From the NCBI GenBank assembly GCA_030054135.1, contig JASGCN010000001.1, forward strand, positions 18,013 to 82,012: 64,000 nt of DNA, given 5' to 3'. The notes below the pieces were generated by a model. That model had not been told where the DNA came from and did no database searches. It worked only from the letters and a program-made list of their open reading frames with translations. A program made the translations under genes and the position numbers. Positions within the stretch are counted from its first letter, which is position 1. Every line of letters starts with the position of its first letter. The stretch is from Alphaproteobacteria bacterium (lineage in GTDB: Bacteria > Patescibacteriota > Minisyncoccia > Phycocordibacterales > JABAAK01). Below, in pieces: positions 1 to 64,000 of the stretch.

Positions 1-107
1 GATAACGTGGCTTGCATAATAACATATTCATTGTAATATGCCGTTATCGCTTGATATATGGCGATAGCCCTATTATTAAATAATTTAATATATTTCATAC
101 TATATAT

Positions 108-395
108 ATGAATAGCGACGAAGAACTCTACGATGATGAATTAAAAGAGTACGGAGATGGATTTGATCCTGATAATGATTTTAACAGTTCTGTTGCAAAT
201 CCAGAAGATTTTTCAGGAATGCATACTGTTGGTCCAACAGATACATTGGGAATTTCGGATGAAGGATTACTTGAAGAAATGCCTGAAGAATTAACACCCG
301 CGCCAATGAAACAAAAAAATGCTCCTGCAAAAAGCATACATAAAGCTAAAAACAAAACACAAGTTGTTACTAAAAAAACAAAAAAGAAAAAGTAG
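108..395 (+). CDS. hypothetical small protein, acidic N-terminus with lysine-rich C-terminal tail
   Basis: Intact ORF from the track. No recognisable motif. Composition is strongly acidic, then a K-rich tail. Confidence 0.35.
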   Translation: MNSDEELYDDELKEYGDGFDPDNDFNSSVANPEDFSGMHTVGPTDTLGISDEGLLEEMPEELTPAPMKQKNAPAKSIHKAKNKTQVVTKKTKKKK

Positions 396-430
396 CCGAG
401 TGTGAATGTATTTGGTATGCTACAAGAATG

Positions 431-501
431 GCGGGCATAGTTTAGTGGTAAAACATCTGCCTTCCAAGCAGAGGATTGGGGTTCGATTCCCCATGCCCGC
501 A
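431..501 (+). tRNA. tRNA-Gly (anticodon TCC)
   Basis: Manual cloverleaf fold. Acceptor gcgggca/tgcccgc. D arm tagtttagtggtaaa-like. Anticodon stem ctgcc/ggcag with loop cttccaa. T arm ggttcgattcc. CCA is not encoded. Confidence 0.8.
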
Positions 502-581
502 CAAAGTACTTACTGAATAATTTCGTAACACTCTATCGAGAAATGATACGCCGTTGTATCATACACATACATTAAAAATAT

Positions 582-655
582 CCGTCCGTAGCTCAATTGG
601 ATAGAGCACTCGTCTTCGGAACGAGGGGTTGTGGGTTCAAGTCCTGCCGGGCGGG
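582..655 (+). tRNA. tRNA-Arg (anticodon TCG)
   Basis: Manual fold. Acceptor ccgtccg/cgggcgg with one G-U. D stem gctc/gagc. Anticodon stem ctcgt/acgag with loop cttcgga. T stem gtggg/cctgc with loop ttcaagt. CCA is not encoded. Confidence 0.75.
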
Positions 656-702
656 CAAAACGAAATATATTAAAGGCCGTACTACAATACTCATACATAC
701 AT

Positions 703-2181
703 ATGGAATCACATATTGAGCTTTCAGTTCCACCATCTATTGTAGATATAATTAATACACTAAAAAAAAATGGACATCAAGCGTACTGTGTTGGAGGATG
801 CGTGCGTAATATTATTATGAACATTGAACCTAAGGATTGGGATATTACTACTGACGCACTCCCAGAACAAATACAATCTTATTTTGAACATACAGTATAT
901 GAAAATACATACGGCACAGTTGGCATAGTCAACGACAATACAAACATAGCAAATCTTAATATAGTAGAAGTAACTCCATACCGAAAAGAATCAAATTATT
1001 CTGATGGTCGAAGGCCTGACAATGTCTCTTTCAACGCTTCCTTGAGTGACGATCTAAAACGAAGAGATTTTACGGTGAATGCTCTCGCGTATGACCCCAC
1101 CACATATACTCTTATTGATGAACACGAAGGAATACAACATCTTACCCAAAAATTTCTCGTGGCAGTGGGAGATCCGCACGAACGTTTTAAAGAAGATGCA
1201 CTTCGTTTACTACGAGGAGTGCGTCTTGCCACAGAACTTAGTTTTACTCTTGAAGAAAAAACTGAAGAAGCACTTATTGCTAATGCAAAAAATATACAGC
1301 ACATAGCTGTAGAACGTGTACGTGATGAACTTGTAAAAATTATAGAAAGTGATGCGCCTATGCTTGGCATTATGCATTTAGAACAAGTAGGGTTATTGGA
1401 ATACATCATTCCAGAATTACGAGATGGCATTGGTATTGATCAAAATCAAGCTCATTCATTTGATGTTTTTGAGCACAACTTACGAACATTGGAACACGCA
1501 GGAGTAAAAAAACTTCCACTTGATTTGCGTCTTGCTGCACTATTTCATGACGTTTCAAAACCAGAAACACGCGCGTGGAGTGAAGATAACAAAGATTGGA
1601 CTTTTTATATTCATGAAGTAGTTGGTGCGAAACGGACTAAAAAAATACTTGAGAGACTTAAATTTTCATACGATCTCATTGAACGAGTGGTGATGTTTGT
1701 ACGGTGGCATATGTTTTTTTCTGATCCAGACCAACTTTCATTATCAGGAGTACGAAGAATGATTGCTCGAGTAGGAAAAGAAAAAATATGGCAATTGATT
1801 GATTTGCGTATGTGTGATCGTATTGGTACAGGAAGACCAAAAGAAGAACCGTACCGACTTCGTCAATATCAATCTATGGTTGAAGAAGTGTTGCGTGATC
1901 CAATTACTCCAGGGATCCTTGCTCTTGATGGAAATGATTTAATGCAAACATATAATTTACAGCCTGGAAAAAAAATAGGAAATATTATTTCAGCGTTATT
2001 AGGAGAAACATTAGAAAATCCGGAGATTAATAAAAAAGAAATCCTTTTGGCGAGGGCAAAAGAATTATTATTATTAGATCAAAAAACATTAGAAGAACTT
2101 GCAGATAAAGGAAGATTCATCCGCGATGAAATAGAGGAACAAGAAATTGAAGCTATCAAAAAAAAGAACCGAGTGCGGTAA
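703..2181 (+). CDS. cca: CCA-adding tRNA nucleotidyltransferase with HD domain
   Basis: N-terminal polymerase-beta nucleotidyltransferase signature (GGCVRN...DxD region, RRDFTVNALAY). HD motif in the LFHDVSKP region. The start was moved to the first ATG downstream of tRNA-Arg, because the track ORF start overlaps that tRNA. Confidence 0.85.
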   Translation: MESHIELSVPPSIVDIINTLKKNGHQAYCVGGCVRNIIMNIEPKDWDITTDALPEQIQSYFEHTVYENTYGTVGIVNDNTNIANLNIVEVTPYRKESNYSDGRRPDNVSFNASLSDDLKRRDFTVNALAYDPTTYTLIDEHEGIQHLTQKFLVAVGDPHERFKEDALRLLRGVRLATELSFTLEEKTEEALIANAKNIQHIAVERVRDELVKIIESDAPMLGIMHLEQVGLLEYIIPELRDGIGIDQNQAHSFDVFEHNLRTLEHAGVKKLPLDLRLAALFHDVSKPETRAWSEDNKDWTFYIHEVVGAKRTKKILERLKFSYDLIERVVMFVRWHMFFSDPDQLSLSGVRRMIARVGKEKIWQLIDLRMCDRIGTGRPKEEPYRLRQYQSMVEEVLRDPITPGILALDGNDLMQTYNLQPGKKIGNIISALLGETLENPEINKKEILLARAKELLLLDQKTLEELADKGRFIRDEIEEQEIEAIKKKNRVR

Positions 2182-2184
2182 TTA

Positions 2185-2994
2185 TTATTTTTTTAAATTA
2201 ATCGTAACTGAAATAGGGCAGTGGTCTGATCCAAATATGTCTGCATGAATATGTGCTTGTGTGATTTTTTTGTTCAATTCAGTGTCTGCAAATAAATAAT
2301 CAATGCGCCATCCACGATTAACTTCTCTTGGTTTTGTACCTTTTGGTAAACTAAAATCAAAATTATCCCAATATGTATATGCACCTTCTTTATTTACATT
2401 GCGTGATCGATATGTGTCAACTAAATCATTTCCCATGTAGTCGGTCAAAAGAGTGCGCACTGTATGATTAAAATGAGTGTGCCCTTCGTATTTCTCTGGT
2501 TCTGCAAGATCGAGAGCACTATGCGCAATATTAAAATCCCCACCAATAACTACCATCCTTTTTGTTTTAATCAATCTTTTGGCGTGTTCTCCTAATTTTT
2601 TAATAAAATCTATTTTTTGTACATAATGCTCGTCTGACTTTCCTCCGTTGGGAATGTATACCGATATTACTGTTATTCCGTTGTTTAAATCAATTTGAAC
2701 AAATCTTCCTTCTGTGTCTTTATATTTTGAAAATGTGTTTATTTGATTTTCTATCATTGAAGCGTATTGTCTATGCACCCATACTGCAGTACCCGAATAT
2801 CCTGCTTTTTGAGCCGAATGATACACCTGTGTGTATCCTTCATACATTTTTTGTTCCTCGGTAAGTTGATCTTCTTTTACCTTTACCTCTTGTAATAAAA
2901 CAATATCTGGTTTTTCTTTAGTAATAAATTCTTGAATAGATCCTTTTTTGAACACTGCGCGCAAACCATTCACATTCCAAGAATATATCTTCAT
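2185..2994 (-). CDS. xth: exodeoxyribonuclease III (AP endonuclease)
   Basis: N-terminus MKIYSWNVNGLRA...LLQEVK, and a C-terminal SDHCP motif typical of the ExoIII/EEP family. Confidence 0.85.
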   Translation of the reverse strand: MKIYSWNVNGLRAVFKKGSIQEFITKEKPDIVLLQEVKVKEDQLTEEQKMYEGYTQVYHSAQKAGYSGTAVWVHRQYASMIENQINTFSKYKDTEGRFVQIDLNNGITVISVYIPNGGKSDEHYVQKIDFIKKLGEHAKRLIKTKRMVVIGGDFNIAHSALDLAEPEKYEGHTHFNHTVRTLLTDYMGNDLVDTYRSRNVNKEGAYTYWDNFDFSLPKGTKPREVNRGWRIDYLFADTELNKKITQAHIHADIFGSDHCPISVTINLKK

Positions 2995-3017
2995 AGATAT
3001 AGTATACTGTTTTTAAT

Positions 3018-3710
3018 ATGCTCATCGTTATAAAAATATCAGGAGAAGCATTAAAAAATGATAGTAATGACATGTACGATAATACAGTATTAAAAATAAT
3101 TGCAACACAGATTAAGCAATTACAAAAGAAACACCGTATCATGATAGTTATTGGAGGAGGTAATATATTTCGAGGAAGAAATATTGATACATTAAAAGGC
3201 ATTGAACGAAGCACTGGCGATTACATGGGAATGCTTGCAACACTTATGAATGCACTTTTACTTCGTGATATATGTACTGCGTATGGAATTGACTCACGAG
3301 TAGTAAGTGCCATTCAAGCAAATCAAATAGTAGAACCAATGATTACTGGAAGAGTTAAAAAACATCTTGAGAAAAAGAGAGTTGTTATTTTTGGTGGAGG
3401 ATTGGGCACACCATACTTTACTACTGATACCACTACCGTACAGCGTGCTCTTGAATTAAAAGCTGATTTAATTATTATGACAAAAAATGGTGTGCAAGGA
3501 GTGTATGACAGTGACCCAAGAACAAACAAAAATGCCATTATGTATAAAGAATTAACCGCAACTGAATCACTGAAAAAGAATCTTACTTTTGCGGATAATA
3601 CTGCAATTGCACTCGCGCGTGAACACAAGATTAAAATAAAGGTGGTTTCTCTGGAAGATCTTACGAGTTTTGAGGATAAAAAAGTTGGAACAATGGTTAT
3701 CCCTGAATAA
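3018..3710 (+). CDS. pyrH: uridylate (UMP) kinase
   Basis: IKISGEAL...VIGGGNIFRG motif of the amino-acid kinase family. Length is ~230 aa. Confidence 0.85.
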   Translation: MLIVIKISGEALKNDSNDMYDNTVLKIIATQIKQLQKKHRIMIVIGGGNIFRGRNIDTLKGIERSTGDYMGMLATLMNALLLRDICTAYGIDSRVVSAIQANQIVEPMITGRVKKHLEKKRVVIFGGGLGTPYFTTDTTTVQRALELKADLIIMTKNGVQGVYDSDPRTNKNAIMYKELTATESLKKNLTFADNTAIALAREHKIKIKVVSLEDLTSFEDKKVGTMVIPE

Positions 3711-3712
3711 TG

Positions 3713-4609
3713 TTACTCATGAAGAAATTGTTTATGAACATCTTTGAGACGTTTGTTAGTAACGTGTGTATACACTTGTGTGGTAGCAATATTAGCATGC
3801 CCCAATAGTTCTTGTACTGAACGAATGTCTGCACCGTTGGAAAGAAGTGTCGTTGCAAACATATGTCGCAATACATGGGGAGTTACTTTTTTACTTACTC
3901 CTGCCTTGCGAGCATATTTTTGAATGATGCGTTGCACTGAACGCGCAGGAATAGCATTGGTTCCTTTTCCTGCAAATAATGCCTCCGACATGTCTTCTCT
4001 TTTTTGAAGGTAGGTTTGTATTGCAGATATTGCAGTATCAGTAAAAAAAACTACTCGTACTTTTTCTCCTTTTCCACGAATACTCATTTCTTTTTTTGTA
4101 AGATCAAGTGAGCGAGGAAGCCCTACAAGTTCTGATACGCGAAGTCCGGTTGAGAAAAGTGTTTCAATGATTGCTTTATCTCGTACATCTTCAATGGTTT
4201 TACTCCCAACTGCATCACGTATTCGTTTTAATTCATCAATTGATATGAGTTCAAGTTCACGCATGCCAGTTTTTGCAAGAATAATAGAATCAGGCGCAAG
4301 TGTTTTCACTCCACGAGTGTGCATATATTTAAGAAACACTCGCAGTGCAATTAAATAATAATTTTGAGTATTTTTTTTTATAGTAGAGCCACCACGCCCT
4401 GCATGCCTATTTAAAAATAATCTAAATTGATGCACTACGTCATCAGTAACATCTTCTACTGAAGAAATCTTACTGTGGGCAACAAAAAAATCTAGATAGT
4501 GTTGATAATTGTTTATTGTTTTTAATGAACGGCCTAATGACACCTCTACATGTTCCAAAAACATACGTATACCATCATGAATATTCATATACCCCATTGT
4601 ACAGGGCAA
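3713..4609 (-). CDS. tyrosine site-specific recombinase XerC/XerD family
   Basis: C-terminal catalytic region with R..HxxR...LLGHANIATTQVYTHV (the tyrosine nucleophile). Confidence 0.85.
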   Translation of the reverse strand: MPCTMGYMNIHDGIRMFLEHVEVSLGRSLKTINNYQHYLDFFVAHSKISSVEDVTDDVVHQFRLFLNRHAGRGGSTIKKNTQNYYLIALRVFLKYMHTRGVKTLAPDSIILAKTGMRELELISIDELKRIRDAVGSKTIEDVRDKAIIETLFSTGLRVSELVGLPRSLDLTKKEMSIRGKGEKVRVVFFTDTAISAIQTYLQKREDMSEALFAGKGTNAIPARSVQRIIQKYARKAGVSKKVTPHVLRHMFATTLLSNGADIRSVQELLGHANIATTQVYTHVTNKRLKDVHKQFLHE

Positions 4610-4659
4610 TATTTTAAAACATATTGCATTTTTATTACAATACCGTTATACTGAACGAT

Positions 4660-4926
4660 ATGCTCACTACAACAGCAAAAAAAATGGCACAATCAAAAGT
4701 GCAGATACATAGTACAGACACAGGATCTTCTGCCGTGCAAGTAGCCTTGCTTACTGCAGAAATACTGGAACTTAATTCACATTTAAATACTCATAAAAAA
4801 GATAAACACTCTCGAAAAGGTCTCAATCAAAAAATAGAGAACAGAAGAAAACATCTTTCGTACCTTAAAAAAACTAATAAACCATTATACGAAAAGGTTC
4901 TAAAAGAGTGTGATTTGCGTAAATAA
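4660..4926 (+). CDS. rpsO: 30S ribosomal protein S15
   Basis: DTGSSAVQVALLTAEILELNSHL..HKKDKHSRKGL motif characteristic of S15. The start was chosen at the internal ATG at 4660 (the track ORF begins at a TTG at 4624). Confidence 0.8.
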   Translation: MLTTTAKKMAQSKVQIHSTDTGSSAVQVALLTAEILELNSHLNTHKKDKHSRKGLNQKIENRRKHLSYLKKTNKPLYEKVLKECDLRK

Positions 4927-4982
4927 CTAGTAGTGCAGTAACCATTATTTTTTAACATTCGTACATAACGTACACTATATAT

Positions 4983-5582
4983 ATGACAGCAATTAAACAC
5001 CCAGCTCAACGTGTCGGCGTATTCATTGACACACAAAACTTATATCACAGTGCAAGAAATTTATACAAAGCAAGAGTAAATTTTGATTCAGTGGTAAAAT
5101 ACGCGGTAGACGGACGATACATCGTTCGTGCACTTGCATATGTTATTACCACAGAATCTGGAGAAGAAGCAAATTTTCTTGAAGCTCTTGGGGAGGCAGG
5201 AATTGAAACACGATCAAAAGAATTACAAATTTTTCATGACAACAGCAAAAAAGCAGATTGGGATGTAGGTCTTGCTGTGGATATGATTTCTCTTGCAGAA
5301 AAATTAGATGTAATTATTCTCATATCAGGAGATGGAGATTTTATACCTGCACTTGAATACTTAAAAAGAAAAGGTTGTCAAATTGAAGTTGCTTCATTTG
5401 TACAATCGACTTCACAAAAACTTGTTGAATGTGCAGATACCTTCATTGATCTTTCACTTGAATCTGAAAAATTTATATTTGGATATACTCCAGTGAGAAC
5501 ATCTCATTCTCGACAACAAAAATCTCCACACAGATATAAAACAAATGCTCCACAAAAAAGAAGGATGAGAAGAAATTCTTAA
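4983..5582 (+). CDS. NYN-domain (LabA-like) protein, predicted RNase
   Basis: VGVFIDTQNLYHSA...ISGDGDF motifs of the NYN/LabA PIN-like fold. Basic C-terminal tail. Confidence 0.7.
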   Translation: MTAIKHPAQRVGVFIDTQNLYHSARNLYKARVNFDSVVKYAVDGRYIVRALAYVITTESGEEANFLEALGEAGIETRSKELQIFHDNSKKADWDVGLAVDMISLAEKLDVIILISGDGDFIPALEYLKRKGCQIEVASFVQSTSQKLVECADTFIDLSLESEKFIFGYTPVRTSHSRQQKSPHRYKTNAPQKRRMRRNS

Positions 5583-5608
5583 TTTCTTTTTCATGTTACA
5601 CTACCAGC

Positions 5609-7720
5609 ATGAATATACTACACACATATACCACCACTCTTGATGGTATTTCCATTGAAGCAATGGTAACTGATCTTGCAATTAAAACAGAGAGTGCGAT
5701 ATTAATGAAAGCGCTTGATTCGCAAGTCTTTGTGACTGTTGCTGTTGGGAAACACAGCCCTGATAAAGATTATTTTCCTCTTCGTGTTGACTTTGAAGAA
5801 AAATTTTATTCTGTAGGAGCGCTATTAGGTAGTAGATATTCTCGAAGGGAAGGAAAGCCGTCAGATGAGGCAACATTAAAAGCTCGTATAATTGATAGAA
5901 CAATTCGTCCATTGTTTCCTACTCATTACAAAAAAGAAATATGGGTATGCGCAACAGTACTCGTGCAAGGATCTTTCCCAACTGAGATGCTTGCAGTTCT
6001 TGGTGCAAGTATTGCACTTAATATATCTTCAGTTCCTTTTCACGGGCCAATATCTGGCGTACGCATGATTCTCAATGAATCAAAGTGGTGCATAGGAAAA
6101 CGTAACACTTCTGCACAACACGTCTCTGAACTCACAGTATGTGGAATGGAAGAAGGAATCACTATGATTGAGATGGGGGGTAATCAAATTGAAAAAACAA
6201 AAGTAAAAACAGGCATTGATGCTAGTCGAACACATATACAGTCACTACAACAATTTCAAAGAAATATTATTAAAGAAATTGGAAAAACAAAAGAAGCATT
6301 GGCTGACATTCAGATTCCTACTGCAATTCAAGATGCATTTACACCTGTGCAAGAGACCATGCGCACATTGGCTATATCTCATAAAAAAAATGAAATCAAC
6401 ACACTTTCTTCTACATGGCATCAAACACTTATTTCATTAAATATTTCCGATGCTGAAAAAATCATTGGGTATGATTTATTTGACAATACACTTAAAAAAA
6501 TAATTAATGAGATGGGTATCATTTCACATACTCGCATTGATGGAAGAAAACTCACTGATTTACGATCACTTCATGCAGAAGCAGGAGGATTTTCTCAACT
6601 TCTGCACGGCACTGGTACGTTTTACAGAGGAGATACTCACATCATGACAGTACTTACTCTCGCGAGCCCCGACAAAGCACAACTTATAGATGCAGTAGGT
6701 TTTCAAGAATCAAAAAAAAGGTTTATTCATCACTACAATTTTCCACAGTATGCAACTGGTGAAGTTGGAAAAATTGGGTCTCCCGGTAGAAGAGAAATAG
6801 GGCACGGAGCACTTGCAGAAAAAGCATTATTGTATGTAATTCCAAAAGAAGAAATATTTCCATACACTATTCGATTAGTATCTGAATCTTTTACATCCGA
6901 TGGTTCTACTTCGATGGCATCAGTCTGCGCTTCAACACTTGCACTTATGGATGGAGGAGTTCCTATTGACGCACCTGTAGCAGGAATTGCGATGGGTCTT
7001 TTAATACACAATAATACATATGAAATCATTACTGACTTAAGTGGTTTTGAAGATCATTATGGGTATATGGATTTCAAGGTTGCAGGGACTGTACATGGCA
7101 TCACCGCCATGCAACTTGATATTAAATCTACACATATTCCAATCGAAGTAATACATGAAGCGATTGATCGTTCTTGTGAAACACACATAAAAATTCTCTC
7201 TGTTATGCATACCGCATTAGAAAAACCACGTCCACATATTTCTACATCTGCGCCACACATTGAACAAATGAATATTAATCCAGATGACATTGGACTAATT
7301 ATAGGATCTGGTGGAAAAGTAATAAAAAAAATAAAGGAAGACTACGCACTTGATGGTATTGATATTGTAGACAGTGGTGTAGTAACAATTACTGGTAAAA
7401 AAGAACAGGTGAGTAATGTAATCCAACATATTAAACATCTTACAAAACAATTTGATATCGGATCATCATTTACTGGAGTTGTTACAAAAGTAGTTGAATT
7501 TGGTGCATTCGTTGAAATTGTTCCCGAAGTTGAAGGATTGGTGCATGTATCAGAGTTCTCTCCTGAACGAATACTGTCCCCATTTGATGTCTTACACGTT
7601 GGAGATACTGTTCCAATAATTCTTAAAAATATCGATCATGAAAGAAGATTAAGTTTGTCAATAAAAATGAAAGACCCTCATTTTTTTGATCCTATACTAA
7701 AAAAACTAAAAAATATATAA
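5609..7720 (+). CDS. pnp: polyribonucleotide nucleotidyltransferase (PNPase)
   Basis: Two RNase PH domains (GRREIGHGALAEKAL), KH (GSGGKVIKKI) and C-terminal S1 domain. Classic rpsO-pnp neighbourhood. Confidence 0.9.
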   Translation: MNILHTYTTTLDGISIEAMVTDLAIKTESAILMKALDSQVFVTVAVGKHSPDKDYFPLRVDFEEKFYSVGALLGSRYSRREGKPSDEATLKARIIDRTIRPLFPTHYKKEIWVCATVLVQGSFPTEMLAVLGASIALNISSVPFHGPISGVRMILNESKWCIGKRNTSAQHVSELTVCGMEEGITMIEMGGNQIEKTKVKTGIDASRTHIQSLQQFQRNIIKEIGKTKEALADIQIPTAIQDAFTPVQETMRTLAISHKKNEINTLSSTWHQTLISLNISDAEKIIGYDLFDNTLKKIINEMGIISHTRIDGRKLTDLRSLHAEAGGFSQLLHGTGTFYRGDTHIMTVLTLASPDKAQLIDAVGFQESKKRFIHHYNFPQYATGEVGKIGSPGRREIGHGALAEKALLYVIPKEEIFPYTIRLVSESFTSDGSTSMASVCASTLALMDGGVPIDAPVAGIAMGLLIHNNTYEIITDLSGFEDHYGYMDFKVAGTVHGITAMQLDIKSTHIPIEVIHEAIDRSCETHIKILSVMHTALEKPRPHISTSAPHIEQMNINPDDIGLIIGSGGKVIKKIKEDYALDGIDIVDSGVVTITGKKEQVSNVIQHIKHLTKQFDIGSSFTGVVTKVVEFGAFVEIVPEVEGLVHVSEFSPERILSPFDVLHVGDTVPIILKNIDHERRLSLSIKMKDPHFFDPILKKLKNI

Positions 7721-7757
7721 TATTAATTGCAGATAAAAATACTACGAGATATACTAC

Positions 7758-8894
7758 TTGTATACAAAAAATATGATAGAAAAAAGAGATACTCCTCTGG
7801 GGACATCTGAATCATTTGATTCTACGCGAGATAAAATATTAGAGCAGCTACGCATGCATGCACAAAATAATCATTTACTGACTGATTCAAAAGATGATCT
7901 CCCACAGATAATTCCAATTACGCCAAAAAAAATAAACACCTCTACTCCTAGTGGTATTGAAGAAAAAAAAACACCAACGAAAATAGACACAGTCCTTGCA
8001 AATGACATCATTGAGCAAACTCAATCGATGCAAAAAAAAAATACCGTACTGAAAGATATAACCACAGCACGAAATGAAATTGAAATAAAAAAAGAATGGG
8101 GAAACTTTGAAAAAAAACGTACACAATTTGCAACCTCTGGATTAATCACCTACACTCAAATTCCAGAAGAAAAAGCAAAAATATCTTTTATAAAAAACAC
8201 AACCCGTATAACTATTTTACTTTTTCTCATTGGGGGAATAATTGCGCTTGTTTTGGCAATTATTTTGCGCCCAACTCCAATTGTTGTGCAAGATACTATC
8301 ACAAGTTTTCAAAATAAATTGCTCCCCATTATAGATCCAGAGTATATACACTATGTTGAATTTTCTAACACAACTCCTAAAGAATCATTTATAAAAAATT
8401 TTTCTCTACCATTTAAAGATGGTATTACTGAGCATGTATATATCCTCAACAAAGACGTTACCCACGTTGCGAATTTCTCTCAAATTGCTCCATTGCTTTT
8501 TCCTACCGCACAACATGCATCAGATCTTTTTTCTCAAGTAACATCGCACACACTCGCAACGGATGTCTATGGAGATGAACGTACTTTTATACTCACCGTA
8601 CGAATTCCACAAACACAAAAAAATATATTCTCCCTTTCTGAAACTGAAACTCATTTTATTACCGATTTTGCAACTCTTCTTCCAGATTATTTTCAAGATG
8701 ATTCAGAAGTATCTACCAGGTCTCCGTTTACTCCTATAATTTTATATAACAAAGAAGCCAAGATTTATCCTGGAAAAGTAGGATCAATTCTGTATTATTT
8801 TTTTAATAATGACATTTTAGTGCTCATTGCAGGAGATATTACTATTACTAAAAAAATAAACGACTTACTCGCGTCAAGTCAAAGTGTAAAATAA
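7758..8894 (+). CDS. hypothetical protein with one central transmembrane helix
   Basis: Intact ORF. One hydrophobic segment (ITILLFLIGGIIALVLAIIL). No recognisable catalytic motif. Confidence 0.4.
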   Translation: MYTKNMIEKRDTPLGTSESFDSTRDKILEQLRMHAQNNHLLTDSKDDLPQIIPITPKKINTSTPSGIEEKKTPTKIDTVLANDIIEQTQSMQKKNTVLKDITTARNEIEIKKEWGNFEKKRTQFATSGLITYTQIPEEKAKISFIKNTTRITILLFLIGGIIALVLAIILRPTPIVVQDTITSFQNKLLPIIDPEYIHYVEFSNTTPKESFIKNFSLPFKDGITEHVYILNKDVTHVANFSQIAPLLFPTAQHASDLFSQVTSHTLATDVYGDERTFILTVRIPQTQKNIFSLSETETHFITDFATLLPDYFQDDSEVSTRSPFTPIILYNKEAKIYPGKVGSILYYFFNNDILVLIAGDITITKKINDLLASSQSVK

Positions 8895-8906
8895 ACACCC
8901 ATATAT

Positions 8907-10487
8907 ATGCCGATGAACCCTATTCATACCACGCACATTAAAACAACACACAGTACAACACGCATTCAAAGTGCACAACCATTTGGATTGGCAGCACAGG
9001 GCGTTGTGGTTGAAATAGACATTGGCGGAAGTGGCATACATGAATTTCGTATTATTGGTCTTCCTGATAAAGCGGTTGAAGAAGCACGCGATCGAGTAAA
9101 TTCTGCAATCGTACATACACATCTTACTTCTCCAAAAAAACAAAGAAAAAAAATAGTTGTTTCACTTGCTCCAGGAGATTTAAAAAAAACTGGAACTCAT
9201 TTTGATGTACCAATTGCAATCGCATATCTTGTTGCAATAGGAGAAATTACACAAAACATTTCAAATTCATTGTTTGTAGGAGAACTTGCGCTCAATGGAG
9301 ACATACGTCCAATTCCTGGAATACTTCCGATACTTACTTATGCAAAAGAACACGGACATACACATGTATATATTCCTTTTGCTAACAGCAAAGAAGCTGA
9401 ACTCGTAGAGGGTATTTCTATATACCCAGTACGAAATCTTGAATCATGTGTTAATCACCTTAATCAAAAAGAAATTCTGAGTCCAATTGTTCAATCAAAA
9501 AAAGATGCACCGCATTATTACCATCAACACACGTTTGGTCACATTAAAGGACAAGATGCTGCAAAACGTGCACTCACCATTGCAGCAGCGGGAAGACACA
9601 ATATTTGTTTGTATGGTTCTCCTGGAACCGGAAAGACATTGCTCGCAAAAGCAATGCGCTCAATACTTCCACCACTCACAAAAGAAGAAGTTCTTGAAGT
9701 AACTGCCATACATTCTATTTCTTCTGTGCTTCCTGACGGCCCGATATATACCCCTCCGATACGCACACCACATCATTCGTCATCGTATGTATCTCTTGTT
9801 GGCGGTGGGTCAAATATTCGTCCTGGAGAAATTACTCTTGCACATCGCGGAGTACTTTTTTTGGATGAGTTCCCAGAGTTTGATAGACGAGTGATTGAAA
9901 GTTTACGGGAACCTCTTGAAGAACACACTATTACTATTTCTCGTGCTCAAGGTTCAATGCGTTATCCTGCCTCATGTATTGTTATTGTTGCATGCAATCC
10001 ATGTCCGTGTGGAAACTGGGGCAGTAGTACTCCATGTACATGTACATATAAAGCAAAAGAACAATATCAAAAAAAAATAAGTGGACCGATTGCTGATCGT
10101 ATAGATTTATGGGTACATGTTGATCGCATTGAAATTGATGATCTTGAAAAACCACTTAATGCAAAAGATGATCCAACAGAAAGTATCAGAGACCAGGTCT
10201 CAAAAGCCCGTAAAAATCAAAGAAAGAGGCTTGCTCCACACGGCATACATACCAATTGTGATATTCACGCTGGAAACATAGATGTGCTTTGTCCACTCAA
10301 TCAAAAGTTACAGAAAATACTTCGCGATGCAGCCACGACTCTTGGATTAACCCCTCGAGGGTATCATCGAACAATAAAATGTGCAAGGACTATTGCCGAT
10401 CTTGACTCCTCTGACCATATTGAAGAACGACATCTTCTTGAAGCATTGCAATACAGATCCCCTCAACATATCAATTCACACAATTAA
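8907..10487 (+). CDS. comM: Mg-chelatase-like AAA+ ATPase, ComM/YifB family
   Basis: Lon-protease-like N-domain, then Walker A GSPGTGKT and Walker B LFLDEF. The C-terminal region is typical of the YifB/ComM family. Confidence 0.8.
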   Translation: MPMNPIHTTHIKTTHSTTRIQSAQPFGLAAQGVVVEIDIGGSGIHEFRIIGLPDKAVEEARDRVNSAIVHTHLTSPKKQRKKIVVSLAPGDLKKTGTHFDVPIAIAYLVAIGEITQNISNSLFVGELALNGDIRPIPGILPILTYAKEHGHTHVYIPFANSKEAELVEGISIYPVRNLESCVNHLNQKEILSPIVQSKKDAPHYYHQHTFGHIKGQDAAKRALTIAAAGRHNICLYGSPGTGKTLLAKAMRSILPPLTKEEVLEVTAIHSISSVLPDGPIYTPPIRTPHHSSSYVSLVGGGSNIRPGEITLAHRGVLFLDEFPEFDRRVIESLREPLEEHTITISRAQGSMRYPASCIVIVACNPCPCGNWGSSTPCTCTYKAKEQYQKKISGPIADRIDLWVHVDRIEIDDLEKPLNAKDDPTESIRDQVSKARKNQRKRLAPHGIHTNCDIHAGNIDVLCPLNQKLQKILRDAATTLGLTPRGYHRTIKCARTIADLDSSDHIEERHLLEALQYRSPQHINSHN

Positions 10488-10744
10488 TTTAGTCCAACAA
10501 CCGGAGTTGTTTGTGAATTAAGAAATGTATTATTAAATTTTTCTTTAGTATCATTGGGATCTCCAATGGCATATATAACACTTGTTACTCCTGCAATCAC
10601 AATGACAAGTACACATATACTCTGTAAATATGATAAAGAACTTTTTTTTGACTCTATATGTAAAGATGAGTGCTGTGTTGGGAGATAAAAATTTTTCATA
10701 ATTTTATTGTACATATATTGTACACATAGAATATCCAAAGGCAA
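10484..10744 (-). CDS. possible small membrane protein in the comM-uvrD intergenic gap
   Basis: 86-aa ORF in an otherwise ~300-bp gap with one hydrophobic helix. No homology recognised. Confidence 0.2.
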   Translation of the reverse strand: MPLDILCVQYMYNKIMKNFYLPTQHSSLHIESKKSSLSYLQSICVLVIVIAGVTSVIYAIGDPNDTKEKFNNTFLNSQTTPVVGLN

Positions 10745-10793
10745 GTATTTTTACACACTGTGATGTTTACACAATACCCCATATAATACCCCT

Positions 10794-12725
10794 ATGCATA
10801 AAAATACCTTTCTCAATGAACAGCAAAAAAAAGCAATCGCTACCACTGATCGATCACTCCTTATTGTAGCAGGAGCAGGCACTGGAAAAACGCGTGTACT
10901 TACAGAAAAAATTGCAAATCTTATCACACAAAAAATTGATTCAAAACATATACTAGCCCTCACTTTTACAAATAAAGCGGCAGACGAAATGCGCGCTCGT
11001 ATACAATCTCTTGTGGAATTACTTCCTTTTATTGGAACATTTCATGCGTTTGGAGTACACATACTACGAGAGCACGGAGAACATATTGGTGTTCCAAAAG
11101 ATTTTACCATCGCCGACAGAGATGATACTAATAGTATTGTTAGAAAAATACTAAAAGAAAAAAATATTCAAGATGTATCCCCACGTGTATGTATAAGCCA
11201 TATTGCGCGAATTAAAATACGCACACCTTCTGAAAAAAAACAATCCGTATCTCGTGCTGAAGAAATTGCTCGATTACTATATCCTGAATATGCACTTGCC
11301 CTACAAAGATCACACTTACTTGATTTTGAAGATTTACTCACAAAAAGCATACATGTATTAGAAGAGTTTCCAAACATACGCACTGCATATAATTTTTCTT
11401 ATATTCTTGTTGATGAATTTCAAGATACCGACACAACGCAAAATACATTACTGCATCTTTTAAAAGTTCCTCACACGAAAGTTATAGCGGTAGGAGACAG
11501 TGATCAAACTATTTATAGTTGGCGTGGTGCTCGAGTAGAGCATATGCTTACTTTTCAAGAAGATCATGCTCCAGCAACACATATTATATTAGATAAAAAT
11601 TATCGATCAACAAAAAACATTCTTGAAGCAGCAAATAGTATTATTTCAAAAAATACTCTCAGGTTTGAGAAAAATCTCACAACTGACGCAGACCGAGGAG
11701 GTCCTGTTCAATTTCTTGAATCTCATAATGAAGATGAAGAAGCAGATACTATTATTGATACATGTATACAGAAACACAAACAGGGAGCTCCGTACTCATC
11801 TATGGCAATACTCTATCGTGCAAATTTTCAATCACGCGCATTGGAACTTGCCTGTATTCGTGCACACATCCCATATCAAGTTATCGGGGTTCGTTTTTTT
11901 GAAAGAGCAGAAATAAAAAATTTACTTGCCTATTGCATTGTGATGCTTAACACACACGCAGAACACGCGTACACTCGTATTGCAAAAACTCTTGCCTGTT
12001 CAATAGGGACTCAAACGCTTAATTCATATTTCGCGTCAATAAAAAACAACACAACCCTCCCCCCTCGTATTGCAAAAAAAATTGAACCTCTTGTGCACAC
12101 ACTGTTTCGGTTAAAAAAAAATATCTCCGTGTATACACTTTCAAAATGGCTTTCCTCTCTTGTTGAAGATATACAATATGCAACATATCTTGCAAACACA
12201 TATGACAATCATCAAGAGCGTTTGCAAAGTGTTAAAGAGTTAATTGCTTTTGTAGAAAAATTTGATTACCTTGATGGAGAAACTGCTCTTCGTGCACTAT
12301 TAACTGACGCATCTCTTGGAAGTGACCAAGATGATTTGCGACATATTCATAACCAACGAGGAGTATCTCTTATGACAATTCACGCATCGAAGGGGCTCGA
12401 ATTTGATATCGTAGTGGTAGCTGGCATGGAAGAAGGGCTTTTTCCATACGAAGAACATTGGGGGGAAGAAAACGTCAGAGACCCAGAGGAAGAAAGACGA
12501 TTATGTTATGTTGCATTCACTCGAGCAAAAAAAGAACTTATATGTTCATATGCAAAAACCCGTTCAATTTTTGGAAAAAAAAATTATAAAGCTCCATCAA
12601 TATTTTTATACGACATTGGATTTAAAAATACTGAAATGTATTACAATTCCAATCAATCCAATACACTCAACCAATCTAAAAAAATAGAAGATTATATTGA
12701 TGAAGATGATTCTATTGTTTGGTAG
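10794..12725 (+). CDS. UvrD/PcrA/Rep family ATP-dependent DNA helicase
   Basis: Walker A AGAGTGKT, DEFQDT motif II, VGDSDQTIYSWRGA motif III. C-terminal helicase motifs. Confidence 0.85.
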   Translation: MHKNTFLNEQQKKAIATTDRSLLIVAGAGTGKTRVLTEKIANLITQKIDSKHILALTFTNKAADEMRARIQSLVELLPFIGTFHAFGVHILREHGEHIGVPKDFTIADRDDTNSIVRKILKEKNIQDVSPRVCISHIARIKIRTPSEKKQSVSRAEEIARLLYPEYALALQRSHLLDFEDLLTKSIHVLEEFPNIRTAYNFSYILVDEFQDTDTTQNTLLHLLKVPHTKVIAVGDSDQTIYSWRGARVEHMLTFQEDHAPATHIILDKNYRSTKNILEAANSIISKNTLRFEKNLTTDADRGGPVQFLESHNEDEEADTIIDTCIQKHKQGAPYSSMAILYRANFQSRALELACIRAHIPYQVIGVRFFERAEIKNLLAYCIVMLNTHAEHAYTRIAKTLACSIGTQTLNSYFASIKNNTTLPPRIAKKIEPLVHTLFRLKKNISVYTLSKWLSSLVEDIQYATYLANTYDNHQERLQSVKELIAFVEKFDYLDGETALRALLTDASLGSDQDDLRHIHNQRGVSLMTIHASKGLEFDIVVVAGMEEGLFPYEEHWGEENVRDPEEERRLCYVAFTRAKKELICSYAKTRSIFGKKNYKAPSIFLYDIGFKNTEMYYNSNQSNTLNQSKKIEDYIDEDDSIVW

Positions 12726-12742
12726 TGGTACGCTATCCTTAT

Positions 12743-13501
12743 ATGTCTCGTCATACTCATCTTGGACAACATTTTCTTATTGACATTAACAGTATCGAAA
12801 CACTTGCTTCTGCATTGTCGTTGCCCCCAACAACACCAATTCTTGAGATAGGTCCTGGGCGTGGATCACTTACTCGCGCACTTCTTAAAAAATATCACAC
12901 CGTACATGCTATAGAAAAAGACCCTTCTCTTGTTGCATATCTTCAAGATCATTTTTCGACACACATAAAAAATGGATCTCTGAAGCTACATAATTTTGAT
13001 ATTCGAGATATCAATGCACATATTCATGTAATACCAGAAGGGTACGCTGTTATTGCAAATATCCCGTATTACATCACAGGATCTATTCTTACTGATTTTC
13101 TTACTCAAGAAAAAAAACCTACCGCTATGACACTTCTTATGCAAAATGAAGTAGCTCTTCGCATCACCAATAAAAAAAAATCATCTATTCTTTCACTTGC
13201 AGTTTCTCTGTATGGCACCCCACACTATATCTCTCTTGTATCTCATACTTCATTTGCTCCACCTCCAAAAGTTGAAAGTGCAATTATTACCATTACCGAT
13301 ATACGAAATGTTCCAAAAAATATCTCTACTGCTTTTTTTGCAATTGTGCACGCTGCATTTGCACATAAGCGTCAATACATGCTCAAACACATTAAACATG
13401 CTGGTATACAAGAGATATGCATGATGCACGGCATTACTAATACCACTCGCGCAGAAGATGTTCCATTTGAAACATGGCTTGCAATTGCAAAAAAAATATA
13501 A
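12743..13501 (+). CDS. rsmA: 16S rRNA (adenine1518/1519-N6)-dimethyltransferase
   Basis: GQHFL...EIGPGRGSLT SAM-binding motif and NIPYYIT motif of KsgA/RsmA. Start set at the ATG at 12743. Confidence 0.8.
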   Translation: MSRHTHLGQHFLIDINSIETLASALSLPPTTPILEIGPGRGSLTRALLKKYHTVHAIEKDPSLVAYLQDHFSTHIKNGSLKLHNFDIRDINAHIHVIPEGYAVIANIPYYITGSILTDFLTQEKKPTAMTLLMQNEVALRITNKKKSSILSLAVSLYGTPHYISLVSHTSFAPPPKVESAIITITDIRNVPKNISTAFFAIVHAAFAHKRQYMLKHIKHAGIQEICMMHGITNTTRAEDVPFETWLAIAKKI

Positions 13502-13915
13502 TTATTTTGTAGGAATTTTTGATGTCCCCAAACGATATACATACCCCCAATAGGGAATAGCCGCAGTACCTATCGGACACGCAGCTCCAGACGGAATCCA
13601 AACAAATCTTCCAAATGCTGCAAATGAAGGTTCTACAATTGAACCTTTTTCAGCCATTACTGCAAATGGAACAAATATTGGGAATGGACTAAATTTATTT
13701 TGAACAGTAAATACAATTCCCAAATTGCATGGAGTAATACTAAGTATTCTTCCACCAAAACTTCTTAAAAAAACAGACGCCGCGATTGTACCTCCCACAA
13801 ACACGCCTGCAGAGCTATTTGATAATTGTGCAAATGATTTATGTATACCTATGAAAAAAAATAGAGTGGCGACTGTGACCAGTATAATTATTTTTCTAGT
13901 ATTCGTTACTATCAT
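13502..13915 (-). CDS. hypothetical small protein with N-terminal hydrophobic segment (uncertain)
   Basis: 137-aa ORF. It overlaps the 5' end of the downstream plus-strand gene by ~65 nt, so one of the two starts may be wrong. Confidence 0.25.
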   Translation of the reverse strand: MIVTNTRKIIILVTVATLFFFIGIHKSFAQLSNSSAGVFVGGTIAASVFLRSFGGRILSITPCNLGIVFTVQNKFSPFPIFVPFAVMAEKGSIVEPSFAAFGRFVWIPSGAACPIGTAAIPYWGYVYRLGTSKIPTK

Positions 13916-14804
13916 ACCAATAGTATACTCGTGTTACACTTTATATATGGCAGAACCGTATCCAAAAGAATACACCACGCGATTCACTGGATCTTATTAT
14001 AAAATATATATTGTATGCATATTAATACTAGGCAGTATTGTTGGTTTTTTGTATATAACAAAAAAAAATAATCCTCTACTCACTGTATCTTTGAGTAGCA
14101 ACACTACGTACGCAGAGACAGACTCAGATCAAGATTCTTATCCGGATTGGCTCGAACATGTTTCAGGATCAAATCCATATCAAAGTAATTCTGTCCCTGA
14201 AGGAAACATTCTTGATGAAGTATCAACATACATTCCTCCTGCCCGTAGACCTATTCCAAATGATTTATTAAAACTGACTGTTTCTCTTGCAAATGGGACT
14301 CTTACTGAATCTGAACAAAAACTTATTCAACAAAAAAGTATAGCGTATCTTACTGATACTCAATTAAATACATCTATCCCACCATTTGTGTATTCAATTA
14401 ATAATACTGTAAACCCAGCGTTAGTTGCTGAAACAATTTCTTTTGGATTACAAATTATGACCGTACCCGTTCCTATTGAAAAAGTTATTGCTGAATATTT
14501 AGCCGATCCAATCGCCAATGAAGCAAAAATTAAAAATGTCTCTATTCGTTGTGCACGAGCACTTAAAATATTTCCACGTGCAATTCCATCCGCTATAGAA
14601 ATTGAATACAAAAAGATTGTTTTTCGTATTGCGAGACTTTGCGAAGCAACCAACATTGCTTCAACCGGAACCACTTTTGATGAATTTGTTTACATGGCTT
14701 ATTTACTTGTTACCACAGAGTTTACTGCAAATAATTTTAGAAATGATTACATAACAACTATCACCAAACTTGGTGATACACTTGACGTACTAATTAAAAA
14801 ATAA
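13851..14804 (+). CDS. membrane-anchored hypothetical protein; first gene of the T4SS-like operon
   Basis: Start chosen at MKKNRVATV followed by a TM helix (IIIFLVFVTIIPIVY). No catalytic motif. Confidence 0.45.
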   Translation: MKKNRVATVTSIIIFLVFVTIIPIVYSCYTLYMAEPYPKEYTTRFTGSYYKIYIVCILILGSIVGFLYITKKNNPLLTVSLSSNTTYAETDSDQDSYPDWLEHVSGSNPYQSNSVPEGNILDEVSTYIPPARRPIPNDLLKLTVSLANGTLTESEQKLIQQKSIAYLTDTQLNTSIPPFVYSINNTVNPALVAETISFGLQIMTVPVPIEKVIAEYLADPIANEAKIKNVSIRCARALKIFPRAIPSAIEIEYKKIVFRIARLCEATNIASTGTTFDEFVYMAYLLVTTEFTANNFRNDYITTITKLGDTLDVLIKK

Positions 14805-14832
14805 ACACATTTATACGATATACTACGCGTAT

Positions 14833-17295
14833 ATGATTTCTGTTCGTGCATTGCTCTTAGGAGGATTATCTGTTGCGGCAGTGCTTGGAATTTATTTTGC
14901 CCTTAATCAAGATAGTGCACAAAATCCAACTACTACAGTTCGCCCACCCACCGAAGAACCTGATGTATTCGGTGGTGTTATTGAAGTTCCTGGTGAAGAC
15001 CAAGCTTTTTTTGATAAACTATTTAGACGCCCAAGTACACCCCTCCCACCGAAGAATGAAAACGTTTTTGTTCCGCCAACTAATATTCAATCAGAAACAT
15101 TTATTCCCGACATCGTTCCTGGAACTCCATACACCAGGTCAGAACTTCTCAATCTTGGTATTGATCCGCTTTTATATTTACAAATTACTAACAATCCATT
15201 TATTCCTACCTATACACCATATATAGCCCCCACAAATTCAAATACTTCAACAATCACAACAACGACTACACAATTACTTGCGAACAATTCAGAAGTTGAT
15301 GCCGCTATTGGAACTGATGTAGTTAATGATGCAATTTTTAAAGAAAATATTGAATTAATAGCACCAGCAAAAAAAACTACTCTTGGTGATGCAGTAAAAC
15401 AATTTGGCATTTCACTTGCAACTTCCATTGCTTTGTGTAAATCATTAGAGGCAATTTTTCCAGAAGGAGTCGCTGTAAACGAAGGAGGAACTGCAAAAGA
15501 CTGCGGTCTTGATTCGCTGGCAGAAAGCTTGGAATATTCATTTATAAAAAAATTAGCAAATCAATATGCGCAATGGGCATCAACTGGGTTTCAAGGAAAA
15601 CCTCTTGATCTTGACAATCCAATTGCATTTTGGAATGATGTTACCGAATATGTTACTTCTGAATATAATGCTGGATGGGATCCAAACAATCTTGCATGTA
15701 GCTTTGGGCCAGATATTCAAGCAAAATTGCGCATTGCTCTTTCAACTGGAGACACCTCTCTACAAAAAAAAGGATGTTCCACTTCTGATATTATTAAAAA
15801 CACACTTCGTGTAGTAAATGAAACCGCAAAAGGTCTTGCGAGCGCTGCCATTACTCCTGTGGAAAGCAAAACCATAGCTCTTGAACAAGCAAGGTACGAA
15901 CGCGCTAAAGCCCAAGCGAGATTAGAAGATCAACGGCGCTACACCGAAGCAAATGGAAAATTGGCAGCCCTTAGTGGATGCAACAGTAGTGATATTAATT
16001 ACTCAATTTTTACTAATAAAATAAGTGCTCTTATTAATACAAGCATGCTTCCTTCAAAAGTTTTTGAAGAAGTAAATACAATTCTTGGTGATGCTGGAGC
16101 TCAAAAACTTGGAGGAATAAACAATTATGTAGATGCACGATATGAGGCTTCGTATCAATTAAATAAAAAGTTAAATTTTGAAGCAGATGTAAATTTTGGT
16201 GAACTTGTTTTGGGAAATACAAAAGAAGGATTTTCAGGTAGTGAAAACGCTAGCATTTTGGAAGATCCAATTTTATCAGAACAACGAGCACGAATCATTG
16301 CTGCCGCTACTACCCTATTAGAAAGCAAAATAAAACAAAAATTTCCAGATCTAAAAGATTGTAAAAAAGTGGATTCTGCAGAAGAAAATAAAGAAAAAGA
16401 AGATAACAAAACTGACCTAGAAAAAGCAAAATTAAAAAAAGAAGCTCGACTTGAGGGCATTGCAAAACTAGTAATCGATGCGAGTATTAAAGGACTTATA
16501 AAAGGAGGAGTCAATGCGAGTCCAGGACTCAGCACAAAAACAACAGCAGAGCTAGAGCGATTCTGTTTACAAGCAAAAAAGACAGTTATAGTAGGGAAAC
16601 CAGGCTCAACTGATGATTGTTTTGATGGTCGTGAAAATCTAACCCCTCCTGTACGAGTATCAGTTACTTGTTTTGAAAATAGAACAGTAATAAAAGATGA
16701 GATTCTTTTTGACGGTTCCTACTACAAGGTAGTGGTCGGTGGGAAATGTTCTCCAAAAGGTGGTGATGTTATTGTGGTTCAAGAAATAGAAGAATCATCT
16801 CAAAAAAGTACTCCTGTGGATAGTGTAGACAAAGAAAATATTATCAAACCACCAACAGAAGAAGGAGCTGCCCCAAGTACGGCTACAGGTGCTCTCACAG
16901 ATACTGAGAAAAAAATATGGATGTATAATTATGCGCTTGTTCTTTACAGACAACCAAACTCGAATAATGATGCATCTATTAAAATAAATAGAGAAACAAT
17001 AAAAAATGTTGGCTACGAGGATCTCAAAAAAATTGTTGACGCAAAATTAATTTTTAATACTGCGGAAGAATACACAAACGCATGTAAGCAATTGATAAAT
17101 AATGATAGGGGTAAGGATTGGATATTAGGCGCAGGGGGAAACGACATTGACGTCTTTAAAAACAACAAATTAAGAGGCAGTGGGGTGAGCAGTACCAAGG
17201 GTATATGTTATATACAATCAAACCCTAATAAACAAAAATCATTAGATAGCTATATACAAGAAACATTAACAGCATTAGGAATCGAACAGAAATAG
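14833..17295 (+). CDS. large (820 aa) membrane-anchored extracytoplasmic protein
   Basis: N-terminal signal anchor, Pro-rich linker and Lys/Glu-rich central region. Lies within a co-directional cluster with tiny intergenic gaps. Confidence 0.5.
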   Translation: MISVRALLLGGLSVAAVLGIYFALNQDSAQNPTTTVRPPTEEPDVFGGVIEVPGEDQAFFDKLFRRPSTPLPPKNENVFVPPTNIQSETFIPDIVPGTPYTRSELLNLGIDPLLYLQITNNPFIPTYTPYIAPTNSNTSTITTTTTQLLANNSEVDAAIGTDVVNDAIFKENIELIAPAKKTTLGDAVKQFGISLATSIALCKSLEAIFPEGVAVNEGGTAKDCGLDSLAESLEYSFIKKLANQYAQWASTGFQGKPLDLDNPIAFWNDVTEYVTSEYNAGWDPNNLACSFGPDIQAKLRIALSTGDTSLQKKGCSTSDIIKNTLRVVNETAKGLASAAITPVESKTIALEQARYERAKAQARLEDQRRYTEANGKLAALSGCNSSDINYSIFTNKISALINTSMLPSKVFEEVNTILGDAGAQKLGGINNYVDARYEASYQLNKKLNFEADVNFGELVLGNTKEGFSGSENASILEDPILSEQRARIIAAATTLLESKIKQKFPDLKDCKKVDSAEENKEKEDNKTDLEKAKLKKEARLEGIAKLVIDASIKGLIKGGVNASPGLSTKTTAELERFCLQAKKTVIVGKPGSTDDCFDGRENLTPPVRVSVTCFENRTVIKDEILFDGSYYKVVVGGKCSPKGGDVIVVQEIEESSQKSTPVDSVDKENIIKPPTEEGAAPSTATGALTDTEKKIWMYNYALVLYRQPNSNNDASIKINRETIKNVGYEDLKKIVDAKLIFNTAEEYTNACKQLINNDRGKDWILGAGGNDIDVFKNNKLRGSGVSSTKGICYIQSNPNKQKSLDSYIQETLTALGIEQK

Positions 17296-17323
17296 AAGAT
17301 ATTAATCTTGTATACTGTGTATA

Positions 17324-19138
17324 ATGAGTATTGCATTACGATATATTTTTATTGTTATTTTATTTTTTGTACTGTGTGCATATACTGCGTATGCACAAAT
17401 TGCAACGACAGGAATCACTGACAATTTCACCGGAAATAGCACTGAGGTTGAATCTATTTTTTCTAATAATGTTTACACTGATTTGAGCACTGCTGATGGA
17501 TATCAAAAAGCAACTACCAAAAGTTTTCATGCACGTGTACGCCAATACCTGTATCTTTTATCTGATGCAAAAAATATTCTTCTTACATTTCCTCATCGTG
17601 GGGGTCTGCGTGTAAAATTAAAAAAATCAAGTGAACCCGATGATGGATTTCCAGGCATTGTAGATACATCTCTTAATGTATTTCCAGTTACAGAAACACA
17701 ACGTGACACTATTCTTTCTATTATCGCCATTAAAGATGACAGTTCAATTAAAAATATAGGCGAAATAAATAATTTTAAAACAGCTTTTAATGATACCTAT
17801 GGAAGAATAAAAAATATGGCTACATGTGACATTGCTCCTGTGTATGTTGAAGCTACCATTAGTGCAGAACATAAAATAAAAAGTGTGCCCTATGAATTAA
17901 TAGGAGGAGCCACTATACATGTGTGTGCTACTCACAAGTATACTCTTTCAACATATAATTTTAAAGATAATGTATCTTTAATACAAAATGATATAAATGA
18001 AATTGAAAAAAATATATCGTTGTTAAAAAAATATGAACAAGTGTATGGAGATACTCGAGAATATCTTGATGCCTACATTATTGCGTTAAACTCAAAAGAA
18101 GATAAAGGACGAAGTGAAGAAAATGAAGTGCTTATTGCAGAAGCGCAGCGAGATAAAGAATGTTTGTTTGGTATACAAATTGCAGGAAATAGTCCAAAAA
18201 TAGAATCTTACCAAACCTGTCAATTTGCACCCACAGAAAATAATATTATTGATGGGGTATCTGGAAGTACACAAAACTACAATATAGAAACCGGCTTATA
18301 CGATAAGGGACAAAAAAATATTATTCCTACATATAAAGGAGAATTTGTTCCTCTATATGTAAATCCGCGATTGCCAGAATTAATTGCAACAACAAAAACT
18401 GTAGCATCGTTACAAAAAGAAACACTCATATCAGGTATTTCTCCATCAAGTACTTCTAAAAAAACTGTAGTGAATGTTGATGAAGTAAAAGAATTTCTTA
18501 CAAAAAAACCAGCTCTCTACTATGGTGGTGTGCTCCCTGCAAAATGTTTTACCAACATATCTGCTACTACACAAGTAACTGGGTATATCCGACTTAACTG
18601 TTCACTAGCTGATATTAATATTTCTTTCGCAAAACGGATTAAAAAAATTCCCAATGAGACTTCTGTTCGTCAATTGCTTGCCATTATGCGTGAACTTTCA
18701 GATACAAAAGAATTCACTGGTGTTACAGTTAAAAAAACAGATGTTGCAAAAGAAGAATCTCCAAAATGTATAAATAACGACCTCGCAAAAATTATTACCG
18801 GCGTGCTTAAAGTTGTGAGTATTGTACCTGGATTGGGAGGAGATGGTGTAGATGATAGTTGTAAAAGTTACCCAAGGGGAGAAAGCGCTGATGGATCTTT
18901 TACTGTTTGGACAACAGAACTTGTTAAAAGACAAGCACCGCTTGTTTCTTTATTTTCTATAGCTGATATTTACAAATATGCTCCTCCTACACCAACAACT
19001 GAAGAAGCATCAGATCTTAAAACAAAAAATTTAAAGCCCCTTCTTGGCACTATTCCAGTAAGTGAATTGGTTAAATTATATCGAAATGGGCTTCGTGAAC
19101 GCTGGGTGCAAAAACAAATTGAAAACCTGGTAAAATAG
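17324..19138 (+). CDS. secreted protein (604 aa) with signal peptide
   Basis: N-terminal signal sequence ending ...AYTAYAQ. Several Cys residues. No homology recognised. Confidence 0.5.
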   Translation: MSIALRYIFIVILFFVLCAYTAYAQIATTGITDNFTGNSTEVESIFSNNVYTDLSTADGYQKATTKSFHARVRQYLYLLSDAKNILLTFPHRGGLRVKLKKSSEPDDGFPGIVDTSLNVFPVTETQRDTILSIIAIKDDSSIKNIGEINNFKTAFNDTYGRIKNMATCDIAPVYVEATISAEHKIKSVPYELIGGATIHVCATHKYTLSTYNFKDNVSLIQNDINEIEKNISLLKKYEQVYGDTREYLDAYIIALNSKEDKGRSEENEVLIAEAQRDKECLFGIQIAGNSPKIESYQTCQFAPTENNIIDGVSGSTQNYNIETGLYDKGQKNIIPTYKGEFVPLYVNPRLPELIATTKTVASLQKETLISGISPSSTSKKTVVNVDEVKEFLTKKPALYYGGVLPAKCFTNISATTQVTGYIRLNCSLADINISFAKRIKKIPNETSVRQLLAIMRELSDTKEFTGVTVKKTDVAKEESPKCINNDLAKIITGVLKVVSIVPGLGGDGVDDSCKSYPRGESADGSFTVWTTELVKRQAPLVSLFSIADIYKYAPPTPTTEEASDLKTKNLKPLLGTIPVSELVKLYRNGLRERWVQKQIENLVK

Positions 19139-19148
19139 AGACAGCTAT

Positions 19149-21230
19149 ATGTTTTTTATCACCACAACACGAATACGGGCATGCGTTCTTGTAATAATAA
19201 TTGCGAGTATATTTTTACTGCTATACTCATCTCATGGATATGCCATTAGCGTAGCAGGTGCAGTGGAAGATGCTCTTTCAACAATTCTTAAAGGATTGAT
19301 TTTATTAATTGCATCTATGTTGAACATCATACTTTCTATTGTTCTGACATTTGCAGAATTTACACTACGATTAGTAAGTTTGGTAATTAATCTTAATTTA
19401 AGCATTGTTGGATTTTTTATTAATTTTGGAATTTTTGGAATAGTGGCAAACATCTTAAAAGATATTATTAACCTATTTATTATCGGAGCATTGATATGGT
19501 TGGCAATAAAAAATCTTTTCACTGAAGAAGCAGAGGCTTCAATTGGGAAAAAAATGCTTATTATTTTTGCAACAATTATTGTAGTAAACTTTAGTGGGTA
19601 TATTATATTATTTCTTGTTGACGCGTCAACATATATATTACAGTTTTCTTCTTATTATTATATTGATTCTAGTCCAAGAGAAGGTTTTGATCCAAATCTA
19701 GTCAATTTTGTACAACACAATCTAAATATTGTAAGATCACTTAATACTGAAACAATAAACGTTGATAACGCATTGGGGATTATGTTCCCATTTCTAGGAC
19801 TTACAGCGGTGTTTTTTTTAATGTTTATATTTTTTAGAGTATGTATGCTTTTAATCATACGATTTATATACACACTTCTTATTATTATGTGCGCACCGTT
19901 GCTAGGAATACAATTTATTAATTCTGCTGCAAGTGGGAATGCTGGCATAGACTATCCTTTTAAAACACAAATAAAAGCAATAGTTGATGAATGGTGGAAT
20001 CAGTTGATAAAAGTATTTCTTTTTATCCCTATATTTTTGCTCGGTATTGGAATTCTTGGAGAAATAATTTCAGATCTCATTGTTCAGAGTGGGTCAAGTT
20101 TTTCAACTAAGCTCGATGTGAAAGGTGTGGCACTTGCACGTAATCAAACACAACTTGCATTTATTCTTCTCATGGTTATTGGATATGGCATTGTATTAAA
20201 AAAAGCTGTTGATTTTGTTGATAGTAAAATTGAAAAAACTATAACAAAAAAAACATGGGACTGGGCATATAGAAAATTTGTTGTTAGCCCTGCAGGACGT
20301 TTCGCAGGAAAAGCAGTTCAAATTGCAGAAAAATATAAACCTACACGCGCTATTTTAAATGGAATAAAATCAGCAGACGAATGGAGAAAAAATACAGACA
20401 ACAGATCTAATAAAGAAATATTTGCAAGTGCATATACTGCTGCAAAAAATAAATTTGAACCTACTGTAGAGCTTAAAAATAATGAATACATAAGAAAACC
20501 AAGCTCTACACTTAATAGGCTGCAAACACAATTAATTGATTTAGAAACAAGAAAAAATGTGGCCGCCAGTAAAAACCAATCAACTGAATCTTTCGATACT
20601 GAAATAAAAAAAATAGGGAAAGAAATAGGGCGTTTAAAAATTACCGAAGATGCAGAAGTAAAACAATATGCTACAAAACTTGCAGTTGATAGTGCTACAC
20701 CCAATTCAACACAAAAAGATGAAGACCAACTTATTAAAGCGGCAGAGAAAATACACAAAACCGCTATCACGCATACAGAAAAAATAGCTTCCATAAAAAA
20801 AAGAGATGACATTACTGATAAAGAAAAACAAATGGAAATTGGTAAAGTAGATACGATAGCAGGAGAAAATTTTTCTGCCGCCATGAATAGTATAACTAAT
20901 AGATCGAATCAAAAAAGTTATGAACAAAATATTCTAAACCCCAAGAGTAGATTTTTAGAAACTATGTATGGCGACGATTTTGCAAGAGTTGCGCGTGGAC
21001 AATCATCCCAAACTCCGCCATCTACATCAACTCCGCCGCCTGCATCAACTCCGCCATCTGCACCACTAGAATTGATGCCCCAAGAAGCACCACTAGAATT
21101 GATGCCCCAAGAAGCACCACTAGAATTGATGCCCCAAGAAGCACCACTAGAATTGATGCCCGAAGAAGGAACACAAGAAGAAGTAAATGCTACTTTGAGA
21201 GAATTGAAAAAAATAGTAGAAAATAAATGA
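19149..21230 (+). CDS. polytopic membrane protein, VirB6/TrbL-like candidate, with C-terminal Pro-rich tandem repeats
   Basis: At least 6-8 hydrophobic helices in the N-terminal 350 aa. Long hydrophilic C-terminal domain ending in PPSTSTPPPASTPPS and 4x APLELMPQE. Positioned just upstream of the VirB3/VirB4-like genes. Confidence 0.55.
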   Translation: MFFITTTRIRACVLVIIIASIFLLLYSSHGYAISVAGAVEDALSTILKGLILLIASMLNIILSIVLTFAEFTLRLVSLVINLNLSIVGFFINFGIFGIVANILKDIINLFIIGALIWLAIKNLFTEEAEASIGKKMLIIFATIIVVNFSGYIILFLVDASTYILQFSSYYYIDSSPREGFDPNLVNFVQHNLNIVRSLNTETINVDNALGIMFPFLGLTAVFFLMFIFFRVCMLLIIRFIYTLLIIMCAPLLGIQFINSAASGNAGIDYPFKTQIKAIVDEWWNQLIKVFLFIPIFLLGIGILGEIISDLIVQSGSSFSTKLDVKGVALARNQTQLAFILLMVIGYGIVLKKAVDFVDSKIEKTITKKTWDWAYRKFVVSPAGRFAGKAVQIAEKYKPTRAILNGIKSADEWRKNTDNRSNKEIFASAYTAAKNKFEPTVELKNNEYIRKPSSTLNRLQTQLIDLETRKNVAASKNQSTESFDTEIKKIGKEIGRLKITEDAEVKQYATKLAVDSATPNSTQKDEDQLIKAAEKIHKTAITHTEKIASIKKRDDITDKEKQMEIGKVDTIAGENFSAAMNSITNRSNQKSYEQNILNPKSRFLETMYGDDFARVARGQSSQTPPSTSTPPPASTPPSAPLELMPQEAPLELMPQEAPLELMPQEAPLELMPEEGTQEEVNATLRELKKIVENK
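21058..21165 (+). repeat. 27-bp tandem repeat x4 (caccactagaattgatgccccaagaag) inside the 3' end of the VirB6-like gene
   Basis: Three identical copies plus one variant. In frame; encodes APLELMPQE repeats. Confidence 0.85.
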
Positions 21231-21388
21231 CATTTTTAAAATTCACAATGTATTAATAAAATCATTTCACCAAAACTACACGTATACTTTAGAAAAAATA
21301 ATGCCCTAATTGATCCAACATAATGGCAATAATCACAGACACATGTATCTCTAGGAGATATTACAACAAACGGTGTATATCAAAATAA

Positions 21389-21404
21389 TAATCACATGTG
21401 ATTA
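21389..21404. promoter_or_regulatory. perfect 16-bp palindrome taatcacatgtgatta, ~35 nt upstream of the VirB3-like start; candidate operator
   Basis: Exact reverse-complement symmetry in the only sizeable (207-bp) intergenic gap inside the cluster. Confidence 0.4.
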
Positions 21405-21437
21405 CCAATACAATTCAAAATGCTATGATACATATAT

Positions 21438-21836
21438 ATGCAATATAAAGTGCCACAAAATCTTGATATTAAAGATACTGTCATTTTTGGCTTATCTTTT
21501 ATGCAAATGATATATCTTGGAGGAGCTATTGGCTTATTTATTCTTCTTGTTCTTTTTTTAGGATTTTTACCTGGGATTATTTTTAGTACACCTATAGCAA
21601 TACTTGCAGTTTTGTTTTCTTTTTATCAAATTAACAATCAAACATTTGTTACGATATTTCAAGCGATGCTTTTGTACGCATTTCGATCACGTCTATACAC
21701 ATGGCAAAGAAACAAAATTGACAACATTGAACCAAAAATATTTTTAGCGAAAAATGATTACGCCCCCGATGCTAAATATAAAACAAGTGTTCGTGTAGAA
21801 GATTTAAAAACATCTCTCGATTTTAATCCAGAATAA
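21438..21836 (+). CDS. small 2-TM membrane protein, VirB3/PrgI-like candidate
   Basis: 132 aa with two adjacent hydrophobic helices. Immediately precedes the VirB4 N-domain gene, as VirB3-like proteins do in monoderm T4SS loci. Confidence 0.45.
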   Translation: MQYKVPQNLDIKDTVIFGLSFMQMIYLGGAIGLFILLVLFLGFLPGIIFSTPIAILAVLFSFYQINNQTFVTIFQAMLLYAFRSRLYTWQRNKIDNIEPKIFLAKNDYAPDAKYKTSVRVEDLKTSLDFNPE

Positions 21837-21839
21837 TCT

Positions 21840-22472
21840 ATGCCGCAGTCCACACAATCGTTTATTCCAATTAAAGAAATTCGTGACGGTATCATAGTGC
21901 ATGATGATGGAAGTCTTTCTGCTATTGTTCTTGTCTCTGCTATGAACTTTGATTTAAAATCTGCAGATGAACAACAAGCGACCTTATATCAATTTCAATC
22001 TCTCATTAATTCACTTGAATCTTCTACTCAAATTATTGTGCAGTCTCGCAGAGTAGACCTGAAAGAGTACCTTACATACTTACAAGAATTGTATGAGAAA
22101 CAAACAAATGATTTACTTCGTCTGCAAACAAAAGAATATATTGTATTTATAAAAAAATTTTTAGAGACGCATGATATTATGTCTAAACGATTTTTTGTTG
22201 TATTGCAATACGTTCCTCTATCAATAAAACAGGGGTTTACATCTCTATTTACATCTACACCATCAAAAAATAATGATGCAAATGCAATAGAAAAATCTTT
22301 TGAAGAAGCAAAAACTCAACTGGTACAAAGAATATCATTCGTGCAAAGTAATGTTCGATCATTAGGGTTGCGCGCAGTAATGCTCGATACTGAAGAAGCA
22401 ATTGAAACTTTTTATCAAACTTTTAATCCGGGAGACACTCAATCGCCTAAACAAAAAATTTCTGCAGAATAG
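21840..22472 (+). CDS. virB4: VirB4/TraC/CagE-family protein, N-terminal domain (separate ORF)
   Basis: The ...IPIKEIRDGIIVHDDGSLSAIVLVSAMNFDLKSADEQQATLYQFQSLINSL pattern matches the N-terminal CagE/TrbE/VirB region of VirB4-like ATPases. It terminates at TAG 17 nt before the next ORF, which is in a different frame. Confidence 0.6.
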   Translation: MPQSTQSFIPIKEIRDGIIVHDDGSLSAIVLVSAMNFDLKSADEQQATLYQFQSLINSLESSTQIIVQSRRVDLKEYLTYLQELYEKQTNDLLRLQTKEYIVFIKKFLETHDIMSKRFFVVLQYVPLSIKQGFTSLFTSTPSKNNDANAIEKSFEEAKTQLVQRISFVQSNVRSLGLRAVMLDTEEAIETFYQTFNPGDTQSPKQKISAE

Positions 22473-22489
22473 CTCTATACTATAGATAT

Positions 22490-24244
22490 ATGCCAACATC
22501 TGCGTCGGACTACCAAACATTTTCAAGTGGAGGGAACATATCCATTAGAGATATTCTTGCCCCAATGTCTATTAAAATAAACACGAAACACATTGAGCTT
22601 GGGGATAAAGTTGCTCGTACACTTTCTATTGTGTCATACCCTCGTTTTCTTAATAATGGCTGGCTTTCGCCAATTATTAATCTAAGTAGAGAATTTGATT
22701 TATGTATTTTTATACACCCGATTGATTCGAGAGATATCTTACGCCAATTTAGAAAAAAAGTTGCTCAAGTAGAAAGTCAAATTATTGATAGAGAGCGTCA
22801 TGGGCTTGTACGAGATCCACAACTTGATGTTGCTTTTAAAGATATTGAAGAACTTCGTAATAGCATACAACAAGCAACTGAAAAAATATTTAATGTTGGT
22901 GTATACATCACCATATATGCAGATACCGTTGAAAATTTAAATAGAACAGAGCAGGATATCCGAGCAGTACTTGAAGGAAGACTTATTTTTGTAAAGCCAA
23001 CTCTCTTTCAACAAGAAAAAGGATTTCAATCAACTACACCGCTTGGAGTAGATTCTCTTGAGATACATACAAAATTAAACACTGAACCCCTATCTAGTTT
23101 TTTTCCTTTTATTTCTTTTGATCTTTCTTCAGATAAGGGGATCCTTTACGGCATTAACCGTCACAATGCTTCTCTAATTCTTTTTGATCGTTTTTCTTTG
23201 CCAAACTATAACTCTGTTACTTTTGCAACTTCTGGAGCAGGAAAATCATACGCTATGAAACTTGAAATTATTCGTTCTCTTATGTTTGGAACTGATGTTA
23301 TTGTAATAGATCCAGAAAATGAATTTCGAAAACTTGCCATTGCTACAGGGGGGAAAACTTTTGATGTTTCTCTTAGTTCTGAAAGTCATATTAATCCTTT
23401 TGATCTCCCTACGCTTACCGAAGATGAATCTCTTTCTGATGCATTAAGAAACAATGTTATAAATCTTGTAGGACTATTTCGAGTTCTTCTTGGTGGACTC
23501 ACAGCTGAAGAAGAGTCTATTATTGATAGAGCAATAAATGAAACCTATGCTCTTAAAGATGTCACACCAGATATTGAAACTTTTGAAGGCCTAGAACCAC
23601 CACTTCTTTCTGATTTTGCAGTAGTACTTGCAGGTATTGAAGGAGGGAAAAATATAACATCTCGATTAAGTCGATATGTTACTGGTTCATGGTCTGGTTT
23701 TATGAATCAGCCAACAAATATAGACATCAATAAACAATTTATTGTATTTTCAATTCGTGATATGGAAGCAGATTTAAAACCTGCGGGTATGTATATTATT
23801 ACTCGCTATATTTGGAATCATGTACGAAAAACACTAAAAAAGAGGCTTCTCGTCGTGGATGAAGCGTGGGTTATGATGCAATCTGAAGACACGGCCCAAT
23901 TTTTATATGGGCTTGTTAAACGAGGAAGAAAATACTATCTCGGTGTTGGAACCATTACACAAGATGTGGGAGATTTTCTTAAAAGTCAATATGGAAAAGC
24001 AATACTTACGAACTCATCTCTTGTGTTGCTTCTAAGACAGTCCCCCACCACCATTGATCTTGTAAAAGAAACATTCAATCTCACAGAAAATGAAAAATAT
24101 CTTTTACTTGAATCTGATGTGGGAGAAGGACTTTTTATTGCGGGGCTTAAACGGGTTGCAATAAAAATTATTAGTTCATACACAGAAAATCAAATTATCA
24201 CCACAGATCCAAGTCAACTTGTACAAAAAATAAATAATGCCTAA
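22490..24244 (+). CDS. virB4: VirB4/TraC/CagE-family conjugation/T4SS ATPase, central and C-terminal ATPase part
   Basis: Middle-domain pattern (LGDKVARTLSIVSYPRFLNNGWL), Walker A ATSGAGKS, Walker B LLVVDEAW. Together with the preceding ORF the length is ~795 aa, typical of VirB4. Confidence 0.8.
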   Translation: MPTSASDYQTFSSGGNISIRDILAPMSIKINTKHIELGDKVARTLSIVSYPRFLNNGWLSPIINLSREFDLCIFIHPIDSRDILRQFRKKVAQVESQIIDRERHGLVRDPQLDVAFKDIEELRNSIQQATEKIFNVGVYITIYADTVENLNRTEQDIRAVLEGRLIFVKPTLFQQEKGFQSTTPLGVDSLEIHTKLNTEPLSSFFPFISFDLSSDKGILYGINRHNASLILFDRFSLPNYNSVTFATSGAGKSYAMKLEIIRSLMFGTDVIVIDPENEFRKLAIATGGKTFDVSLSSESHINPFDLPTLTEDESLSDALRNNVINLVGLFRVLLGGLTAEEESIIDRAINETYALKDVTPDIETFEGLEPPLLSDFAVVLAGIEGGKNITSRLSRYVTGSWSGFMNQPTNIDINKQFIVFSIRDMEADLKPAGMYIITRYIWNHVRKTLKKRLLVVDEAWVMMQSEDTAQFLYGLVKRGRKYYLGVGTITQDVGDFLKSQYGKAILTNSSLVLLLRQSPTTIDLVKETFNLTENEKYLLLESDVGEGLFIAGLKRVAIKIISSYTENQIITTDPSQLVQKINNA

Positions 24245-24626
24245 GCCAGCCCAAAAAAAAGAAAGCGACGGTGGTTCTTTACTTGGAAAATATTTTGTTG
24301 GGTGTTTTTACATAGTGCATACTATTATTGGATCAATGATATCTTCCTTGCTCATGGCAGGAGGTGTAGCATTAATCACTGGTATATTGACTTTATTCAT
24401 TGGTATTCCAGTATTTATGCTAGGATATATTTTGCGGATTACCATGGCAGTAATTACTTTTTTTATATTTTTTACAATAATGATTGCAGACAATAGACTG
24501 AGTTTTAATTTGGTTATACGACTTATACTTGGATTTGTTATTGAGTTAGCGCCTACACCAATATTTCTGTCGTCATATACACATTTTTTTATTTCCTACG
24601 TATTTCTATCCAAAACAAAAAAATAA
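24237..24626 (+). CDS. small polytopic membrane protein (3-4 TM)
   Basis: 129 aa, almost entirely hydrophobic helices. Overlaps the virB4 stop by 8 nt, which suggests translational coupling. Confidence 0.45.
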   Translation: MPKPAQKKESDGGSLLGKYFVGCFYIVHTIIGSMISSLLMAGGVALITGILTLFIGIPVFMLGYILRITMAVITFFIFFTIMIADNRLSFNLVIRLILGFVIELAPTPIFLSSYTHFFISYVFLSKTKK

Positions 24627-24653
24627 TTCCTGCACGATGGCTATACTAGAGAT

Positions 24654-25814
24654 ATGCATATGTTTCTAAAAAATAGCCTGGGTGTACTTTTTATAATTTG
24701 CATATGTATATGGAGCGCGTATCATGTGCATGCACAAGTTCCTTCTGCATTTGCTGATGATCCTACACAAGCAACTGATGATTCGAATCGTCTTGATGAA
24801 TTAAAAAATATTGAAAATGGTGAAGGATTAAATGTGCAACAAGATTCAGATTCTTGTAATAGCGCTGACCCCTTATACAATGAATACTGTAGAACATTAA
24901 ACAATTTGGAAGATACTCACCCTGCATACACCTTAGAAACTGATCCTCCATTTCCAGAACCGAACACTTCGGCAAATGTGTCTATTAAAGCAGGGGCTAT
25001 GAGTGTTGATAATATTCAATCAGTTGAGTGGACAGTTCGTGGAAAAACATTTACCTCCCGTAGTACAAATACTGTTGTTTCTATAAATGATCTTGATGAT
25101 CAAACAACAGTCAAAGCACGGGTGTTCCATTATACTGATGCAGGATTAGTTGAATATAAAAAAATACTTACACTCACACTTACTCCCATGATATTTGATT
25201 TACATTGGGAAGGAAAAACTGTAGTGCCACCACTATATGAAGGAGTTAAATATATGGGGCCAAATACTGATGTTCAAGTACAGGCATACATTCGATTACT
25301 TCAAAATAATATTCTTTACACAGAAAAAGATTTTAATTTTCGATGGGAAAGAGAATCACTTCCTCATATTTCAAAAGGAGCAACTGCCATAGTCTCTGGA
25401 ACTGATTATACTTCATCTCCATTGCGCGTCGCCTGTTTTATAAAATTTAAATATGGAGACCTTTCTTTTGATAAGAGCATTCAAATACCGATTGTAAACC
25501 CATATTCAGTGATATATCAACAAGACAATCTTAATGGGAAAAACCACCTCACGCTACAAAAAAATTCAACTATTGCTAACAGATTCACTTTATTATCTTT
25601 TTATCCACTCTACACCAATGTGGATTCTTTTGTTCAAGGACTCAATACATACGAATGGGATATTGCTGGGAATAAAAAAAATCAAAAAAGAACTGTACGT
25701 ATAGAGAGTAGTGGCGAAGGAACTGTTGGGATAGGTATTTTTATGACACCCGGAAAAGAAAGTGATTTTCTTCAAAGTGTAGACCAGTCACTTTCATTAA
25801 ACTTTGTTCAATAA
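24654..25814 (+). CDS. secreted protein (386 aa) with signal peptide
   Basis: Signal peptide MHMFLKNSLGVLFIICICIWSAYHVHAQ. No recognisable motif. Confidence 0.5.
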   Translation: MHMFLKNSLGVLFIICICIWSAYHVHAQVPSAFADDPTQATDDSNRLDELKNIENGEGLNVQQDSDSCNSADPLYNEYCRTLNNLEDTHPAYTLETDPPFPEPNTSANVSIKAGAMSVDNIQSVEWTVRGKTFTSRSTNTVVSINDLDDQTTVKARVFHYTDAGLVEYKKILTLTLTPMIFDLHWEGKTVVPPLYEGVKYMGPNTDVQVQAYIRLLQNNILYTEKDFNFRWERESLPHISKGATAIVSGTDYTSSPLRVACFIKFKYGDLSFDKSIQIPIVNPYSVIYQQDNLNGKNHLTLQKNSTIANRFTLLSFYPLYTNVDSFVQGLNTYEWDIAGNKKNQKRTVRIESSGEGTVGIGIFMTPGKESDFLQSVDQSLSLNFVQ

Positions 25815-25846
25815 ATTCAATGTAGTCGTGTTACACTATCATTAAC

Positions 25847-28800
25847 ATGCCATTACAACAAATACTTCGAAGCGTATTAGTGTGCATATATTTATGTGTT
25901 TTTGTCATATTCATTTTTATTAATTATACTCATGCAGAAATTTCAACAACTGATCAATCAGGCTCCGAAAAAGATTTAATTTCAATAGGAGATGTTCCAG
26001 AAGAAAGATATTTCACAGAAATATTTAAAAATAAATTTAATCTAGATTTGCAAAAAGAAGGTTCTGATGAAATGAAAAAAAAAGACCAGTTTACTAAATT
26101 TAAAGATTTATTAGTTACATTTTTAAAAATAATTCTTGCCATATCTGCAGCCATAGTAACAATAAGAATAATGATTACTGGCATTAAAACGCTTAGTGCA
26201 GGGTACTCAGGAAATGTTGGGAATCTTGTTAACGCACTTTCTGAATTTAAAAAATCTATTTTTGCAGTATTTGTTCTTGCGATTTCTATTCCAGCAGTTG
26301 AATACATCCACGGAAAACTTGTTCCTCGAGATCTTTATTCTGGACAAATCGCCACCACAACCACCACCACGAGCGCTAAAAAGGCCTCGCCATCAACAGG
26401 AACACCAAATGGAAATTCTCAACCTACCTCTACAACTCCATTATCTAACAATAATGATTCTTCAAGCGCACCAACCTCTCCTCCTTCTGAAAAATCTCTT
26501 TCTATCCGTGCTCAATGGATGATTGAAGAAACTTCTGGTAAAAATGAGGAAGAGAAGGAAGCTATAAGAAAAGATTTTGTAGACGCAGTATCCAAGGCAA
26601 TAGAAAATTGCAAAACACTAAGTACAAATAATAATTGTACAATACTTACAAAGTATGCCGACGGCGATGCAAAAATTCCGATAGAAGAACAGAAACAATA
26701 CAAAGACGTTTTAACTAATGCTTATAACATATACATATTTAATAAAAGTCAAAATATAAAACCTAATGAAACTATTACAACGACTACATCTACCCGTGGT
26801 AGTCCTAAAGTACCAAATGTACAAACCAAAAGCATTACAAATCCAGCAGCAACAGAATTACAAAATATTGCCCTTAGTGATATTTCACTCAATCCTAGTA
26901 ATTCTCTTTCTGGGAAAACGGCTGGTTCCATTATTAACAATGCTTTAATTTCTGGAGTCGAACGATCAGAAATACAAAGATTAGAAGATTTATATAACAC
27001 GGCAGTTAAAGAATTAAACAGCGGAAAAGTTGAAACGATTGCACAAGAAAGGCGCGCTCTTTTTGAGAAAATTGCAAATATGAAGCCAACATATGAACAA
27101 CCGAAAACTGCTACGTCTGTAGATATACCAGGTATCCCATCCATTCTTCTTCAAAAAAATAATCCTCTACCACTCAAAATACCAGGTAGTATACAGATAC
27201 CCGACAGATTAGGTGCTGTACAAGATACTGCACGATCCTCTCAGTCCTCTAGTGTTTTTACTCAAGAAAAGGCTCCAACAATTAATGGCCAGACAAGTAT
27301 AAATATAGATAAAAAAGTTAACATCATAATGCCTTTGAATAATAACCCTAGTTCATTACCAATTCTTTCTACTCTTTCTACAAAAAATATATCCTCAAGT
27401 ACTCCTGAAACAATCAATGGGGAAAATACTTTAATTAGTCAAGTGGATATAAATAAATGGCAGACAGAACAAATAGCGACTGCAAGAGCAGAAATCGAAC
27501 AAGATAAAATAGTTGAAAAACAGAAAGTTCAAACTGCTGTTGCAAGAGCAGAAATAGCACTCGAAAAAGCAAATGAAGAGTACAAAAAAAATTCAACAAA
27601 TGAAAATAAAGCATTGGTACAAAACGCAAAAGAAGCTCTTGCTGAGGCTCGTGTACAAGCACAAGAATTTGGTATCCTTGAAGCAATTGATAGAAAAAAC
27701 GAGGGGTTTGGTTCTATTATTGAAATTCCCGATTACGGAGATTATTTCCCCAATGACAAAACAGTCAGAGATGCTTTTTTTGAAAAAGAAAGAGCACAAA
27801 TGAAAGCATTTGAAGAAGCATCAAATGCTCTAGAGGAAAAAAGAAAAATTGCAATTAAAAATGGGAATACAAAAATGGCGAATGATATTGTAAAAGAACA
27901 AAGAAAATTATTTAACGATTACAACACAAAATTAGAAACAATTGTGAATGACGCAAAAAATAAAGATGACATAATCGCTTTTTCATTAGCAAGAGAGGAA
28001 AAAGAAAAAAAAGAAACTCTTCAAACAAATTCAAATACATGGTTTGATTCAATAAAAGGTTTTTTTTCTCCAAAAAAAGATGAGCCTGCTCCATCTGCTC
28101 CAATTGTCCTTACAAAACAGAATATAACAAATACTCCCACCTCACAAGAATATGCGAATAATAAATCTGTAGCCACAACAAATGTATCAGCCGGGGTTAT
28201 TAAAAGAGAAACACCTAACAGCGCAACTCCTATAAATATAAATAGAGAAAATCTTTCAAATATTCAATCACTTCCACAAGTTAATTCACTCGCTTTGCCA
28301 ACACCAAAAGATATACCTAATTTAAAAGTGCATTCTGCGCCACCAGAGAAAAGATCTACACCACAAAACAATGAGAAAAAAGTACTCACACAAAATAACC
28401 CACAGGACTTTTCGCAATCAATACTATCACCACCTAACTCATTTTTTGGAAACATTGTCAATGTAACACAGAATTTAGGATGTAGTACAGGTATACAAAT
28501 ACTTTGTACTACAAATAATATAAACACTAAAACGGCCCCCACAACACAAAAAACACAAACGGAACCTATATCTATTACAGAAACAGATTTGAAAAATATA
28601 ACAACCCCCAACAATCAAAAGATATCTTTTACACAGCAAAATGTGAACTATGAGAAACAATATACACCTACACGAGCATTCGACACTATAAAAAACATAG
28701 GAAAAGAAATAGACAAAAAAAATATCACCAAAGAAGATAGAGCATACGTATTGGATATTTTAAAAAAAACGAAAGATCTTGACACAATACAAGCAAAAGA

Positions 28801-29908
28801 ATTTCCTAAAGAAGTTGGTATATTGCTTGGTAATATTCTAGATACAAACATACCAGTAGAATTACTCTCTAACAATTTTTTAACGGCCGTTGCTGACAGA
28901 GCACGCGAGTATTATAACCCTAAGGGCGTTCCCTCAGTAGGAGCTATGGTAGAGGATTTACTGCCGAGACTGTCTTTTAAACAAATTTATGATTTAGAGC
29001 AAAAAAGAATTTCAAATCCCAATTGGGTAAAAAATTCAGAAGCGTTAGCATACAGTGTTGGTGAGACTTACCGTAAAGCCAAAAAAGATGTTTTAGACGA
29101 AAATATTACCAGTGATGCTACTTTTTGGCCCGGGCAGAATGAAAGACTATCATTAAATTCAGACGATGAGAAAACATATCTAACCTTATATGCCAATGGT
29201 CAAAAAGATAAAGCATACGAATATAGAGATAATATTTTTAAAGAATTAAATTCATACATACTTGAAAATGGAGGTACTGATACATTAACAAAAGAACAAA
29301 AACAAATATTTAGCGCATATATACGCGAAGGTATTTCAGCTGCGGCACAAGAGACAAACAGCATAAAACAAGCCAAAGAAAACACAAAACAAGTCAATGA
29401 AAACAATACACGAGCAGTCAAAGACTTTTATCTAGAAAAAGCAAATGGGGAACGAATTTATTTTGATGGAAATGGAAAATATAATAATCGTTTAAATTAT
29501 TTTTCACAACAAATAGAATTTAAAAAAAATGAGAAAACTGGAAAAATAATATCAAATATTACCATAGATAACTTAACTCCTAAAGACAGAGAACAATATA
29601 CAGATGACATTGATTCTATAAAGAGAAACCGCAACAACTATGATCAAGTAGTAAATGTGCAATTGCGAACAGTGGAGTATAGATTAAAACCTGAATACCG
29701 TAAATATGAGAACATATCGACAGAGACTATTCAAGCAGAAAATAACATACGAGCTCAAGAATCAATTAAAAAATTAAATACTATTCTTTTGAAACATATT
29801 GAGAATGGAGTACTCAATAAAAATGGTGAAAAACTATATTCACTATACAAAAATGGCGAAGCTTCAATTGATGATCTAAATGAATATTCAGACGCTATTA
29901 AAAAATAA
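25847..29908 (+). CDS. giant (1353 aa) membrane-anchored surface protein with Ser/Thr/Pro-rich linker and coiled-coil-like Lys/Glu-rich regions
   Basis: N-terminal signal-like segment plus two further hydrophobic helices (LVTFLKIILAISAAIVTIRIMITGI; IFAVFVLAISIPAVEYI) in the first ~150 aa, which is pilin/VirB2-like topology. Then TTTTTTSAKKASPSTGTP low-complexity region and internal ARAEIEQ/ARAEIALE repeats. Confidence 0.55.
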   Translation: MPLQQILRSVLVCIYLCVFVIFIFINYTHAEISTTDQSGSEKDLISIGDVPEERYFTEIFKNKFNLDLQKEGSDEMKKKDQFTKFKDLLVTFLKIILAISAAIVTIRIMITGIKTLSAGYSGNVGNLVNALSEFKKSIFAVFVLAISIPAVEYIHGKLVPRDLYSGQIATTTTTTSAKKASPSTGTPNGNSQPTSTTPLSNNNDSSSAPTSPPSEKSLSIRAQWMIEETSGKNEEEKEAIRKDFVDAVSKAIENCKTLSTNNNCTILTKYADGDAKIPIEEQKQYKDVLTNAYNIYIFNKSQNIKPNETITTTTSTRGSPKVPNVQTKSITNPAATELQNIALSDISLNPSNSLSGKTAGSIINNALISGVERSEIQRLEDLYNTAVKELNSGKVETIAQERRALFEKIANMKPTYEQPKTATSVDIPGIPSILLQKNNPLPLKIPGSIQIPDRLGAVQDTARSSQSSSVFTQEKAPTINGQTSINIDKKVNIIMPLNNNPSSLPILSTLSTKNISSSTPETINGENTLISQVDINKWQTEQIATARAEIEQDKIVEKQKVQTAVARAEIALEKANEEYKKNSTNENKALVQNAKEALAEARVQAQEFGILEAIDRKNEGFGSIIEIPDYGDYFPNDKTVRDAFFEKERAQMKAFEEASNALEEKRKIAIKNGNTKMANDIVKEQRKLFNDYNTKLETIVNDAKNKDDIIAFSLAREEKEKKETLQTNSNTWFDSIKGFFSPKKDEPAPSAPIVLTKQNITNTPTSQEYANNKSVATTNVSAGVIKRETPNSATPININRENLSNIQSLPQVNSLALPTPKDIPNLKVHSAPPEKRSTPQNNEKKVLTQNNPQDFSQSILSPPNSFFGNIVNVTQNLGCSTGIQILCTTNNINTKTAPTTQKTQTEPISITETDLKNITTPNNQKISFTQQNVNYEKQYTPTRAFDTIKNIGKEIDKKNITKEDRAYVLDILKKTKDLDTIQAKEFPKEVGILLGNILDTNIPVELLSNNFLTAVADRAREYYNPKGVPSVGAMVEDLLPRLSFKQIYDLEQKRISNPNWVKNSEALAYSVGETYRKAKKDVLDENITSDATFWPGQNERLSLNSDDEKTYLTLYANGQKDKAYEYRDNIFKELNSYILENGGTDTLTKEQKQIFSAYIREGISAAAQETNSIKQAKENTKQVNENNTRAVKDFYLEKANGERIYFDGNGKYNNRLNYFSQQIEFKKNEKTGKIISNITIDNLTPKDREQYTDDIDSIKRNRNNYDQVVNVQLRTVEYRLKPEYRKYENISTETIQAENNIRAQESIKKLNTILLKHIENGVLNKNGEKLYSLYKNGEASIDDLNEYSDAIKK

Positions 29909-29917
29909 ATTAAAACA

Positions 29918-30769
29918 TCATCTATTCAAATTATTTCTTTCGTCCCATTGATTTTTCCCGTCTTTCAGTAATTGAATAACCTTTTCCCAGTATGTAGAAT
30001 AAAAAGTTGATAAGTATGTATAAGAAGAAGAGATAAGAAGAGATTGTTCTATTTTGAACTGAAACTGAAGAGGATCATGTAAAGAATTAGAGATATCTAT
30101 ATTGTACTCTTCTTTAATTTTTTTAGTAACGATATGTGTAATAAATATAGAAAATAATTTGAATTGTTCTTTAGAAAAATCGTTTGGAGATATCAGTGCA
30201 GGCATTGTTTGTACCAGATGTTGTTCTTCTGTAGATAGCGCAGTTTCACCTATTGCTTTTTTTGCAATTGCTACAAAATCTTCAATAGAATAACTTTTCT
30301 CTCCATTGGTATACATAGTAATTCCTTTTAACACATACGCACGATGCCAATAAAGAAAATTTAATTCTAATTCTTTTTCATATTTTTTTATACATTCTTT
30401 CGCTTCTTTGTGATATTGAAAATTATTTTTTTCATTACTAATATAAGACAAAACATATTCTATTCCAATAGAAAATATTAATTGTATATTTTTATTGTAT
30501 GTTTCGTTATTTTCCAAATGAAACATTTTTTGTAAAGCATTTAATTCTTCTAGATTTTGTTGCATAAGATATTTTTCTTTATACAAAAAATCATGTATTT
30601 CTTTGTATGTAGGAGGGATATACTCATTATCAATATCATTGTTTTTATTTGCTTGTGCATGTACTGCCATTCCTAACAATATTGGAAGTATAAATGTATT
30701 AATAAAAGCTGAAGAGGGACTTTTTTTTTCTTTATTCTTAGGATATTTCATATATGTACATAATAACAC
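29918..30769 (-). CDS. secreted hypothetical protein (283 aa)
   Basis: Signal peptide (ILPILLGMAVHAQA). Helical, repeat-like composition. Convergent with the giant gene. Confidence 0.45.
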   Translation of the reverse strand: MLLCTYMKYPKNKEKKSPSSAFINTFILPILLGMAVHAQANKNNDIDNEYIPPTYKEIHDFLYKEKYLMQQNLEELNALQKMFHLENNETYNKNIQLIFSIGIEYVLSYISNEKNNFQYHKEAKECIKKYEKELELNFLYWHRAYVLKGITMYTNGEKSYSIEDFVAIAKKAIGETALSTEEQHLVQTMPALISPNDFSKEQFKLFSIFITHIVTKKIKEEYNIDISNSLHDPLQFQFKIEQSLLISSSYTYLSTFYSTYWEKVIQLLKDGKNQWDERNNLNR

Positions 30770-30778
30770 GGTATACTA

Positions 30779-32149
30779 ATGTTATATCTTTATTTTTATA
30801 TGTTAAATGACCCTCTTTCGCAAACACCCGTACCACAAAATACAAATGATGAAAAAAAAGAAAAGCGTGTTACCATTGCGTCTGTTATTGCATTGTTGAT
30901 ATTGCTAGGATTAATAGCAATATTTTTTTTCTTTTTTTACAATAAAGATAAAACCAGCCAGCAAATAAATGAAAAAAAAACCGCAGGAACTCTCACCAGT
31001 GGCGAAGTTGTCCCCCAACTTAATCTTGATGATTTGTATAAAAAAACTCCTGACTATATACCTGATGAAGATATAGTATCAACTGCTCCGGATAGATCCC
31101 AAACATCTGCCAAGCCCCCCATCACACTTCCAATACCGCTTGTATTTAAAATATTCGATGGTCCTACCGCAGGATATAAAATACGAGAAGATACGGCTGG
31201 TATTACTCGAATAGACATAGTTGAAGGAGGCAGTGGTACACGATATTCAACACCACTTTTCCCCCCTGCGATATCTCGCGTTGGGGGAGGAGAGGTTACT
31301 CGTGTAAAAAAGGCACATATTTTTGATGCAAACAAAGTTCTTCTTATTTACGAAAATCAAAGTGATGAATTGCAAACAAATTCTGCATTTGTTCCTTTTA
31401 ATACGCTACAATCACAGGGCATAGAATTATTCTTAAAAAATATAAAAGCAACCACTAACAATGCAAATAAACTATTCTATTTACAAAAAACCCCTGACGG
31501 TTCTATTGGTGGTGTCATTGACGCTACTGATGCAAAATCGAAAACAATTATTTGGAAAAATGCAATTACACAATGGAATATACAGTGGGGGAATAATGAT
31601 CTCATTACTATAAAAACCCCACTCAGTGAAACACTAAGTAGTTTTGTATACCGTGCAGATCCAAATGGTATTAAACCGACAAAACGTACCCACGGAAGAG
31701 TATTGGGCACTTCAATTCTTTATCACGACGAACAAAACACTTCTGTGCAAAATTATATTTTAAATAAAAAATTTGTAACTGAAATAAAAACTCCTGAACA
31801 AAGTACTTGGGCGATTGAAACTACATTGCCAGAAAAATGTGCCGGTTACAAAGCTGTTTTTATTTGTGGATTACCCATTTATCTTCCTCAAATAACAAGA
31901 TCTGGGAATCCATTTGTATTCCCAGATTCATGGTATTTAGGAGATGCGACATTTGATGATATTATTATTCTTTTTGATAGTACCACAAAACAAAGATACG
32001 AATTGGTGAACCCAGATTCTACTACAGTTCAAAATCTTACCGATTCTGCACGATTTGATATTGTCGATCCGTACATTTCAAAAAAACTTACATTTTTCTT
32101 TTTCATTAACAATGTGGATCTCTCTTTATGGGCGGTTCGTTTGCAGTAA
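30779..32149 (+). CDS. membrane-anchored extracytoplasmic hypothetical protein (456 aa)
   Basis: N-terminal TM (VTIASVIALLILLGLIAIFFFFF) followed by a large hydrophilic domain. Confidence 0.45.
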   Translation: MLYLYFYMLNDPLSQTPVPQNTNDEKKEKRVTIASVIALLILLGLIAIFFFFFYNKDKTSQQINEKKTAGTLTSGEVVPQLNLDDLYKKTPDYIPDEDIVSTAPDRSQTSAKPPITLPIPLVFKIFDGPTAGYKIREDTAGITRIDIVEGGSGTRYSTPLFPPAISRVGGGEVTRVKKAHIFDANKVLLIYENQSDELQTNSAFVPFNTLQSQGIELFLKNIKATTNNANKLFYLQKTPDGSIGGVIDATDAKSKTIIWKNAITQWNIQWGNNDLITIKTPLSETLSSFVYRADPNGIKPTKRTHGRVLGTSILYHDEQNTSVQNYILNKKFVTEIKTPEQSTWAIETTLPEKCAGYKAVFICGLPIYLPQITRSGNPFVFPDSWYLGDATFDDIIILFDSTTKQRYELVNPDSTTVQNLTDSARFDIVDPYISKKLTFFFFINNVDLSLWAVRLQ

Positions 32150-32845
32150 AGAAAACTTTTTCTTGAAAAGCATATATTGAATAGCAGTGGCTATATTATT
32201 TACTATCCAATATAGCGCAATAACAGCATGAAGAAAGAATGAAATAATTGCTACAACTACTGGCAACACGTATAAAACATTTTTTTTCATCGTAATGGCA
32301 AAGTCTGTCTCACTCGCAGACGGGGGCGTATGTAGCTGCATAACATATGTTGCATACCATTGAGTTACTCCTACAAATAATGCAAGCAAAAAACTTCCTG
32401 CCACATACAAATCAATTGCTCCCAATGAACGCACAAGCGTTTCTGGATTTTTCACAAAAGAATATAAATGAGTCACATCAATTCCTTGTGTGCTTGCGTC
32501 AGTCAACACAAAATAAATTCCTAGATATAGGGGAATTTGTATGATAAGTATGACAATAATTATAAAAGGATTAATTCTATTTTTTCTATATACATCGATA
32601 ATCTGTATTCCTAATTCTTGTTTATTGTCAGCAAATTTTTTTTGCAATGTTACAATTTCCGGTTGAACTCGTGCGAGCATTTGTTGATTGTAATACATTG
32701 AGTATGAAAAAGAATATAGTAATAATTTTATCAGTATTACAAGAACAACTGTTGCTAATACTACAATACCTCCAGTACTATCCAATAAAAATGTATACAC
32801 ATTTGCGATTGGGTTATACACTATGTGTTGATACCATGTGAACAT
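32126..32845 (-). CDS. yidC: membrane protein insertase YidC/Oxa1 (short form)
   Basis: Pattern ...LLYSFSYSMYYNQQMLARVQPEIVTLQKKFADNKQELGIQIIDVYRKNRINPF...QIPLYLGIYFVL typical of YidC. Lies in the conserved rpmH-rnpA-yidC arrangement. Confidence 0.75.
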   Translation of the reverse strand: MFTWYQHIVYNPIANVYTFLLDSTGGIVVLATVVLVILIKLLLYSFSYSMYYNQQMLARVQPEIVTLQKKFADNKQELGIQIIDVYRKNRINPFIIIVILIIQIPLYLGIYFVLTDASTQGIDVTHLYSFVKNPETLVRSLGAIDLYVAGSFLLALFVGVTQWYATYVMQLHTPPSASETDFAITMKKNVLYVLPVVVAIISFFLHAVIALYWIVNNIATAIQYMLFKKKFSLLQTNRP

Positions 32846-32846
32846 A

Positions 32847-33170
32847 CTATGTGGTTAGTATACCTATTTCTATAGATCTTTGCTCGTCCTGGGTTAATCT
32901 TTTTGTACCATAATAATAAAACAAAAATGCATTTTCTTTTATTCCTTTTTTTTGTACACGAATACAAATGTGTCGCAACTGTCTTTTAATTGCATTTCTT
33001 ACTACTGATGTTTTTACACACGATTTGGGGACTATAATAATGCACTTTTTTTCTATGTGAGTATTTTGATACCAATGAACACCTGGTGCTATACACGACT
33101 TTCTTTTAAAATCTTTTTTAAAATCTTCAATAGATGCTTTGTGTTTCATACATATTACTATACTGCCCAA
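32847..33170 (-). CDS. rnpA: ribonuclease P protein component
   Basis: RNR-like motif VVRNAIKRQLRH. ~107-aa basic protein between rpmH and yidC. Confidence 0.7.
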   Translation of the reverse strand: MGSIVICMKHKASIEDFKKDFKRKSCIAPGVHWYQNTHIEKKCIIIVPKSCVKTSVVRNAIKRQLRHICIRVQKKGIKENAFLFYYYGTKRLTQDEQRSIEIGILTT

Positions 33171-33194
33171 ACATCATTACGAAAATCTATAATG

Positions 33195-33320
33195 CTATGC
33201 AGAAAGTTTATTTCTTCCTTTCCTTCTACGAGTACGCAAAATTCTTTTTCCACTTGCCGAAGAGGATCTATGTAAAAAACCATGTTTTCGTGCTCGTTTA
33301 ACTTTTTTTATTTTTGCCAT
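33195..33320 (-). CDS. rpmH: 50S ribosomal protein L34
   Basis: Hand translation of the minus strand gives [41 protein letters not shown] (41 aa), the classic L34 pattern. Absent from the supplied ORF track because it is below the length cutoff. Confidence 0.8.
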
Positions 33321-33438
33321 GGTCATACTATAAACTCTTATACACTGTTTTGCAAGTCACAAAAACACTATAAAATAAAAAACATAAAAAATACACAAAA
33401 CAAGTGTCACACAACATAAACATTTTTTTTGTAAAGAT

Positions 33439-33467
33439 TTGCACTTAAAATAAAAAAAACATAATAT
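33439..33467 (+). promoter_or_regulatory. candidate sigma70-type promoter for dnaA (ttgcac - 17 nt - taatat) abutting the annotated start
   Basis: The -35 and -10 like hexamers have 17-nt spacing. The -10 ends 1 nt before ATG 33468, and a second in-frame ATG is at 33474. Confidence 0.3.
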
Positions 33468-34826
33468 ATGGGCATGCAATCTGATATTACAAACATCCAA
33501 GAGTTGTGGCAATCAGTTCTTTCTACTTTTAAAACTCAGCTATCAGAATCTCAATTTAAAACATGGTTTGAAAAAGTACATGCACTTCGTCTTGATGATA
33601 ACAATTGTCTCGTTCTTGGAACTGAAAACAATTTCACTAGAGATTGGATTATGCAAAAATATCAAAAACAAATTGCCAGTGAAGTTGCTAAACGATACGC
33701 ACACATCAAACACATAAAAATAATAACTTCACGCCGAACTGCACCACCTCAAAAGGCACATCAAATTTCTACGCCAAACACAGCGCTCCCTATTGAATCT
33801 ATAGAAAAGAAAAATAATTTAAACCCACGATTCACATTTAAAAATTTTTATGTTGCTCCTTGTAATGAATACGCACACGCAGCAGCGCAAGTAGTTGCTA
33901 CTCGACTAGGTATTGCATACAATCCATGTTTTATTTACGGAGCAAGTGGTTGTGGCAAAACTCACCTCATTCAAGCAATAGGGAATAAAGTTGCTGCTAT
34001 GTATCCCAATATGAATGTTCGATACATCACTGCAGAAGCATTCACAGACGCATACGTGCAAGCATTACGTACAGAAAAAATGCATGAATTTAGAAAAGAA
34101 TACCAAAATACACAACTCCTCATCCTTGACGATGTACATTTTTTTCAGAAAAAAATTCAAACTGCTGTTGAACTTTTTCACCTATTTAACCATCTCCACA
34201 ACAACAATTGGCAAATAGTATTCGCTGCAGATTGTCACCCGAATCTTATTTCCGAGATTGAAGATCGTGTGCGTACTCGTTTTGCCGCAGGAATGATTCT
34301 TGATATTAACTCAATAGACAATGAATCGATGATGCTTATTGCGAAAAAGAAAGCAGAACAGATGGAATTAAATATGGATGCAGAAGTGTTTGAGTATATT
34401 ATTAAACATGTCAATACCAGTGTTCGCGAGCTTGAAGGTGTTTTCAAAAGTCTTGCTCTTTATCAAGAAATACAAAAAAAACCTCTTACTCTTTCTAATG
34501 TGCAACATTTTATTAAAAATAATCTAAAACCACACGCGTCTACAAATCAAAAAGATATTATCGAAAAAATATGTGAATTTTATGAAATATCACCTTCTGC
34601 GATTACCTCCAAATCAAGAAAACAAGAATTTGTACTCGCTCGTCAAATGATTATGTACGTAATGCGTGAATGTCTTGATATTTCTTTTGCAACAATCGGA
34701 GCAAAAATGGGGGGCCGCGACCATACCACCACCATGCACGCATGTGAAAAAATTAAAAAACGATTGACAACTGATAGGGATTTAGTTATCCAGTTAGAAA
34801 AAATAAAACGCCTTCTTAATCTTTAA
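33468..34826 (+). CDS. dnaA: chromosomal replication initiator protein DnaA
   Basis: AAA+ Walker A GASGCGKTHL, Walker B LILDDVHF, and a C-terminal DNA-binding domain of the DnaA signature type. Confidence 0.9.
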   Translation: MGMQSDITNIQELWQSVLSTFKTQLSESQFKTWFEKVHALRLDDNNCLVLGTENNFTRDWIMQKYQKQIASEVAKRYAHIKHIKIITSRRTAPPQKAHQISTPNTALPIESIEKKNNLNPRFTFKNFYVAPCNEYAHAAAQVVATRLGIAYNPCFIYGASGCGKTHLIQAIGNKVAAMYPNMNVRYITAEAFTDAYVQALRTEKMHEFRKEYQNTQLLILDDVHFFQKKIQTAVELFHLFNHLHNNNWQIVFAADCHPNLISEIEDRVRTRFAAGMILDINSIDNESMMLIAKKKAEQMELNMDAEVFEYIIKHVNTSVRELEGVFKSLALYQEIQKKPLTLSNVQHFIKNNLKPHASTNQKDIIEKICEFYEISPSAITSKSRKQEFVLARQMIMYVMRECLDISFATIGAKMGGRDHTTTMHACEKIKKRLTTDRDLVIQLEKIKRLLNL

Positions 34827-35248
34827 TGTTGTCGTGTGTGTATCGTTTAGCAACTGTACTGGTTTACATTGTATTTTTATGTATCCATGAATGTATGTAT
34901 GTACTGTGTATATATATTGTATAACTAACGGTCACAGTGTCTATATTAATAATAAAAAATATGTACATGATCCACTTTTTTACAGTATAGTTTATTTATT
35001 TTTGTATATAAAACTCTTTTTCAACATTGTATAATCGAGATACAGATACGCGACAATACATCCACACTGTCCACCATATTTTTTATTTTTATTGAAAAAA
35101 CATTAATTTTGTTTAAAAGAAAGTTTGCTTTTATAACTTTGTTAATAATTTTTTTATTTTTTTACTTGATATTATTGATTATTATTATACTTTTTAACTT
35201 TATCTACTTATCCACGTATGCTATAGTAATAGTAACTTATATCTATAT
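34827..35248. promoter_or_regulatory. candidate oriC: AT-rich dnaA-dnaN intergenic region with DnaA-box-like 9-mers
   Basis: ttatccacg (35208-35216; 8/9 to TTATCCACA), acatccaca (35058-35066), tgtccacca (35068-35076), tgatccact (34968-34976). A very AT-rich stretch 35085-35200 could be the unwinding element. Confidence 0.6.
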
Positions 35249-36379
35249 ATGTACTTTACAACCAACACAACTTTACTGAAAACAGTTTTAAACACATTAA
35301 TTAAAATTCAATGGAAAGATGTAACACAAACACACGGGACTCCTCTGACGCTTTCCTTTGAGGACGATACCCTAACGTTAAGTGTCGCAAGTTTTGATAT
35401 GAATGCTTCGTACACTATTCCAATAGAAAATAAAGAAAAAAAAGTTGGGAAGGAAGTTGTTCTTTTGGAGGCGTTTCAATCTATTATCGATCCGCTAACA
35501 AATACACAGTGTGTTGTTAAAAGAGAAGACAATGAAATACATATCCAAACACAGGGAAGTAAATCAAGAATAATTATTCCTCATTTTGAAAAAGAACAAG
35601 TGCAACCAAATATTCAAGATCCACAAAAAGGAGAACAATTCGATATTTCAAGAGAAATTTTAATTGAAGGATTGCGTGGAGTGCAAACATCAGCGTCATC
35701 TTCCACCATGAGACCAGAACTTGCTTCTGTGTATATGTATACAAAAAATAGCACAGTCTATTTTGTTGCAACGGATACATTTCAATTATCTGAAATGCGT
35801 TTTTCTGTTGAGGCAAAGAAAGAAATTGAAGTGCTCATTCCTCAAAAAACAGCGCATTCGCTTGTAAAATTGTTTGAAAATCTTATATCTGATAATGTTG
35901 TTATTACAAAAACAAATTATGGTGTGTATTGTGAGTCAGAAGGATGTGTGGTGTACGCGCGAACAACGCAAGGAAACTTTTTTGATTATAAAGCAGCATT
36001 GCCAAAAACATACAATGTTGAAATAGTATTGTTAAAAAGTGATGTAACGAATTTTTTCAAGAAAGCAAGATTATTTGCCGACGGGGTACATAGAGTCTCA
36101 ATTGTCATTGAGGACAAAAAAACTGTTCAATTTGTTTTTAAAAATGATCACATGGGAGAAACAAAAGACATTCTTATTGCGCGAGAAATAACAGGAGACG
36201 GCTCTCCTCGTTCGTATAATTACAAATATATACAATCTGCTCTACAAACAATAAAAGATGACTTCGTTATGTTCCGTTTTGTCATTGGTGGTGGGGGGTC
36301 AATGTGCATTACAGGAGTTTCAAATACAAATTATCTAAGTATAATCGCACCACTTATCGAAACAGACGAATTAAAATAG
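35249..36379 (+). CDS. dnaN: DNA polymerase III beta subunit (sliding clamp)
   Basis: ~376 aa. Directly downstream of dnaA. Three-domain clamp-like length and N-terminal pattern. Assigned mainly from context and size. Confidence 0.7.
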   Translation: MYFTTNTTLLKTVLNTLIKIQWKDVTQTHGTPLTLSFEDDTLTLSVASFDMNASYTIPIENKEKKVGKEVVLLEAFQSIIDPLTNTQCVVKREDNEIHIQTQGSKSRIIIPHFEKEQVQPNIQDPQKGEQFDISREILIEGLRGVQTSASSSTMRPELASVYMYTKNSTVYFVATDTFQLSEMRFSVEAKKEIEVLIPQKTAHSLVKLFENLISDNVVITKTNYGVYCESEGCVVYARTTQGNFFDYKAALPKTYNVEIVLLKSDVTNFFKKARLFADGVHRVSIVIEDKKTVQFVFKNDHMGETKDILIAREITGDGSPRSYNYKYIQSALQTIKDDFVMFRFVIGGGGSMCITGVSNTNYLSIIAPLIETDELK

Positions 36380-36387
36380 TTTGTTAA

Positions 36388-38871
36388 TTAGAGAAGCGGA
36401 TATTTCTCTCGCAGGGTTATATTTTTTATCTTAGTGCGAATGATAACGGTAAGTGTAATGCTTTGACTATTGTCATTAATTACATCTCTTGGGGTAACGG
36501 TAATAACTGGTTGACGAGAGGTCCCAATATGATTTCCATTCATATAATATTCAAAACTTGCAGCTTGGTCTTGTGGTGGATTTGCTATTTGAATGAGTAA
36601 TTGATTATTTCTGTAAATAGATACACCAGCGCGTGGAGAAAAAATGTAGGGGTCTAGCACTAGTGGGGCAACAATACTATCTCCACTTTTGTTTTCTATT
36701 CCTATTGTTTTTTTAAGAAAAGAAATAGTGCCTGTATTATTATTCGCCCAACGGGTAATCGCATACTCCCAATTATTGTATTGAGAATCATCAGTACTAG
36801 TTCCGGGTTCCTTTGGATTTTTCTTTTTTACAAAATGAAGAATTGAATGAGGGGCACCGTCTTCACTCCACCATTTCCCAAGTAGGTGTGGATTAGCGGG
36901 AAGCGGTATAGTCGATGTGCTAAATGCTATTTTTTCTTGATCAAATTTTTCTGTCATATAATCTGAAAGTGGCCGCAGAAGTGGAAGAAGTACAGACCCA
37001 GCAGCAGATTCATGAAGCGGAGTTGCATCACTGTTTCCTCCCCATAGCACAATAATATAACGAGGTGTGTATCCAACTGTCCAGATGTCTTTTATGTTAT
37101 TCGTTGTTCCTGTTTTTATTGCGATCTCTCTTCCCATGTTACTATATACAGAAAGAATTGGTCTGCGCGCAGTTTCATTAGTGAGGATACTATTAACTTT
37201 TTGCACTGCGTCTTCTTCAAATACACGGGTACCTTCATCGACTTCATCTTCATAGAACACTCGAAATTGTTTTACTATTCCATCGTTTGCAAGTGCAGTG
37301 TATGCTTGCGCAAGTTCAAGGGGGGTTACTTCAGCACAACCGATGGCAAGCCCCAATCCACATGAATCGTCCTTTATGCTTGTAATCAAAAGTTGTTTTA
37401 ATTTTGTCACCACTGTTTCAGTGGAAACGAGATACATGACCTTAATGGCAATAATATTAATTGATTGCGCAAGGGCATTGGTAAAATTAATTGGACCTCG
37501 AAATAGGTTACCAAAGTTTGTTGGTGCGTAACATCCTTTTTCTAAATCAGTAGCAAGATTTTCTGGTTCACAATTCGTACCAAATTGTGTTGGCACATCA
37601 AATTCTATTGTTTGTGGGGTGTATCCTTTTTCAAATGCTGCGGCATAAATAAATGGTTTGAGAGTAGACCCGGGTTGTCTAAGGGAATTTGCGATATTAA
37701 CTTGACCCTGTATCTCTTTATTAAAATAATTTGCAGATCCAACCATGGCAAGAACATCTGCAGTTTGTGAATCAAGAATAACAGCAGATATATTTTTTAG
37801 ATTTTGTGTTTCATCTTTCCCCTCAAGAAATCTTTCTATCTGTTGTTGTACATATAGCTGTAAATTATAATCCAGGGTGGTTTTTATTTTTTTACCAGTA
37901 AGAGCCTCAATGCTTCCGTATTCTTTTTCAAGTAATTCACGAACAAAGAATACAAAATGAGGAGCAAAAATAGAAGTTTTTTTAGAACCATAAAAAGACA
38001 CTCGTTCTTGTTCTGCATTTCGGTATTCTTTTTCAGTGATAAATCCCTGTTGAAACATTTTAAATAAAATAATGTTTTTTCTTTTTTCTAATGCGTTAAA
38101 ATTTTTTCCATACGGCGAATAGTATGAAGGGGCATTGGGGATTGCCGCAAGATATGCTGCCTCAGCGATAGTAACGTTGGTTGCGTCTTTTTTGAAAAAA
38201 TCTTGAGATGCTTGTTTTACTCCGTATATAACTCCTCCGTATGAAATAGTGTTAAAATAAATCTCTAGTATTTTATTTTTATCAATATTTTTTTCTAATC
38301 TGTAGGAAAGAATAATTTCTCGTGCTTTGCGCAAGACACTTTTATCTTTTGTGAGAAAAACATTTTTTACCACTTGTTGAGTAATGGTAGACCCTCCTTG
38401 TACAAAACCAAAATTGGTAGCGTTAATAAAAAGTGCTCGTGCAAACGACAGAGGTTTAAAACCTTTGTGTTGATAAAAATCTTTGTCTTCTATTGCGATT
38501 GCAGCATTGATAATATTTTTTGAAATAGAACCGATAGGGGTGTACTCTCGTTGAATATCTGCAGAATAATTAAACAGTTCTTTATCATTTCTGTCAAGAA
38601 GATGTATTGATTGGAGTTCATTTCTACTTCCTAAAAGATCAATGGTGGGAAGTGGGGATAATGTGAGAAACAAAAGAACTATCGCAGATGCGAAAAAAAA
38701 TAATGTGGCCACAAGCATACCCCATTCAACAAGTGAGTATGCTTGTGTCTGTGATCGAGTGTGACGATATAGATGATGTATATATTTTTGATAGGTGCGC
38801 AAATGTTTCATAATAATAGTTACAGTATACCGTAATCTTTTATTACTACATTTGAGAATTATGTATTGCAA
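36388..38871 (-). CDS. class A penicillin-binding protein (bifunctional transglycosylase/transpeptidase)
   Basis: N-terminal TM. GT51 motifs (EDKDFYQHKG, GGSTITQQVVKN). Transpeptidase SxxK (GSTLKP) and KTGT. C-terminal extension. Confidence 0.85.
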   Translation of the reverse strand: MQYIILKCSNKRLRYTVTIIMKHLRTYQKYIHHLYRHTRSQTQAYSLVEWGMLVATLFFFASAIVLLFLTLSPLPTIDLLGSRNELQSIHLLDRNDKELFNYSADIQREYTPIGSISKNIINAAIAIEDKDFYQHKGFKPLSFARALFINATNFGFVQGGSTITQQVVKNVFLTKDKSVLRKAREIILSYRLEKNIDKNKILEIYFNTISYGGVIYGVKQASQDFFKKDATNVTIAEAAYLAAIPNAPSYYSPYGKNFNALEKRKNIILFKMFQQGFITEKEYRNAEQERVSFYGSKKTSIFAPHFVFFVRELLEKEYGSIEALTGKKIKTTLDYNLQLYVQQQIERFLEGKDETQNLKNISAVILDSQTADVLAMVGSANYFNKEIQGQVNIANSLRQPGSTLKPFIYAAAFEKGYTPQTIEFDVPTQFGTNCEPENLATDLEKGCYAPTNFGNLFRGPINFTNALAQSINIIAIKVMYLVSTETVVTKLKQLLITSIKDDSCGLGLAIGCAEVTPLELAQAYTALANDGIVKQFRVFYEDEVDEGTRVFEEDAVQKVNSILTNETARRPILSVYSNMGREIAIKTGTTNNIKDIWTVGYTPRYIIVLWGGNSDATPLHESAAGSVLLPLLRPLSDYMTEKFDQEKIAFSTSTIPLPANPHLLGKWWSEDGAPHSILHFVKKKNPKEPGTSTDDSQYNNWEYAITRWANNNTGTISFLKKTIGIENKSGDSIVAPLVLDPYIFSPRAGVSIYRNNQLLIQIANPPQDQAASFEYYMNGNHIGTSRQPVITVTPRDVINDNSQSITLTVIIRTKIKNITLREKYPLL

Positions 38872-39325
38872 TCGCAGTGAGCGCTATGGCAATAGCGTCA
38901 TACTCGTCATCTAATCTTTTTTTTTCAGGTATTGCAAGTATGTGAGCAACCATAGTGGCTACATTTTTTTTTGAACTATTGCCATATCCGGTAATAGATT
39001 GTTTTACTTCAGCGGGAGTTACTTCAATAAGGGGAAGACGCCTTTCTTCGCTTATGTGGCGAAGTGCTCCACGAACTTCAGCAATGGAAAGTGCTGTTTT
39101 TTTATTTGCACTAAAATATACTTTTTCGAGTGCTATATGTGTTGGATGAAATCTATCTATAAGTATGTGGAGATGTTCTCCAACAAGCGATAGTCTTTTT
39201 TCAAATGGAAGAGATTTTGATGTTACAAAACATTCAGAGTACACATATAAATCTACTCCATGAGTATGGTCAATACAACTGAATCCAGCTCTATCGTATC
39301 CAGGATCTATACCAAGCATGCGCAT
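38846..39325 (-). CDS. ruvC: crossover junction endodeoxyribonuclease RuvC
   Basis: MRMLGIDPGYDRAGFS N-terminus of the RNase-H fold resolvase. Start set 4 nt after the ruvB stop. 3' end overlaps PBP1A by 26 nt. Confidence 0.8.
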   Translation of the reverse strand: MRMLGIDPGYDRAGFSCIDHTHGVDLYVYSECFVTSKSLPFEKRLSLVGEHLHILIDRFHPTHIALEKVYFSANKKTALSIAEVRGALRHISEERRLPLIEVTPAEVKQSITGYGNSSKKNVATMVAHILAIPEKKRLDDEYDAIAIALTAIAIHNSQM

Positions 39326-39329
39326 AGTG

Positions 39330-40307
39330 TTATGTAGATTGTATGTAAGCAATACCTTTGTCAGTAAGTTTTCTTCCTCGAGGGGATCTTTCAATAAAAC
39401 CAAGCTGTAATAAATATGGTTCGTGAACTTCCTCTAATGTTACCTCATCTTCTGAAAGCGCGTGCGCAAGTGTTTGCAATCCTACCGGGCCGTTTTTAAA
39501 TTGTTTATGGATTACTTGAAGAAATTGTCTATCTTCTTCTGTGAGCCCATATTCGTCTATGTTGTGTATGAGCAGTGCTTCAGTTACAACCGCAGGATTA
39601 ATTTTTTTATTGTGCACTTCTGCATAATCACGTACACGTTTCAAAAGATAATTTGCAATACGTGGTGTTGACCGTGAACGAATTGCGAGGGCCTCGGCTG
39701 ATTGTGTGTCCAACGCAACCCCCAATTTTTCTGCAGAGTGCGTAATAATTTTTACAAGTTCTGGGGTAGTATAGTACGCAAGTTTATGTGTTCCTCCAGA
39801 AAAACGTGTGCGTAAGGGATGGGATAGTTTTCCTATTTGAGTAGTCGCAGCAATAATCGTAATGGGAGGCATATTAATACGTACCGATCGTGCAGTAGGG
39901 CCTTTGCCAACCATAATATCAATGCCACCAGACTCCATAATAGGATACAACACTTCTTCTATGTTTTTATTTAAACGGTGTATTTCATCTATAAAAATGA
40001 CACCACCTCCAGTTGCTGCAGAAAATAAAGAAATAACATCACTTGCTTTGTTGAGGGTTGCACCAGAAGCAGTGCGTACAGGAACATTTAACTCCTTACC
40101 AATGAGATGAGCGAGGGTTGTCTTTCCCAATCCTGCGGGGCCATACAAAAGAACGTGTTCCGGTGCTTGATTTCTTTTTTTGGCGGCTTCAATAAGAATG
40201 TATAAATTATTTTTAAGTTCTTCTTGGCCAATATAGAGATCCCATGCGGGTGGGCGTAAAAAAGTATCCAGGGAGTGTTCTCTAAAAGTATGTTTTTCTT
40301 TCTGCAT
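39330..40307 (-). CDS. ruvB: Holliday junction branch-migration helicase RuvB
   Basis: Walker A GPAGLGKTTLA, Walker B IFIDEIHR. C-terminal winged helix. Confidence 0.9.
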   Translation of the reverse strand: MQKEKHTFREHSLDTFLRPPAWDLYIGQEELKNNLYILIEAAKKRNQAPEHVLLYGPAGLGKTTLAHLIGKELNVPVRTASGATLNKASDVISLFSAATGGGVIFIDEIHRLNKNIEEVLYPIMESGGIDIMVGKGPTARSVRINMPPITIIAATTQIGKLSHPLRTRFSGGTHKLAYYTTPELVKIITHSAEKLGVALDTQSAEALAIRSRSTPRIANYLLKRVRDYAEVHNKKINPAVVTEALLIHNIDEYGLTEEDRQFLQVIHKQFKNGPVGLQTLAHALSEDEVTLEEVHEPYLLQLGFIERSPRGRKLTDKGIAYIQST

Positions 40308-40353
40308 ATCTCTATAGTACCTGAAAAGAAACTTGCAAATAAATCAGTTACTC

Positions 40354-42045
40354 TTACAAAGAAGTTATATTTCCTACAGTAGATTCAAGTTCTTGAAGAG
40401 AAGTTTCTCCACGGCACACTTTTACCAATCCATCTTGCATAAGAGTTGGGAGTTGTTGTGACACTATTGCTTTTTGTATATCGCGGGCGCCACCATTTTG
40501 AAGCATTACTTCTTCTACTTCTTTAGTTACCAAAAACAATTCATAAATACCAGTTCGTCCTTTGTATCCTTCATAACAGTTAGGACAGGTGTTTGATTTT
40601 TCGCCTGGTGCAAACATAGACGTAAGCATTGGATTATCTGCCTTGTATCCAACGGGTAGTTCCGCAATAATTTTTTCAAGAATAGTCTTTTGTTCTGGAG
40701 AAGGTGTGTAAGGCACTTTACACACTGGGCATAATTTTCTAAGTAATCGTTGTGCCATAATTACATTGATAGAACGAGAGAATACTTTTGGGTCTATTTT
40801 CATTTGCATAAGACGAGGAAGAGCCCCGATTGCATCGTTAGTGTGCAGTGTTGAAAGTACCAAGTGTCCAGTGAGAGCTGCGTCTACTGCAGTTTGTGCA
40901 ACCTCTCCATCACGAATTTCTCCAACCAAAATAACATCTGGGTCTTGTCTTAAGATCGCGCGCAATCCTCCTGCGAATGTATATCCTTCTTCTACTTGAG
41001 TTTGTACTAATCCGGGCAATACATATTCAATTGGGTCTTCAAGGGTAATTATTTTTAATTCAGGATTTTTAATAAAATTAAGTAATGAATACAGCGTTGT
41101 TGTTTTTCCTGACCCAGTTGGTCCAGTAGTGATAATCATACCGTGTGGTTTTTCTATTTCTTTTTTTAGCACAGAAAGTATTACAGGGTGTATTCCTAAT
41201 TTTTCAATATCAACGATAACATTTTTTGGATCAAGTATACGCAATACAAACGATTCGTGTTGTCCTTCAGGAATACTTGACGCACGAATGCGTAACTTTC
41301 GATCTACCATATCAATAGTAAATGCGCCGTCTTGAGCTTCATCAATGATATTAATTTTCATACCAGCAACCAATTTCATGCGGATAACAATCTGCCTGTA
41401 TTCGTCAGCCTTGAGTTCATGCATGACTACGAGCACTCCGTCAAGTCGAAAGCGAACAACTCCACCTTCGGGGGCTGCTTCAATGTGTATGTCGGATGCA
41501 TTTAATGCAACTGCTCCAGAAACTATGTATTCAATATTTTTTGATATTTTTGCGGATCGTTGGAGTGTGTGTAATGAGAAAAGTAATTTTTTTACTGATT
41601 GCACGGTTTGTGGAGTATTCGTAATAGCATCAAGTTCTTCGTTGAGGATGCTAATCTCTCCCAATTTAGTTGCAGATGTAAGAACAATGTCTTTATATGA
41701 ATCCCAAAACAAGTTAAGAGTTCGTGTTGAGCACACAAAAAGCTCAGGTTGATATTTTTTTTCTAAAAGCATTTTTAGTGTTTTGAGAAATATTTCTGAC
41801 CGTGGATTACGACAAGCAATTTTTATTTTTTTTTGCATACGGTAAAAAATTGCCATTTGTGCTTCGCGAGCTTCCTTTTCTGTAAGAATTTGTAGTGCAT
41901 TGTTATCAAGATCCACAGAAAATGGAGCCATATAGGGAAGTTCGTTTATCTCTGATATATATTGAACAAGACGCTCTTCTTCTTCAGTAAGATGAGTTTT
42001 ATGTATCTCATCAAATTCTTTGATAGGTGAACTATGTTGCATCAT
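40354..42045 (-). CDS. type II/IV secretion-family ATPase (GspE/PilB-like)
   Basis: Walker A GPTGSGKTT, Asp box, His box. C-terminal tetracysteine CPVCK...CPNC. Start set at the ATGATG at 42045. Confidence 0.85.
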   Translation of the reverse strand: MMQHSSPIKEFDEIHKTHLTEEEERLVQYISEINELPYMAPFSVDLDNNALQILTEKEAREAQMAIFYRMQKKIKIACRNPRSEIFLKTLKMLLEKKYQPELFVCSTRTLNLFWDSYKDIVLTSATKLGEISILNEELDAITNTPQTVQSVKKLLFSLHTLQRSAKISKNIEYIVSGAVALNASDIHIEAAPEGGVVRFRLDGVLVVMHELKADEYRQIVIRMKLVAGMKINIIDEAQDGAFTIDMVDRKLRIRASSIPEGQHESFVLRILDPKNVIVDIEKLGIHPVILSVLKKEIEKPHGMIITTGPTGSGKTTTLYSLLNFIKNPELKIITLEDPIEYVLPGLVQTQVEEGYTFAGGLRAILRQDPDVILVGEIRDGEVAQTAVDAALTGHLVLSTLHTNDAIGALPRLMQMKIDPKVFSRSINVIMAQRLLRKLCPVCKVPYTPSPEQKTILEKIIAELPVGYKADNPMLTSMFAPGEKSNTCPNCYEGYKGRTGIYELFLVTKEVEEVMLQNGGARDIQKAIVSQQLPTLMQDGLVKVCRGETSLQELESTVGNITSL

Positions 42046-42105
42046 ATTTCTAGTGTAGCACCTTACTGAGATAGTGGTGGTATTGATAAATGCTATACTC
42101 AAAAT

Positions 42106-42582
42106 ATGTATTTCAAGATGACCAATGAAGAAGATGTTCGAGAAACGGCACAAAAAATATTAGCATATTGTGGTTCGCATAAAAATAAAATTGGTGCTAC
42201 TGTTCTTTCTCTTGAAGGAATTCTTGGAGCAGGCAAAACCACCCTCACTAAAGACATCGCCATATGCATTGGAGTTACCGATACTGTAACATCTCCTACA
42301 TTTGTTATTCGAAAAGAATATCAAGCATATCACCCACAATTTGAACATTTTTTTCATTGCGATGTGTATCGATTTGAATCTCCAGATGAATTGAAAGCAA
42401 TACAATGGAGCGATATGTTGCAAATGAAAGATACCCTCATCGTTGTTGAATGGGGAAACATTATCAAACAATATCTTCCGCCATTTGCATTTCGTGTAAT
42501 TATTACTATTGAAAAAGAAGAACGCATTGTTGAATTCATAGATCCTCATACAAGGAAAGATGATAGTGTCACCATTGTATGA
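42106..42582 (+). CDS. tsaE: tRNA threonylcarbamoyladenosine biosynthesis protein TsaE
   Basis: P-loop LEGILGAGKTTLTK and size typical of the YjeE family. Confidence 0.75.
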   Translation: MYFKMTNEEDVRETAQKILAYCGSHKNKIGATVLSLEGILGAGKTTLTKDIAICIGVTDTVTSPTFVIRKEYQAYHPQFEHFFHCDVYRFESPDELKAIQWSDMLQMKDTLIVVEWGNIIKQYLPPFAFRVIITIEKEERIVEFIDPHTRKDDSVTIV

Positions 42583-44909
42583 AGCGAATACTTCTCATAG
42601 ATACTCTCGCATTACTTCATCGGGCGTATCATGCAATTCCCGAACTTACCACAAAAAATGGAATTCCAACCGGGGCTCTTTTTGGTGTTGGGAATACACT
42701 TCTTACCATGATAGATTCACTTTCTCCAGATGTAATTGTTGCGTGTTATGACCGCCCAGAAAAAACACTTCGTGCGCAAGCAAACGCTGAATACAAAGGT
42801 ACACGAAAAGAATTAGATGATGCGTTGATCAGTCAAATTGAATCGTCAAAAATATTTTTACGTGCCTGCGGAGTGGCAGTGTGTGAAAAAGCAGGATACG
42901 AAGCTGATGATTTAATTGGAACACTCGCTGAACATTGGGGTAAAGAGACCCATGATGTGCATATTGTTTCTTGTGATAATGATTTATTACAATTGGTAAC
43001 CGACGGAGTAACGGTGCATCTCACAGTAAAAGGAATGCGTGAGCTTAAAGAATTCCACAAAAAAGAAGTAATTGAAAAATTTGGATTTGCTCCAGAATAT
43101 ATTCCTGATTACAAAGGACTTGCAGGTGATCAATCGGATAACATTTCTGGCATTAAAGGAATAGGAGAAAAAACAGCCACTACTCTCATCCAAGATGCAG
43201 GACATCTTGAAGACATATACCAAAAATTAAAATCAAAAAAATTAACACTCACAGAACGTTTGCAAAAATTATTGCATACCGGAGAGAAAGATGCATTCAA
43301 TTCTCGCGATCTTGCAACAATTCACAGAGAAGTCCCCATTACACAAGATATTCTTGCATTGCGTGAGTGGAGGGAGTCAATACAAACACAAGTATTGTAT
43401 TCTTTTTGTCTGTCTCATGAACTCAATTCTTTTCTCAAGCGTGCACGAGAAAAAGGACTTATGAATGAAGAAAAATCAAAAGAAGAATATGAAGGATATA
43501 CCTCTCCCACTCAAACAAAACAACCACACGCAGAGACAATATATCGATTGGGTGTGATGTGTTTTACTGCAAACTCTGACATGACAAAACCATCATGGGA
43601 AGAAATATGTGAATACACAAAAGAAACCGAAGAAGAGAAAATTGAAAAAATACTTCTTGAAAAAATACAAAAAAATAAACAAGAATTCATTTGGGAAAAT
43701 ATAGAACAACCTCTTATTAATGTGTTGTCTGATATGCGTGCATATGGCATTTTGCTTGATAGAAAAAAACTGAAATCCTTGAAATATGAGTATGAAAAAA
43801 ATATTACTCTAATAGAAAAAAAGATATACACTTTGGCAAAAAAAGAATTTAATATCAATTCACCAAAACAATTAGGTGAAGTACTTTTTGATGATCTACA
43901 ACTGGTGGCTCCCGGAAAAAACAAAACATCAGGTGGTGCTCGTTCTACACGAGAAGAAGTGCTTGTGTCTCTTGTGTCACAACATGCAATTATTGAGTAC
44001 ATTTTAAAACATCGCCACTATAGAAAAATACTTACCACATACATTGAAACTCTTCTTGAAAGTATGGATGAACAAGATAGAATTCATCCAACCTATTTAC
44101 AACATGGTGCAGTGACTGGGCGATTTGCGACCACCAATCCAAGTATTCAAAACATTCCACATAGTGAAGACACTAAAGAGCTTCGTGAGTGTTTCATTGC
44201 ACCAAAGGGACGAGTTATTATGAGCATTGATTACAGTCAAGTAGAACTTCGCATTGCTTCAATTCTTTCTAAAGATAAGAACTTTATTGACGTATTTAAA
44301 CGGGGGGAAGACGTGCATACCTCTGTCGCTAGTAAAATGTTTAATGTAAGGATAGATGCAGTTACAAAAGACATGCGAAGGTCAGCTAAGGGTATTAATT
44401 TTGGCATTTTATACGGTATGGGAGCGCAAGCTCTCAAAGATGTGCTTGGGGTAACAAAAACAGAAGCAGAGAGCTATTTATATACCTATAAAGACACATT
44501 TAGAGATTTAATGAAATTTCTTGAAGCAACAAAAGCACATATGTATAAATACGGCTATGTGCTAACTGCTTTTGGAAGAAGAAGAAATATTGAAGGACAT
44601 GCATCAAAACTTCCGTTTATTCGTGCACAAGCAGAACGATTCGCCATTAACGCACCCATTCAAGGAACAAGTGCTGATATTATTAAAATTGCAATGAAAG
44701 AAATTATTGCTGCCCTTAAAAAAAACAACCTTGAAGATGATGTAAAAATGATAATGCAAATACATGATGAATTAGTATTTGAAGTGGCAAACAAAAAACA
44801 AAAAGAAGCAGAACAATTAATCACTTCAATTATGGAAAATGTCTATCCTCCCAACAAAGATCCAATACCACTTACCACCTCTGTCTCTGTGCAGGATACA
44901 TGGGTCTAA
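42579..44909 (+). CDS. polA: DNA polymerase I (5'-3' exonuclease + polymerase; compact)
   Basis: N-terminal FEN/5'-3' exo motifs. Pol A motifs RRSAKGINFGILYGMG and HDELVFE. At 776 aa the central 3'-5' exo region appears reduced. Confidence 0.85.
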   Translation: MKRILLIDTLALLHRAYHAIPELTTKNGIPTGALFGVGNTLLTMIDSLSPDVIVACYDRPEKTLRAQANAEYKGTRKELDDALISQIESSKIFLRACGVAVCEKAGYEADDLIGTLAEHWGKETHDVHIVSCDNDLLQLVTDGVTVHLTVKGMRELKEFHKKEVIEKFGFAPEYIPDYKGLAGDQSDNISGIKGIGEKTATTLIQDAGHLEDIYQKLKSKKLTLTERLQKLLHTGEKDAFNSRDLATIHREVPITQDILALREWRESIQTQVLYSFCLSHELNSFLKRAREKGLMNEEKSKEEYEGYTSPTQTKQPHAETIYRLGVMCFTANSDMTKPSWEEICEYTKETEEEKIEKILLEKIQKNKQEFIWENIEQPLINVLSDMRAYGILLDRKKLKSLKYEYEKNITLIEKKIYTLAKKEFNINSPKQLGEVLFDDLQLVAPGKNKTSGGARSTREEVLVSLVSQHAIIEYILKHRHYRKILTTYIETLLESMDEQDRIHPTYLQHGAVTGRFATTNPSIQNIPHSEDTKELRECFIAPKGRVIMSIDYSQVELRIASILSKDKNFIDVFKRGEDVHTSVASKMFNVRIDAVTKDMRRSAKGINFGILYGMGAQALKDVLGVTKTEAESYLYTYKDTFRDLMKFLEATKAHMYKYGYVLTAFGRRRNIEGHASKLPFIRAQAERFAINAPIQGTSADIIKIAMKEIIAALKKNNLEDDVKMIMQIHDELVFEVANKKQKEAEQLITSIMENVYPPNKDPIPLTTSVSVQDTWV

Positions 44910-45036
44910 TGGAAACAAAAAATAAGCAGAGAATCTGTTTTTGTGGTAGCATATGGGGTAGCATTTTATCTAATTAAGAATTTTTTTTTGATCATAAAAT
45001 ATTGCATTATTAATTAATTACATCTATTTTTTTTCT

Positions 45037-46428
45037 ATGAATAACAACAATATATTATTTGCAATTGTCATTGTTATTATTTTGGCCGTTGGTGCATATG
45101 TTTATATAAATAATTCTTCAACACACTCATCAAGTAAAGATGGTATTGGAGGGTATATATATACTTCACTGAACGGACAAAATGGCACTGATAACAAAAT
45201 TATTAAATTTGAAAGACTGTCTGACGGGTCTCTTGGTGCACAAACAAATTATCGCACACTAGGAAAAGGAGGCGCTAATATATCTGCAGGAGGAGACGCT
45301 CATGGAGATTTCGATGCACAAGAAGCTATTAGCATTATTGATAAAAAGTATTTGCTCGTAGCAAATGCGGGGAGCAATGATATTACAGTATTTAATCTTG
45401 ATAGTGAAAATGGAAACTTGAGCAACGCAAAAGTGTATCCTTCAAAAGGTACTCGTCCAGTATCTATCGCATACACAAAAAAAAGCGATGGAAATTATTG
45501 GGTGGTGGTAGGAAATCAATGGAACAATCCTAATAAACAAAAAGGAGGAGTGGGGGAAGCTCCAATTGAAAGGTATCCAAACGATGCTTTTTTTACAAAT
45601 ACAGTAAATGAAATATTACAAGATAGAAATATATCTCTTTTTACATTTGACAAAGAGACAGGAGCTCTTTCTTTTGAAAAAGTATTAGATACATATTCTG
45701 GAATAAACGGTGGGCCAACAACAGTTGCATTCAATAGAACTGGAAAAAAATTGGCAGTAACAACATGGGGGGTGGCACACTTTAACACTGCATCTCCAAG
45801 TTTAAAAGAACAACTTCCAGGTCGTGTGTATGTATATGATTTTCAAGATGGATCTGTAGAAAACGAACACTACTTTGAAGAGAAAGGTATTTCGGGAAGT
45901 ATTGGGTTTGCTTGGAGTACAAAATCTGATCACATATATGTATCCAACTTTAATTTAACAAAAGAAAAAAGAGACGCAGGAAATAGCGTGACGGTATTGC
46001 TTCCAACAAAAACTGGTATTTCTAAAGTTCAAAATTTTGCAACAGGAACAGGAGATATTGATGAAGCATGTTGGGTATATGTTGACAAAAAAAATGACAG
46101 AGTGTTAGTTTCGAGTTTCGGGGCAAACTGGATCTCTACTTTCAAAATGAACGGAAATGGTACTCTTTCAAAAATTGGCAGTGATAAAAACACCACCTAT
46201 ACCAAAAGAGCTGCTTCTGTTCCAAATGGAGACACGAAAGATCTTTTTGTAGCCGAAGGAAAATATCTTTATGCTGCCGGTGCATTTCAAACATACACCA
46301 TTGGTGTAATGCATATTAATAAAGACGGTTCACTTACACAAGTGGCCGAAGTTCCAGTGAAAGACGCAACAAACAAACAAGGGCCAGGTTCGTATAACTT
46401 TCTTGGTTTAGTTGGGTTTGATCTTTAA
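45037..46428 (+). CDS. membrane-anchored beta-propeller protein (lactonase/YVTN-repeat-like)
   Basis: N-terminal TM. Repeated motifs such as LVANAGSNDITVFNLD and YVSNF, resembling 7-bladed lactonase-family propellers. Confidence 0.5.
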   Translation: MNNNNILFAIVIVIILAVGAYVYINNSSTHSSSKDGIGGYIYTSLNGQNGTDNKIIKFERLSDGSLGAQTNYRTLGKGGANISAGGDAHGDFDAQEAISIIDKKYLLVANAGSNDITVFNLDSENGNLSNAKVYPSKGTRPVSIAYTKKSDGNYWVVVGNQWNNPNKQKGGVGEAPIERYPNDAFFTNTVNEILQDRNISLFTFDKETGALSFEKVLDTYSGINGGPTTVAFNRTGKKLAVTTWGVAHFNTASPSLKEQLPGRVYVYDFQDGSVENEHYFEEKGISGSIGFAWSTKSDHIYVSNFNLTKEKRDAGNSVTVLLPTKTGISKVQNFATGTGDIDEACWVYVDKKNDRVLVSSFGANWISTFKMNGNGTLSKIGSDKNTTYTKRAASVPNGDTKDLFVAEGKYLYAAGAFQTYTIGVMHINKDGSLTQVAEVPVKDATNKQGPGSYNFLGLVGFDL

Positions 46429-46450
46429 TTATTTTTTAAAGAACAAAAAA

Positions 46451-46472
46451 GACGGCAAGGCCGTCTTTTTTG
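46451..46472 (+). terminator. rho-independent terminator gacggcAAGgccgtc + TTTTTT
   Basis: 6-bp GC-rich perfect stem with 3-nt loop followed by T6, 23 nt after the stop of the preceding gene. Confidence 0.8.
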
Positions 46473-46516
46473 TGTCTTAACTGTCAACAAAAGTATTCTT
46501 ATGCGTATAATATGTT

Positions 46517-48238
46517 ATGAATGAATCATTTTTTATTAGCATAGGAAGGTTTTTTATAAGCAGTAAGGGAGTAGTGGTTATATTGTTTATTATTGGAGGT
46601 ATATGGGGGTGGGTGGCAATGACAAAAAATATTGATACTCAAACACTATATACACTAACAGCTCCAGAAGTGCGTCAAATTCAAGATGGTATAGAAATAT
46701 CGGGGGCAGTTGTTCCAGATGTATCTGTTGATATCAAGCCTCTTTCTACTGCACAAGTAGTAAAGGTAAACATTACTCAAGGACAAAAAGTTAAAAAAAA
46801 TCAAGTGCTCGTTGTGCTTGATCAAAAAAATGCCCTCCAATCGCTTAATCAAGCAAAAAATAATTATGAATCTATCCAAGCACAATATAATAAATTTTTA
46901 AAACGAAATCTTACGGAAACTGACAAACGCATTTTAGAGGAAGATTTAAAACAAAGTGAAATAGTTCTTGCACAAGGGCATACCAGTGCAATAGAAAAAA
47001 TTAAATCTTTATTTATTGAATCTCAAAAAATTATCGAGGATACAAATATTTATTTTTCCAATATATACACGCCGTTTGTCTATTTTACTGGTAATAAGGT
47101 TTCTTTTCAAGAAAACATTTTTATAAACAATATTAACAACATACAATCAAATCTTGTTGAACTAAGAAAAAAACTTGTAACTGAAATTGCTCGAATATCT
47201 CCGATTATTTTGACGAGTACTACAAATACATATGCACAATCATTTAAAGAATACGAAACATTTCTTAATATTCAAAAAGAATATTTTGGGCATTTTCATG
47301 TGCTTGCGACACAATACGCTTTTGATCAAACATCACCACAAACACTTGCTCTTATTTCACAAATGCAAAGTGGGCTTTCTCAAACGCAGTCTATGCAAAC
47401 AAATATTATTACTACTGATCAATTACTTACACAAACAAAAACTTCCTATACACAAAAACAATTGATGTATCAACAAAAAACTGAAGAACCAACAAAAGAA
47501 GACCATACAATACAAGCTGCGTTGGTTGAAAATTCAAGACTTAATTATATACAAGCACAAAACAATTATAATAATACAATCATTCTAGCCCCATTTGATG
47601 GAGTAATTTCAAGTGTGAATGCAAAAATAGGTGAAGCAGGAACAGGTAATATCGCAAGCATCATAGGATTAAAAAAAATTGTAAAGGTATTTATTAATGA
47701 AAATGACATTTCCTCTATTATGTTGGGACAAAAAGTGACTATCGCAGTAGATGCATTACATGGAAAAGAATTTGAAGGAAAAATATCTGCAATTGATCCA
47801 ATTGGGGTGTCAACGCAGGGGGTAGTTACCTATCCCGTTACTATTGAATTTGATAATATAATCGATGAAGTAAAAATAAATATGTCAGTATCTACAAAAA
47901 TTATTATTAGAGATTTTGGTGAAGCTCTCTCAGTTCCCATATCTGCCATTAAAAAGAAAGACGGTGTTGATTATGTGCTTGTAGTTCCTCACTATTTGAA
48001 TAGTCAAATTTCTCGTACAGGCGTGGTACTTACTTCAGATCCAATCCCTACGCATGTAATTACTGGGAATCAAAATTCTGAATATATAGAAATTATTAGT
48101 GGTATTGATGAAAATACAGTTATTGTGCAAAAAATAACAACTGGCACTGCATCGGTAGCACCACAAAAAAATATATTTAATGCTATCGGAGTTCAAGGAG
48201 GAAGTCAAAACAGATCAGCTGGAGGCCCTCGTTTTTAA
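46517..48238 (+). CDS. periplasmic adaptor / membrane-fusion protein (HlyD/MacA family)
   Basis: N-terminal TM, long coiled-coil region, beta-barrel/lipoyl-like segments. First of a three-gene ABC efflux operon. Confidence 0.7.
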   Translation: MNESFFISIGRFFISSKGVVVILFIIGGIWGWVAMTKNIDTQTLYTLTAPEVRQIQDGIEISGAVVPDVSVDIKPLSTAQVVKVNITQGQKVKKNQVLVVLDQKNALQSLNQAKNNYESIQAQYNKFLKRNLTETDKRILEEDLKQSEIVLAQGHTSAIEKIKSLFIESQKIIEDTNIYFSNIYTPFVYFTGNKVSFQENIFINNINNIQSNLVELRKKLVTEIARISPIILTSTTNTYAQSFKEYETFLNIQKEYFGHFHVLATQYAFDQTSPQTLALISQMQSGLSQTQSMQTNIITTDQLLTQTKTSYTQKQLMYQQKTEEPTKEDHTIQAALVENSRLNYIQAQNNYNNTIILAPFDGVISSVNAKIGEAGTGNIASIIGLKKIVKVFINENDISSIMLGQKVTIAVDALHGKEFEGKISAIDPIGVSTQGVVTYPVTIEFDNIIDEVKINMSVSTKIIIRDFGEALSVPISAIKKKDGVDYVLVVPHYLNSQISRTGVVLTSDPIPTHVITGNQNSEYIEIISGIDENTVIVQKITTGTASVAPQKNIFNAIGVQGGSQNRSAGGPRF

Positions 48239-48241
48239 TAT

Positions 48242-48958
48242 ATGTTGCAATTAAAAAATATATATAAAGAATATGGAGGTGGCGATACTTGTGTTCCTGT
48301 GCTTTATGATATCACTCTTAGTATTAATGATGGAGAGTTTGTTGCGATTATGGGGCCATCTGGATCTGGAAAATCAACGCTTATGCATATTCTTGGATGT
48401 CTTGATATAGCTACACGAGGAAACTATACTATTAATAATATTGAAGTTGGGCATGCGCACGAAGAAAAACTAGAAGAATTGCGTAGAAATGAAATAGGAT
48501 TTGTTTTTCAATCATTTAATCTTCTCCCACGGCGCACTGTTCTTGAAAATGTTATGCTTCCTCTCGTATACGCACATGTTCCATTTGAAAAAAGAGAATC
48601 TCGTGCAATTGAAGCACTTGCAAAGGCTGGCTTTGATACCTCTCGTATACATCATAAAAGTAATCAAATTTCTGGAGGGCAAGCACAGCGTGTCGCCATT
48701 GCTCGTGCTTTAGTGAATAATCCGCATATTATTCTTGCTGATGAACCAACGGGGAATCTTGATAGCAAAACAGGGGAAATAGTTCTTGGCACATTTCAAT
48801 CTATAAACAAGAGAGAAAAAGCAACAGTTATACTTATTACTCATGAACGAGATGTAGCAGAACATGCGGACAGGATTATCTTTTTGAAAGATGGCAAAAT
48901 TGCTTCGGACGAAAAAAATAAACATATTAGAAAAACTATTTATTATGACGCTCATTGA
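48242..48958 (+). CDS. ABC transporter ATP-binding protein (MacB/LolD-type)
   Basis: Walker [10 protein letters not shown], signature [15 protein letters not shown], Walker [12 protein letters not shown]. Confidence 0.9.
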
Positions 48959-50165
48959 TCTTTTTAGAGAAGTGTATACTGCCATCGTAGCGAATAAGTT
49001 TCGGTCTGGGCTCACAGTACTTGGAATTATAATCGGCATTAGTTCAGTGGTAGTACTATTGGCCATTGGTGCGGGTACGCAAAAAAGTATTGAAGAAAGA
49101 ATTCAATCAATTGGATCAAACCTTATTATGGTACAGCCTAGTTTTGGGAGAGGGCAAGGGGCGGTTAATCAAGGAAGAGGGTCAGTTCAAACTCTCACAA
49201 TAGATGATTTTGAAAAAATTTCAAAAGAAATAGACGGCATTCGAGCAATTTCTCCAGAAATAAATGGAAGAAGACAGGTGATATATCAAAGAAAAAATAC
49301 CAATACACAAGTCATTGGAGTAAGTGATACATATCAACACATTCGAGCGTTAGAAATTGATGTAGGGGACTTTTTTACAGAACAGCAGGTTGCTAATGTA
49401 TCACGATTTGCAGTATTGGGAAGTACCACAAAAACAGATTTATTTGGAGACGATGACGCAATTAAAAAACGTATTCGTATAGGAGGGATAGATTTTACTG
49501 TTATTGGAATTATTAAATCAAAAGGGCAATCAGGATTTGGAAGCCAAGATGACAGAATTATTATTCCGTACACAACTGCACAGCGTTATTTTTCAAAAAA
49601 TAATTATATTAGTTCAATTCAAATATCATCTCTTTTTTCAGGGGAAGAGATGATCGTGGTGCAAGAAAAAATACAACAATTACTTCTTTCTATACATAAA
49701 ATAAATAATCCTGCACAGGCGGATTTTAGTGTTGTAAATCAATCAGATATTATTGATACCGCTTCGAGTATTACAAAAACTCTTACAGGATTTCTAATAT
49801 CTGTTGCTGCCATTTCTCTTATCGTTGGGGGCATTGGTATCATGAATATGATGCTTACAAATGTAACTGAACGAATACGAGAAATTGGATTACGAAAAGC
49901 AGTGGGTGCAAGTAAAAAAAATATTCGGATGCAATTTTTGTTTGAAGCGATAGTGCTCACAAGTATAGGTGGCGTATGTGGTATTATCTTAGGAATTGTA
50001 ATTTCATTTATTCTTGAATATTTTTTTAACATTGCGAGTGATGTATCTCTCAATTCTATACTTGTATCTGTTTTAGTATCTTCTGTTATTGGTATAGTGT
50101 TTGGATATATTCCAGCGCGCACAGCAGCTAATTTAAGCCCAATTGATGCACTTCGGCATGAATAA
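48945..50165 (+). CDS. ABC transporter permease, FtsX/MacB family
   Basis: N-terminal TM, large extracytoplasmic domain, C-terminal 3-TM FtsX-like bundle. Start set at ATG 48945, overlapping the ATPase gene by 14 nt. Confidence 0.8.
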   Translation: MTLIDLFREVYTAIVANKFRSGLTVLGIIIGISSVVVLLAIGAGTQKSIEERIQSIGSNLIMVQPSFGRGQGAVNQGRGSVQTLTIDDFEKISKEIDGIRAISPEINGRRQVIYQRKNTNTQVIGVSDTYQHIRALEIDVGDFFTEQQVANVSRFAVLGSTTKTDLFGDDDAIKKRIRIGGIDFTVIGIIKSKGQSGFGSQDDRIIIPYTTAQRYFSKNNYISSIQISSLFSGEEMIVVQEKIQQLLLSIHKINNPAQADFSVVNQSDIIDTASSITKTLTGFLISVAAISLIVGGIGIMNMMLTNVTERIREIGLRKAVGASKKNIRMQFLFEAIVLTSIGGVCGIILGIVISFILEYFFNIASDVSLNSILVSVLVSSVIGIVFGYIPARTAANLSPIDALRHE

Positions 50166-50660
50166 ATGTATGGTACTGCTATGTTAATTCCATTAGAACA
50201 AATTCTTGTAACACACAATGAAATTCGAAATAAAGATTCAGTTGAGAATCTTTTGTTACATACCAATAATGGAATAGTTCTTTCTGAAAGTATTGTGTGT
50301 AAAGATGATATGTGCGCTAAAATAATTTTAGTACCAATAGAAAAAGATAAATATTTATTACACGATGGGCATCACAGAGTACGAGCAATTCATTTAAGCG
50401 GGAGAACACACCTCGATCCCTTGGAATATAGATTTGAAAATATTCCTATATCTATATACAATGAAATAAATTTTGAAGCAAAGTGGGTAACACCTTTTGA
50501 TATCTATACTGAAGTACGAAAAAAAGATTTTCTCGCATTTAAAAAAAGGGTTTTTGATATATATACATACAGCGAGAAAGAAGCTCGTGCATTTATTTAT
50601 GCACATGCAGATGAATACAAGGAACCTCGTAGAGCCAATACCATTGCAGATGTACGGTAG
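50166..50660 (+). CDS. ParB/sulfiredoxin-like domain protein
   Basis: LLHDGHHRVRAI matches the DGHHR signature of ParB-like nuclease/Srx-fold domains. 164 aa. Confidence 0.45.
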   Translation: MYGTAMLIPLEQILVTHNEIRNKDSVENLLLHTNNGIVLSESIVCKDDMCAKIILVPIEKDKYLLHDGHHRVRAIHLSGRTHLDPLEYRFENIPISIYNEINFEAKWVTPFDIYTEVRKKDFLAFKKRVFDIYTYSEKEARAFIYAHADEYKEPRRANTIADVR

Positions 50661-50663
50661 ATA

Positions 50664-51206
50664 TTATTTTTTTTTATATATATCGGTATCACTAAAAGAT
50701 GCTTGTAATTCCCAGAAATGTGTATCTTGGAGGTGTGCATGATATTCTCGAGTAGATGATCCATCAAATTGACCAAAGAGATGTTTGTTCGTACTTATCA
50801 GATACCCACACGGTAAGAGATATTTTTTATATATAGGGATAAGTGTCATATCTGGAGCATACCCATCAAAAATAATGCAATCATATTTTTTGGACGCTAC
50901 ATATTCTTGTGCGCTGGTGTGGTGAAGAGTTACGTGTGGGAGATGTAGTAGGTTTTCTTTTGCGAGAGCAACGTGTGTCGCGTCTTCTTCAATAGTATCA
51001 ATGTATGCGTGTGGATAGGTGTGTGCCAGTATGGTGGTTAAAAATCCAGTACCTGTACCAATTTCAAGCATATGTGTGCAGGGAATATATTGTAACTGTA
51101 CACACAATTCTTTATATGATGTATATGGAGCTCCTCCACATTTGTGCTCTATGTGATGTTTATTTGCTTTTTCAAGTAGTGCATCAAAATATCTATCATC
51201 TTTCAT
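50664..51206 (-). CDS. class I SAM-dependent methyltransferase
   Basis: Motif I LEIGTGTGFLT and acidic post-I residue (DTIE). Small single-domain MTase of O-methyltransferase/PCMT-like type. Confidence 0.6.
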   Translation of the reverse strand: MKDDRYFDALLEKANKHHIEHKCGGAPYTSYKELCVQLQYIPCTHMLEIGTGTGFLTTILAHTYPHAYIDTIEEDATHVALAKENLLHLPHVTLHHTSAQEYVASKKYDCIIFDGYAPDMTLIPIYKKYLLPCGYLISTNKHLFGQFDGSSTREYHAHLQDTHFWELQASFSDTDIYKKK

Positions 51207-51207
51207 G

Positions 51208-51645
51208 TTAGTCCACTATATAGTGACTAGACACACGAGATGATTTTTTTTTGGAGGAAGATATATTTAATATGTGTTTAATATTTTCTATGAATTCTTG
51301 ATATCTTTTGAATTGTTCAAAAGAAACAGATGATACCCCCAGCTTAATTTGTATGTACTCTTTTTGCTTGCTTGGTGTGAATATGTTGTTTTGGGATAGT
51401 GTGCCAAATTGTACGGTAAGTTTTATTTTTTCCATTGCTTTCTTGTTTCGCTCAATTGCTTGTTCTATTGTTTTACTAGGTGTATATAACAGAACAGTAT
51501 TTTTTTCTTCACTACTAATAAAAATTTCTTCTGGCCGTTTTTTGTTTGTGGGAGCGTATCTTCTCTCAATTTCTCTTTGACTGTGTTTTGAATCAATGCT
51601 TCCAGGCCTAAAATGATGTCCTCGCATGTTCGGTGTTCTATTCAT
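51208..51645 (-). CDS. hypothetical basic protein
   Basis: Intact 145-aa ORF. No motif recognised. Confidence 0.35.
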   Translation of the reverse strand: MNRTPNMRGHHFRPGSIDSKHSQREIERRYAPTNKKRPEEIFISSEEKNTVLLYTPSKTIEQAIERNKKAMEKIKLTVQFGTLSQNNIFTPSKQKEYIQIKLGVSSVSFEQFKRYQEFIENIKHILNISSSKKKSSRVSSHYIVD

Positions 51646-51702
51646 ATTTGTATATTAATGCACATTGTGAGAAATGTAAAAATCTTATCAACATGATATG
51701 CT

Positions 51703-52440
51703 GTGGGTATGTTATATATCTATACTGGCAATGGAAAAAATGTTCGCACAGAGGCACGAGCATTAATAGAACTGTGCAAAAAAAAGAGGCCCGATGCATT
51801 ATATGAAGTTTTTTCTTCTGTGCGAGAATCTCAATTGACTCTTGGTGAAATAGTGTATGGGACTGGACTTTTTGCAAAGAAACATATTGTTTTTATTGAT
51901 GAGCCAAAAAATTTTGATGGGGAATGGCGTGGGGTATATGACTATCTGTTGGAGCACGCGTCTGTTATTGTGGCTTCAGAGCACATGTTTGTTTTAGTAG
52001 AATCAGAAATTCCTCCAAAGGAGCTTGAAACATTTAAAAAGACAGGAGCAGTCATACACAGTAAAAGTGAAGTAGTTGAAGAAACACGCCCTTCCTTTGC
52101 GCTTGCACAAGCGCTTGCATCAAAAAATAGAAAAGAATTTTTTGTAACTGTGCATCGTATGCGTTTGCGTGGAGAAAATATTGATGCGTGTGTCCCAACA
52201 TTGTATTGGCAGTTGCGGATGTTGTTGCTTGCAAAAAATCATTCAACTGCGCAAGACGCAGGAGTAAAAGAATATCCATTTGCACAGGCAAAAAAATATG
52301 CGCCCTTGTGGAGTAGCAGTGAATTGCTTTCAGTGCATATAGCAATTGATGAAGCAGAACGATTAGAGCGTATGAAACGATTGTCGTTTGTAGATATGTT
52401 TGACTACATTATGCTTTCCATTCCTGTGGCTCGGGTATAG
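51703..52440 (+). CDS. hypothetical protein, possibly DNA polymerase III delta (HolA)-like
   Basis: N-terminus MLYIYTGNG resembles HolA starts, with helical C-terminal domains, but it is shorter than typical HolA. Assigned weakly. Confidence 0.3.
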   Translation: MGMLYIYTGNGKNVRTEARALIELCKKKRPDALYEVFSSVRESQLTLGEIVYGTGLFAKKHIVFIDEPKNFDGEWRGVYDYLLEHASVIVASEHMFVLVESEIPPKELETFKKTGAVIHSKSEVVEETRPSFALAQALASKNRKEFFVTVHRMRLRGENIDACVPTLYWQLRMLLLAKNHSTAQDAGVKEYPFAQAKKYAPLWSSSELLSVHIAIDEAERLERMKRLSFVDMFDYIMLSIPVARV

Positions 52441-52450
52441 CAGTGTCGCG

Positions 52451-52525
52451 TGGCCCCCTCAGCTGGAATCGAACCAACATCAACGGCTTAGAAGTCCGCT
52501 GTTCTATCCATTGAACTATGAGGGG
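52451..52525 (-). tRNA. tRNA-Arg (anticodon TCT), CCA encoded
   Basis: Manual fold of the reverse complement. Acceptor cccctca/tgagggg. D stem gttc/gaac. Anticodon loop cttctaa. T stem gttgg/ccagc with loop ttcgatt. The anticodon stem has an A31-G39 mismatch. Confidence 0.7.
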
Positions 52526-52620
52526 AGAACAATTCTAGTATACTGAATTGTTTTTTATTTTGCTTATAGTGGATATATCTTTTTTTTGTAATTTAGTTTA
52601 CAATATATTTCATAGCGCAT

Positions 52621-52707
52621 GGAAGGATGGCTGAGTGGTTGAAAGCACCCGTCTTGAAAACGGGCAGGCGCGTAAGCGTCTCGAGAGTTCGAATCTCTCT
52701 CCTTCCG
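52621..52707 (+). tRNA. tRNA-Ser (anticodon TGA), long variable arm
   Basis: Acceptor ggaagga/tccttcc. Anticodon stem cccgt/acggg with loop cttgaaa. Long variable arm gcaggcgcgtaagcgtc. T arm gagag-ttcgaat-ctctc. 87 nt. Confidence 0.8.
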
Positions 52708-52760
52708 CAATGTATTCATTGTACAAAGTTCGAATGTATTTTGAGCAAAACCCTAATGAT

Positions 52761-52913
52761 GAATGAATCGTTCCGCCACTGCCTCGCAAAGCCTCGGCAA
52801 CCCCGAAAGAAAAAACACTCCTTACATTTCTGATTTGGTGGGGGTGAAATTTCTTTTGAAAAAGGAAAGGGTGTTTTTCTTTCGGGGTTCTGCCTTCCAA
52901 GTATTCAGGCAGG
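52761..52913 (+). ncRNA. candidate structured ncRNA: ~150-nt long irregular hairpin with central bubble (6S-RNA-like architecture)
   Basis: Outer stem gttccgccac(tgcct)/(aggc)gtggcggaac, ~15 bp. Internal loop of 16 nt on the left and 19 nt on the right. Inner stem ccccgaaagaaaaaacac/gtgtttttctttcgggg, ~17 bp. Apical sub-hairpin. Higher GC than surroundings. The strand is not determined. Confidence 0.4.
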
Positions 52914-52922
52914 TGGCGGAAC

Positions 52923-53082
52923 AATGCGGACGAAGTTTTGGCAAAACTATTTTTTGGGGAAAGGATTTGCCAAAACTTCGGCTCATTTGTTTTTGAATTC
53001 GGATGTCGCAGATGGAAAAGGAGGGGTTTGGGGAGGAATTTTCCATTTGCTCCTCTGATTTCTTTTGGCGAAATTCTGGCAT
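52923..53082 (+). repeat. GC-rich structured repeat element, left copy (contains 15-bp perfect hairpin 52931-52945/52966-52980)
   Basis: Homologous to the inverted copy at 56441-56574. Begins aatgcggacga. Hairpin stem cgaagttttggcaaa/tttgccaaaacttcg with 20-nt loop. Conserved ggaggggtttggggaggaatttt and tttcttttggcgaaattc blocks. Confidence 0.7.
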
Positions 53083-53163
53083 TGAGAAAAGAATGGGAAG
53101 CTGATATAATTCTATTGCAAGTCATAAGAGTATTATATCACTTTCCATACATTATAGTCTACT

Positions 53164-53364
53164 ATGTCCACAATAGGGAAAAACATCAAAAAATTTAGGC
53201 AAGAAAAAGGGCTTTCGCAAGATAAGCTCTCAAAACTTTCTGACCTTTCATTAAATACTGTTGTTAAAATAGAGTTGGACGATACCCCTAACCCTACCAT
53301 TGAGACAATGCAAAGGATCGCGAAAGCCCTTGTAGTATCAGTTGATGATTTACTCAAAAAATAG
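53164..53364 (+). CDS. XRE-family helix-turn-helix regulator, probable controller (C) protein of the R-M cassette
   Basis: 66-aa HTH (KFRQEKGLSQDKLSKLSDLSLNTVVKIE). First gene of the cassette, 2 nt upstream of the methyltransferase gene. Confidence 0.6.
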   Translation: MSTIGKNIKKFRQEKGLSQDKLSKLSDLSLNTVVKIELDDTPNPTIETMQRIAKALVVSVDDLLKK

Positions 53365-53366
53365 TT

Positions 53367-54197
53367 ATGCAAAAAACTACCGAACAAATTAAATACAAAT
53401 CCGTGCAAACAGTTTTCAATAAACCATTTTTTGCTTCCAGCGATGGTGTCATTAAAATTTATCAAAATGATGCCATTAATTTTTTGAAATCATTGCCAGA
53501 TAATAGCGTTGATTTAATAACAACAGACCCTGCATATTCTGGAATGAATCAAATGTTGAAATTAGGAAAAGGTAAAATAATAGGAACCTACAAAGATAAG
53601 GGCGAAAATGGTGCAAAATGGTTTGAGGAATTCCATGATACGGAAAAAAACTATGCCGAATTTTTAAATGAATGTAAAAGAGTTTTAAAGAATGATAGAC
53701 ATATTTATATTATGTTTGACTCCTATTCTTTATTATCTCTTGCACCGATGGTTCGTCAAATTTTTGATGTTAAAAACATTTTATGCTGGGATAAGGCCAA
53801 CATTGGGCTTGGTCATTATTTCAGAAGAAGACACGAGTTTATTCTATTTGCTAGTAAGGGCAAAAGGCACTTAAAATCAAAAGCTATACCAGATGTATGG
53901 AAAATTAAAAGAGTGACTAAAATAAAATATCCAACTCAAAAACCGACAGAAATCTTTGAGTTGATGATTAAAGGAAGTGCCGAAGACGGATTTGTTGTTT
54001 GCGATCCATTTCTAGGAAGCGGTTCGGCGATGATTGCAAGTATAAAAAATAATTGTAATTTTATTGGTTGCGATATTTCTGAAAAATCAATCAATATATC
54101 TAAACAAAGAGCTGAAGAGTTTTTTAAAACTGGAAAAGACATTTTGCAACCCCAATCATTGCTTTCTGATGATAATTTAACCAACAAACTATTTTGA
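53367..54197 (+). CDS. DNA methyltransferase, beta-class amino-MTase (N6-adenine or N4-cytosine)
   Basis: Motif IV-like LITTDPAYSG near the N-terminus. Motif I VVCDPFLGSGSA near the C-terminus. ParB-like/N-MTase domain order typical of beta-class R-M methylases. Confidence 0.7.
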   Translation: MQKTTEQIKYKSVQTVFNKPFFASSDGVIKIYQNDAINFLKSLPDNSVDLITTDPAYSGMNQMLKLGKGKIIGTYKDKGENGAKWFEEFHDTEKNYAEFLNECKRVLKNDRHIYIMFDSYSLLSLAPMVRQIFDVKNILCWDKANIGLGHYFRRRHEFILFASKGKRHLKSKAIPDVWKIKRVTKIKYPTQKPTEIFELMIKGSAEDGFVVCDPFLGSGSAMIASIKNNCNFIGCDISEKSINISKQRAEEFFKTGKDILQPQSLLSDDNLTNKLF

Positions 54198-54198
54198 T

Positions 54199-55866
54199 AT
54201 GGCAAATTTAAATAAATCTAAAACAATTTTTGCCTTCACATCGCCGAGAACTATTGAAAAAATAATTCCCGAGATTCAAATTTTGATTGACGGATATACT
54301 GGCAAAAAATGGAATAGTGAAACACAAGAAGCATTTTTTAATGATCTTTTTGGGTCTGAGTTTTATGAGGGAAAAGAAAAACCTAAAGATATAACCTTTG
54401 CTGCAAGAGATAGAATCACAAGAGCTCCGAAAGCACTTGGCTTTGTTGATTTAAAACCAGTCATAAAATTAACCGAGGTAGGACAGCAATTATTAAGTGG
54501 CAAGAGAATAAATGAAGTAATAGCAAGACAGTTATTAAAATTCCAACTACCGTCGCCATATCATAAAGTACCAGAAGAAAGAGATTTTAATGTTCGTCCA
54601 TATTTAGAATTATTGAGACTTGTCAAAACCATAGGCAACATTTCAAAAACAGAAATAGCCATATTTTTTGTACAATTAACAAACTACAAAAAATTTGATG
54701 AGATAGTCCGAGCGATTAAAGAATATAGATCTGATTATTCGGCACATACAGGAAATAAAAAAGCCTTTATTGATTCAATTTTTACAAAAGAGATATTGAA
54801 AATTTATGAAGAAGATATAGAAAACGAAGAATTTAAAGGCAGGCAAGATAATGATACTACTTTGCAAGATTTTATAGCTAGAAAGAAAAGTAATCATATT
54901 GATTATGCAGACGCTCTTATTCGATATTTGAGAGCAACACAACTAATAACTTTTGATAAAAATTTTAGAATTATAGTTGCTCCGTCTCGTAACGCCGAGG
55001 TGGATTTTATTTTGCAAAATATAGAAAGAAAGGCACTATTATTTAAAAATGAACAGACTTTTAAAACTTATTTATTTAGTTCAAGCACTTTAGAGCTATT
55101 AACTGATAAGAGAGAAAACGTAGAAAAACAACTGAGTAAAATTGGAGTTGGTTATGATGAAAAAGCAACAGTTGAAGATCTAAAAGACTTATTAGAAAAA
55201 ACCGAAACGGATAGAGTTAATCAAGCAATAGCTCAAACAGAAAAAGGACTCAAGGACTACAAAGAGTTTGATGATATTTTAAGTATATTCGATAAGATAG
55301 ATCAAAAAATCGTCCCCGACCCCTCGCTATATTTAGAATGGAACATTTGGCGTTCAATGGTAATGATTAACTATGCAAAAAAAGTGCAAGGTAATTTTAA
55401 ACTTGACTTAGACGGAGTCCCACTTAATACCGCTGGGGCAAGAATGCCCGACATAGAGATAGATTATGAGAATTTTAAAATGATCGTTGAAGTTACGATG
55501 TCGTCAGGACAAAAACAATATGACATGGAGGGCGAACCAGTACCAAGACATTTTGGAAACGCCAAAAGTTCAACAAATAAGCCTGTGTATTGTTTGTTTA
55601 TCGCTCCTAAAATAAGCGAGGGAACACTCGCTCACTTTTTTGCATTAAATCAAAAAGCTCCTAAATTTTACGGTGGACAAACAAACATAGTCCCTATGAA
55701 TTTAGGAAATTTTAGGCAATTTATCACAACTGCAAAAAATAATAATTTTAATAATCCAAACAACTTACAAGGATATTTAGATAACTTATTGAAACAAAAT
55801 AGGACGATTGATGATGAAGCTGTATGGTTTAAAAATATCGAGGAGTCGGTCGGTCAATGGGTGTAA
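54199..55866 (+). CDS. putative restriction endonuclease partner of the adjacent methyltransferase (555 aa)
   Basis: Assigned by context only (C-protein/MTase/large ORF with tight spacing). No catalytic motif recognised confidently. Confidence 0.35.
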   Translation: MANLNKSKTIFAFTSPRTIEKIIPEIQILIDGYTGKKWNSETQEAFFNDLFGSEFYEGKEKPKDITFAARDRITRAPKALGFVDLKPVIKLTEVGQQLLSGKRINEVIARQLLKFQLPSPYHKVPEERDFNVRPYLELLRLVKTIGNISKTEIAIFFVQLTNYKKFDEIVRAIKEYRSDYSAHTGNKKAFIDSIFTKEILKIYEEDIENEEFKGRQDNDTTLQDFIARKKSNHIDYADALIRYLRATQLITFDKNFRIIVAPSRNAEVDFILQNIERKALLFKNEQTFKTYLFSSSTLELLTDKRENVEKQLSKIGVGYDEKATVEDLKDLLEKTETDRVNQAIAQTEKGLKDYKEFDDILSIFDKIDQKIVPDPSLYLEWNIWRSMVMINYAKKVQGNFKLDLDGVPLNTAGARMPDIEIDYENFKMIVEVTMSSGQKQYDMEGEPVPRHFGNAKSSTNKPVYCLFIAPKISEGTLAHFFALNQKAPKFYGGQTNIVPMNLGNFRQFITTAKNNNFNNPNNLQGYLDNLLKQNRTIDDEAVWFKNIEESVGQWV

Positions 55867-56423
55867 GTATCATTTTTATGACGAGTGATTTGATGACAAT
55901 ACTTAGTTTAATAATCGGAATACTCGGTTTAGTTGTGACTTTGGCTGGGACATATTTTGCCTATATTTCGTTTGTAAATCCGATAATAAGGTTCAAAAAA
56001 TATCTGAAAAATCCTGAAAATTGGGAAAAGTTTCAAGGCATAGACGATCATCTTTCTTTTTATCGCCATAAAAAATATCCTAATTTCCAAATTGTTGTAG
56101 ATTGGGATAAAGAACTTGTGGAAAATTTTCACGAGGAGTGGATAAATGACGGTCTTTATCCCGACAAAACAAACAACGCCTCTTATTATGTTCGGTTAGA
56201 GGCTAATGCAATGTTGTTAGAAAAGGAACTGTTTGTTTCTTTGGACGGACATCGATATTTTGTGCCAGTACCAAAAGTTTTGAGTGTAAAAAATGACGAA
56301 AGAGAGTTTTATTACGACAAGCAACAAGTTCAATTAGCAAAAATTGTTGGACGACATCATTTCGAGAAAGATATTTACGATTTTGCCAAAGAGTGTAAAA
56401 AGCCCATAATGATCAAGGAATAG
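55857..56423 (+). CDS. hypothetical protein with N-terminal TM helix, last gene of the cassette
   Basis: 188-aa ORF overlapping the preceding gene by 10 nt. One N-terminal hydrophobic helix. Confidence 0.35.
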   Translation: MGVSIIFMTSDLMTILSLIIGILGLVVTLAGTYFAYISFVNPIIRFKKYLKNPENWEKFQGIDDHLSFYRHKKYPNFQIVVDWDKELVENFHEEWINDGLYPDKTNNASYYVRLEANAMLLEKELFVSLDGHRYFVPVPKVLSVKNDEREFYYDKQQVQLAKIVGRHHFEKDIYDFAKECKKPIMIKE

Positions 56424-56440
56424 TTTTTCAATCTAGTTGC

Positions 56441-56574
56441 CCGAAATTCGCCAAAAGAAAACAGCGGAGCAAGCGGAGAATTCCTCCCCAGACCCCTCCT
56501 GCGGGCGGGAAATCAGCCGAGGCAAGGCGAATCCATTCCCCCGATAAATAGTTTCGCCTTGCCTCGTCCGCATT
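56441..56574 (-). repeat. GC-rich structured repeat element, right copy (inverted; contains 14-bp perfect hairpin 56518-56531/56553-56566)
   Basis: The reverse complement aligns along its length with 52923-53082. Hairpin stem cgaggcaaggcgaa/ttcgccttgcctcg differs from the left copy by paired compensatory changes. The loop is similar. Confidence 0.7.
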
Positions 56575-56676
56575 AGTATTTTTAATCATTTGGATTTTCT
56601 TGGAAAAACATTCGAACTTTGTCCAACAAACACCGCAATGTATTCAGGAAAGAATAATCTGGTGTATTATAAAAAT

Positions 56677-59154
56677 ATGCAATTTAGTCCTGAAATCTTT
56701 GAAAAAAAGTGGCAACAAAAATGGCAAGAGGACAATGTATATCGGACTGAGAATTTTACTGATACACCACACTGCTTTGTGTTGGATATGTTTCCATATC
56801 CATCGGGAAGCTCAATGCATGTGGGACATCCTCGTGGGTATGTGGCAACAGATATTTACAGTCGCTTTAAAAGAATGAATGGATTTAATGTATTGCACCC
56901 AATGGGATGGGATGCGTTTGGTCTCCCTGCGGAAGAAACTGCAATAGAGAATAAAGAATATCCAACAGAGACAGTGGAGAGAAATATTAAAAAATTTAAA
57001 ATTCAGCTCAATATGCTTGGACTTGGGTACGATTGGTCTCGAGAAATTAATACCACCGATCCTGAATATTATGTGCATACGCAAAGAATTTTTCTTGAAT
57101 TTTTTAAACGAGGGCTTGCAACAAATAAAACTATTCCTGTTAATTGGTGTGAAGAATTGGGCACCGTGCTTGCAAACGAAGACATAGTAGACGGAAAAAG
57201 TGAACGCGGAGGACACCCCGTGTTTCAAAAACCAATGCGTCAATGGATTCTTGCGATTACAAAATATGCAGATCGTCTTATTGATGATTTAGATTTATTA
57301 GATCAATGGCCTGAAAAAATAAAAAATGCACAGCGCAACTGGATTGGTAGAAGTGAAGGACATGAATTTTCTTTTTCAACAAGTGCGGGCATTCCTATTT
57401 CCATATACACTACAAAAATTGAAACGCTCCCGGGTGCCACTTGTGTAGTGGTTGCTCCAGACGGAGAACTCACAGAGCAGTTGCTTGCTACCTCTACCAA
57501 CGCACAACAAATTAAAAACTATATAACACAAAGCAGTCAAAAAACAACTTTAGAAAGACAAGCGGTTACAGAAAAAACAGGAGTAATTATTGAAGGCGTT
57601 ACTGCAACAAATCCATTTACAAAAGAACAAATACCAATTATAGTTTCTGATTATGTACTATCTTCATACGGAACAGGAGCAATTATGGCAGTTCCTGCAC
57701 ATGATGAACGCGATAGTGAAATTGCAAAAGTTTTTAATATAGAATCACGCACAGTAATTGAACATGATGTGCTCGTACACGCGCACGCATTAAATGGAAA
57801 AACGGTTGAGGAGGCGCGAACAATCCTTTCTGACATGGTTGATGCAAAAAAACAAAAACGCTACAAAATTCGTGATTGGGTTTTTTCAAGACAGCGATTT
57901 TGGGGTGAGCCGTTTCCTATTGTATGGATTGAAGGAAAAAATAATTATGAATTAGTAGCACAGGGGCCAGTTGGTGCGTGGCTACCAAAAGAAGCAGTGA
58001 TGTATATTCACGATGGAAAAGAACAATACGCCGTACCAGTATTGCCTGAATTTTTACACACAATGCAATTGCCAAAAGTTGCTTCATATCAGCCAACAGG
58101 AACTCTTGAAGGGCCACTTGCGGGCATTGATACATGGGTCAATGTGTTTCTTGATCCAACAACAGGGGCAATTTCACAAAACAAAGAAACTACACACGCA
58201 ATTCCTGCACGAAGAGAAACAAATACTATGCCTCAATGGGCGGGCTCTTCGTGGTATTGGTTTCGATACATGGATACAAAAAACAAAGAACTTCCTTTTT
58301 CAAAACAATCTGTTGATTACTGGGGGCCGGTACACATATATGCAGGAGCAGATCATGCCGTTGCACATTTGATTTATGCACGGTTCTGGCACAAAGTTAT
58401 GCAAGACGCAGGTATGGTTGATTTTCCAGAGCCATTTACACGATTAGAATTTCTTGGATACATTCTTGCACCAGACGGCTCAAAAATATCAAAAAGAAAA
58501 GGGAACAGTCGTTCTCCAGAAGATGTCATCAACACTGTTGGCGCAGATGCATTTCGTATGTATGAAATGTTTATAGGTCCGTTTGAAAAGTCAGCTCCTT
58601 GGAGTGATGATGGGCTTGTTGGATCACGCAGATTTCTTGAACGAGTGTGGCGTCTGCATGAATCAGTAGTTGAAAAAAATGTAGCCACTACAGATGCACA
58701 CGCACTTTCATCAATTCACAAAACAATACAGAAAGTGGGAAACGACATTGAAACATTTAAATTTAATACTGCCGTTTCAAGTATGATGATTTGCTTAAAT
58801 GAAATACAAGATGTAGATATTGCTGTCGCAGATTTTAAACATTTCATTTCTATTCTTGCACCATTTGCACCACACATAACAGAAGAGATGTGGCATGTGA
58901 TGGGACACACATCGTCAATTCATCTCTCTACATGGCCCACAGTAAATAAAAGTGTCATTCGTCAAGAAAGTATCACAGTACCAATCCAAATTAATGGAAA
59001 AGTACGATCACAAATTGATGTACCGATGGATATGCCTGAAAAAGAACTTGAAACACTTGCTCTTGAAGATGCAGCTATTCAAAAACATCTTTCTGGAAAA
59101 ACCACACAAAAAATAATAATAGTACCTAATCGTATCGTGAATATACTGGTGTAA
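56677..59154 (+). CDS. leuS: leucyl-tRNA synthetase
   Basis: HIGH-region P.PSGS.HVGHPRGY. Editing CP1 domain. KMSKS-like KISKRKGN. The start was moved to ATG 56677 (MQFSPEIFEKKWQQKW); the track ORF begins at 56590 inside the repeat element. Confidence 0.9.
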   Translation: MQFSPEIFEKKWQQKWQEDNVYRTENFTDTPHCFVLDMFPYPSGSSMHVGHPRGYVATDIYSRFKRMNGFNVLHPMGWDAFGLPAEETAIENKEYPTETVERNIKKFKIQLNMLGLGYDWSREINTTDPEYYVHTQRIFLEFFKRGLATNKTIPVNWCEELGTVLANEDIVDGKSERGGHPVFQKPMRQWILAITKYADRLIDDLDLLDQWPEKIKNAQRNWIGRSEGHEFSFSTSAGIPISIYTTKIETLPGATCVVVAPDGELTEQLLATSTNAQQIKNYITQSSQKTTLERQAVTEKTGVIIEGVTATNPFTKEQIPIIVSDYVLSSYGTGAIMAVPAHDERDSEIAKVFNIESRTVIEHDVLVHAHALNGKTVEEARTILSDMVDAKKQKRYKIRDWVFSRQRFWGEPFPIVWIEGKNNYELVAQGPVGAWLPKEAVMYIHDGKEQYAVPVLPEFLHTMQLPKVASYQPTGTLEGPLAGIDTWVNVFLDPTTGAISQNKETTHAIPARRETNTMPQWAGSSWYWFRYMDTKNKELPFSKQSVDYWGPVHIYAGADHAVAHLIYARFWHKVMQDAGMVDFPEPFTRLEFLGYILAPDGSKISKRKGNSRSPEDVINTVGADAFRMYEMFIGPFEKSAPWSDDGLVGSRRFLERVWRLHESVVEKNVATTDAHALSSIHKTIQKVGNDIETFKFNTAVSSMMICLNEIQDVDIAVADFKHFISILAPFAPHITEEMWHVMGHTSSIHLSTWPTVNKSVIRQESITVPIQINGKVRSQIDVPMDMPEKELETLALEDAAIQKHLSGKTTQKIIIVPNRIVNILV

Positions 59155-59434
59155 TGATATATTGTGAATATGAAGGAACAAAGAAAAAAAAATAAGACAA
59201 CACAAGATCCTGCATTAAAAAATGCTCGCAGAATAGAGTTATTGGAAAAAAACCATTTAGGAATTATAACAGAAATAGAAAAAAATGAACTCAAAATAGT
59301 AGTATTTTTTATGTTCGTATAGGTTCGTCAATTTCCAGAAAATAGTTAAACAATTTTTTATCTTTCCAAAATAAACGGAGCAATGTGTTTGCAAAACACC
59401 TTCAATTTTTTCACATCTCATTATAAACGAGCAC

Positions 59435-59589
59435 GATATATCTCTCACTTCCGTTATTTGAGCCACGAGCGAAGCATTCGGTTTATATTAGAAAACTGTA
59501 ACTGTTTGAGCGTAGCGAGTTTTACAGTTTTCAATATAAGAGAATGCAAAAGCGAGTGTTAGGCGAAAATTGGAAGCGAGAGATATATC
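59435..59589. repeat. 155-bp element bracketed by 18-bp imperfect inverted repeats (gatatatctctcacttcc / ggaagcgagagatatatc), abutting tRNA-Arg
   Basis: 12-bp perfect IR extended to 17/18. Internal 10-bp hairpin aaaactgtaa/ttacagtttt. Ends 7 nt from the tRNA 3' end. Confidence 0.5.
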
Positions 59590-59595
59590 TGCGAG

Positions 59596-59670
59596 TGGCC
59601 TCCCCACCAGGAATCGAACCTGGATCGTACGCTCCGCAAGCGTATGTTCTATCCGTTGAACTACAGGGAG
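59596..59670 (-). tRNA. tRNA-Arg (anticodon GCG), CCA encoded
   Basis: Manual fold. Acceptor ctccctg/tggggag (two G-U). D arm gttcaacggatagaac. Anticodon stem tacgc/gcgta with loop ttgcgga. T arm ccagg-ttcgatt-cctgg. Confidence 0.65.
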
Positions 59671-59672
59671 AT

Positions 59673-59939
59673 CTATGTACCTATTTTTGCAATAGTGGCA
59701 AGTAACCGTGATTTTTTACGGGCACCGTTATTTGCCTTGATGATGCCTCTTTTCACTGCTTTGTCTATCGCTTGTTGCGCAAGAGTGAACAATTTTTTTG
59801 CTTCAGTTTTATTTTTTTCAGTAACAGCTTTTTTTACAGCATGCATAGTGTCTTTCATTGCTCTATCTTTTCGTATATTGAATACGCGCTTATTTTTTGA
59901 AGCACGGAGTGCTTTTTTTGCTGACAATATTATTGGCAT
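59673..59939 (-). CDS. rpsT: 30S ribosomal protein S20
   Basis: MPIILSAKKALRASKNKRVFNIRK...KRGIIKANNGARKKSRL. S20 pattern and size (88 aa). Confidence 0.8.
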   Translation of the reverse strand: MPIILSAKKALRASKNKRVFNIRKDRAMKDTMHAVKKAVTEKNKTEAKKLFTLAQQAIDKAVKRGIIKANNGARKKSRLLATIAKIGT

Positions 59940-60019
59940 ATAAATACTTTAGCATAGCAGTATATCTATACGCTAGAGTGAAAAAGTAGATCAAGATAAT
60001 AACAGAGTATGATAGATAT

Positions 60020-60592
60020 ATGATAGGTTTACTCACAGGAACAATTATCGACGCAGGTAAGGACAATGTGCTTGTTTCCACCGAAGGAGGTGTGGGGTAT
60101 TTAGTACAGGTGACTTCATCAATAAAAAAAGAGCTTCTTGTAAAAAAGAAAGCAACACTCTACACACATCTTGCTATAAAACAAAATGGCATGGATTTGT
60201 ATGGGTTTGCCACACAAAGTGAATATTCTGTTTTTTTGCTCATGTTAACTGTGTCTGGCGTTGGCCCAAAATCTGCGCTTTCAATTCTTTCTCATGCTTC
60301 TCCTGAAGATATACTTATGTGCATTCGTGGGAAAGATAGCAACACTTTGCACCATGTATATGGCATTAGCAAAAAACAGGCAGATAAAATTATTCTTGAA
60401 TTGTCTGGTAAGGTGGATTCAGTTGATGGATATGAGCATAAAGATGTTGCAGATATTGTTATGGTACTGAGTACTTTGGGATATGAAAAAAAAGATATTC
60501 GTGAAGTGGTAATGCAAATTAAAAACAAACAAGCGCCTCTTGAAGAGCAAACACAAGAAGCATTGCGTCTATTGCGTACTCGCACATCATAA
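60020..60592 (+). CDS. ruvA: Holliday junction DNA helicase subunit RuvA
   Basis: MIGLLTGTI... N-terminal OB domain. Central HhH pairs (GVGPKSALSIL; GISKKQADKIILEL). C-terminal domain III. Confidence 0.8.
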   Translation: MIGLLTGTIIDAGKDNVLVSTEGGVGYLVQVTSSIKKELLVKKKATLYTHLAIKQNGMDLYGFATQSEYSVFLLMLTVSGVGPKSALSILSHASPEDILMCIRGKDSNTLHHVYGISKKQADKIILELSGKVDSVDGYEHKDVADIVMVLSTLGYEKKDIREVVMQIKNKQAPLEEQTQEALRLLRTRTS

Positions 60593-60614
60593 TGCCAGAT
60601 GATATCATACCAGT

Positions 60615-61652
60615 ATGAAAGCCATTCCAGTGCTCATGATGATTATAGTAGCAGGAATTATTTTTTTATTAGTGCAGGAACAAATTTTTTATGCACGCAG
60701 TGATATTTCTCAAAGCAATGGCACAGGAGACATACTTGTTGATCTTCTTGATGGCGGATCTTTACAAGGAAACACATTTAATACCAGTTCTATTGTCACT
60801 CAAAAAGATGCAGTAGTAGAGCCTCCATTGAATGTCTTCACTGGAAATAACACACTTGCTCTTAAAAAAGGAATTGCGTCAGGACACATTAGCCACACAG
60901 TGCCAGAAAATATAAACGCAACACTTCTTACTGCATATGTTGATTATGTTTCTGCACAATACACACCATCTCCGTTTGCAGGACTGGTTGCTTTCTACGA
61001 TATTCCGTTACGAAAAACAACTGTGGCACAAGAACAAAATGTATTATTGTGGGGGACACATCACATTACCTCTTCAGTAAACATTACTGGTTGGAAGTTG
61101 GTCAATCATCGTACACGCAACTACTACACGCTTCCCAGTGCCATTGAACAATTCAATGTACCTGCGAGTGCTGGTGGATCAGTGCAAGCTCCGTTGCAAT
61201 TGAAAACACAAGACATTGTATTTGTAAATTCAGGACGATCGCCCACGGGGTATTCATTTAAAGTAAATACTTGTACTGGATTTCGAACACAATTTTTTAT
61301 TTTTAATCCACCCATTAAACAACGGTGTCCAAGTCCGCAACAACTACTTGCTGAAAGTGGGTATGAAGCTGGGAGAGATCCGTTGTGTTTAAATGCAGTA
61401 ATAGGATTCCCGCGATGTACTGCGCTTACCACCGCAACACAAGCAACTATTCCACAATCTTGTATTGACATCGTACAGAGACAGGTAACGGAAGAATCCT
61501 GTATCAGACAGAGAAGATTTGATGCAAATTTTCTTGTAAAAGAATGGCGTGTATATTTGGAAAGTGGATCGGCGATATGGCCAACAGCTACCAACAATGC
61601 AATTTATCTATTAGATGCTCAAGATCGTTTGGTTGCAACCTACATTTATTAA
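60615..61652 (+). CDS. membrane-anchored hypothetical protein (345 aa)
   Basis: N-terminal TM. Cys-rich C-terminal half. No homology recognised. Confidence 0.4.
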   Translation: MKAIPVLMMIIVAGIIFLLVQEQIFYARSDISQSNGTGDILVDLLDGGSLQGNTFNTSSIVTQKDAVVEPPLNVFTGNNTLALKKGIASGHISHTVPENINATLLTAYVDYVSAQYTPSPFAGLVAFYDIPLRKTTVAQEQNVLLWGTHHITSSVNITGWKLVNHRTRNYYTLPSAIEQFNVPASAGGSVQAPLQLKTQDIVFVNSGRSPTGYSFKVNTCTGFRTQFFIFNPPIKQRCPSPQQLLAESGYEAGRDPLCLNAVIGFPRCTALTTATQATIPQSCIDIVQRQVTEESCIRQRRFDANFLVKEWRVYLESGSAIWPTATNNAIYLLDAQDRLVATYIY

Positions 61653-61888
61653 TATTATAAAAAATATATTGCAAGCCCAAGTGAAATAATTCCAATAATG
61701 ATGAGATCTGATTCAACCTTCATACTTCTAGTATATGGCAAAAACAAAAAATGTATAGTATTATTTTGTTACCGACGGTGCGGTGGGTAACTCCCATCTA
61801 CGCCGACCATTTTTTATACATAGGTACGGCGGTTGCGAATAACATGTATTCGTGTAAAAAAAACAGTACGATAGACATATACAATATA

Positions 61889-61961
61889 CCGCCCATAGCT
61901 CAGCTGGTAGAGCAACCGCCTTTTAAGCGGTGGGTCGCAGGTTCGATTCCTGCTGGGCGGA
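61889..61961 (+). tRNA. tRNA-Lys (anticodon TTT)
   Basis: Acceptor ccgccca/tgggcgg. D stem gctc/gagc. Anticodon stem accgc/gcggt with loop cttttaa. T arm gcagg-ttcgatt-cctgc. CCA is not encoded. Confidence 0.8.
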
Positions 61962-62069
61962 CTAATGGCTCGCAGATACATATTATCTGCTCGTTAAAGT
62001 GTAGAAAAACAAAAGTTAAAAGTTAAAACGAAAAGAAAGCGTACAGTATCTTAACGAAGAGATGGCATA

Positions 62070-62957
62070 TTATCTCCGAGTAAGTTCTAAAGTAAAGCGT
62101 TTCGTATTTTTGCGACATGTATAGGAACAAAACGCTGGAGCATGTGGCGCACAGGTTTCACACATCAGCACATGGGTATGACATTCATCATTTGCACAAT
62201 CAATATATCTTTCAGTTGATTGTTTGCACTTTGTGCATTCACCAACTACATCATGGGTGCTGGTAGTATGCATAACTTTTCTTTTATCAAATGTGTACAG
62301 TGATCCAGAAAAATACCCATGAGGGTATTCTTCCAGATAGGTGTGTATACCTCCATCAAGCTGACATACTTCTGTAAATCCTTGATCAAGTAAGTATGCA
62401 GACATTTTTTCACAACGCACACCACCAGTGCAAACAGTTACAATTTTTTTATTACGATATTGATTAAGTGTTGGAATTGCTTTTGGTAAATCACGAGCGT
62501 GATTAAGATGAGGATTAACAGTATGTTTGAAAAAGCCAGAAGCAAGTTCGTACTCATTGCGCATATCTACCACTACAAAGTCTTTTTCTTCTTGAAACAT
62601 TTTGTGAAGTTCCGTTGGGGATATATGTGTTGCCGTGCGTACTTGTGGATCAATATGTTTAGGAAACTTGGTACCTACAATTTCATCTCTTATTTTTATT
62701 GAACATTTTGGAAATGTATCTCCATTGCTTGTGCTTTTTTTAATATGCATATTTTTAAACAATGGATTGTTATGAATTTCTGCAATAACATCTGGCACAT
62801 CACTTGTTAGTATTTCTATCGTGCTATTAAATCCTTCTTTGGCAATAATAGTACGCCCTTTTGCTTTATAGTGGTGAGATATATTTTTATACCAAGTACG
62901 GATTGCCTGTGGGTCTGGTATGGTGATGTATTGATACATGAGTAGTGTTGTGTACAT
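62070..62957 (-). CDS. trhO: rhodanese-domain protein, tRNA U34 hydroxylase TrhO (YceA/UPF0176) family
   Basis: N-terminal MYTTLLMYQYITIPDP. Rhodanese active-site region VCTGGVRCEK. C-terminal Cys cluster. Start set at the internal ATG at 62957. Confidence 0.7.
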   Translation of the reverse strand: MYTTLLMYQYITIPDPQAIRTWYKNISHHYKAKGRTIIAKEGFNSTIEILTSDVPDVIAEIHNNPLFKNMHIKKSTSNGDTFPKCSIKIRDEIVGTKFPKHIDPQVRTATHISPTELHKMFQEEKDFVVVDMRNEYELASGFFKHTVNPHLNHARDLPKAIPTLNQYRNKKIVTVCTGGVRCEKMSAYLLDQGFTEVCQLDGGIHTYLEEYPHGYFSGSLYTFDKRKVMHTTSTHDVVGECTKCKQSTERYIDCANDECHTHVLMCETCAPHAPAFCSYTCRKNTKRFTLELTRR

Positions 62958-63017
62958 AGTGTCTACTATATCAAATTGTGTTCTCAAAATGAAATTACAA
63001 CATGATATGATGTAGAT

Positions 63018-63536
63018 ATGGCAGATCATACGCATATTGGATGGGCAATTCCGGTAAGTAAAAAAAAATATAGCAAAGAGAGAGAAATAATATATGTGTT
63101 GGTAGGGATTACCTTTGTGCTTTGGGCTTTGTTTGCCAAACAGTATGTTTTTGCTTTATTGCTTTCTGTATATTCAGTGATACTGATACAAATTCATAGA
63201 AAAGATCCAACAATGACCTATCACGCATTTACTGATAAAGGATTTGTGTATAATAACGAAAAAACAATTCTCTATGAACATATTGTGGGATATAATTTTA
63301 TAGATATACCAGACGAATACGCACACATGCTCATCGCTGCACAAGAGCCAGTTGAAATTATAACAAACACAACAGAGCAAGAGAGCACTATACCACCCAC
63401 AACATATCGTGTGTATACTGTGCAGGTGTTTGATTCTAATGTAGAAAATCTTGAGAAAGTTTTTAGAGATAACAATATCCAATATCAAAAACAATTGCAA
63501 TTGCCTCTTATAGATTTTTTGTCACGATATGTATAG
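63018..63536 (+). CDS. hypothetical membrane protein (172 aa)
   Basis: One TM (IIYVLVGITFVLWALFA). No motif recognised. Confidence 0.35.
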   Translation: MADHTHIGWAIPVSKKKYSKEREIIYVLVGITFVLWALFAKQYVFALLLSVYSVILIQIHRKDPTMTYHAFTDKGFVYNNEKTILYEHIVGYNFIDIPDEYAHMLIAAQEPVEIITNTTEQESTIPPTTYRVYTVQVFDSNVENLEKVFRDNNIQYQKQLQLPLIDFLSRYV

Positions 63537-63557
63537 CACAATATCTATGACGAATAC

Positions 63558-64000
63558 ATGTTACCATTGAATATGCAAGAAGAAACTGCTTTAGTTTTTT
63601 TTCAAGAAAATAATTATGTGTATATGGTGCTTCTCATGGCTATTGTAGTGTTGATTATATTGGCATTTGTACGATACATCAGTGTATGGCTATACCGTCT
63701 TGCAAAAGTTCCTGCGAAGGAAACAGAAGAATCGTTCGCTATGCATATTTTCCGTCACATAGGATTTATTTTTGCAGTGTCTAGTGGTGTGTGGGTCGGG
63801 CTTTCGTATTTGGTGCTTCCAGCAGATTCTTTTGTACGAGACATCAAAGAAGCGATGTTTTTTATTTCTTTAATTTCTTTGGGATATGGGTGTATGCGTG
63901 GTGTGCAAGAAACATTTATTGTACGCATAAAAAACTTACTTCCTTCTGAAACATTGAGAGCCTCTTTTTTGCCAGTGGCAAGTATACTTACACAAATTAC
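63558..64000 (+). CDS. partial (5' portion) membrane protein, possibly mechanosensitive-channel-like; continues beyond the window
   Basis: Open frame from ATG 63558 to the window end with 3 hydrophobic helices. Not in the track because no stop falls inside the window. Confidence 0.3.
   Translation, partial: MLPLNMQEETALVFFQENNYVYMVLLMAIVVLIILAFVRYISVWLYRLAKVPAKETEESFAMHIFRHIGFIFAVSSGVWVGLSYLVLPADSFVRDIKEAMFFISLISLGYGCMRGVQETFIVRIKNLLPSETLRASFLPVASILTQI

Follow-up and report, generated by a model that had tools for sequence, protein, structure and literature searches.

The question raised by this locus is which machine is encoded by a block of membrane and secreted protein genes lying close to the chromosomal replication genes, and whether that machine serves conjugation. 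The DNA analysed, a 64-kb stretch hereafter called the window, belongs to a chromosome of Paceibacterota (Parcubacteria, CPR). Our analysis makes it highly probable that the block is a chromosomal, origin-proximal type IV secretion system (T4SS) of Paceibacterota (CPR/Patescibacteria), of the Gram-positive type and related to MPF_FATA, whose conjugation-specific parts were lost or never present. The original prediction, in which a T4SS-like apparatus lacking both relaxase and coupling protein performs a non-conjugative role in a host-attached ultra-small bacterium, is supported by the HMM tests described below and agrees with the literature on Patescibacteria.

The identity of the system is most clearly recognised in its centre, where the earlier VirB6, VirB3 and split-VirB4 assignments were all upheld by HMM tests (coordinates refer to the plus strand unless stated otherwise). 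The 132-aa VirB3/PrgI-family protein with a hydrophobic hairpin (21438-21836) matches Pfam PrgI (E=5.4e-9, 36.9 bits against a gathering threshold of 27), and its homologues are located directly upstream of TrsD-VirB4 in 67 of 81 loci. The 210-aa TrsD-like protein (21840-22472), whose gene is present in 74 of the 81 loci, matches the NCBIfam models VirB4_plasma (1.5e-9), CD1110 VirB4 at model positions 1-154 (9.7e-8) and TrsD (2.4e-6), and a precomputed PF26593 TraC-like match is on record for it. The adjacent 584-aa VirB4 ATPase core (22490-24244) scores 378 bits against NCBIfam conju_CD1110 (curated cut-off 325) over model positions 176-733; the TrsD-like protein, a free-standing VirB4 N-terminal domain, thus supplies the N-terminus missing from the core, and VirB4 is split. 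The core also matches Pfam P-loop_TraG (5.5e-22) and AAA_10, and its Walker A and Walker B motifs read ATSGAGKS and LLVVDE (the latter at residue 453), as befits the motor of the system. Its relatives number 269, the closest of which (71% identity) is encoded in a Paceibacterota chromosome.

The 693-aa VirB6-like polytopic membrane protein (19149-21230) has no Pfam match of its own. It is a member of a family found in ~48 related loci, and a profile built without the 693-aa protein matches it with E=1.3e-18; the family profile matches TrwI/VirB6 in the PDB (7o3v_F, E=5.1e-8), and Pfam TrbL/VirB6 is matched by 9 of 35 family members. About eight predicted transmembrane (TM) segments within residues 1-355 are followed by a hydrophilic C-terminal half of ~340 aa containing an APLELMPQE tandem repeat. 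As judged from sequence, the VirB6-like protein, VirB3/PrgI and VirB4 (TrsD plus core) constitute the conserved membrane translocon with its motor. The gene for a small 129-aa polytopic membrane protein (24237-24626) shares its first 8 nt with the end of virB4; no sequence similarity to this protein was detected in related loci, and in 26 of 72 loci, as well as in locus L085, its place is taken by a small protein with at least two TM segments. No VirB8-like or VirB1-like component was recognised in the cluster with Pfam and NCBIfam, and no cell-wall hydrolase domain was found in it.

The arrangement of these genes is that of the MPF_FATA conjugative systems (pCF10 PrgH-PrgI-PrgJ, CD1110 of C. 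difficile CTn2, TrsD of pGO1), with which the locus shares the order VirB6-like, VirB3 (PrgI), VirB4, a VirB4 above the CD1110 family cut-off and a separate TrsD-type N-terminal VirB4 domain. Unlike those systems, it has no relaxase, coupling protein (T4CP), VirB1-type hydrolase or recognisable PrgL-like VirB8, and it is chromosomal, flanked by housekeeping genes and vertically conserved. It also includes a pilin-like gene, a component missing from Gram-positive systems. Domain searches of the ~48 ORFs of the window and of 10 kb further upstream (~74 kb in total) revealed no relaxase, VirD4 or VirB11 domain, in accordance with the earlier reading that none was visible; a relaxase or VirD4 gene adjacent to the cluster, which would have indicated conjugation, was looked for and none was found. 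The genome could still encode a coupling protein beyond the inspected DNA, and CPR homologues of VirD4 are mostly located far from virB4, according to the survey of Patescibacteria T4SS (Quinonero-Coronel et al. 2025, Microb Genom 11:001409, PMC12102498).

The affiliation of VirB4 with the conjugative-type family CD1110, a tyrosine recombinase gene at 3713-4609 and the occurrence of relaxases in some CPR genomes (PMC12102498) might point to an ordinary integrated conjugative element, with relaxase, coupling protein and integrase outside the inspected DNA. We regard such an element as highly improbable in view of the genomic setting. The neighbours of the cluster are uvrD and ksgA at one end and yidC, rnpA, dnaA and dnaN at the other, and the order uvrD-ksgA-cluster-yidC-rnpA-dnaA-dnaN is kept in dozens of related species-level genomes, the whole conserved set being placed between ksgA and yidC-rnpA-dnaA; the occurrence of the block at the same site in relatives is largely established. 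With these housekeeping flanks, this order across species and no G+C discontinuity seen at the block, the cluster is chromosomal and vertically inherited. The recombinase, moreover, is Xer-like in architecture and lies 9 kb off among housekeeping genes, where a second assembly also places it, and relaxase homologues are scarce in CPR, the survey (PMC12102498) counting only 109 in its entire collection, of which only 15 are near virB4.

The gene block itself is real. ORFs of 600-1350 codons at 33% G+C are not attributable to chance, and the same genes were called on an independent Logan assembly. Its layout departs from the original prediction of ten consecutive plus-strand genes in one co-directional operon, as the block contains 11 plus-strand genes and a 283-aa minus-strand gene (29918-30769), and virB6 and virB3 are separated by 207 nt, in contrast to the 0-30 nt gaps or overlaps of that prediction. 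Furthermore, most of the cluster genes possess their own -10-like hexamer 6-8 nt before the ATG, a spacing that fits leaderless mRNAs. Together with the minus-strand gene and the 207-nt gap, these boxes speak against a strict ten-gene co-directional operon, and transcription probably proceeds in several short leaderless units.

Around the central genes, comparative analysis revealed four protein families whose synteny holds across related genomes, with order kept in ~30-37 loci. The statement that most members lack recognisable homology consequently does not apply to the proteins of 317, 820, 386 and 456 aa, and it stands for those of 604, 283 and 129 aa and for the long C-terminal part of the 1353-aa protein. 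The 317-aa membrane protein (13851-14804) carries N-terminal TM segments, a DxDxDG / TSP3-like calcium-binding motif characteristic of its family and then a domain of ~200 aa. The family occurs in 31 related loci (30 of the 51 whose upstream DNA is long enough), and its gene invariably precedes that of the 820-aa family; its matches in a PDB profile search are confined to the calcium-motif region, and the syntenic counterpart in L085 shows a faint TSP3_bac match. The 820-aa signal-anchored extracytoplasmic protein (14833-17295) contains 12 Cys and is a divergent member of a conserved unclassified family encoded upstream of virB6 in 35 loci. The 48 library representatives that match it do so only in the conserved domain at approximately residues 185-345 (E 5e-7 to 1e-3). 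This family has no Pfam or PDB sequence match, and its AF2 models are helical (pLDDT 55-61), with no fold match found; a weak match to DUF4141 recurs in four of the 49 members, reaching E=2.9e-4 at best. The models suggest an unclassified helical Cys-rich domain.

The 386-aa protein (24654-25814), for which a signal peptide is predicted, belongs to a family found in 37 loci immediately after virB4 and the small membrane gene. Weak matches in its PDB profile search to the phage Ig-like domain protein Hoc (1.8e-4) and to immunoglobulin chains (E ~0.1-2.5) indicate that it possibly contains an Ig-like beta-rich domain. The 456-aa membrane-anchored TolB-like beta-propeller protein (30779-32149) is encoded by the last conserved gene before yidC; its family is represented in 35 loci (32 of the 54 with enough downstream DNA), the family profile matches TolB structures (E=7e-11), the protein shares 36% identity with its homologue in the closest genome (L002), and its slot is also filled in L085.

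The machine might be limited to the five or six central genes, from virB6 to the small membrane gene, with the large flanking proteins being unrelated occupants of a shared origin-proximal "surface protein" neighbourhood. Such a restriction would fit the lack of conservation of the 604-, 283- and 1353-aa genes, the promoter-like box possessed by most genes and the fact that TolB-like propellers are general envelope proteins; the 456-aa gene, for its part, could be an unrelated envelope gene merely neighbouring yidC. We consider this reading unlikely, because the four accessory families keep their order around virB4 in ~30 species at an identity to the window proteins of only 11-25% (34% in the closest genome). 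They are also syntenic in loci retrieved independently of VirB4: of two loci found through matches to the 820-aa family alone, both have PrgI nearby and L085 has TrsD and VirB4 as well.

A further feature is the occupant of the pilin slot. In relatives, the position of the gene for the 1353-aa protein (25847-29908) is taken by a T4SS_pilin gene, and 31 of 33 such genes match Pfam PF18895. Residues 1-165 of the 1353-aa protein comprise a signal peptide and two hydrophobic helices, a VirB2/T4SS_pilin-like topology. This N-terminus reaches E=0.012 and 16 bits against PF18895, below the gathering threshold of 26.6; against a local pilin profile it yields E=4e-5 with hmmsearch and, with hhalign, an in-register alignment at 20% probability. 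Position, topology and sub-threshold scores thereby point to the 1353-aa protein as the putative occupant of a VirB2-like pilin slot. The remaining ~1190 aa are lineage-specific, with low-complexity linkers, a coiled-coil-like stretch and a seemingly globular C-terminal part, and no sequence homologue of this portion was found.

Of three further ORFs, two are specific to the lineage. The 604-aa secreted protein (17324-19138) has a signal peptide ending in AYA/Q and 9 Cys, and its gene has its own TATACT box at -13; a comparison with 80 related loci gave no homologue of the protein, Pfam, NCBIfam and PDB yielded no match, and the closest genome has no counterpart. The 283-aa ORF, which lies between the 1353-aa and 456-aa genes and was also predicted as a gene on the Logan contig, would encode a secreted protein if translation started at an internal ATG (MKYPKNK...); it lacks homologues in related loci, is likewise absent from L002 and may not belong to the system. 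As neither gene is conserved, adjacency is what associates them with the system. Membership is doubtful for the 137-aa ORF between ksgA and the cluster (13502-13915, minus strand), which has a signal-peptide-like N-terminus and a TATACT box at -12. No sequence similarity to it was found in related loci, and of positional analogues in 2 of 21 loci, the one in L002 is clear (same strand, similar N-terminus) and the minus-strand ORF in L047 looks different.

This class of T4SS is already known (Wang 2023; Quinonero-Coronel 2025), and the present locus is a further example with a few lineage-specific extras. It resembles the T4SS of the CPR clade, as described in PMC12102498, in its MPF_FATA-related VirB4, in TrsD and PrgI/VirB3 directly upstream with VirB6 nearby, in a VirB2-like pilin gene near virB4, in the lack of a relaxase and in its position beside ksgA, rnpA, dnaA and dnaN; it differs from that description in having the 1353-aa protein in the slot of a stand-alone small pilin and in the added 604-aa and 283-aa genes. 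The 317-, 820-, 386- and 456-aa families are traced here as a Paceibacterota-conserved set, and no description of them was found in the gene-repertoire and chromosomal-context sections of that survey. The T4SS of Southlakia epibionticum (Saccharibacteria; SEML1_0006-0019; Wang et al. 2023, Cell 186:4803, PMC10633639), from a CPR class different from that of the present genome, is also an origin-proximal chromosomal cluster with a Gram-positive-like subunit set and no recognisable coupling protein or relaxase; it harbours several pilin genes, and here a pilin slot lies inside the cluster. In Saccharibacteria, six small pilins form an array, and genes for peptidase and lysozyme follow virB4 (in part from PMC12102498).

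The T4SS has been reported as essential for epibiotic growth of Southlakia epibionticum (Wang et al. 2023, PMC10633639), the only functional data for such systems; the transport directions and substrates considered here are inferred. The variable 604-, 1353- and 283-aa genes within a conserved frame, as expected of host-specificity or effector modules, and the abundance of secreted and surface proteins in the cluster would suit a device that delivers proteins into or onto the host, or one that mainly displays the large 1353-aa surface protein for contact and adhesion. Protein export or an alternative role was suggested by Wang et al. (PMC10633639), and effector delivery is cited in a published perspective. 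This use of the system is conceivable at best: none of the cluster proteins showed a toxin or enzyme domain, and a T4SS that translocates effectors generally requires a coupling protein, although Ptl and the Brucella system lack one.

The archaeal Ced/Ted and Helicobacter ComB systems are T4SS-derived and relaxase-free, the archaeal ones relying on a VirB2-like pilus. By analogy, a pilus or conduit would extend to the host, and VirB4 might power the import of host DNA or RNA for a cell unable to make nucleotides; this reading concerns the function of the machine within the main explanation and does not give it another identity. The lack of relaxase and T4CP, as in the known importers, and the VirB2-like pilin slot agree with this tentative proposal, as do the genes for PNPase and for an NYN nuclease-domain protein, which belong to the same run of plus-strand genes and lie 6-9 kb upstream. 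The VirB4 core shows a CedB match (NCBIfam, E=2e-6) that is weak, partial and far below its cut-off, whereas the CD1110 conjugative family exceeds its own. A published perspective names the T4SS as a candidate route of nucleotide acquisition, and a cultivated CPR bacterium takes up host RNA and has tubular structures reaching into the host that may be T4SS pili; the RNA-uptake study, however, left the route unresolved, and none of the cluster proteins was recognised as a DNA- or RNA-binding or translocase component. We find import doubtful to the same degree as protein delivery.

For the relaxase-free chromosomal T4SS as a whole, we propose that a VirB4 hexamer docked on VirB3 and VirB6 would use ATP to extract pilin-type subunits from the membrane, the pilin slot being filled by the 1353-aa protein, and would thereby build a short pilus or conduit across the cell wall. 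Its wall-spanning, host-contacting part would be formed or decorated by the conserved extracytoplasmic proteins, with the secreted 604-aa and opposite-strand 283-aa proteins as lineage-specific additions. Such an apparatus may move material between epibiont and host, by exporting effectors, by taking up host macromolecules or by both, and would not transfer plasmids.

The cluster comprises eleven long plus-strand open reading frames (ORFs) located between 13.8 and 32.2 kb of the window. From its left end it encodes proteins of 317 aa (13851-14804, length counted from the ATG), 820 aa (14833-17295) and 604 aa (17324-19138), followed by the 693-aa VirB6-like protein (19149-21230), the 132-aa VirB3/PrgI protein (21438-21836), the 210-aa TrsD-type protein (21840-22472), the 584-aa VirB4 core (22490-24244), a 129-aa membrane protein (24237-24626), and proteins of 386 aa (24654-25814), 1353 aa (25847-29908) and 456 aa (30779-32149). 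A twelfth gene, coding for 283 aa, lies on the minus strand between the 1353-aa and 456-aa genes (29918-30769), and gene calling on a second assembly of this organism, an independent one from Logan, recovered it too. Intergenic gaps are mostly between -8 and 32 nt, the exceptions being this minus-strand stretch and one gap of 207 nt. The original prediction of ten co-directional genes with gaps of 0-30 nt was essentially right, with the amendment that the block holds eleven plus-strand genes and one minus-strand gene and is interrupted by the 207-nt gap.

No credible ORF was found inside this gap, which separates the 693-aa and 132-aa genes (21231-21437). In relatives, virB6 and virB3 are separated by a gene for a soluble protein of about 234-240 aa (L085:13315-14019 and L086:3771-4493, two loci retrieved through the 820-aa family), of which no remnant was detected in the gap of the window; this gene, missing in the window, could be a T4SS component. 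At the left border of the cluster, the 5' ends of the 317-aa ORF and of a divergent 137-aa minus-strand ORF share 65 nt (13851-13915) if the annotated starts hold, and a TATACT box is placed at -12 of the latter. The idea of a conserved small minus-strand gene upstream of the cluster was rejected, a candidate being present in just 2 of 21 loci.

The assignments of VirB3, a split VirB4 and VirB6 all stand in the profile searches. The 132-aa protein belongs to the PrgI/VirB3 family, its Pfam score of 36.9 bits lying above the gathering threshold of 27. With 378 bits, the 584-aa protein exceeds the cut-off of 325 set for the NCBIfam conju_CD1110 VirB4 model; it also matches Pfam P-loop_TraG at 5.5e-22 and retains intact Walker A (ATSGAGKS) and Walker B (LLVVDE) motifs. 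As it covers positions 176-733 of the CD1110 model and the 210-aa protein spans positions 1-154, VirB4 is genuinely divided between two genes, one for a TrsD-type protein and one for the ATPase core; the 210-aa protein also matches TrsD and other VirB4 N-termini in NCBIfam and has a precomputed PF26593 TraC-like match. Since virB4 comes after trsD in 74 of 81 related loci, the split is ancestral and did not arise by a frameshift; PrgI is associated in 67 of the 81.

The VirB6 assignment holds transitively. The 693-aa protein, with about eight transmembrane segments within its first 355 residues, gave no matches when searched alone against Pfam. A profile of the syntenic polytopic proteins from about 48 loci, built with the protein of the window left out, recovers it at E=1.3e-18; the family profile matches TrwI, a VirB6 homologue of solved structure (7o3v_F), at E=5e-8, and 9 of 35 family members match Pfam TrbL/VirB6. 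The VirB6-like protein has a hydrophilic tail at its C-terminus with APLELMPQE repeats, encoded by a 27-nt tandem repeat (21060-21179; 4.4 copies, 95% matches), just upstream of which an 18-nt repeat is found (21011-21062).

Scans of about 48 ORFs of the window and of a further 10 kb beyond its left end revealed no relaxase, VirD4 or VirB11 domain, as the original prediction had held, and no coupling protein of either the VirD4 or the TcpA type. The sole other secretion ATPase in these scans, a 599-aa PilB/GspE-type T2SSE protein encoded 8 kb from the block (40354-42153, minus strand), is probably a type IV pilus component. None of the twelve cluster proteins contains a VirB1-type hydrolase domain (SLT, CHAP or NlpC) in Pfam or NCBIfam searches, and at the sequence level no VirB8-like protein of the PrgL/TraM type was matched among them in Pfam, NCBIfam or PDB sequences; VirB8 is rarely found in CPR (Patescibacteria) according to a recent survey (Quinonero-Coronel et al. 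2025, PMC12102498).

The chromosomal setting likewise speaks against a mobile element. The block is flanked upstream by PNPase, a ComM-like Mg-chelatase, uvrD and ksgA, the last at a distance of 350 nt, and downstream by yidC and rnpA (both on the minus strand), dnaA, dnaN, a class A PBP, ruvC and ruvB, with yidC, rnpA, dnaA and dnaN placed within 0-3 kb; G+C content is uniform, with no break at the block. A scan with the VirB4 core, taking one genome per species, revealed 269 relatives, the best 80 of which are metagenome-assembled genomes (MAGs) of Paceibacterota, Parcubacteria and other Patescibacteria, some of them mislabelled, with the same synteny. Nearest to the window among them is a complete 641-kb Ca. 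Paceibacterota chromosome, at 71% identity. The synteny test proposed in the original prediction shows that the order uvrD-ksgA-...-virB3-trsD-virB4-...-yidC-dnaA-dnaN recurs in most sufficiently long loci and that the position of the block is kept in dozens of species, which demonstrates a chromosomal, vertically inherited context. Over the approximately 74 kb scanned, the locus lacks the defining features of a conjugative element, having no relaxase and no coupling protein, and showing housekeeping flanks, a conserved position and uniform G+C in place of mobile-element borders.

With its minimum at 34-36 kb of the window, the cumulative GC skew marks this as the replication-origin region of a chromosome. 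The cluster and the uvrD-ksgA run (4983-32149, plus strand) lie to the left of dnaA and of the skew minimum, with the origin at about 33-36 kb; judging from skew and gene order only, both would be transcribed head-on to replication, and yidC and rnpA co-directionally with it. NCBI lists a protein identical to the 820-aa product, QM526_00195, under a MAG with the label 'Alphaproteobacteria bacterium', a record that is probably mislabelled or mis-binned since its gene content and all relatives are those of Patescibacteria. Several related MAGs bear the labels Bdellovibrionales or Flavobacterium.

The survey of Quinonero-Coronel et al. 2025 (PMC12102498) describes a monophyletic CPR VirB4 clade related to MPF_FATA, with TrsD, PrgI/VirB3, VirB6 and VirB2-like pilins near virB4, relaxases almost absent, and a site near dnaA, dnaN, rnpA and ksgA. 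The window resembles these systems in having TrsD and PrgI together with virB4 and in its location beside dnaA, dnaN, rnpA and ksgA, and the locus shows every tested feature of the CPR-clade T4SS class. In Saccharibacteria, a T4SS (SEML1_0006-0019) without recognisable coupling protein or relaxase is essential for epibiotic growth (Wang et al. 2023, PMC10633639). The original reading, a non-conjugative T4SS-like apparatus in an ultra-small host-attached bacterium, is supported by the agreement with the CPR class and by the failure of the conjugative-element tests; the underlying observation is confirmed in part.

The original prediction had further stated that most members of the cluster lack recognisable homology. 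For four of them this proved incorrect, as iterated profile searches inside the 80 related loci placed them in conserved syntenic families: the 317-aa and 820-aa families upstream of virB6 (members in 31 and 35 loci, respectively) and the 386-aa and 456-aa families downstream of virB4 (37 and 35 loci). The proteins of the window share just 11-25% identity with most members of their families. The 456-aa family represents a membrane-anchored TolB-like beta-propeller (PDB profile E=7e-11), the 386-aa family is secreted and shows weak Ig-like matches only (phage Hoc, 1.8e-4), and the 317-aa family carries a DxDxDG/TSP3-type calcium motif past its membrane anchor. The 820-aa family possesses a conserved Cys-containing domain with the consensus WINxGFxGxPxF...LCxPF...CTL...GGW...PQNN, for which no Pfam or PDB sequence match was obtained. 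Searched singly against PDB sequences, the 820-, 456-, 604- and 1353-aa proteins returned nothing.

An exhaustive phmmer search with the 820-aa protein against 1.84 billion representatives found 48 relatives, all through one domain and none of them close; a homologous-protein search with the protein, the family alignment or the domain alignment as query returned the query itself or nothing. Two of the 48 relatives led to the loci L085 and L086, picked independently of VirB4. The order in L085 is a TSP3-like gene, the 820-family gene, a 685-aa polytopic gene, the 234-aa gene, PrgI, TraC-like/TrsD and VirB4, continuing with a 148-aa membrane gene, a 342-aa gene, T4SS_pilin, a 422-aa gene and yidC; L086 is a shorter contig that spans the 820-family gene to PrgI. 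As neither locus was selected through VirB4, they independently support the assignment of these families to the system. Structure prediction of the 820-aa protein, also proposed at the outset, was run in AF2 with the 48 relatives; the models are helical and of modest confidence (a pLDDT of 54.9 for the protein of the window and of 60.8 for a canonical member), and they match no PDB fold. A recurrent match to DUF4141, a protein of Bacteroides conjugative transposons whose gene lies between traG and traJ, was too weak to establish homology with the 820 family (4 of 49 members, best E=2.9e-4).

The claim of missing homology stands for the 604-, 283- and 129-aa proteins and for the remainder of the 1353-aa protein, for which no homologues were detected in the 80 related loci, nor among PDB sequences for the 604- and 1353-aa proteins. 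The closest genome, L002, is without the 604-, 1353- and 283-aa genes and has in their place a pilin-like gene of 168 aa. As in the window, 26 of 72 loci have a small polytopic gene immediately downstream of virB4.

In relatives, the product of the gene following the 386-family gene combines two hydrophobic helices with a signal peptide; Pfam T4SS_pilin PF18895 is matched (E of 0.01 or better) by 31 of 33 such products and TrbC/VirB2 by three. These products measure from 133 to about 1200 aa, owing to long C-terminal extensions in many of them, and in L034, L036, L040 and L042 the T4SS_pilin-domain proteins reach 800-1200 aa in all (e.g., L036:625-4017, minus strand, and L042:12053-14608). The available part of the survey (Quinonero-Coronel et al. 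2025, PMC12102498) handles VirB2-like pilins as small proteins and contains no mention of such extended forms. The 1353-aa protein of the window sits in exactly this pilin slot and aligns in register with the pilin family: its signal peptide is followed by helices at residues of about 88-112 and 138-160, after which come about 1190 more residues. Its score against PF18895 (16.1 bits) is below the gathering threshold of 26.6, and the local pilin profile detects it at E=4e-5 with hmmsearch and at 20% probability with hhalign. As far as sequence allows, the product is a probable, very divergent extended pilin-domain protein. A doubtful, more specific proposal is a covalent fusion, in which a VirB2-type pilin module continues into about 1190 residues of lineage-specific extracellular sequence. 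If true, the T4SS filament or the membrane pilin pool would itself bear a hypervariable host-recognition or effector domain. Paceibacterota would then have a T4SS architecture of their own, defined by this fusion and by four previously unannotated conserved accessory families, one of which has a Cys-rich helical domain of unassigned fold.

The view of the cluster as one operon of about 18 kb is disfavoured by its putative start signals. A TAYRHT hexamer, mostly TATACT or TACACT, starts 11-16 nt before the ATG in 15 of the 37 ATG-start genes of the window (1.2 expected), and Shine-Dalgarno-like motifs are unenriched in the same genes (3 observed, 3.7 expected). In the cluster, boxes of this kind stand before the 820-, 604-, 584-, 386- and 1353-aa genes (box regions 14819-14832, 17311-17323, 22476-22489, 24642-24653 and 25832-25846), and a TATGAT box, outside the counted pattern, precedes the 132-aa virB3 gene. 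No such box was found before virB6 (10-nt gap), trsD (3-nt gap) or the 129-aa gene (8-nt overlap). A generic scan for sigma-70 promoters and terminators was uninformative (92 sites, 91 expected). The box pattern suggests several short leaderless transcription units, and the TAYRHT box is probably a genome-wide leaderless-type start signal.

Among the other genes of the window, an NYN-domain nuclease gene and PNPase (4983-7720) belong to the same plus-strand run 6-9 kb upstream of the T4SS, perhaps by coincidence; for a cultivated member of the phylum, PNPase has been proposed as the enzyme that makes NDPs from host RNA (2026 preprint). An apparent type II restriction-modification pair occupies 53367-55866, where the gene for an N6/N4 DNA methylase of 276 aa precedes that for an AlwI-family endonuclease of 555 aa, and a set of HlyD-like, ABC ATPase and MacB-FtsX-type exporter genes is encoded at 46517-50165 (plus strand) in this presumed monoderm.

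The locus combines a membrane core of VirB6, VirB3 and split VirB4 with a conserved set of extracytoplasmic partners. VirB4 may drive the building of a conduit, based on pilin, that crosses the wall and reaches the host cell, and such a conduit would serve the exchange of material with the host. Reviews regard the role of the CPR T4SS as unknown, mentioning effector delivery or nucleotide acquisition, and a 2026 preprint describes host-RNA uptake in a cultivated member of the phylum together with tubular structures, maybe T4SS pili. We rate import of nucleic acids and export of effectors as about equally probable forms of this exchange.

The locus gives no answer to what the essential T4SS of Patescibacteria, a very large and mostly uncultivated group, does, and it would not surprise a specialist. 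The gain is a gene-by-gene frame for the T4SS of Paceibacterota that sorts 'hypothetical' proteins into conserved partners (317, 820, 386 and 456 aa) and lineage-specific inserts (604 aa, 283 aa and most of 1353 aa), to which the capacity of the pilin slot to house giant proteins and the leaderless promoter pattern are added. The proteins sorted in this way are concrete targets for structure determination, cryo-ET labelling and depletion work in cultivable relatives.

Follow-up and report, generated by a model that had tools for sequence, protein, structure and literature searches.

A VirB4 ATPase encoded by two adjacent genes in a Patescibacteria T4SS locus, very probably a genuine bipartite protein

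Does a VirB4 ATPase that is spread over two adjacent open reading frames reflect a damaged gene, an artefact, or a protein that is made in two pieces? The question is raised by positions 21840 to 24244 of the window analysed here, a stretch of 64,000 nucleotides from a single contig. An earlier note had reported at this place two adjacent ORFs in different frames, of 210 and 584 aa, and their coordinates were confirmed. ORF1 occupies positions 21840–22472 of the + strand (frame 0), from an ATG at 21840 to a TAG at 22470–22472, and ORF2 occupies positions 22490–24244 of the same strand (frame 2), starting with the ATG at 22490. A single polypeptide of ~750–830 aa with a complete N-terminal domain is absent here, as the stop codon and a spacer of 17 nt (22473–22489, + strand) intervene. 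Near the 3′ end of ORF1 lies a run of six A (22453–22458, + strand). The frame of ORF2 contains a TAA at 22448–22450 and is open only from 22451, its earliest start codon being the ATG at 22490; one extra A in the A6 run, or a −1 slip, would fuse ORF1 with this frame, which explains why a frameshift had been suspected.

The product of ORF1 had been credited with a VirB4-type N-terminal pattern, and it did match the N-terminal parts of three NCBIfam models, NF045971 (VirB4-like, CD1110 family; positions 1–154 of 752, E 1e-7), NF045975 (E 1.5e-9) and TIGR00929 (positions 7–174, E 3e-6). It also matched the TrsD/TraD model NF041427 over positions 20–175 of 201 (E 2.4e-6), with 27.5 bits, far under the 200-bit cut-off, and hhalign paired it with staphylococcal TraD over 166 columns, at 19% identity and a probability of just 55%. 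A precomputed match to PF26593, TraC-like, exists for the exact protein (unmarked, E ≤1e-5). The local Pfam scan gave nothing for ORF1, even at E 10, and the PF26593 model is presumably absent from that copy; the ORF1 alignment, used as a profile against PDB sequences, yielded nothing relevant. An AF2 single-chain model of ORF1 (pLDDT 78.6) was compared to the PDB with Foldseek. The top 14 matches were all TrwK/VirB4 chains, the only significant folds (probability 0.96–1.0), the fold similarity to TrwK being moderate (TMq at most 0.51). Hydropathy detected no hydrophobic segment in ORF1, as for a soluble protein. ORF1 fits the description of a ~200-aa soluble homologue of the VirB4 N-terminus, encoded just upstream of an ATPase that is devoid of that segment. 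We conclude that it encodes the detached first ~175–200 residues of VirB4, i.e. the first half of the N-terminal domain, and that on sequence grounds it probably belongs to the TrsD/TraC-like family.

The Walker motifs attributed to the downstream ORF were both found, Walker A as SGAGKS (ORF2 residues 248–253, positions 23231–23248, + strand) and Walker B as LLVVDEA (residues 453–459, positions 23846–23866, + strand). ORF2 aligned to positions 176–733 of the 752 of NF045971 (E 9e-113), and with 378 bits against a cut-off of 325 it passes the threshold of the CD1110 family on its own. Its score with TIGR00929, 114.8, is below the cut-off of 643, as expected of a divergent monoderm-type VirB4. 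The Pfam domains PF19044 P-loop_TraG, AAA_10 and DUF87 were recognised, and the C-terminal domain matched that of VirB4 in PDB entry 4AG5 (E 8e-38). Residues 105–538 align to residues 294–735 of TrwK, meaning that ORF2 retains the latter half of the N-terminal domain ahead of the ATPase domain; by extrapolation, its start would fall near TrwK residue 190.

Together, ORF1 and ORF2 reproduce single-chain VirB4 in a collinear manner, and no segment of the profile is missing or duplicated. The proposal that the two ORFs jointly amount to a VirB4 was thus upheld with the NF045971 profile, and also with a fused protein. Fused relatives exist but are rare; one of them, the 797-aa protein P0249, is encoded in a PrgI-VirB4 locus beside yidC/rnpA/dnaA. 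ORF1 residues 5–197 align to its residues 8–209, and ORF2 residues 14–578 to its residues 225–789, with 54% identity.

Comparison with orthologues, a check suggested in the earlier note, showed that the split is kept. Among the matches listed, 120 homologues of ORF1 were all 199–233 aa long (47–60% identity), and 119 homologues of ORF2 were all 581–636 aa long (65–74% identity). In a search of ORF1 against sequences clustered at 50% identity, ~1,860 cluster representatives matched (E ≤0.001); of the best 150, 149 were not full-length VirB4. Related Patescibacteria loci display the gene order PrgI(VirB3)-TrsD-ATPase; in 82 of 84, the gene immediately before the TrsD-like one is PrgI-like. The downstream DNA is kept in 82 related loci, most of them from 80 GTDB species representatives, and there the TrsD-like protein and the ATPase were separate ORFs without exception (82/82), and the spacers between them were mostly 0–17 nt. 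The frame relation between the two genes is scattered in these loci (0, +1 and +2 in 21, 36 and 25 of them, respectively), so that the use of different frames here is an incidental detail. Pairs that are in frame still have a stop codon, and all of TAA, TAG and TGA are used by the relatives.

All close homologues belong to Paceibacteria, Kaiserbacteria, Zambryskibacteria and Taylorbacteria, and the titles of 80 related loci are CPR, save for a few that are generic or evidently mislabelled. The closest named LeuRS homologues, at 68–69% identity, belong to Patescibacteria, Moraniibacteriota and Falkowbacteria. Housekeeping genes are spread across the whole window, which contains yidC (32126–32845), dnaA (33468–34826) and dnaN (35249–36379), and the T4SS locus lies ~9 kb from dnaA/dnaN, near the minimum of the cumulative GC skew. 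We conclude that the host is a Patescibacterium and that the locus is chromosomal.

What we observe is very probably the standard T4SS ATPase module of Patescibacteria (CPR), with a genuine bipartite VirB4 made of a TrsD-like protein and an ATPase. The earlier note had left four readings open; the bipartite VirB4 is the one retained, and the inactivating frameshift, the programmed frameshift and the assembly error were rejected, as detailed below. The bipartite VirB4 of the Patescibacteria T4SS has already been described and is not new: the N-terminal ORF, unrecognised as such in the earlier note, most likely encodes the known TrsD/TraD-type protein. Chromosomal T4SS of Patescibacteria, related to MPF-FATA, have the same order PrgI/VirB3-TrsD-VirB4 and often lie near dnaA as well, with no difference of kind (Quinonero-Coronel et al. 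2025, PMC12102498; Wang et al. 2023, PMC10633639). The particulars that set the present case apart are an ATPase without the N-terminal MGIFDFLKKK-type peptide (see below), and a MAG labelled “Alphaproteobacteria bacterium” at NCBI. According to the 2025 survey, TrsD is remotely homologous to the VirB4 N-terminus and is the top T4SS component by abundance in Patescibacteria; 1,664 of 2,272 TrsD copies are associated with virB4, usually adjacent to it, and in Ca. Southlakia epibionticum ML1 the protein is essential (PMC12102498). The main text of Guglielmini 2014 (PMC4027160) makes no mention of TrsD.

The same pair layout is found in the staphylococcal pGO1/pSK41 plasmids (MPF-FATA, pGO1 subclass), as TraD/TrsD followed by TraE/TrsE: a soluble protein of ~200–230 aa just before an ATPase that has no first VirB4 segment. 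In the pSK41-like plasmid CP030600, a traD of 227 aa is followed after 20 nt by a VirB4-like DUF87 ATPase of 670 aa. The homology is very remote, however, as the bit score, identity and hhalign probability given above indicate, and the system on the plasmids serves conjugation and includes a relaxase and a coupling protein, whereas the present locus is chromosomal in an epibiont-type genome. With canonical VirB4 (TrwK of R388, VirB4 of Agrobacterium, TraC of F, and the Gram-positive CD1110/PrgJ type), the pair shares domain content and order, the Walker A and B motifs, and a VirB3-like partner gene just upstream, and the ORF1 model is predicted to fold like the TrwK N-terminus. Canonical VirB4 is one chain of ~800 aa, in contrast to the two polypeptides found here, which are cut inside the N-terminal domain. 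Fusions of VirB3 to VirB4 occur in Campylobacter and Actinobacillus-type systems and show that the borders separating VirB3, the VirB4 N-terminus and the ATPase from one another are labile in evolution, by fusion as well as by fission. Those VirB3-VirB4 proteins run the opposite way, being fusions rather than fissions, and none is encoded in this window.

One could also imagine that the TrsD-like protein, although derived from the VirB4 N-terminus, has become an independent accessory factor (a chaperone, an adaptor or a regulator), and that the ATPase works alone. Many TrsD homologues have long P/Q-rich tails that are disordered, or are extended at the N-terminus, which would go along with such a role. 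We nevertheless regard it as unlikely, given the very tight synteny and very short spacers in 82/82 loci, the collinear presence of both parts in the fused relative P0249, and the coverage of the complete VirB4 profile by the two parts together.

The remaining alternatives depend on the junction between the two ORFs. No Shine-Dalgarno sequence was found in the 17-nt spacer, where the earlier note had advised to look for an RBS, but a TATACT box is present (22476–22481), 8 nt before the ATG at 22490. Boxes of the type TAYAMT, placed 5–9 nt upstream, precede 12 of 46 gene starts in this genome, versus 29 of 2343 other ATGs (Fisher p 3e-12), and the TATACT-N8-ATG of ORF2 fits these SD-less, leaderless-like gene starts. 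In the closest relatives, TATACT, TATTAT or TACAAT stands 6–9 nt before the ATG of the ATPase. A sigma-70 scan of the spacer detected no full −35/−10 promoter, nor any excess of promoters in the region, so that the idea of a leaderless promoter draws only on the statistics of the −10-like box; a literature search on leaderless or SD-less initiation in CPR gave nothing relevant. The junction is atypical in another respect. The ATPases of the relatives begin with a consensus M[GSA][ILF][FL]D.F.K.KK (MGIFDFLKKK-type), present in essentially all of about 200 of them. Only the present ATPase is without it, and it is ~22 aa shorter than theirs, exactly where the A6 run would allow fusion. The peptide is amphipathic and Lys-rich. 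A resemblance between the tail KQKIS of the TrsD-like protein and the GGKQKSS at the N-termini of the relatives’ ATPases was considered as the trace of an old fusion, and discarded as too short and too low in complexity.

A sequencing or assembly error would mean that the true gene encodes one VirB4 of ~800 aa, and that the A run at 22453–22458 is one base short. An extra A does join the frames, that of ORF2 being open from 22451, fused forms do occur, if rarely, in the clade (P0249), and this ATPase is the only one to lack the N-terminal peptide of its split relatives. On the other hand, an independent Logan assembly of SRR23378605 contains a contig without a single difference over 4,341 nt, A6 run and spacer included, keeping in mind that the Logan assembly may share reads with the MAG and that a systematic read error would escape it. 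Runs of six A or more number 274 on this strand of the AT-rich window, so the one at the junction is unremarkable, and ORFs as long as 1,353 aa stay intact in spite of these runs, which indicates that the assembly has no tendency to homopolymer errors. ORF1 ends 8 residues past the conserved GDTQS motif, within the 5–10 residues of its relatives. The would-be linker, KNFCRIALYYRYM, appears to resemble an AT-rich non-coding sequence, in contrast to the polar linker of P0249, and the spacer bears the typical start-site box of the genome. An error at this place is therefore very improbable.

A recent frameshift that inactivated the gene, leaving a VirB4 pseudogene and a dead T4SS, is harder still to maintain. 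Two ORFs in different frames beside a homopolymer run are what such an event would leave, but the same split is present at the same place in every relative examined, both ORFs are of full length for their families, ORF2 shares 72–74% identity with its homologues and has intact Walker A and B, no further stops occur, and TrsD homologues are reported to be essential in a cultivated Patescibacterium (PMC12102498).

Programmed −1 frameshifting, or transcriptional slippage, on CAAAAAAT would produce a fused VirB4, alone or together with the separate products. A −1 re-pairing of tRNA-Lys, from AAA to AAA, is conceivable at 22454–22457, and the −1 frame is open from 22451 into ORF2. The search for a slippery motif proposed in the earlier note was however negative, as the register is CAA_AAA_ATT and does not form a canonical X_XXY_YYZ heptamer, and A6 runs are very common in the window. 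Moreover, the frame relation is not conserved among the relatives, in-frame pairs retain their stop, and the ATPases of the relatives have a conserved initiator Met-peptide of their own. We consider this explanation scarcely credible. As for read-through of the TAG or an alternative genetic code, it was rejected because the continuation is in a different frame and the relatives stop at TAA, TAG and TGA alike.

Returning to the bipartite VirB4, we propose the following mechanism, in which three co-oriented genes encode a PrgI/VirB3-like protein, a TrsD-like protein and a VirB4 ATPase. The first of them, of 132 aa (21438–21836, + strand), is a small membrane protein of the PrgI family (Pfam PF12666, E 5e-9), with two hydrophobic segments by hydropathy, within residues 15–52. 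A promoter-like sequence, TGCTATGAT-N8-ATG, was flagged upstream of its gene by the sigma-70 promoter scan (21402–21429). Translation of ORF1 is probably coupled to that of PrgI, as the gap from the end of the PrgI gene to the start of ORF1 is only 3 nt. ORF2 probably initiates independently, possibly on a leaderless transcript driven by the TATACT box that precedes its ATG by 8 nt. The TrsD-like and ATPase proteins would then assemble non-covalently into a VirB4-like unit. In the R388 system, VirB3 wraps the N-terminal domain of VirB4, which mediates VirB4-VirB4 contacts (PMC9259494). The TrsD part would be placed at the membrane-proximal face, where the R388 VirB4 N-terminal domain meets VirB3, and would tether the ATPase hexamer to PrgI and to the membrane channel.

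For annotation, this means that where VirB4 is split in a CPR/Patescibacteria genome, the labels pseudogene, frameshift and assembly error should be avoided, and that the 210-aa ORF deserves the name TrsD-like VirB4 N-terminal subdomain protein instead of “hypothetical”. It also reinforces the notion that the essential T4SS of Patescibacteria runs on a two-piece VirB4, a natural split-protein system. To this we add two small points: the pair is exactly collinear with a fused relative of a rare kind, and the ATPase half of the split systems begins with a conserved peptide. Both could guide structural work on how the ATPase ring assembles with VirB3 and the N-terminal domain of VirB4 in monoderm-type systems. 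Tentatively, the peptide may be a docking or membrane-targeting element that replaces the covalent link to TrsD; it would have been dropped here, with the ATPase placed on its own leaderless-type promoter in the spacer and the two halves transcribed and dosed separately. We give this idea a limited chance of being correct. If it were true, the lineage would be a natural experiment on the roles of the VirB4 N-terminal subdomain and of the peptide.

Two further genes flank the module. Overlapping the stop of the ATPase by 8 nt, a gene at 24237–24626 (+ strand) encodes a protein of 129 aa with four hydrophobic segments, which is probably a member of the same T4SS operon. It gave no family match in the Pfam and NCBIfam scans, and the gene that follows the ATPase in the relatives encodes 163–188 aa or ~335 aa. 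Upstream of PrgI, a polytopic membrane protein of 693 aa (19149–21230, + strand) has about 11 hydrophobic segments and a C-terminal repeat, PLELMPQEA, in four copies, and no Pfam match. Its position is like that of large unannotated genes of 750–811 aa in the relatives, and on its hydropathy it is a candidate VirB6-like channel component.

Re-reading of the sequence confirmed exactly the coordinates that the earlier note had given for two adjacent ORFs in different frames. ORF1, a TrsD-like protein of 210 aa, runs on the + strand from the ATG at 21840 to the TAG at 22470-22472. ORF2, the VirB4 ATPase of 584 aa, follows on the same strand after a spacer of 17 nt, from the ATG at 22490 to 24244, and is at +2 (that is, -1) relative to ORF1. 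A TAA at 22448-50 closes the ORF2 frame, and ATG 22490 is the earliest possible start codon there. An A6 run (22453-58) lies inside a short stretch open in both frames, and a single added A, or a slip of -1, at this run would be enough to fuse the two frames, hence the initial suspicion of a frameshift.

Judging from sequence comparisons, both ORFs are VirB4, far past chance level. Among the NCBIfam profiles, three models of complete VirB4 are matched by ORF1 over their first ~155-175 positions (1-154 of 752 in NF045971, 7-174 in TIGR00929, and the N-terminal part of NF045975), which bears out the VirB4 N-terminal character proposed for the 21840-22472 product. ORF2 covers positions 176-733 of 752 of NF045971 with a score that exceeds the curated threshold (E 9e-113). 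It also aligns with 4AG5, a solved structure of the VirB4 C-terminal domain (E 8e-38), and, as had been read, has intact Walker motifs A (SGAGKS) and B (LLVVDEA). Its residues 105-538 match TrwK 294-735. Since the canonical VirB4 N-terminal domain corresponds to TrwK residues 15-400 (PMC9259494), the cut falls inside that domain; the description as "N-domain plus ATPase" therefore holds for the presence of two VirB4 parts, but not for a cut between domains. The 14 best PDB matches of an AF2 model of ORF1 (pLDDT 78.6, built on 25 homologues) were all TrwK/VirB4 chains from the R388 T4SS (probability 0.96-1.0, TMq at most 0.51), those ranked below being noise. The NCBIfam TrsD/TraD model NF041427 was matched over most of the length of ORF1, with a score far under the cut-off. 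The protein database lists Pfam PF26593 "TraC-like" for exactly this protein, a match that was not reproduced in our local Pfam copy.

The earlier note had asked whether the split is conserved in orthologues, and it is. Among the matches listed, all 120 ORF1 homologues measured 199-233 aa (47-60% identity, ~95% coverage), and all 119 ORF2 homologues 581-636 aa (65-74% identity), none being of ~800 aa. Stand-alone proteins made up 149 of the best 150 50%-identity cluster representatives matching ORF1, the only fused full-length VirB4 being P0249 (797 aa). In three relatives inspected singly, the gene for PrgI, a VirB3-like small membrane protein, is followed by a ~210-aa PF26593 "TraC-like" protein and a ~600-aa P-loop_TraG ATPase. 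The junction was then surveyed in these three loci and 80 others from different GTDB species, nearly all Patescibacteria (Paceibacterota, Kaiserbacteria, Zambryskibacteria, Taylorbacteria and others). The ORFs were separate in 82 of the 82 loci retaining downstream DNA: 21 in frame with a stop between, 36 at +1 and 25 at +2. Spacers were mostly 0-17 nt, with a few of 30-115 nt and four of 420-507 nt (L016, L019, L044 and L071), the latter leaving room for an extra small gene. PrgI was directly upstream of the TrsD-like gene in 82 of 84 loci. In L030 and L061 the ATPase ORF, at ~1,266 aa, is double the usual length, which suggests that it has lost its stop codon or is fused with the gene downstream. 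Some TrsD-like proteins (P0134, P0161, P0182, P0171 and P0254) have N-terminal extensions or disordered, Pro/Gln/Ser-rich C-terminal tails of 100-230 aa, unexpected for a mere detached VirB4 domain.

P0249 is encoded at 544-2937 of CAZTUR010000004.1 (GCA_964615945.1), in a locus of the same kind, with PrgI upstream and yidC, rnpA, dnaA and dnaN adjoining. ORF1 residues 5-197 align with its residues 8-209, and ORF2 residues 14-578 with 225-789; the pair from the window is thus exactly collinear with a single chain in which just ~15 aa of linker separate the two parts, and the claim that the two ORFs reconstitute a canonical VirB4 stands. Together, the two polypeptides demonstrably make up one VirB4, co-encoded with the VirB3-like protein (21438-21836, +). 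The clade shows both fusion and fission of VirB4.

In relatives, the ATPase ORF starts with its own conserved peptide, M[GSA][ILF][FL]D.F.K.KK, the hallmark of independent initiation. This peptide is amphipathic and Lys-rich, of the MGIFDFLKKKK, MALLDFLNR or MSFLGKLFKKK type (ATPase N-termini of loci L001-L085), and is followed by ILPQEIY or DFIPE.MF. Among ~200 ATPases examined, only that of the window lacks it: ORF2 begins ~22 aa further in, where the relatives have their "(D)FIPE..F" segment, and no trace of the peptide was present in any frame around 22380-22520. A few shorter database entries look like differing start-codon calls. The linker of P0249, without an MGIFDFLKKK-type peptide, holds "...GMGGVAS...", which may be a relic of an earlier ATPase start codon.

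The missing peptide makes the window junction atypical exactly at the A6 site, so that a homopolymer error there, or a cryptic fusion, keeps some probability, though a very low one. Over 4,341 nt, A6 and spacer included, the independent Logan assembly from SRR23378605 agrees with the window at every base, the end of ORF1 is typical of its family, and the spacer carries a start-site box. These three observations argue for a genuine, lineage-specific loss of the peptide. Slippage at A6, to which the atypical junction could also point, appears less probable still. As for the other readings in the earlier note, an inactivating frameshift lesion, a programmed frameshift and an assembly error could not yield the pattern seen in relatives: the first is discarded because the split is shared in all three frame relations, the second because the 82 loci have no common frame relation and their ATPases a Met-peptide of their own, and the third because the split is conserved and the Logan assembly identical. 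The VirB4 is genuinely bipartite, being split in all 82 loci and collinear with P0249; split VirB4 genes here should not be called pseudogenes, and the small ORF should be named TrsD-like.

No convincing Shine-Dalgarno sequence was found at any of the 46 gene starts in the window, including 22490, where the ribosome binding site sought is replaced by a TATACT box. Such a -10-like TAYAMT box (TATACT, TACACT or TATAAT in the window) precedes 12 of the 46 starts by 5-9 nt, versus 29 of 2,343 other ATGs (1.2%; p 3e-12). The pattern is illustrated by the starts at 2994 (-) and, on the + strand, 3018, 4983, 5609, 14833, 17324, 21438, 22490, 24654 and 25847. The context is TGCTATGAT-N8-ATG for PrgI and TATACT-N8-ATG for ORF2, with the box within the spacer; ORF1 has neither box nor Shine-Dalgarno and starts 3 nt past the PrgI stop. 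Similar boxes precede the ATPase ATG by 6-9 nt in the closest relatives (55-59% identity). In a scan for consensus promoters, no -35 partner came up. These boxes suggest that leaderless-type transcripts are widespread in this Patescibacterium. PrgI would be initiated in this manner with ORF1 coupled to it, and ORF2 would have a separate leaderless-type initiation. Our literature search found no description of such starts in CPR.

In R388, VirB3 wraps the N-terminal domain of VirB4, and it is through such domains that VirB4 makes its dimer contacts (PMC9259494). By analogy, the TrsD-like protein is most likely the membrane-proximal part of that domain, most likely bridging PrgI and the ATPase ring, and would assemble non-covalently with the ATPase. 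The two-piece VirB4 is already known and widespread in Patescibacteria T4SS and pGO1-type plasmids. The arrangement was described by Quinonero-Coronel et al. 2025 (PMC12102498), who take TrsD of pGO1 as prototype, assign it no function, and report, citing Wang et al. 2023, that in Ca. Southlakia epibionticum ML1 the TrsD copy adjoining VirB4 is essential; essentiality of the T4SS in ML1 is found in Wang et al. (PMC10633639). Quinonero-Coronel et al. also describe TrsD as remotely homologous to the N-terminus of VirB4 and as the T4SS component found most often in Patescibacteria, 1,664 of its 2,272 copies being associated with virB4. A staphylococcal pSK41-like plasmid has the layout of the window, with traD (227 aa), 20 nt and a 670-aa VirB4-like ATPase, and the ORF1 family, when compared profile to profile with that TraD, gave a weak, nearly full-length match (E 1.2e-4, probability 55%). 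The leads left are the rare re-fused forms, the conserved ATPase peptide with its loss here, and the leaderless-like starts lacking Shine-Dalgarno sequences.

The genes yidC (32126-32845, -), dnaA (33468-34826) and dnaN (35249-36379) lie ~9 kb downstream of the T4SS, where the cumulative GC skew reaches its minimum (~34-36 kb), so the replication origin is inside the window. Patescibacteria T4SS loci are often close to the origin (PMC12102498); the window locus, ~9-15 kb from it, is likewise chromosomal, and the window also holds PNPase, UvrD, PBP1, PolA, LeuRS and a PilB-type ATPase. The latter (T2SSE/PilB-type, 599 aa, 40354-42153, -; PF00437, E 4e-105) is near ruvB and a PBP1-type gene; the neighbourhood of the T4SS therefore also encodes a type IV pilus or a system like T2SS, a situation described for Saccharibacteria. 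At NCBI the MAG from which the window comes is entered as "Alphaproteobacteria bacterium" (locus tag QM526_00215; records of P0001, P0270 and P0390), probably wrongly. Patescibacteria/CPR account for the nearest named homologues of LeuRS (68-69% identity) and for every T4SS relative; GC is 31-39% in 2-kb windows, and the T4SS is of monoderm type. Upstream of PrgI, a 693-aa polytopic membrane protein (19149-21230, +) carries at its C-terminus, directly after a Pro/Ser/Thr-rich stretch, a 27-nt tandem repeat (21063-21170) encoding three copies of PLELMPQEA and one PLELMPEEG.

Follow-up and report, generated by a model that had tools for sequence, protein, structure and literature searches.

A candidate modular VirB2-like surface protein with a giant orphan tail in the pilin slot of a Patescibacteria type IV secretion cluster

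Introduction

Patescibacteria typically encode VirB2-like pilins in the vicinity of virB4 and dnaA (PMC12102498), and in Ca. Southlakia epibionticum, the one system tested, the VirB2-like pilin array is essential (PMC10633639). The role of this Patescibacteria type IV secretion system (T4SS) is given as unknown (PMC11665869, PMC12857230). The classical VirB2/TrbC/TraA pilins depend on VirB4 and VirB6 for their extraction and assembly (PMC12857230, PMC12624023). These conjugative pilins of diderm T4SSs (PF04956) share a leader peptide, two hydrophobic helices and a cytoplasmic loop with the protein described here, whereas their mature form comprises about 70-120 residues and polymerises into a tube. 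To our knowledge, none of the described members of this classical group bears a large C-terminal module.

The combination of a core T4SS membrane subunit with a very large hydrophilic extension is found in extended VirB6 proteins (TraG of the F plasmid and the VirB6 paralogues of Rickettsiales), the role of the extended domains being not yet known (PMC12857230). The membrane module of these proteins is polytopic, in contrast to the two-helix pilin hairpin of the present protein, and there is no sequence relationship between the two. In modular type IV pilins, such as PilB and PilC of Streptococcus sanguinis and CofB of ETEC, an adhesive module is grafted C-terminally. These likewise pair a pilin with a functional C-terminal module shown on the filament or its tip, although the filament is unrelated, the signal peptide is of class III and processed by the peptidase PilD, and the modules are far smaller. 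Here we describe a 1353-aa protein, QM526_00235 (NCBI locus tag), encoded in a 64-kb stretch of DNA (the window) whose source organism is a Patescibacterium, the NCBI label (alphaproteobacterium) being wrong.

Results

QM526_00235 is a genuine coding sequence in a conserved T4SS locus

The gene is an exact ATG-to-stop ORF at 25847..29908 on the plus strand, as the earlier note had claimed. As 86 and 136 stops per 1353 codons are found in the other two frames over the same length, the chance probability of an open frame of this length is about e^-89. Synonymous codon usage in frame correlates with that of the housekeeping genes in all four quarters of the ORF (r 0.64-0.82, versus at most 0.45 out of frame), and the identical 1353-aa protein is found in the independent Logan assemblies SRR23378604 and SRR23378605, i.e. 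in three assemblies in total. The ORF is real, and its codon usage is the genome's own over the full length.

The gene lies in a conserved monoderm-type T4SS cluster adjoining dnaA (Table 1), and the T4SS context that the earlier note had assumed is borne out by the PrgI/VirB3-like gene, the split VirB4 and the polytopic membrane protein upstream. The split VirB4 is recognised from NCBIfam TrsD/VirB4 N-terminal matches, a CD1110 family match (E 9e-113) and PF19044; no Pfam match was obtained for the 693-aa polytopic protein. We compared the window with 80 VirB4-anchored Patescibacteria loci, 38 of which have the order virB4, a small multi-TM gene, a secreted gene of ~230-390 aa, a gene for a signal peptide plus two TM helices, an N-anchored gene of ~375-530 aa, dnaA and dnaN. 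The gene order of the window is the same, and in the closest genome, L001, the orthologues of the two flanks of QM526_00235 enclose a 168-aa hairpin protein. QM526_00235 therefore lies in the 'pilin slot' that is conserved in the virB4-dnaA cluster, where a pilin of ~150 residues is normally encoded, and, on this comparison of loci, is the positional orthologue of the VirB2-like T4SS_pilin genes of related Patescibacteria. The likeness to the clusters of the PF18895 pilins extends to their content (PrgI/VirB3, TrsD, VirB4 and a polytopic membrane protein), to the slot downstream of virB4 and to the adjoining ksgA, rnpA, yidC, dnaA and dnaN. The upstream genes share its strand and the gap to them is small (33 bp), which points to co-transcription.

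Table 1. Coordinates of the T4SS genes and of the protein segments of QM526_00235 in the window
Feature	Position	Strand	Basis
Polytopic membrane protein, 693 aa, VirB6/PrgH place	19149..21230	+	Position only
PrgI/VirB3-like protein	21438..21836	+	PF12666, E 5.4e-9
Split VirB4	21840..24244	+	TrsD-like N-terminal part 21840-22472, ATPase 22490-24244
Secreted protein, 386 aa, upstream slot flank	24654..25814	+	Orthologous to L001 12168-13175 (phmmer E 3.9e-31)
Sec-type signal peptide, aa 1-30	25847..25936	+	Hydropathy peak 2.79; sequence reading
Acidic mature N-terminal segment, aa 31-88	25937..26110	+	Charge count 10 K/R, 14 D/E
First membrane helix of VirB2-like hairpin, aa 89-112	26111..26182	+	Hydropathy 2.54
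Short loop, aa 113-136, net charge +2, predicted cytoplasmic	26183..26254	+	Charge count
Second membrane helix, weaker, aa 137-154	26255..26308	+	Hydropathy 1.5-1.8; hhalign alignment
Thr/Ser/Pro/Asn-rich linker (TTTTTTSAKKASPSTGTPNGNSQPTSTTPLSNNNDSSSAPTSPPS), aa 165-215	26339..26491	+	Sequence; AlphaFold pLDDT <35, no secondary structure
Two small predicted helical modules, aa 216-409	26492..27073	+	AlphaFold single-sequence model, pLDDT 40-52
Pro/Ser/Thr/Asn-rich linker, predicted unstructured, aa 410-534	27074..27448	+	pLDDT 24-31; composition
Charged Ala/Glu/Lys/Gln-rich long helices, aa 535-704	27449..27958	+	pLDDT 60-76
~236-residue linker, predicted unstructured, aa 705-940	27959..28666	+	pLDDT 25-31; Cys879/Cys887 pair
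C-terminal region, mostly alpha-helical, aa 941-1353	28667..29905	+	AlphaFold on aa 935-1353
N-terminally anchored protein, 456 aa, downstream slot flank	30779..32149	+	Orthologous to L001 13677-15017 (phmmer E 1.7e-75)

The N-terminus resembles the VirB2-like pilin hairpin

The hydropathy profile of the N-terminus exhibits three hydrophobic segments (aa ~9-27, ~89-112 and ~137-154), in agreement with the pilin/VirB2-like topology of a signal-like segment and a two-helix membrane hairpin that had been proposed from the sequence. The signal peptide comprises the n-region MPLQQILR, the h-region at aa 9-27 and a T-H-A|E site after aa 30 that fits the -3/-1 rule, and a signal peptide occupies the equivalent place in the slot orthologues; the segment that follows it (aa 31-88) is accordingly predicted to lie outside. 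Pfam (aa 88-145), a custom HMM and hhalign all place the first helix on helix 1 of T4SS_pilin, and the loop is aligned with the K-rich loop of the family. Counting against a pilin reading, the second helix is short and weakly hydrophobic, with A140 and ...EYIHGKLVP... in place of the family's invariant G and (T)INP.

Pfam gives PF18895 as the top match of the N-terminus (E 0.011), at a score of 16.2 bits that is under the gathering threshold of 26.6 bits; several bona fide slot members score 17.7-25.9 bits with the same model, and we regard 16.2 bits as in range. There is no direct Pfam match to PF04956. With a custom hairpin profile built from 140 sequences, QM526_00235 outscores all other ORFs of the window (18.5 bits, E 2.3e-4), a score reached by none of 2000 full shuffles and none of 2000 further shuffles in which the hydrophobic segments stayed where they are, and the profile finds no second hairpin gene in the 64-kb window. 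In hhalign, the match to the hairpin family has a probability of 62% (E 7.7e-5) over 80 columns across the whole hairpin, whereas other membrane proteins of the window, as controls, reach at most 4%. The spacing, the loop charge and the trailing Pro/Ser/Thr-rich stretch are as in the T4SS_pilin family. On the other side stand the nil pairwise similarity to any slot orthologue and the missing G...(T)INP motif, which is invariant in 36/36 aligned orthologues. The first ~160 residues thus comprise a signal peptide and a two-helix hairpin whose resemblance to T4SS_pilin/VirB2 is weak but specific and consistent, and would imply a very divergent homologue. The positional orthology and the selection of this sole ORF of the window by the hairpin profile strengthen the pilin-like reading.

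Hairpins fused to C-terminal modules recur in related loci

The slot proteins of the 38 related loci measure 133-851 aa, 24 matching PF18895 (T4SS_pilin) and two matching TrbC/VirB2. At least 10 of the 38 carry a peptidoglycan hydrolase domain (SLT, NlpC/P60, VanY or glucosaminidase), always C-terminal to the hairpin, and as such enzymes must be extracytoplasmic to work, the tails of these orthologues should be so too. Examples of such fusions in related loci are those of L009, L012, L018, L020, L023 and L047. Long-tailed hairpin proteins also occur elsewhere (L041, 851 aa; the Cys-rich proteins of L033, L035, L039 and L040, 822-1200 aa). Taken together, the hydrolase fusions and the Cys-rich hairpin giants imply a recurrent architecture and a tail that should be located outside the membrane. 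QM526_00235 shares with these proteins an N-terminal VirB2-like hairpin, a large C-terminal, putatively extracytoplasmic module and a location in or beside the T4SS cluster, but it shares no tail sequence with those of related loci, lacks an enzyme domain, is Cys-poor rather than Cys-rich and is the longest seen. It is ~ten times longer than typical PF18895 members (95-166 aa), from which it also differs in its sub-threshold Pfam score and its tail of 1180 residues without relatives.

The tail is an orphan and is probably exported

Exhaustive searching of 1.84 billion proteins with HMMER detected no relatives of the tail (aa 176-1353), and there are no Pfam, PDB or fold matches to it; no known cytoplasmic family is matched by the protein. 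The ~1180-residue tail is an orphan, i.e. intact native coding sequence without detectable relatives. It is predicted to alternate helical modules with long disordered linkers, in models of low confidence (mean pLDDT 40 and 48). The Thr/Ser/Pro linker described earlier is found after the hairpin, and is followed by helical modules at aa 216-300, with a Cys255/Cys264 pair, and aa 357-409. The best-predicted part is aa 535-704, with helices of 47, 23, 34 and 30 residues (long helices at aa 535-618 and 638-704). Confidence in the C-terminal region is highest for a bundle made up of its first ~150 residues (pLDDT 56-76, versus a mean of 48 for aa 935-1353), and no PDB fold match was found for this region (best E 0.29).

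The description of the extension as Lys/Glu-rich stands in so far as Lys (9.7%), Glu, Thr and Ser are mildly enriched, but the dominant enrichment is in Asn (10.6%, versus 4.7% in housekeeping proteins); His (0.2%), Cys (0.3%), Met and Gly are depleted, and the charged residues cluster at aa ~535-740. The internal repetition read from the sequence is not upheld: self-BLASTP at E<=10 returns the self-match alone, tandem repeats in the DNA are trivial, with no more than 2-3 copies of 9-21 bp, and the ARAEI motif occurs only twice, both times within aa 535-704. Nor does the proposed coiled-coil stalk find backing, as long helices are predicted but the heptad a/d hydrophobicity of no helical segment is better than in shuffles (fraction reaching the observed value 0.23-0.95). 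The two arguments put forward in the earlier note for a fibre, adhesin or effector, internal repeats and coiled-coil segments, were thus not reproduced.

The tail is probably exported and displayed outside the cell, since the three hydrophobic segments start N-in, the loop has a net charge of +2 against -4 in the N-terminal segment, the four cysteines of the tail form two close pairs and the orthologues carry their hydrolases at the same C-terminal position. The surface display suggested in the earlier note fits these orthologue hydrolases, together with the signal peptide and two TM helices.

Discussion

We give a probability of roughly one half to the reading that QM526_00235 is a modular VirB2-like surface protein associated with the monoderm-type T4SS of Patescibacteria. 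A homopolymer with 130 kDa per subunit is sterically hard to square with a classical VirB2 pilus, and as the window has no other hairpin gene, there is no obvious major pilin for the protein to decorate. Both points lend some appeal to a pro-protein, in which the hairpin is a real small pilin and the tail is cut off in the Thr/Ser/Pro linker during maturation, to be released as a ~125-kDa secreted protein or merely discarded; once cut down to a small pilin, the subunit would no longer have to polymerise at 150 kDa, and the steric difficulty would vanish. C-terminal trimming is established for VirB2-family pilins (RP4 TrbC and cyclised VirB2), the linker is unstructured and exposed in the AlphaFold model, and the L001 orthologue, the closest, stops in a short Pro-rich tail directly after its hairpin. 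We nonetheless consider cleavage unlikely: no processing site or dedicated TraF-like peptidase is recognisable in the cluster, the upkeep of 1180 intact codons only for discard would be costly in a reduced genome, and the enzymes of the orthologues are permanently fused at the same position, which suggests that the fusion is functional as such.

A little less likely again is a non-orthologous replacement, whereby a generic signal peptide and membrane anchor unrelated to VirB2 came to lie at the former pilin site, the product being an ordinary lineage-specific surface protein independent of the T4SS. The neighbourhood has been remodelled, as the unrelated gene that adjoins QM526_00235 (29918-30769, minus strand) has no homologue in the 80 loci and was acquired, and the absent pairwise similarity, the lost family motif and the sub-threshold Pfam score speak for such an anchor. 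Against this, the profile score exceeds those of 4000/4000 shuffles and of every other membrane protein of the window, the alignment is in register over the entire hairpin, the spacing, loop charge and Pro/Ser/Thr-rich stretch agree with the family, and the upstream gene spacing suggests co-transcription.

Slightly less probable than replacement is a wall-remodelling anchor, the tail holding an unrecognised peptidoglycan-modifying or wall-binding domain that would make the protein the VirB1 equivalent of the cluster. No VirB1-like hydrolase was found in the T4SS cluster of the window, and the hydrolase-bearing orthologues offer a precedent, but their hydrolase tails comprise 170-250 residues as opposed to 1180, no hydrolase family or motif is matched even at permissive thresholds, and the tail, mostly linkers and helices, has little in the way of conserved-looking catalytic residues, as its His and Cys contents illustrate. 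It is highly improbable that the ORF arose by mis-assembly, by a frameshift that fused a pilin gene to downstream sequence or as a functionless pseudogene-like read-through, the single metagenomic lineage, the lack of homologues and the low-complexity, A-rich composition being outweighed by the identical ORF in three assemblies, the stop-free frame and the native codon usage all along.

For the modular surface protein that we favour, Sec/YidC would insert the chain and the signal peptide would be cut after Ala30, leaving the hairpin anchored in the cytoplasmic membrane, its short basic loop facing the cytoplasm and all residues beyond ~155 exported. By analogy with the VirB2 pilins of classical systems, the hairpin may dock the protein to a VirB3/VirB6-type platform, or the VirB4 ATPase may feed the hairpin into it. 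The Thr/Ser/Pro linker would span the cell wall, and the disordered linkers (about 50, 125 and 236 residues) together with the helical modules would provide a long, flexible tether that could reach >100 nm when stretched out and that presents the ~410-residue alpha-helical C-terminal region at the cell surface or, alternatively, on a short T4SS filament, either at its tip or along its side. The function would most probably lie in host contact in the life of an episymbiont, be it by adhesion or by bringing the secretion apparatus into position, and a tail that evolves fast and is specific to the lineage would suit this.

An orphan giant gene in the pilin slot of the T4SS cluster

In agreement with the earlier note, the ORF begins with an ATG at 25847 and ends with a stop codon at 29906–29908, encoding 1353 residues; the product is NCBI protein QM526_00235, which recurs unchanged among the protein calls of two independent Logan assemblies. 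The gene is the last of a tight run on the + strand that extends from 13725 to 29908 (Table), with ksgA just upstream of the cluster. This layout matches that published for Patescibacteria T4SSs, which are monoderm (MPF-FATA)-like, lack a relaxase, carry VirB2-like pilins near virB4 and lie close to dnaA, dnaN, rnpA and ksgA (PMC12102498). VirB4 is split, its N-terminal part being kept in 72 and its ATPase in all 80 of the related loci, each anchored on a VirB4 relative; the split VirB4 of the window agrees with a survey in which TrsD was the T4SS protein met most often in Patescibacteria (PMC12102498). No coupling protein or relaxase was found within the 64-kb window, and other pilin genes may lie elsewhere in the genome, beyond it.

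The DNA downstream of virB4 was scanned in the 80 loci and gene order was read where enough sequence was present. The conserved order is virB4, a small multi-TM gene, a secreted gene of ~230–390 aa, a gene encoding a signal peptide and two TM segments (the slot), an N-anchored gene of ~375–530 aa, dnaA and dnaN. The 38 slot proteins collected range from 133 to 851 aa; 24 match T4SS_pilin (PF18895; best E-value 4e-10) and two match TrbC/VirB2 (PF04956), which the Pfam clan of PF18895 includes. QM526_00235 occupies this slot, between a secreted ~350-aa gene and an N-anchored ~450-aa gene, near virB4 and dnaA. In the closest genome (L001), both genes flanking a 168-aa slot protein are orthologous to those flanking QM526_00235 (E-values 3.9e-31 and 1.7e-75), and QM526_00235 is thus, by position, orthologous to a small pilin of the VirB2-like type.

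A 283-aa ORF encoded on the − strand (29918–30769), whose N-terminus is signal-like, converges on QM526_00235, the two stop codons being 9 bp apart. It breaks the otherwise conserved succession of slot gene and N-anchored gene, has no counterpart in the 80 related loci and only faint PHROG matches, and looks like a lineage-specific insertion. At the other end of the cluster, a 137-aa ORF with a clear signal-peptide-like start (13502–13915, − strand) shares ~190 bases with the beginning of the 359-aa ORF at 13725–14804 (+ strand), whose true start may lie further downstream, at an internal Met before the TM segment. Two large secreted proteins of 820 and 604 aa head the cluster (14833–19138, + strand) without family matches; the former has a weak relative of 1183 aa in L001 (E-value 1e-11), and the latter has none among the 80 loci. 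The polytopic protein in the VirB6 position (ORF 19149–21230, + strand) has a long hydrophilic C-terminal tail, at the end of which a Pro/Ser/Thr-rich stretch precedes four tandem copies of the 9-residue APLELMPQE (21060–21185); it gave no match in Pfam and none by phmmer in the 80 loci. As judged from sequence comparison, the extracellular components of this T4SS cluster diverge much faster than its cytoplasmic and membrane core.

The window, at ~34% GC, is a housekeeping part of the chromosome. Its NCBI label, 'Alphaproteobacteria bacterium', looks wrong, since the 80 best VirB4 relatives (best identity 71%) are all Patescibacteria, mostly of Paceibacterota/Nomurabacteria type, and the synteny and the housekeeping counterparts are likewise those of Patescibacteria. 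DnaA, DnaN, KsgA and YidC have counterparts in the related loci at only 32–46% identity, which, compared with 71% for VirB4, indicates a deep-branching and undersampled lineage with an unusually conserved VirB4.

Positions of the cluster genes, of hairpin fusions in related loci (L numbers; nucleotides of each locus) and of predicted segments of QM526_00235 (aa)
Feature	Position	Strand	Remarks
Cluster, order 1: three membrane or secreted proteins		+	no family matches
Cluster, order 2: 693-aa polytopic membrane protein		+	
Cluster, order 3: PrgI/VirB3-like protein		+	PF12666, 5e-9
Cluster, order 4: TrsD-like VirB4 N-terminal fragment	21840–22472	+	210 aa; matches VirB4 N-termini and TrsD family
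Cluster, order 5: CD1110-family VirB4 ATPase	22490–24244	+	584 aa, 9e-113
Cluster, order 6: 129-aa multi-TM protein		+	
Cluster, order 7: 386-aa secreted protein		+	followed by QM526_00235
After QM526_00235: 283-aa gene (opposite strand), 456-aa N-anchored protein, yidC, rnpA, dnaA, dnaN			
Signal-peptide-like segment	aa ~9–27		short basic n-region before, T-H-A|E after; hydropathy
First membrane helix	aa ~89–112		strongly hydrophobic; hydropathy
Second membrane helix	aa ~137–154		shorter, weaker; hydropathy
Unstructured linker	aa 160–215		AlphaFold prediction
Small helical modules	aa 216–300 and 357–409		AlphaFold prediction
Unstructured linker	aa 410–534		AlphaFold prediction
Long charged helices	aa 535–618 and 638–704		AlphaFold prediction, pLDDT 60–76
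236-residue unstructured linker	aa 705–940		AlphaFold prediction
Mostly helical C-terminal region	aa 941–1353		AlphaFold prediction; first ~150 residues most confident, 56–76
L009 slot protein	12808–14364		hairpin 244–310, NlpC/P60 378–489
L020 slot protein	12854–15313		hairpin 566–635, VanY 697–805
Hairpin–hydrolase fusion, L018	12862–14448		
Hairpin–hydrolase fusion, L012	12841–13896		
Hairpin–hydrolase fusion, L023	4893–6077		
Hairpin–hydrolase fusion, L047	12795–13955		
Hairpin–hydrolase fusion, L011	9868–11697		
Hairpin–hydrolase fusion, L017	12809–14554		
Hairpin–hydrolase fusion, L024	2879–4711		
Hairpin–hydrolase fusion, L010	4762–6864	−	
Cys-rich giant, L033	615–4217	−	
Cys-rich giant, L035	625–4017	−	
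Cys-rich giant, L039	550–3855	−	
Cys-rich giant, L040	903–3371	−	
Cys-rich giant, L045	1–2142	−	ORF cut at locus end, 714 aa recovered

The N-terminus carries a probable, diverged VirB2-like hairpin

A Kyte–Doolittle scan bears out the pilin-like arrangement described in the earlier note, as all three hydrophobic segments at the N-terminus lie within the first 155 residues. They correspond to a predicted signal peptide followed by two membrane helices with a short basic loop between them, the arrangement of T4SS_pilin proteins, and the Thr/Ser/Pro/Asn-rich stretch that had been noted after the hairpin is present at residues ~165–215. From the signal peptide and the two helices, the N-segment and the tail are predicted to lie outside and the loop inside, and the charge count (net +2 for the loop, −4 for the N-segment) agrees with this prediction. 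Peptidoglycan hydrolases act outside the membrane, and orthologues that carry such domains C-terminal to the hairpin provide independent support for an external tail.

When the N-terminal 169 residues were compared with Pfam, T4SS_pilin was the top match (E-value 0.011, 16.2 bits), aligning residues 88–145 with profile positions 8–62 of 71. The score lies below the gathering threshold of 26.6 bits, so that formal membership of PF18895 does not extend to QM526_00235; several undoubted slot members likewise fall under the threshold, at 17.7–25.9 bits. A Gly where helix 2 starts and a (T)INP motif just after this helix are invariant in all 36 aligned slot orthologues, whereas QM526_00235 has A140 instead of the Gly and ...EYIHGKLVP... 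instead of (T)INP. Of the 179 ORFs in the window, QM526_00235 scored best against a profile built from 36 slot hairpins (E-value 0.0011). With a 140-sequence hairpin profile it was again the best ORF, scoring 18.5 bits over residues 60–175 (window-wide E-value 2.3e-4), a score reached by none of 2000 full shuffles and by none of 2000 shuffles in which each hydrophobic segment was kept in place. By hhalign, the larger profile gave a probability of 62% (E-value 7.7e-5, 80 columns) over residues 81–162, i.e. the entire hairpin, and the smaller profile a probability of 30%, with a score reached by 2 of 2000 segment-preserving shuffles; other membrane proteins of the window gave at most 4%. Direct comparisons, by phmmer against all ORFs of the 80 loci on both strands (0 matches) and by BLASTP against the L001 positional orthologue, detected nothing significant. 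We consider it highly probable, as a structural and evolutionary assignment, that the N-terminus is a strongly diverged VirB2-like hairpin.

The only other window ORF touched by the hairpin profile is an 86-aa ORF with one hydrophobic helix (10484–10744, − strand). It is probably a chance match, because the alignment covers helix 1 only and the small profile scores it at 12.2 bits but the larger one at 7.8 bits.

The tail is an orphan

The whole protein has no match in Pfam, NCBIfam, PHROGs or PDB sequences, and in a word-indexed search of 5.8 billion proteins it was itself alone among the matches listed. An exhaustive HMMER search of the tail (residues 176–1353) against 1.84 billion representative proteins returned the protein itself and one marginal match (P0002, E-value 6.6e-4), which was rejected as spurious, being a high-GC tandem-repeat adhesin matched in seven short stretches. 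No paralogue was found by phmmer among the ORFs of the window, nor any relative of the tail in the 80 related loci. As the nearest sampled genome is so distant, its DnaA sharing only 38.5% identity, the orphan status reflects undersampling and fast divergence as much as true uniqueness.

The composition of the tail had been described as Lys/Glu-rich, which holds in part: Lys, Thr, Ser and Glu are in mild excess, whereas the main enrichment is in Asn (10.6% versus 4.7% in housekeeping proteins). Neither the internal repeats nor the coiled-coil stalk proposed in the earlier note was recovered, since self-BLASTP gave the self-match only, tandem-repeat matches (TRF) were trivial and short, and our own crude test of a/d heptad positions did not set any of the six helical segments apart from shuffles. 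The tail contains four cysteines in two close pairs (255/264 and 879/887). Two low-confidence AlphaFold runs without alignment agree on its predicted secondary structure (Table); they gave a mean pLDDT of 40 for residues 154–1353 and 48 for residues 935–1353, too low for fold assignment. Foldseek matches in the PDB were generic helical repeats only (best E-value 0.29, TM 0.1–0.2) and were disregarded. A promoter and terminator scan of the DNA gave chance-level signals only.

Hairpins are recurrently fused to large modules in related loci

Among the 38 slot proteins, at least 10 combine the hairpin with a peptidoglycan hydrolase domain, as does a protein of L010, and the domain is always on the C-terminal side. 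The domains are SLT (six), NlpC/P60 (two, one also matching Amidase_5), VanY (one) and glucosaminidase (one). Most Patescibacteria T4SS clusters with VirB2 are reported to lack a separate VirB1 (PMC12102498), and the hairpin–hydrolase fusions may explain why.

The length distribution of the hairpin family was taken from the loci because a big-database profile search with the hairpin alignment gave short pilins only (95–166 aa). Over the loci, the hairpin profile detected 76 ORFs in 59 loci, from 97 to 1200 aa (median 295), 14 of them of at least 500 aa and six of at least 800 aa. Cys-rich giants that begin with a T4SS_pilin hairpin form a conserved family in L033, L035, L039 and L040 (822–1200 aa; Table). 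Motifs common to these proteins are FQEIPLGTI, YFYDGDGATFYF, VIPIGEVVD and, at the C-terminus, DNYYCC; their genes are located upstream of virB4 in the opposite orientation, and a further hairpin gene comes after them. In locus L041, two slot proteins are long, at 851 and 532 aa. No Pfam domain beyond T4SS_pilin was recognised in the Cys-rich giants or in the long L041 proteins. QM526_00235 is the longest hairpin protein seen, with a tail unrelated to the hydrolase fusions, the Cys-rich giants and the L041 proteins, and no published description of hairpin fusions was found in the searchable literature.

Proposed function and alternatives

We consider host-cell contact the most likely function, with an overall probability of about 0.5, in view of the episymbiotic biology of the group, the rapidly diverging tail and a T4SS that is essential but unexplained (PMC10633639, PMC11665869). 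The protein would be inserted by Sec/YidC and its signal peptide cut after Ala30; by analogy with VirB2 in classical systems, the hairpin would be docked to or handled by a VirB4/VirB3/VirB6-type platform. The cell wall may be crossed by the Thr/Ser/Pro linker. Linkers and helical modules, in alternation, could form a long flexible tether, with an extended length estimated from residue counts at roughly 100 nm, that displays the C-terminal helical region.

Other readings are less probable. A pro-protein from which the tail is cleaved off seems unlikely. Slightly less credit is due to a generic anchor that replaced the pilin gene, a reading to be set beside the weak profile similarity over the hairpin. 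Doubtful, too, is a new wall-remodelling module in place of VirB1: hydrolase domains recur in the slot, and in QM526_00235 no catalytic peptidoglycan hydrolase domain (SLT, CHAP/NlpC-P60, M15/VanY or glucosaminidase) was found in Pfam, NCBIfam, PHROGs or segment searches at E-values up to 0.1–10. An artefact or a decaying gene is very improbable, as the other two frames contain 86 and 136 stop codons and synonymous codon usage follows that of the window's housekeeping genes in every quarter of the gene (r 0.64–0.82 in frame, at most 0.45 out of frame), which argues against a chance open frame.

Host-cell contact could also be achieved in a more speculative manner, to which we assign a low probability similar to that of the pro-protein. 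The hairpin in Patescibacteria might act, beyond its use as a pilus building block, as a general 'address tag' that hands large extracytoplasmic cargo (wall hydrolases, Cys-rich giants or the 130-kDa orphan tether) to a VirB4-powered platform, QM526_00235 being an extruded, pilin-fused effector or harpoon. After extraction from the membrane it would be extruded, either singly or within a short filament of which it is a sparse or terminal subunit, and could bridge episymbiont and host or place its C-terminal domain on or within the host envelope. If true, T4SS substrates would here be presented in a hitherto undescribed way.

Comparison with known systems and implications

The closest known proteins are the small VirB2-like T4SS_pilin proteins of Patescibacteria, with which QM526_00235 shares slot, topology and a weak profile signal, although it is ten times longer, lacks the invariant motif and scores below the family threshold. 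Modular type IV pilins offer a conceptual likeness, as do extended VirB6 proteins (PMC12857230). PrgB-type sortase-anchored T4SS adhesins of Gram-positive bacteria differ in their LPXTG signal and hydrophobic C-terminal tail, whereas QM526_00235 has no LPXTG-like sorting signal and a hydrophilic C-terminus (...NEYSDAIKK). Coiled-coil fibrous surface proteins show a heptad periodicity that the crude test did not reveal in its helices, and repeat-built adhesins contain tandem or dispersed repeats that it lacks.

VirB2-like pilins set the Patescibacteria T4SS apart from other monoderm T4SSs, and VirB2 pilins are regarded as small, self-contained subunits. That the slot gene can carry hydrolases, Cys-rich modules of ~1000 residues or, as here, an orphan tail of 1180 residues suggests that the hairpin is also an anchoring or targeting module for surface machinery. 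The Patescibacteria T4SS is a widespread system that adjoins the replication origin, has proved essential to epibiotic growth in the single species examined so far and is of unexplained function (PMC10633639, PMC11665869, PMC12102498, PMC12857230). The interest of QM526_00235 is mainly that it joins the hydrolase fusions and the Cys-rich giants in pointing to anchoring or targeting by the hairpin of what are usually regarded as small pilins; such a module may also explain why many clusters appear without a separate VirB1. The fusions provide concrete handles on T4SS action at the host interface, and QM526_00235, the most extreme of them, is a candidate for host contact in a lineage that is undersampled.
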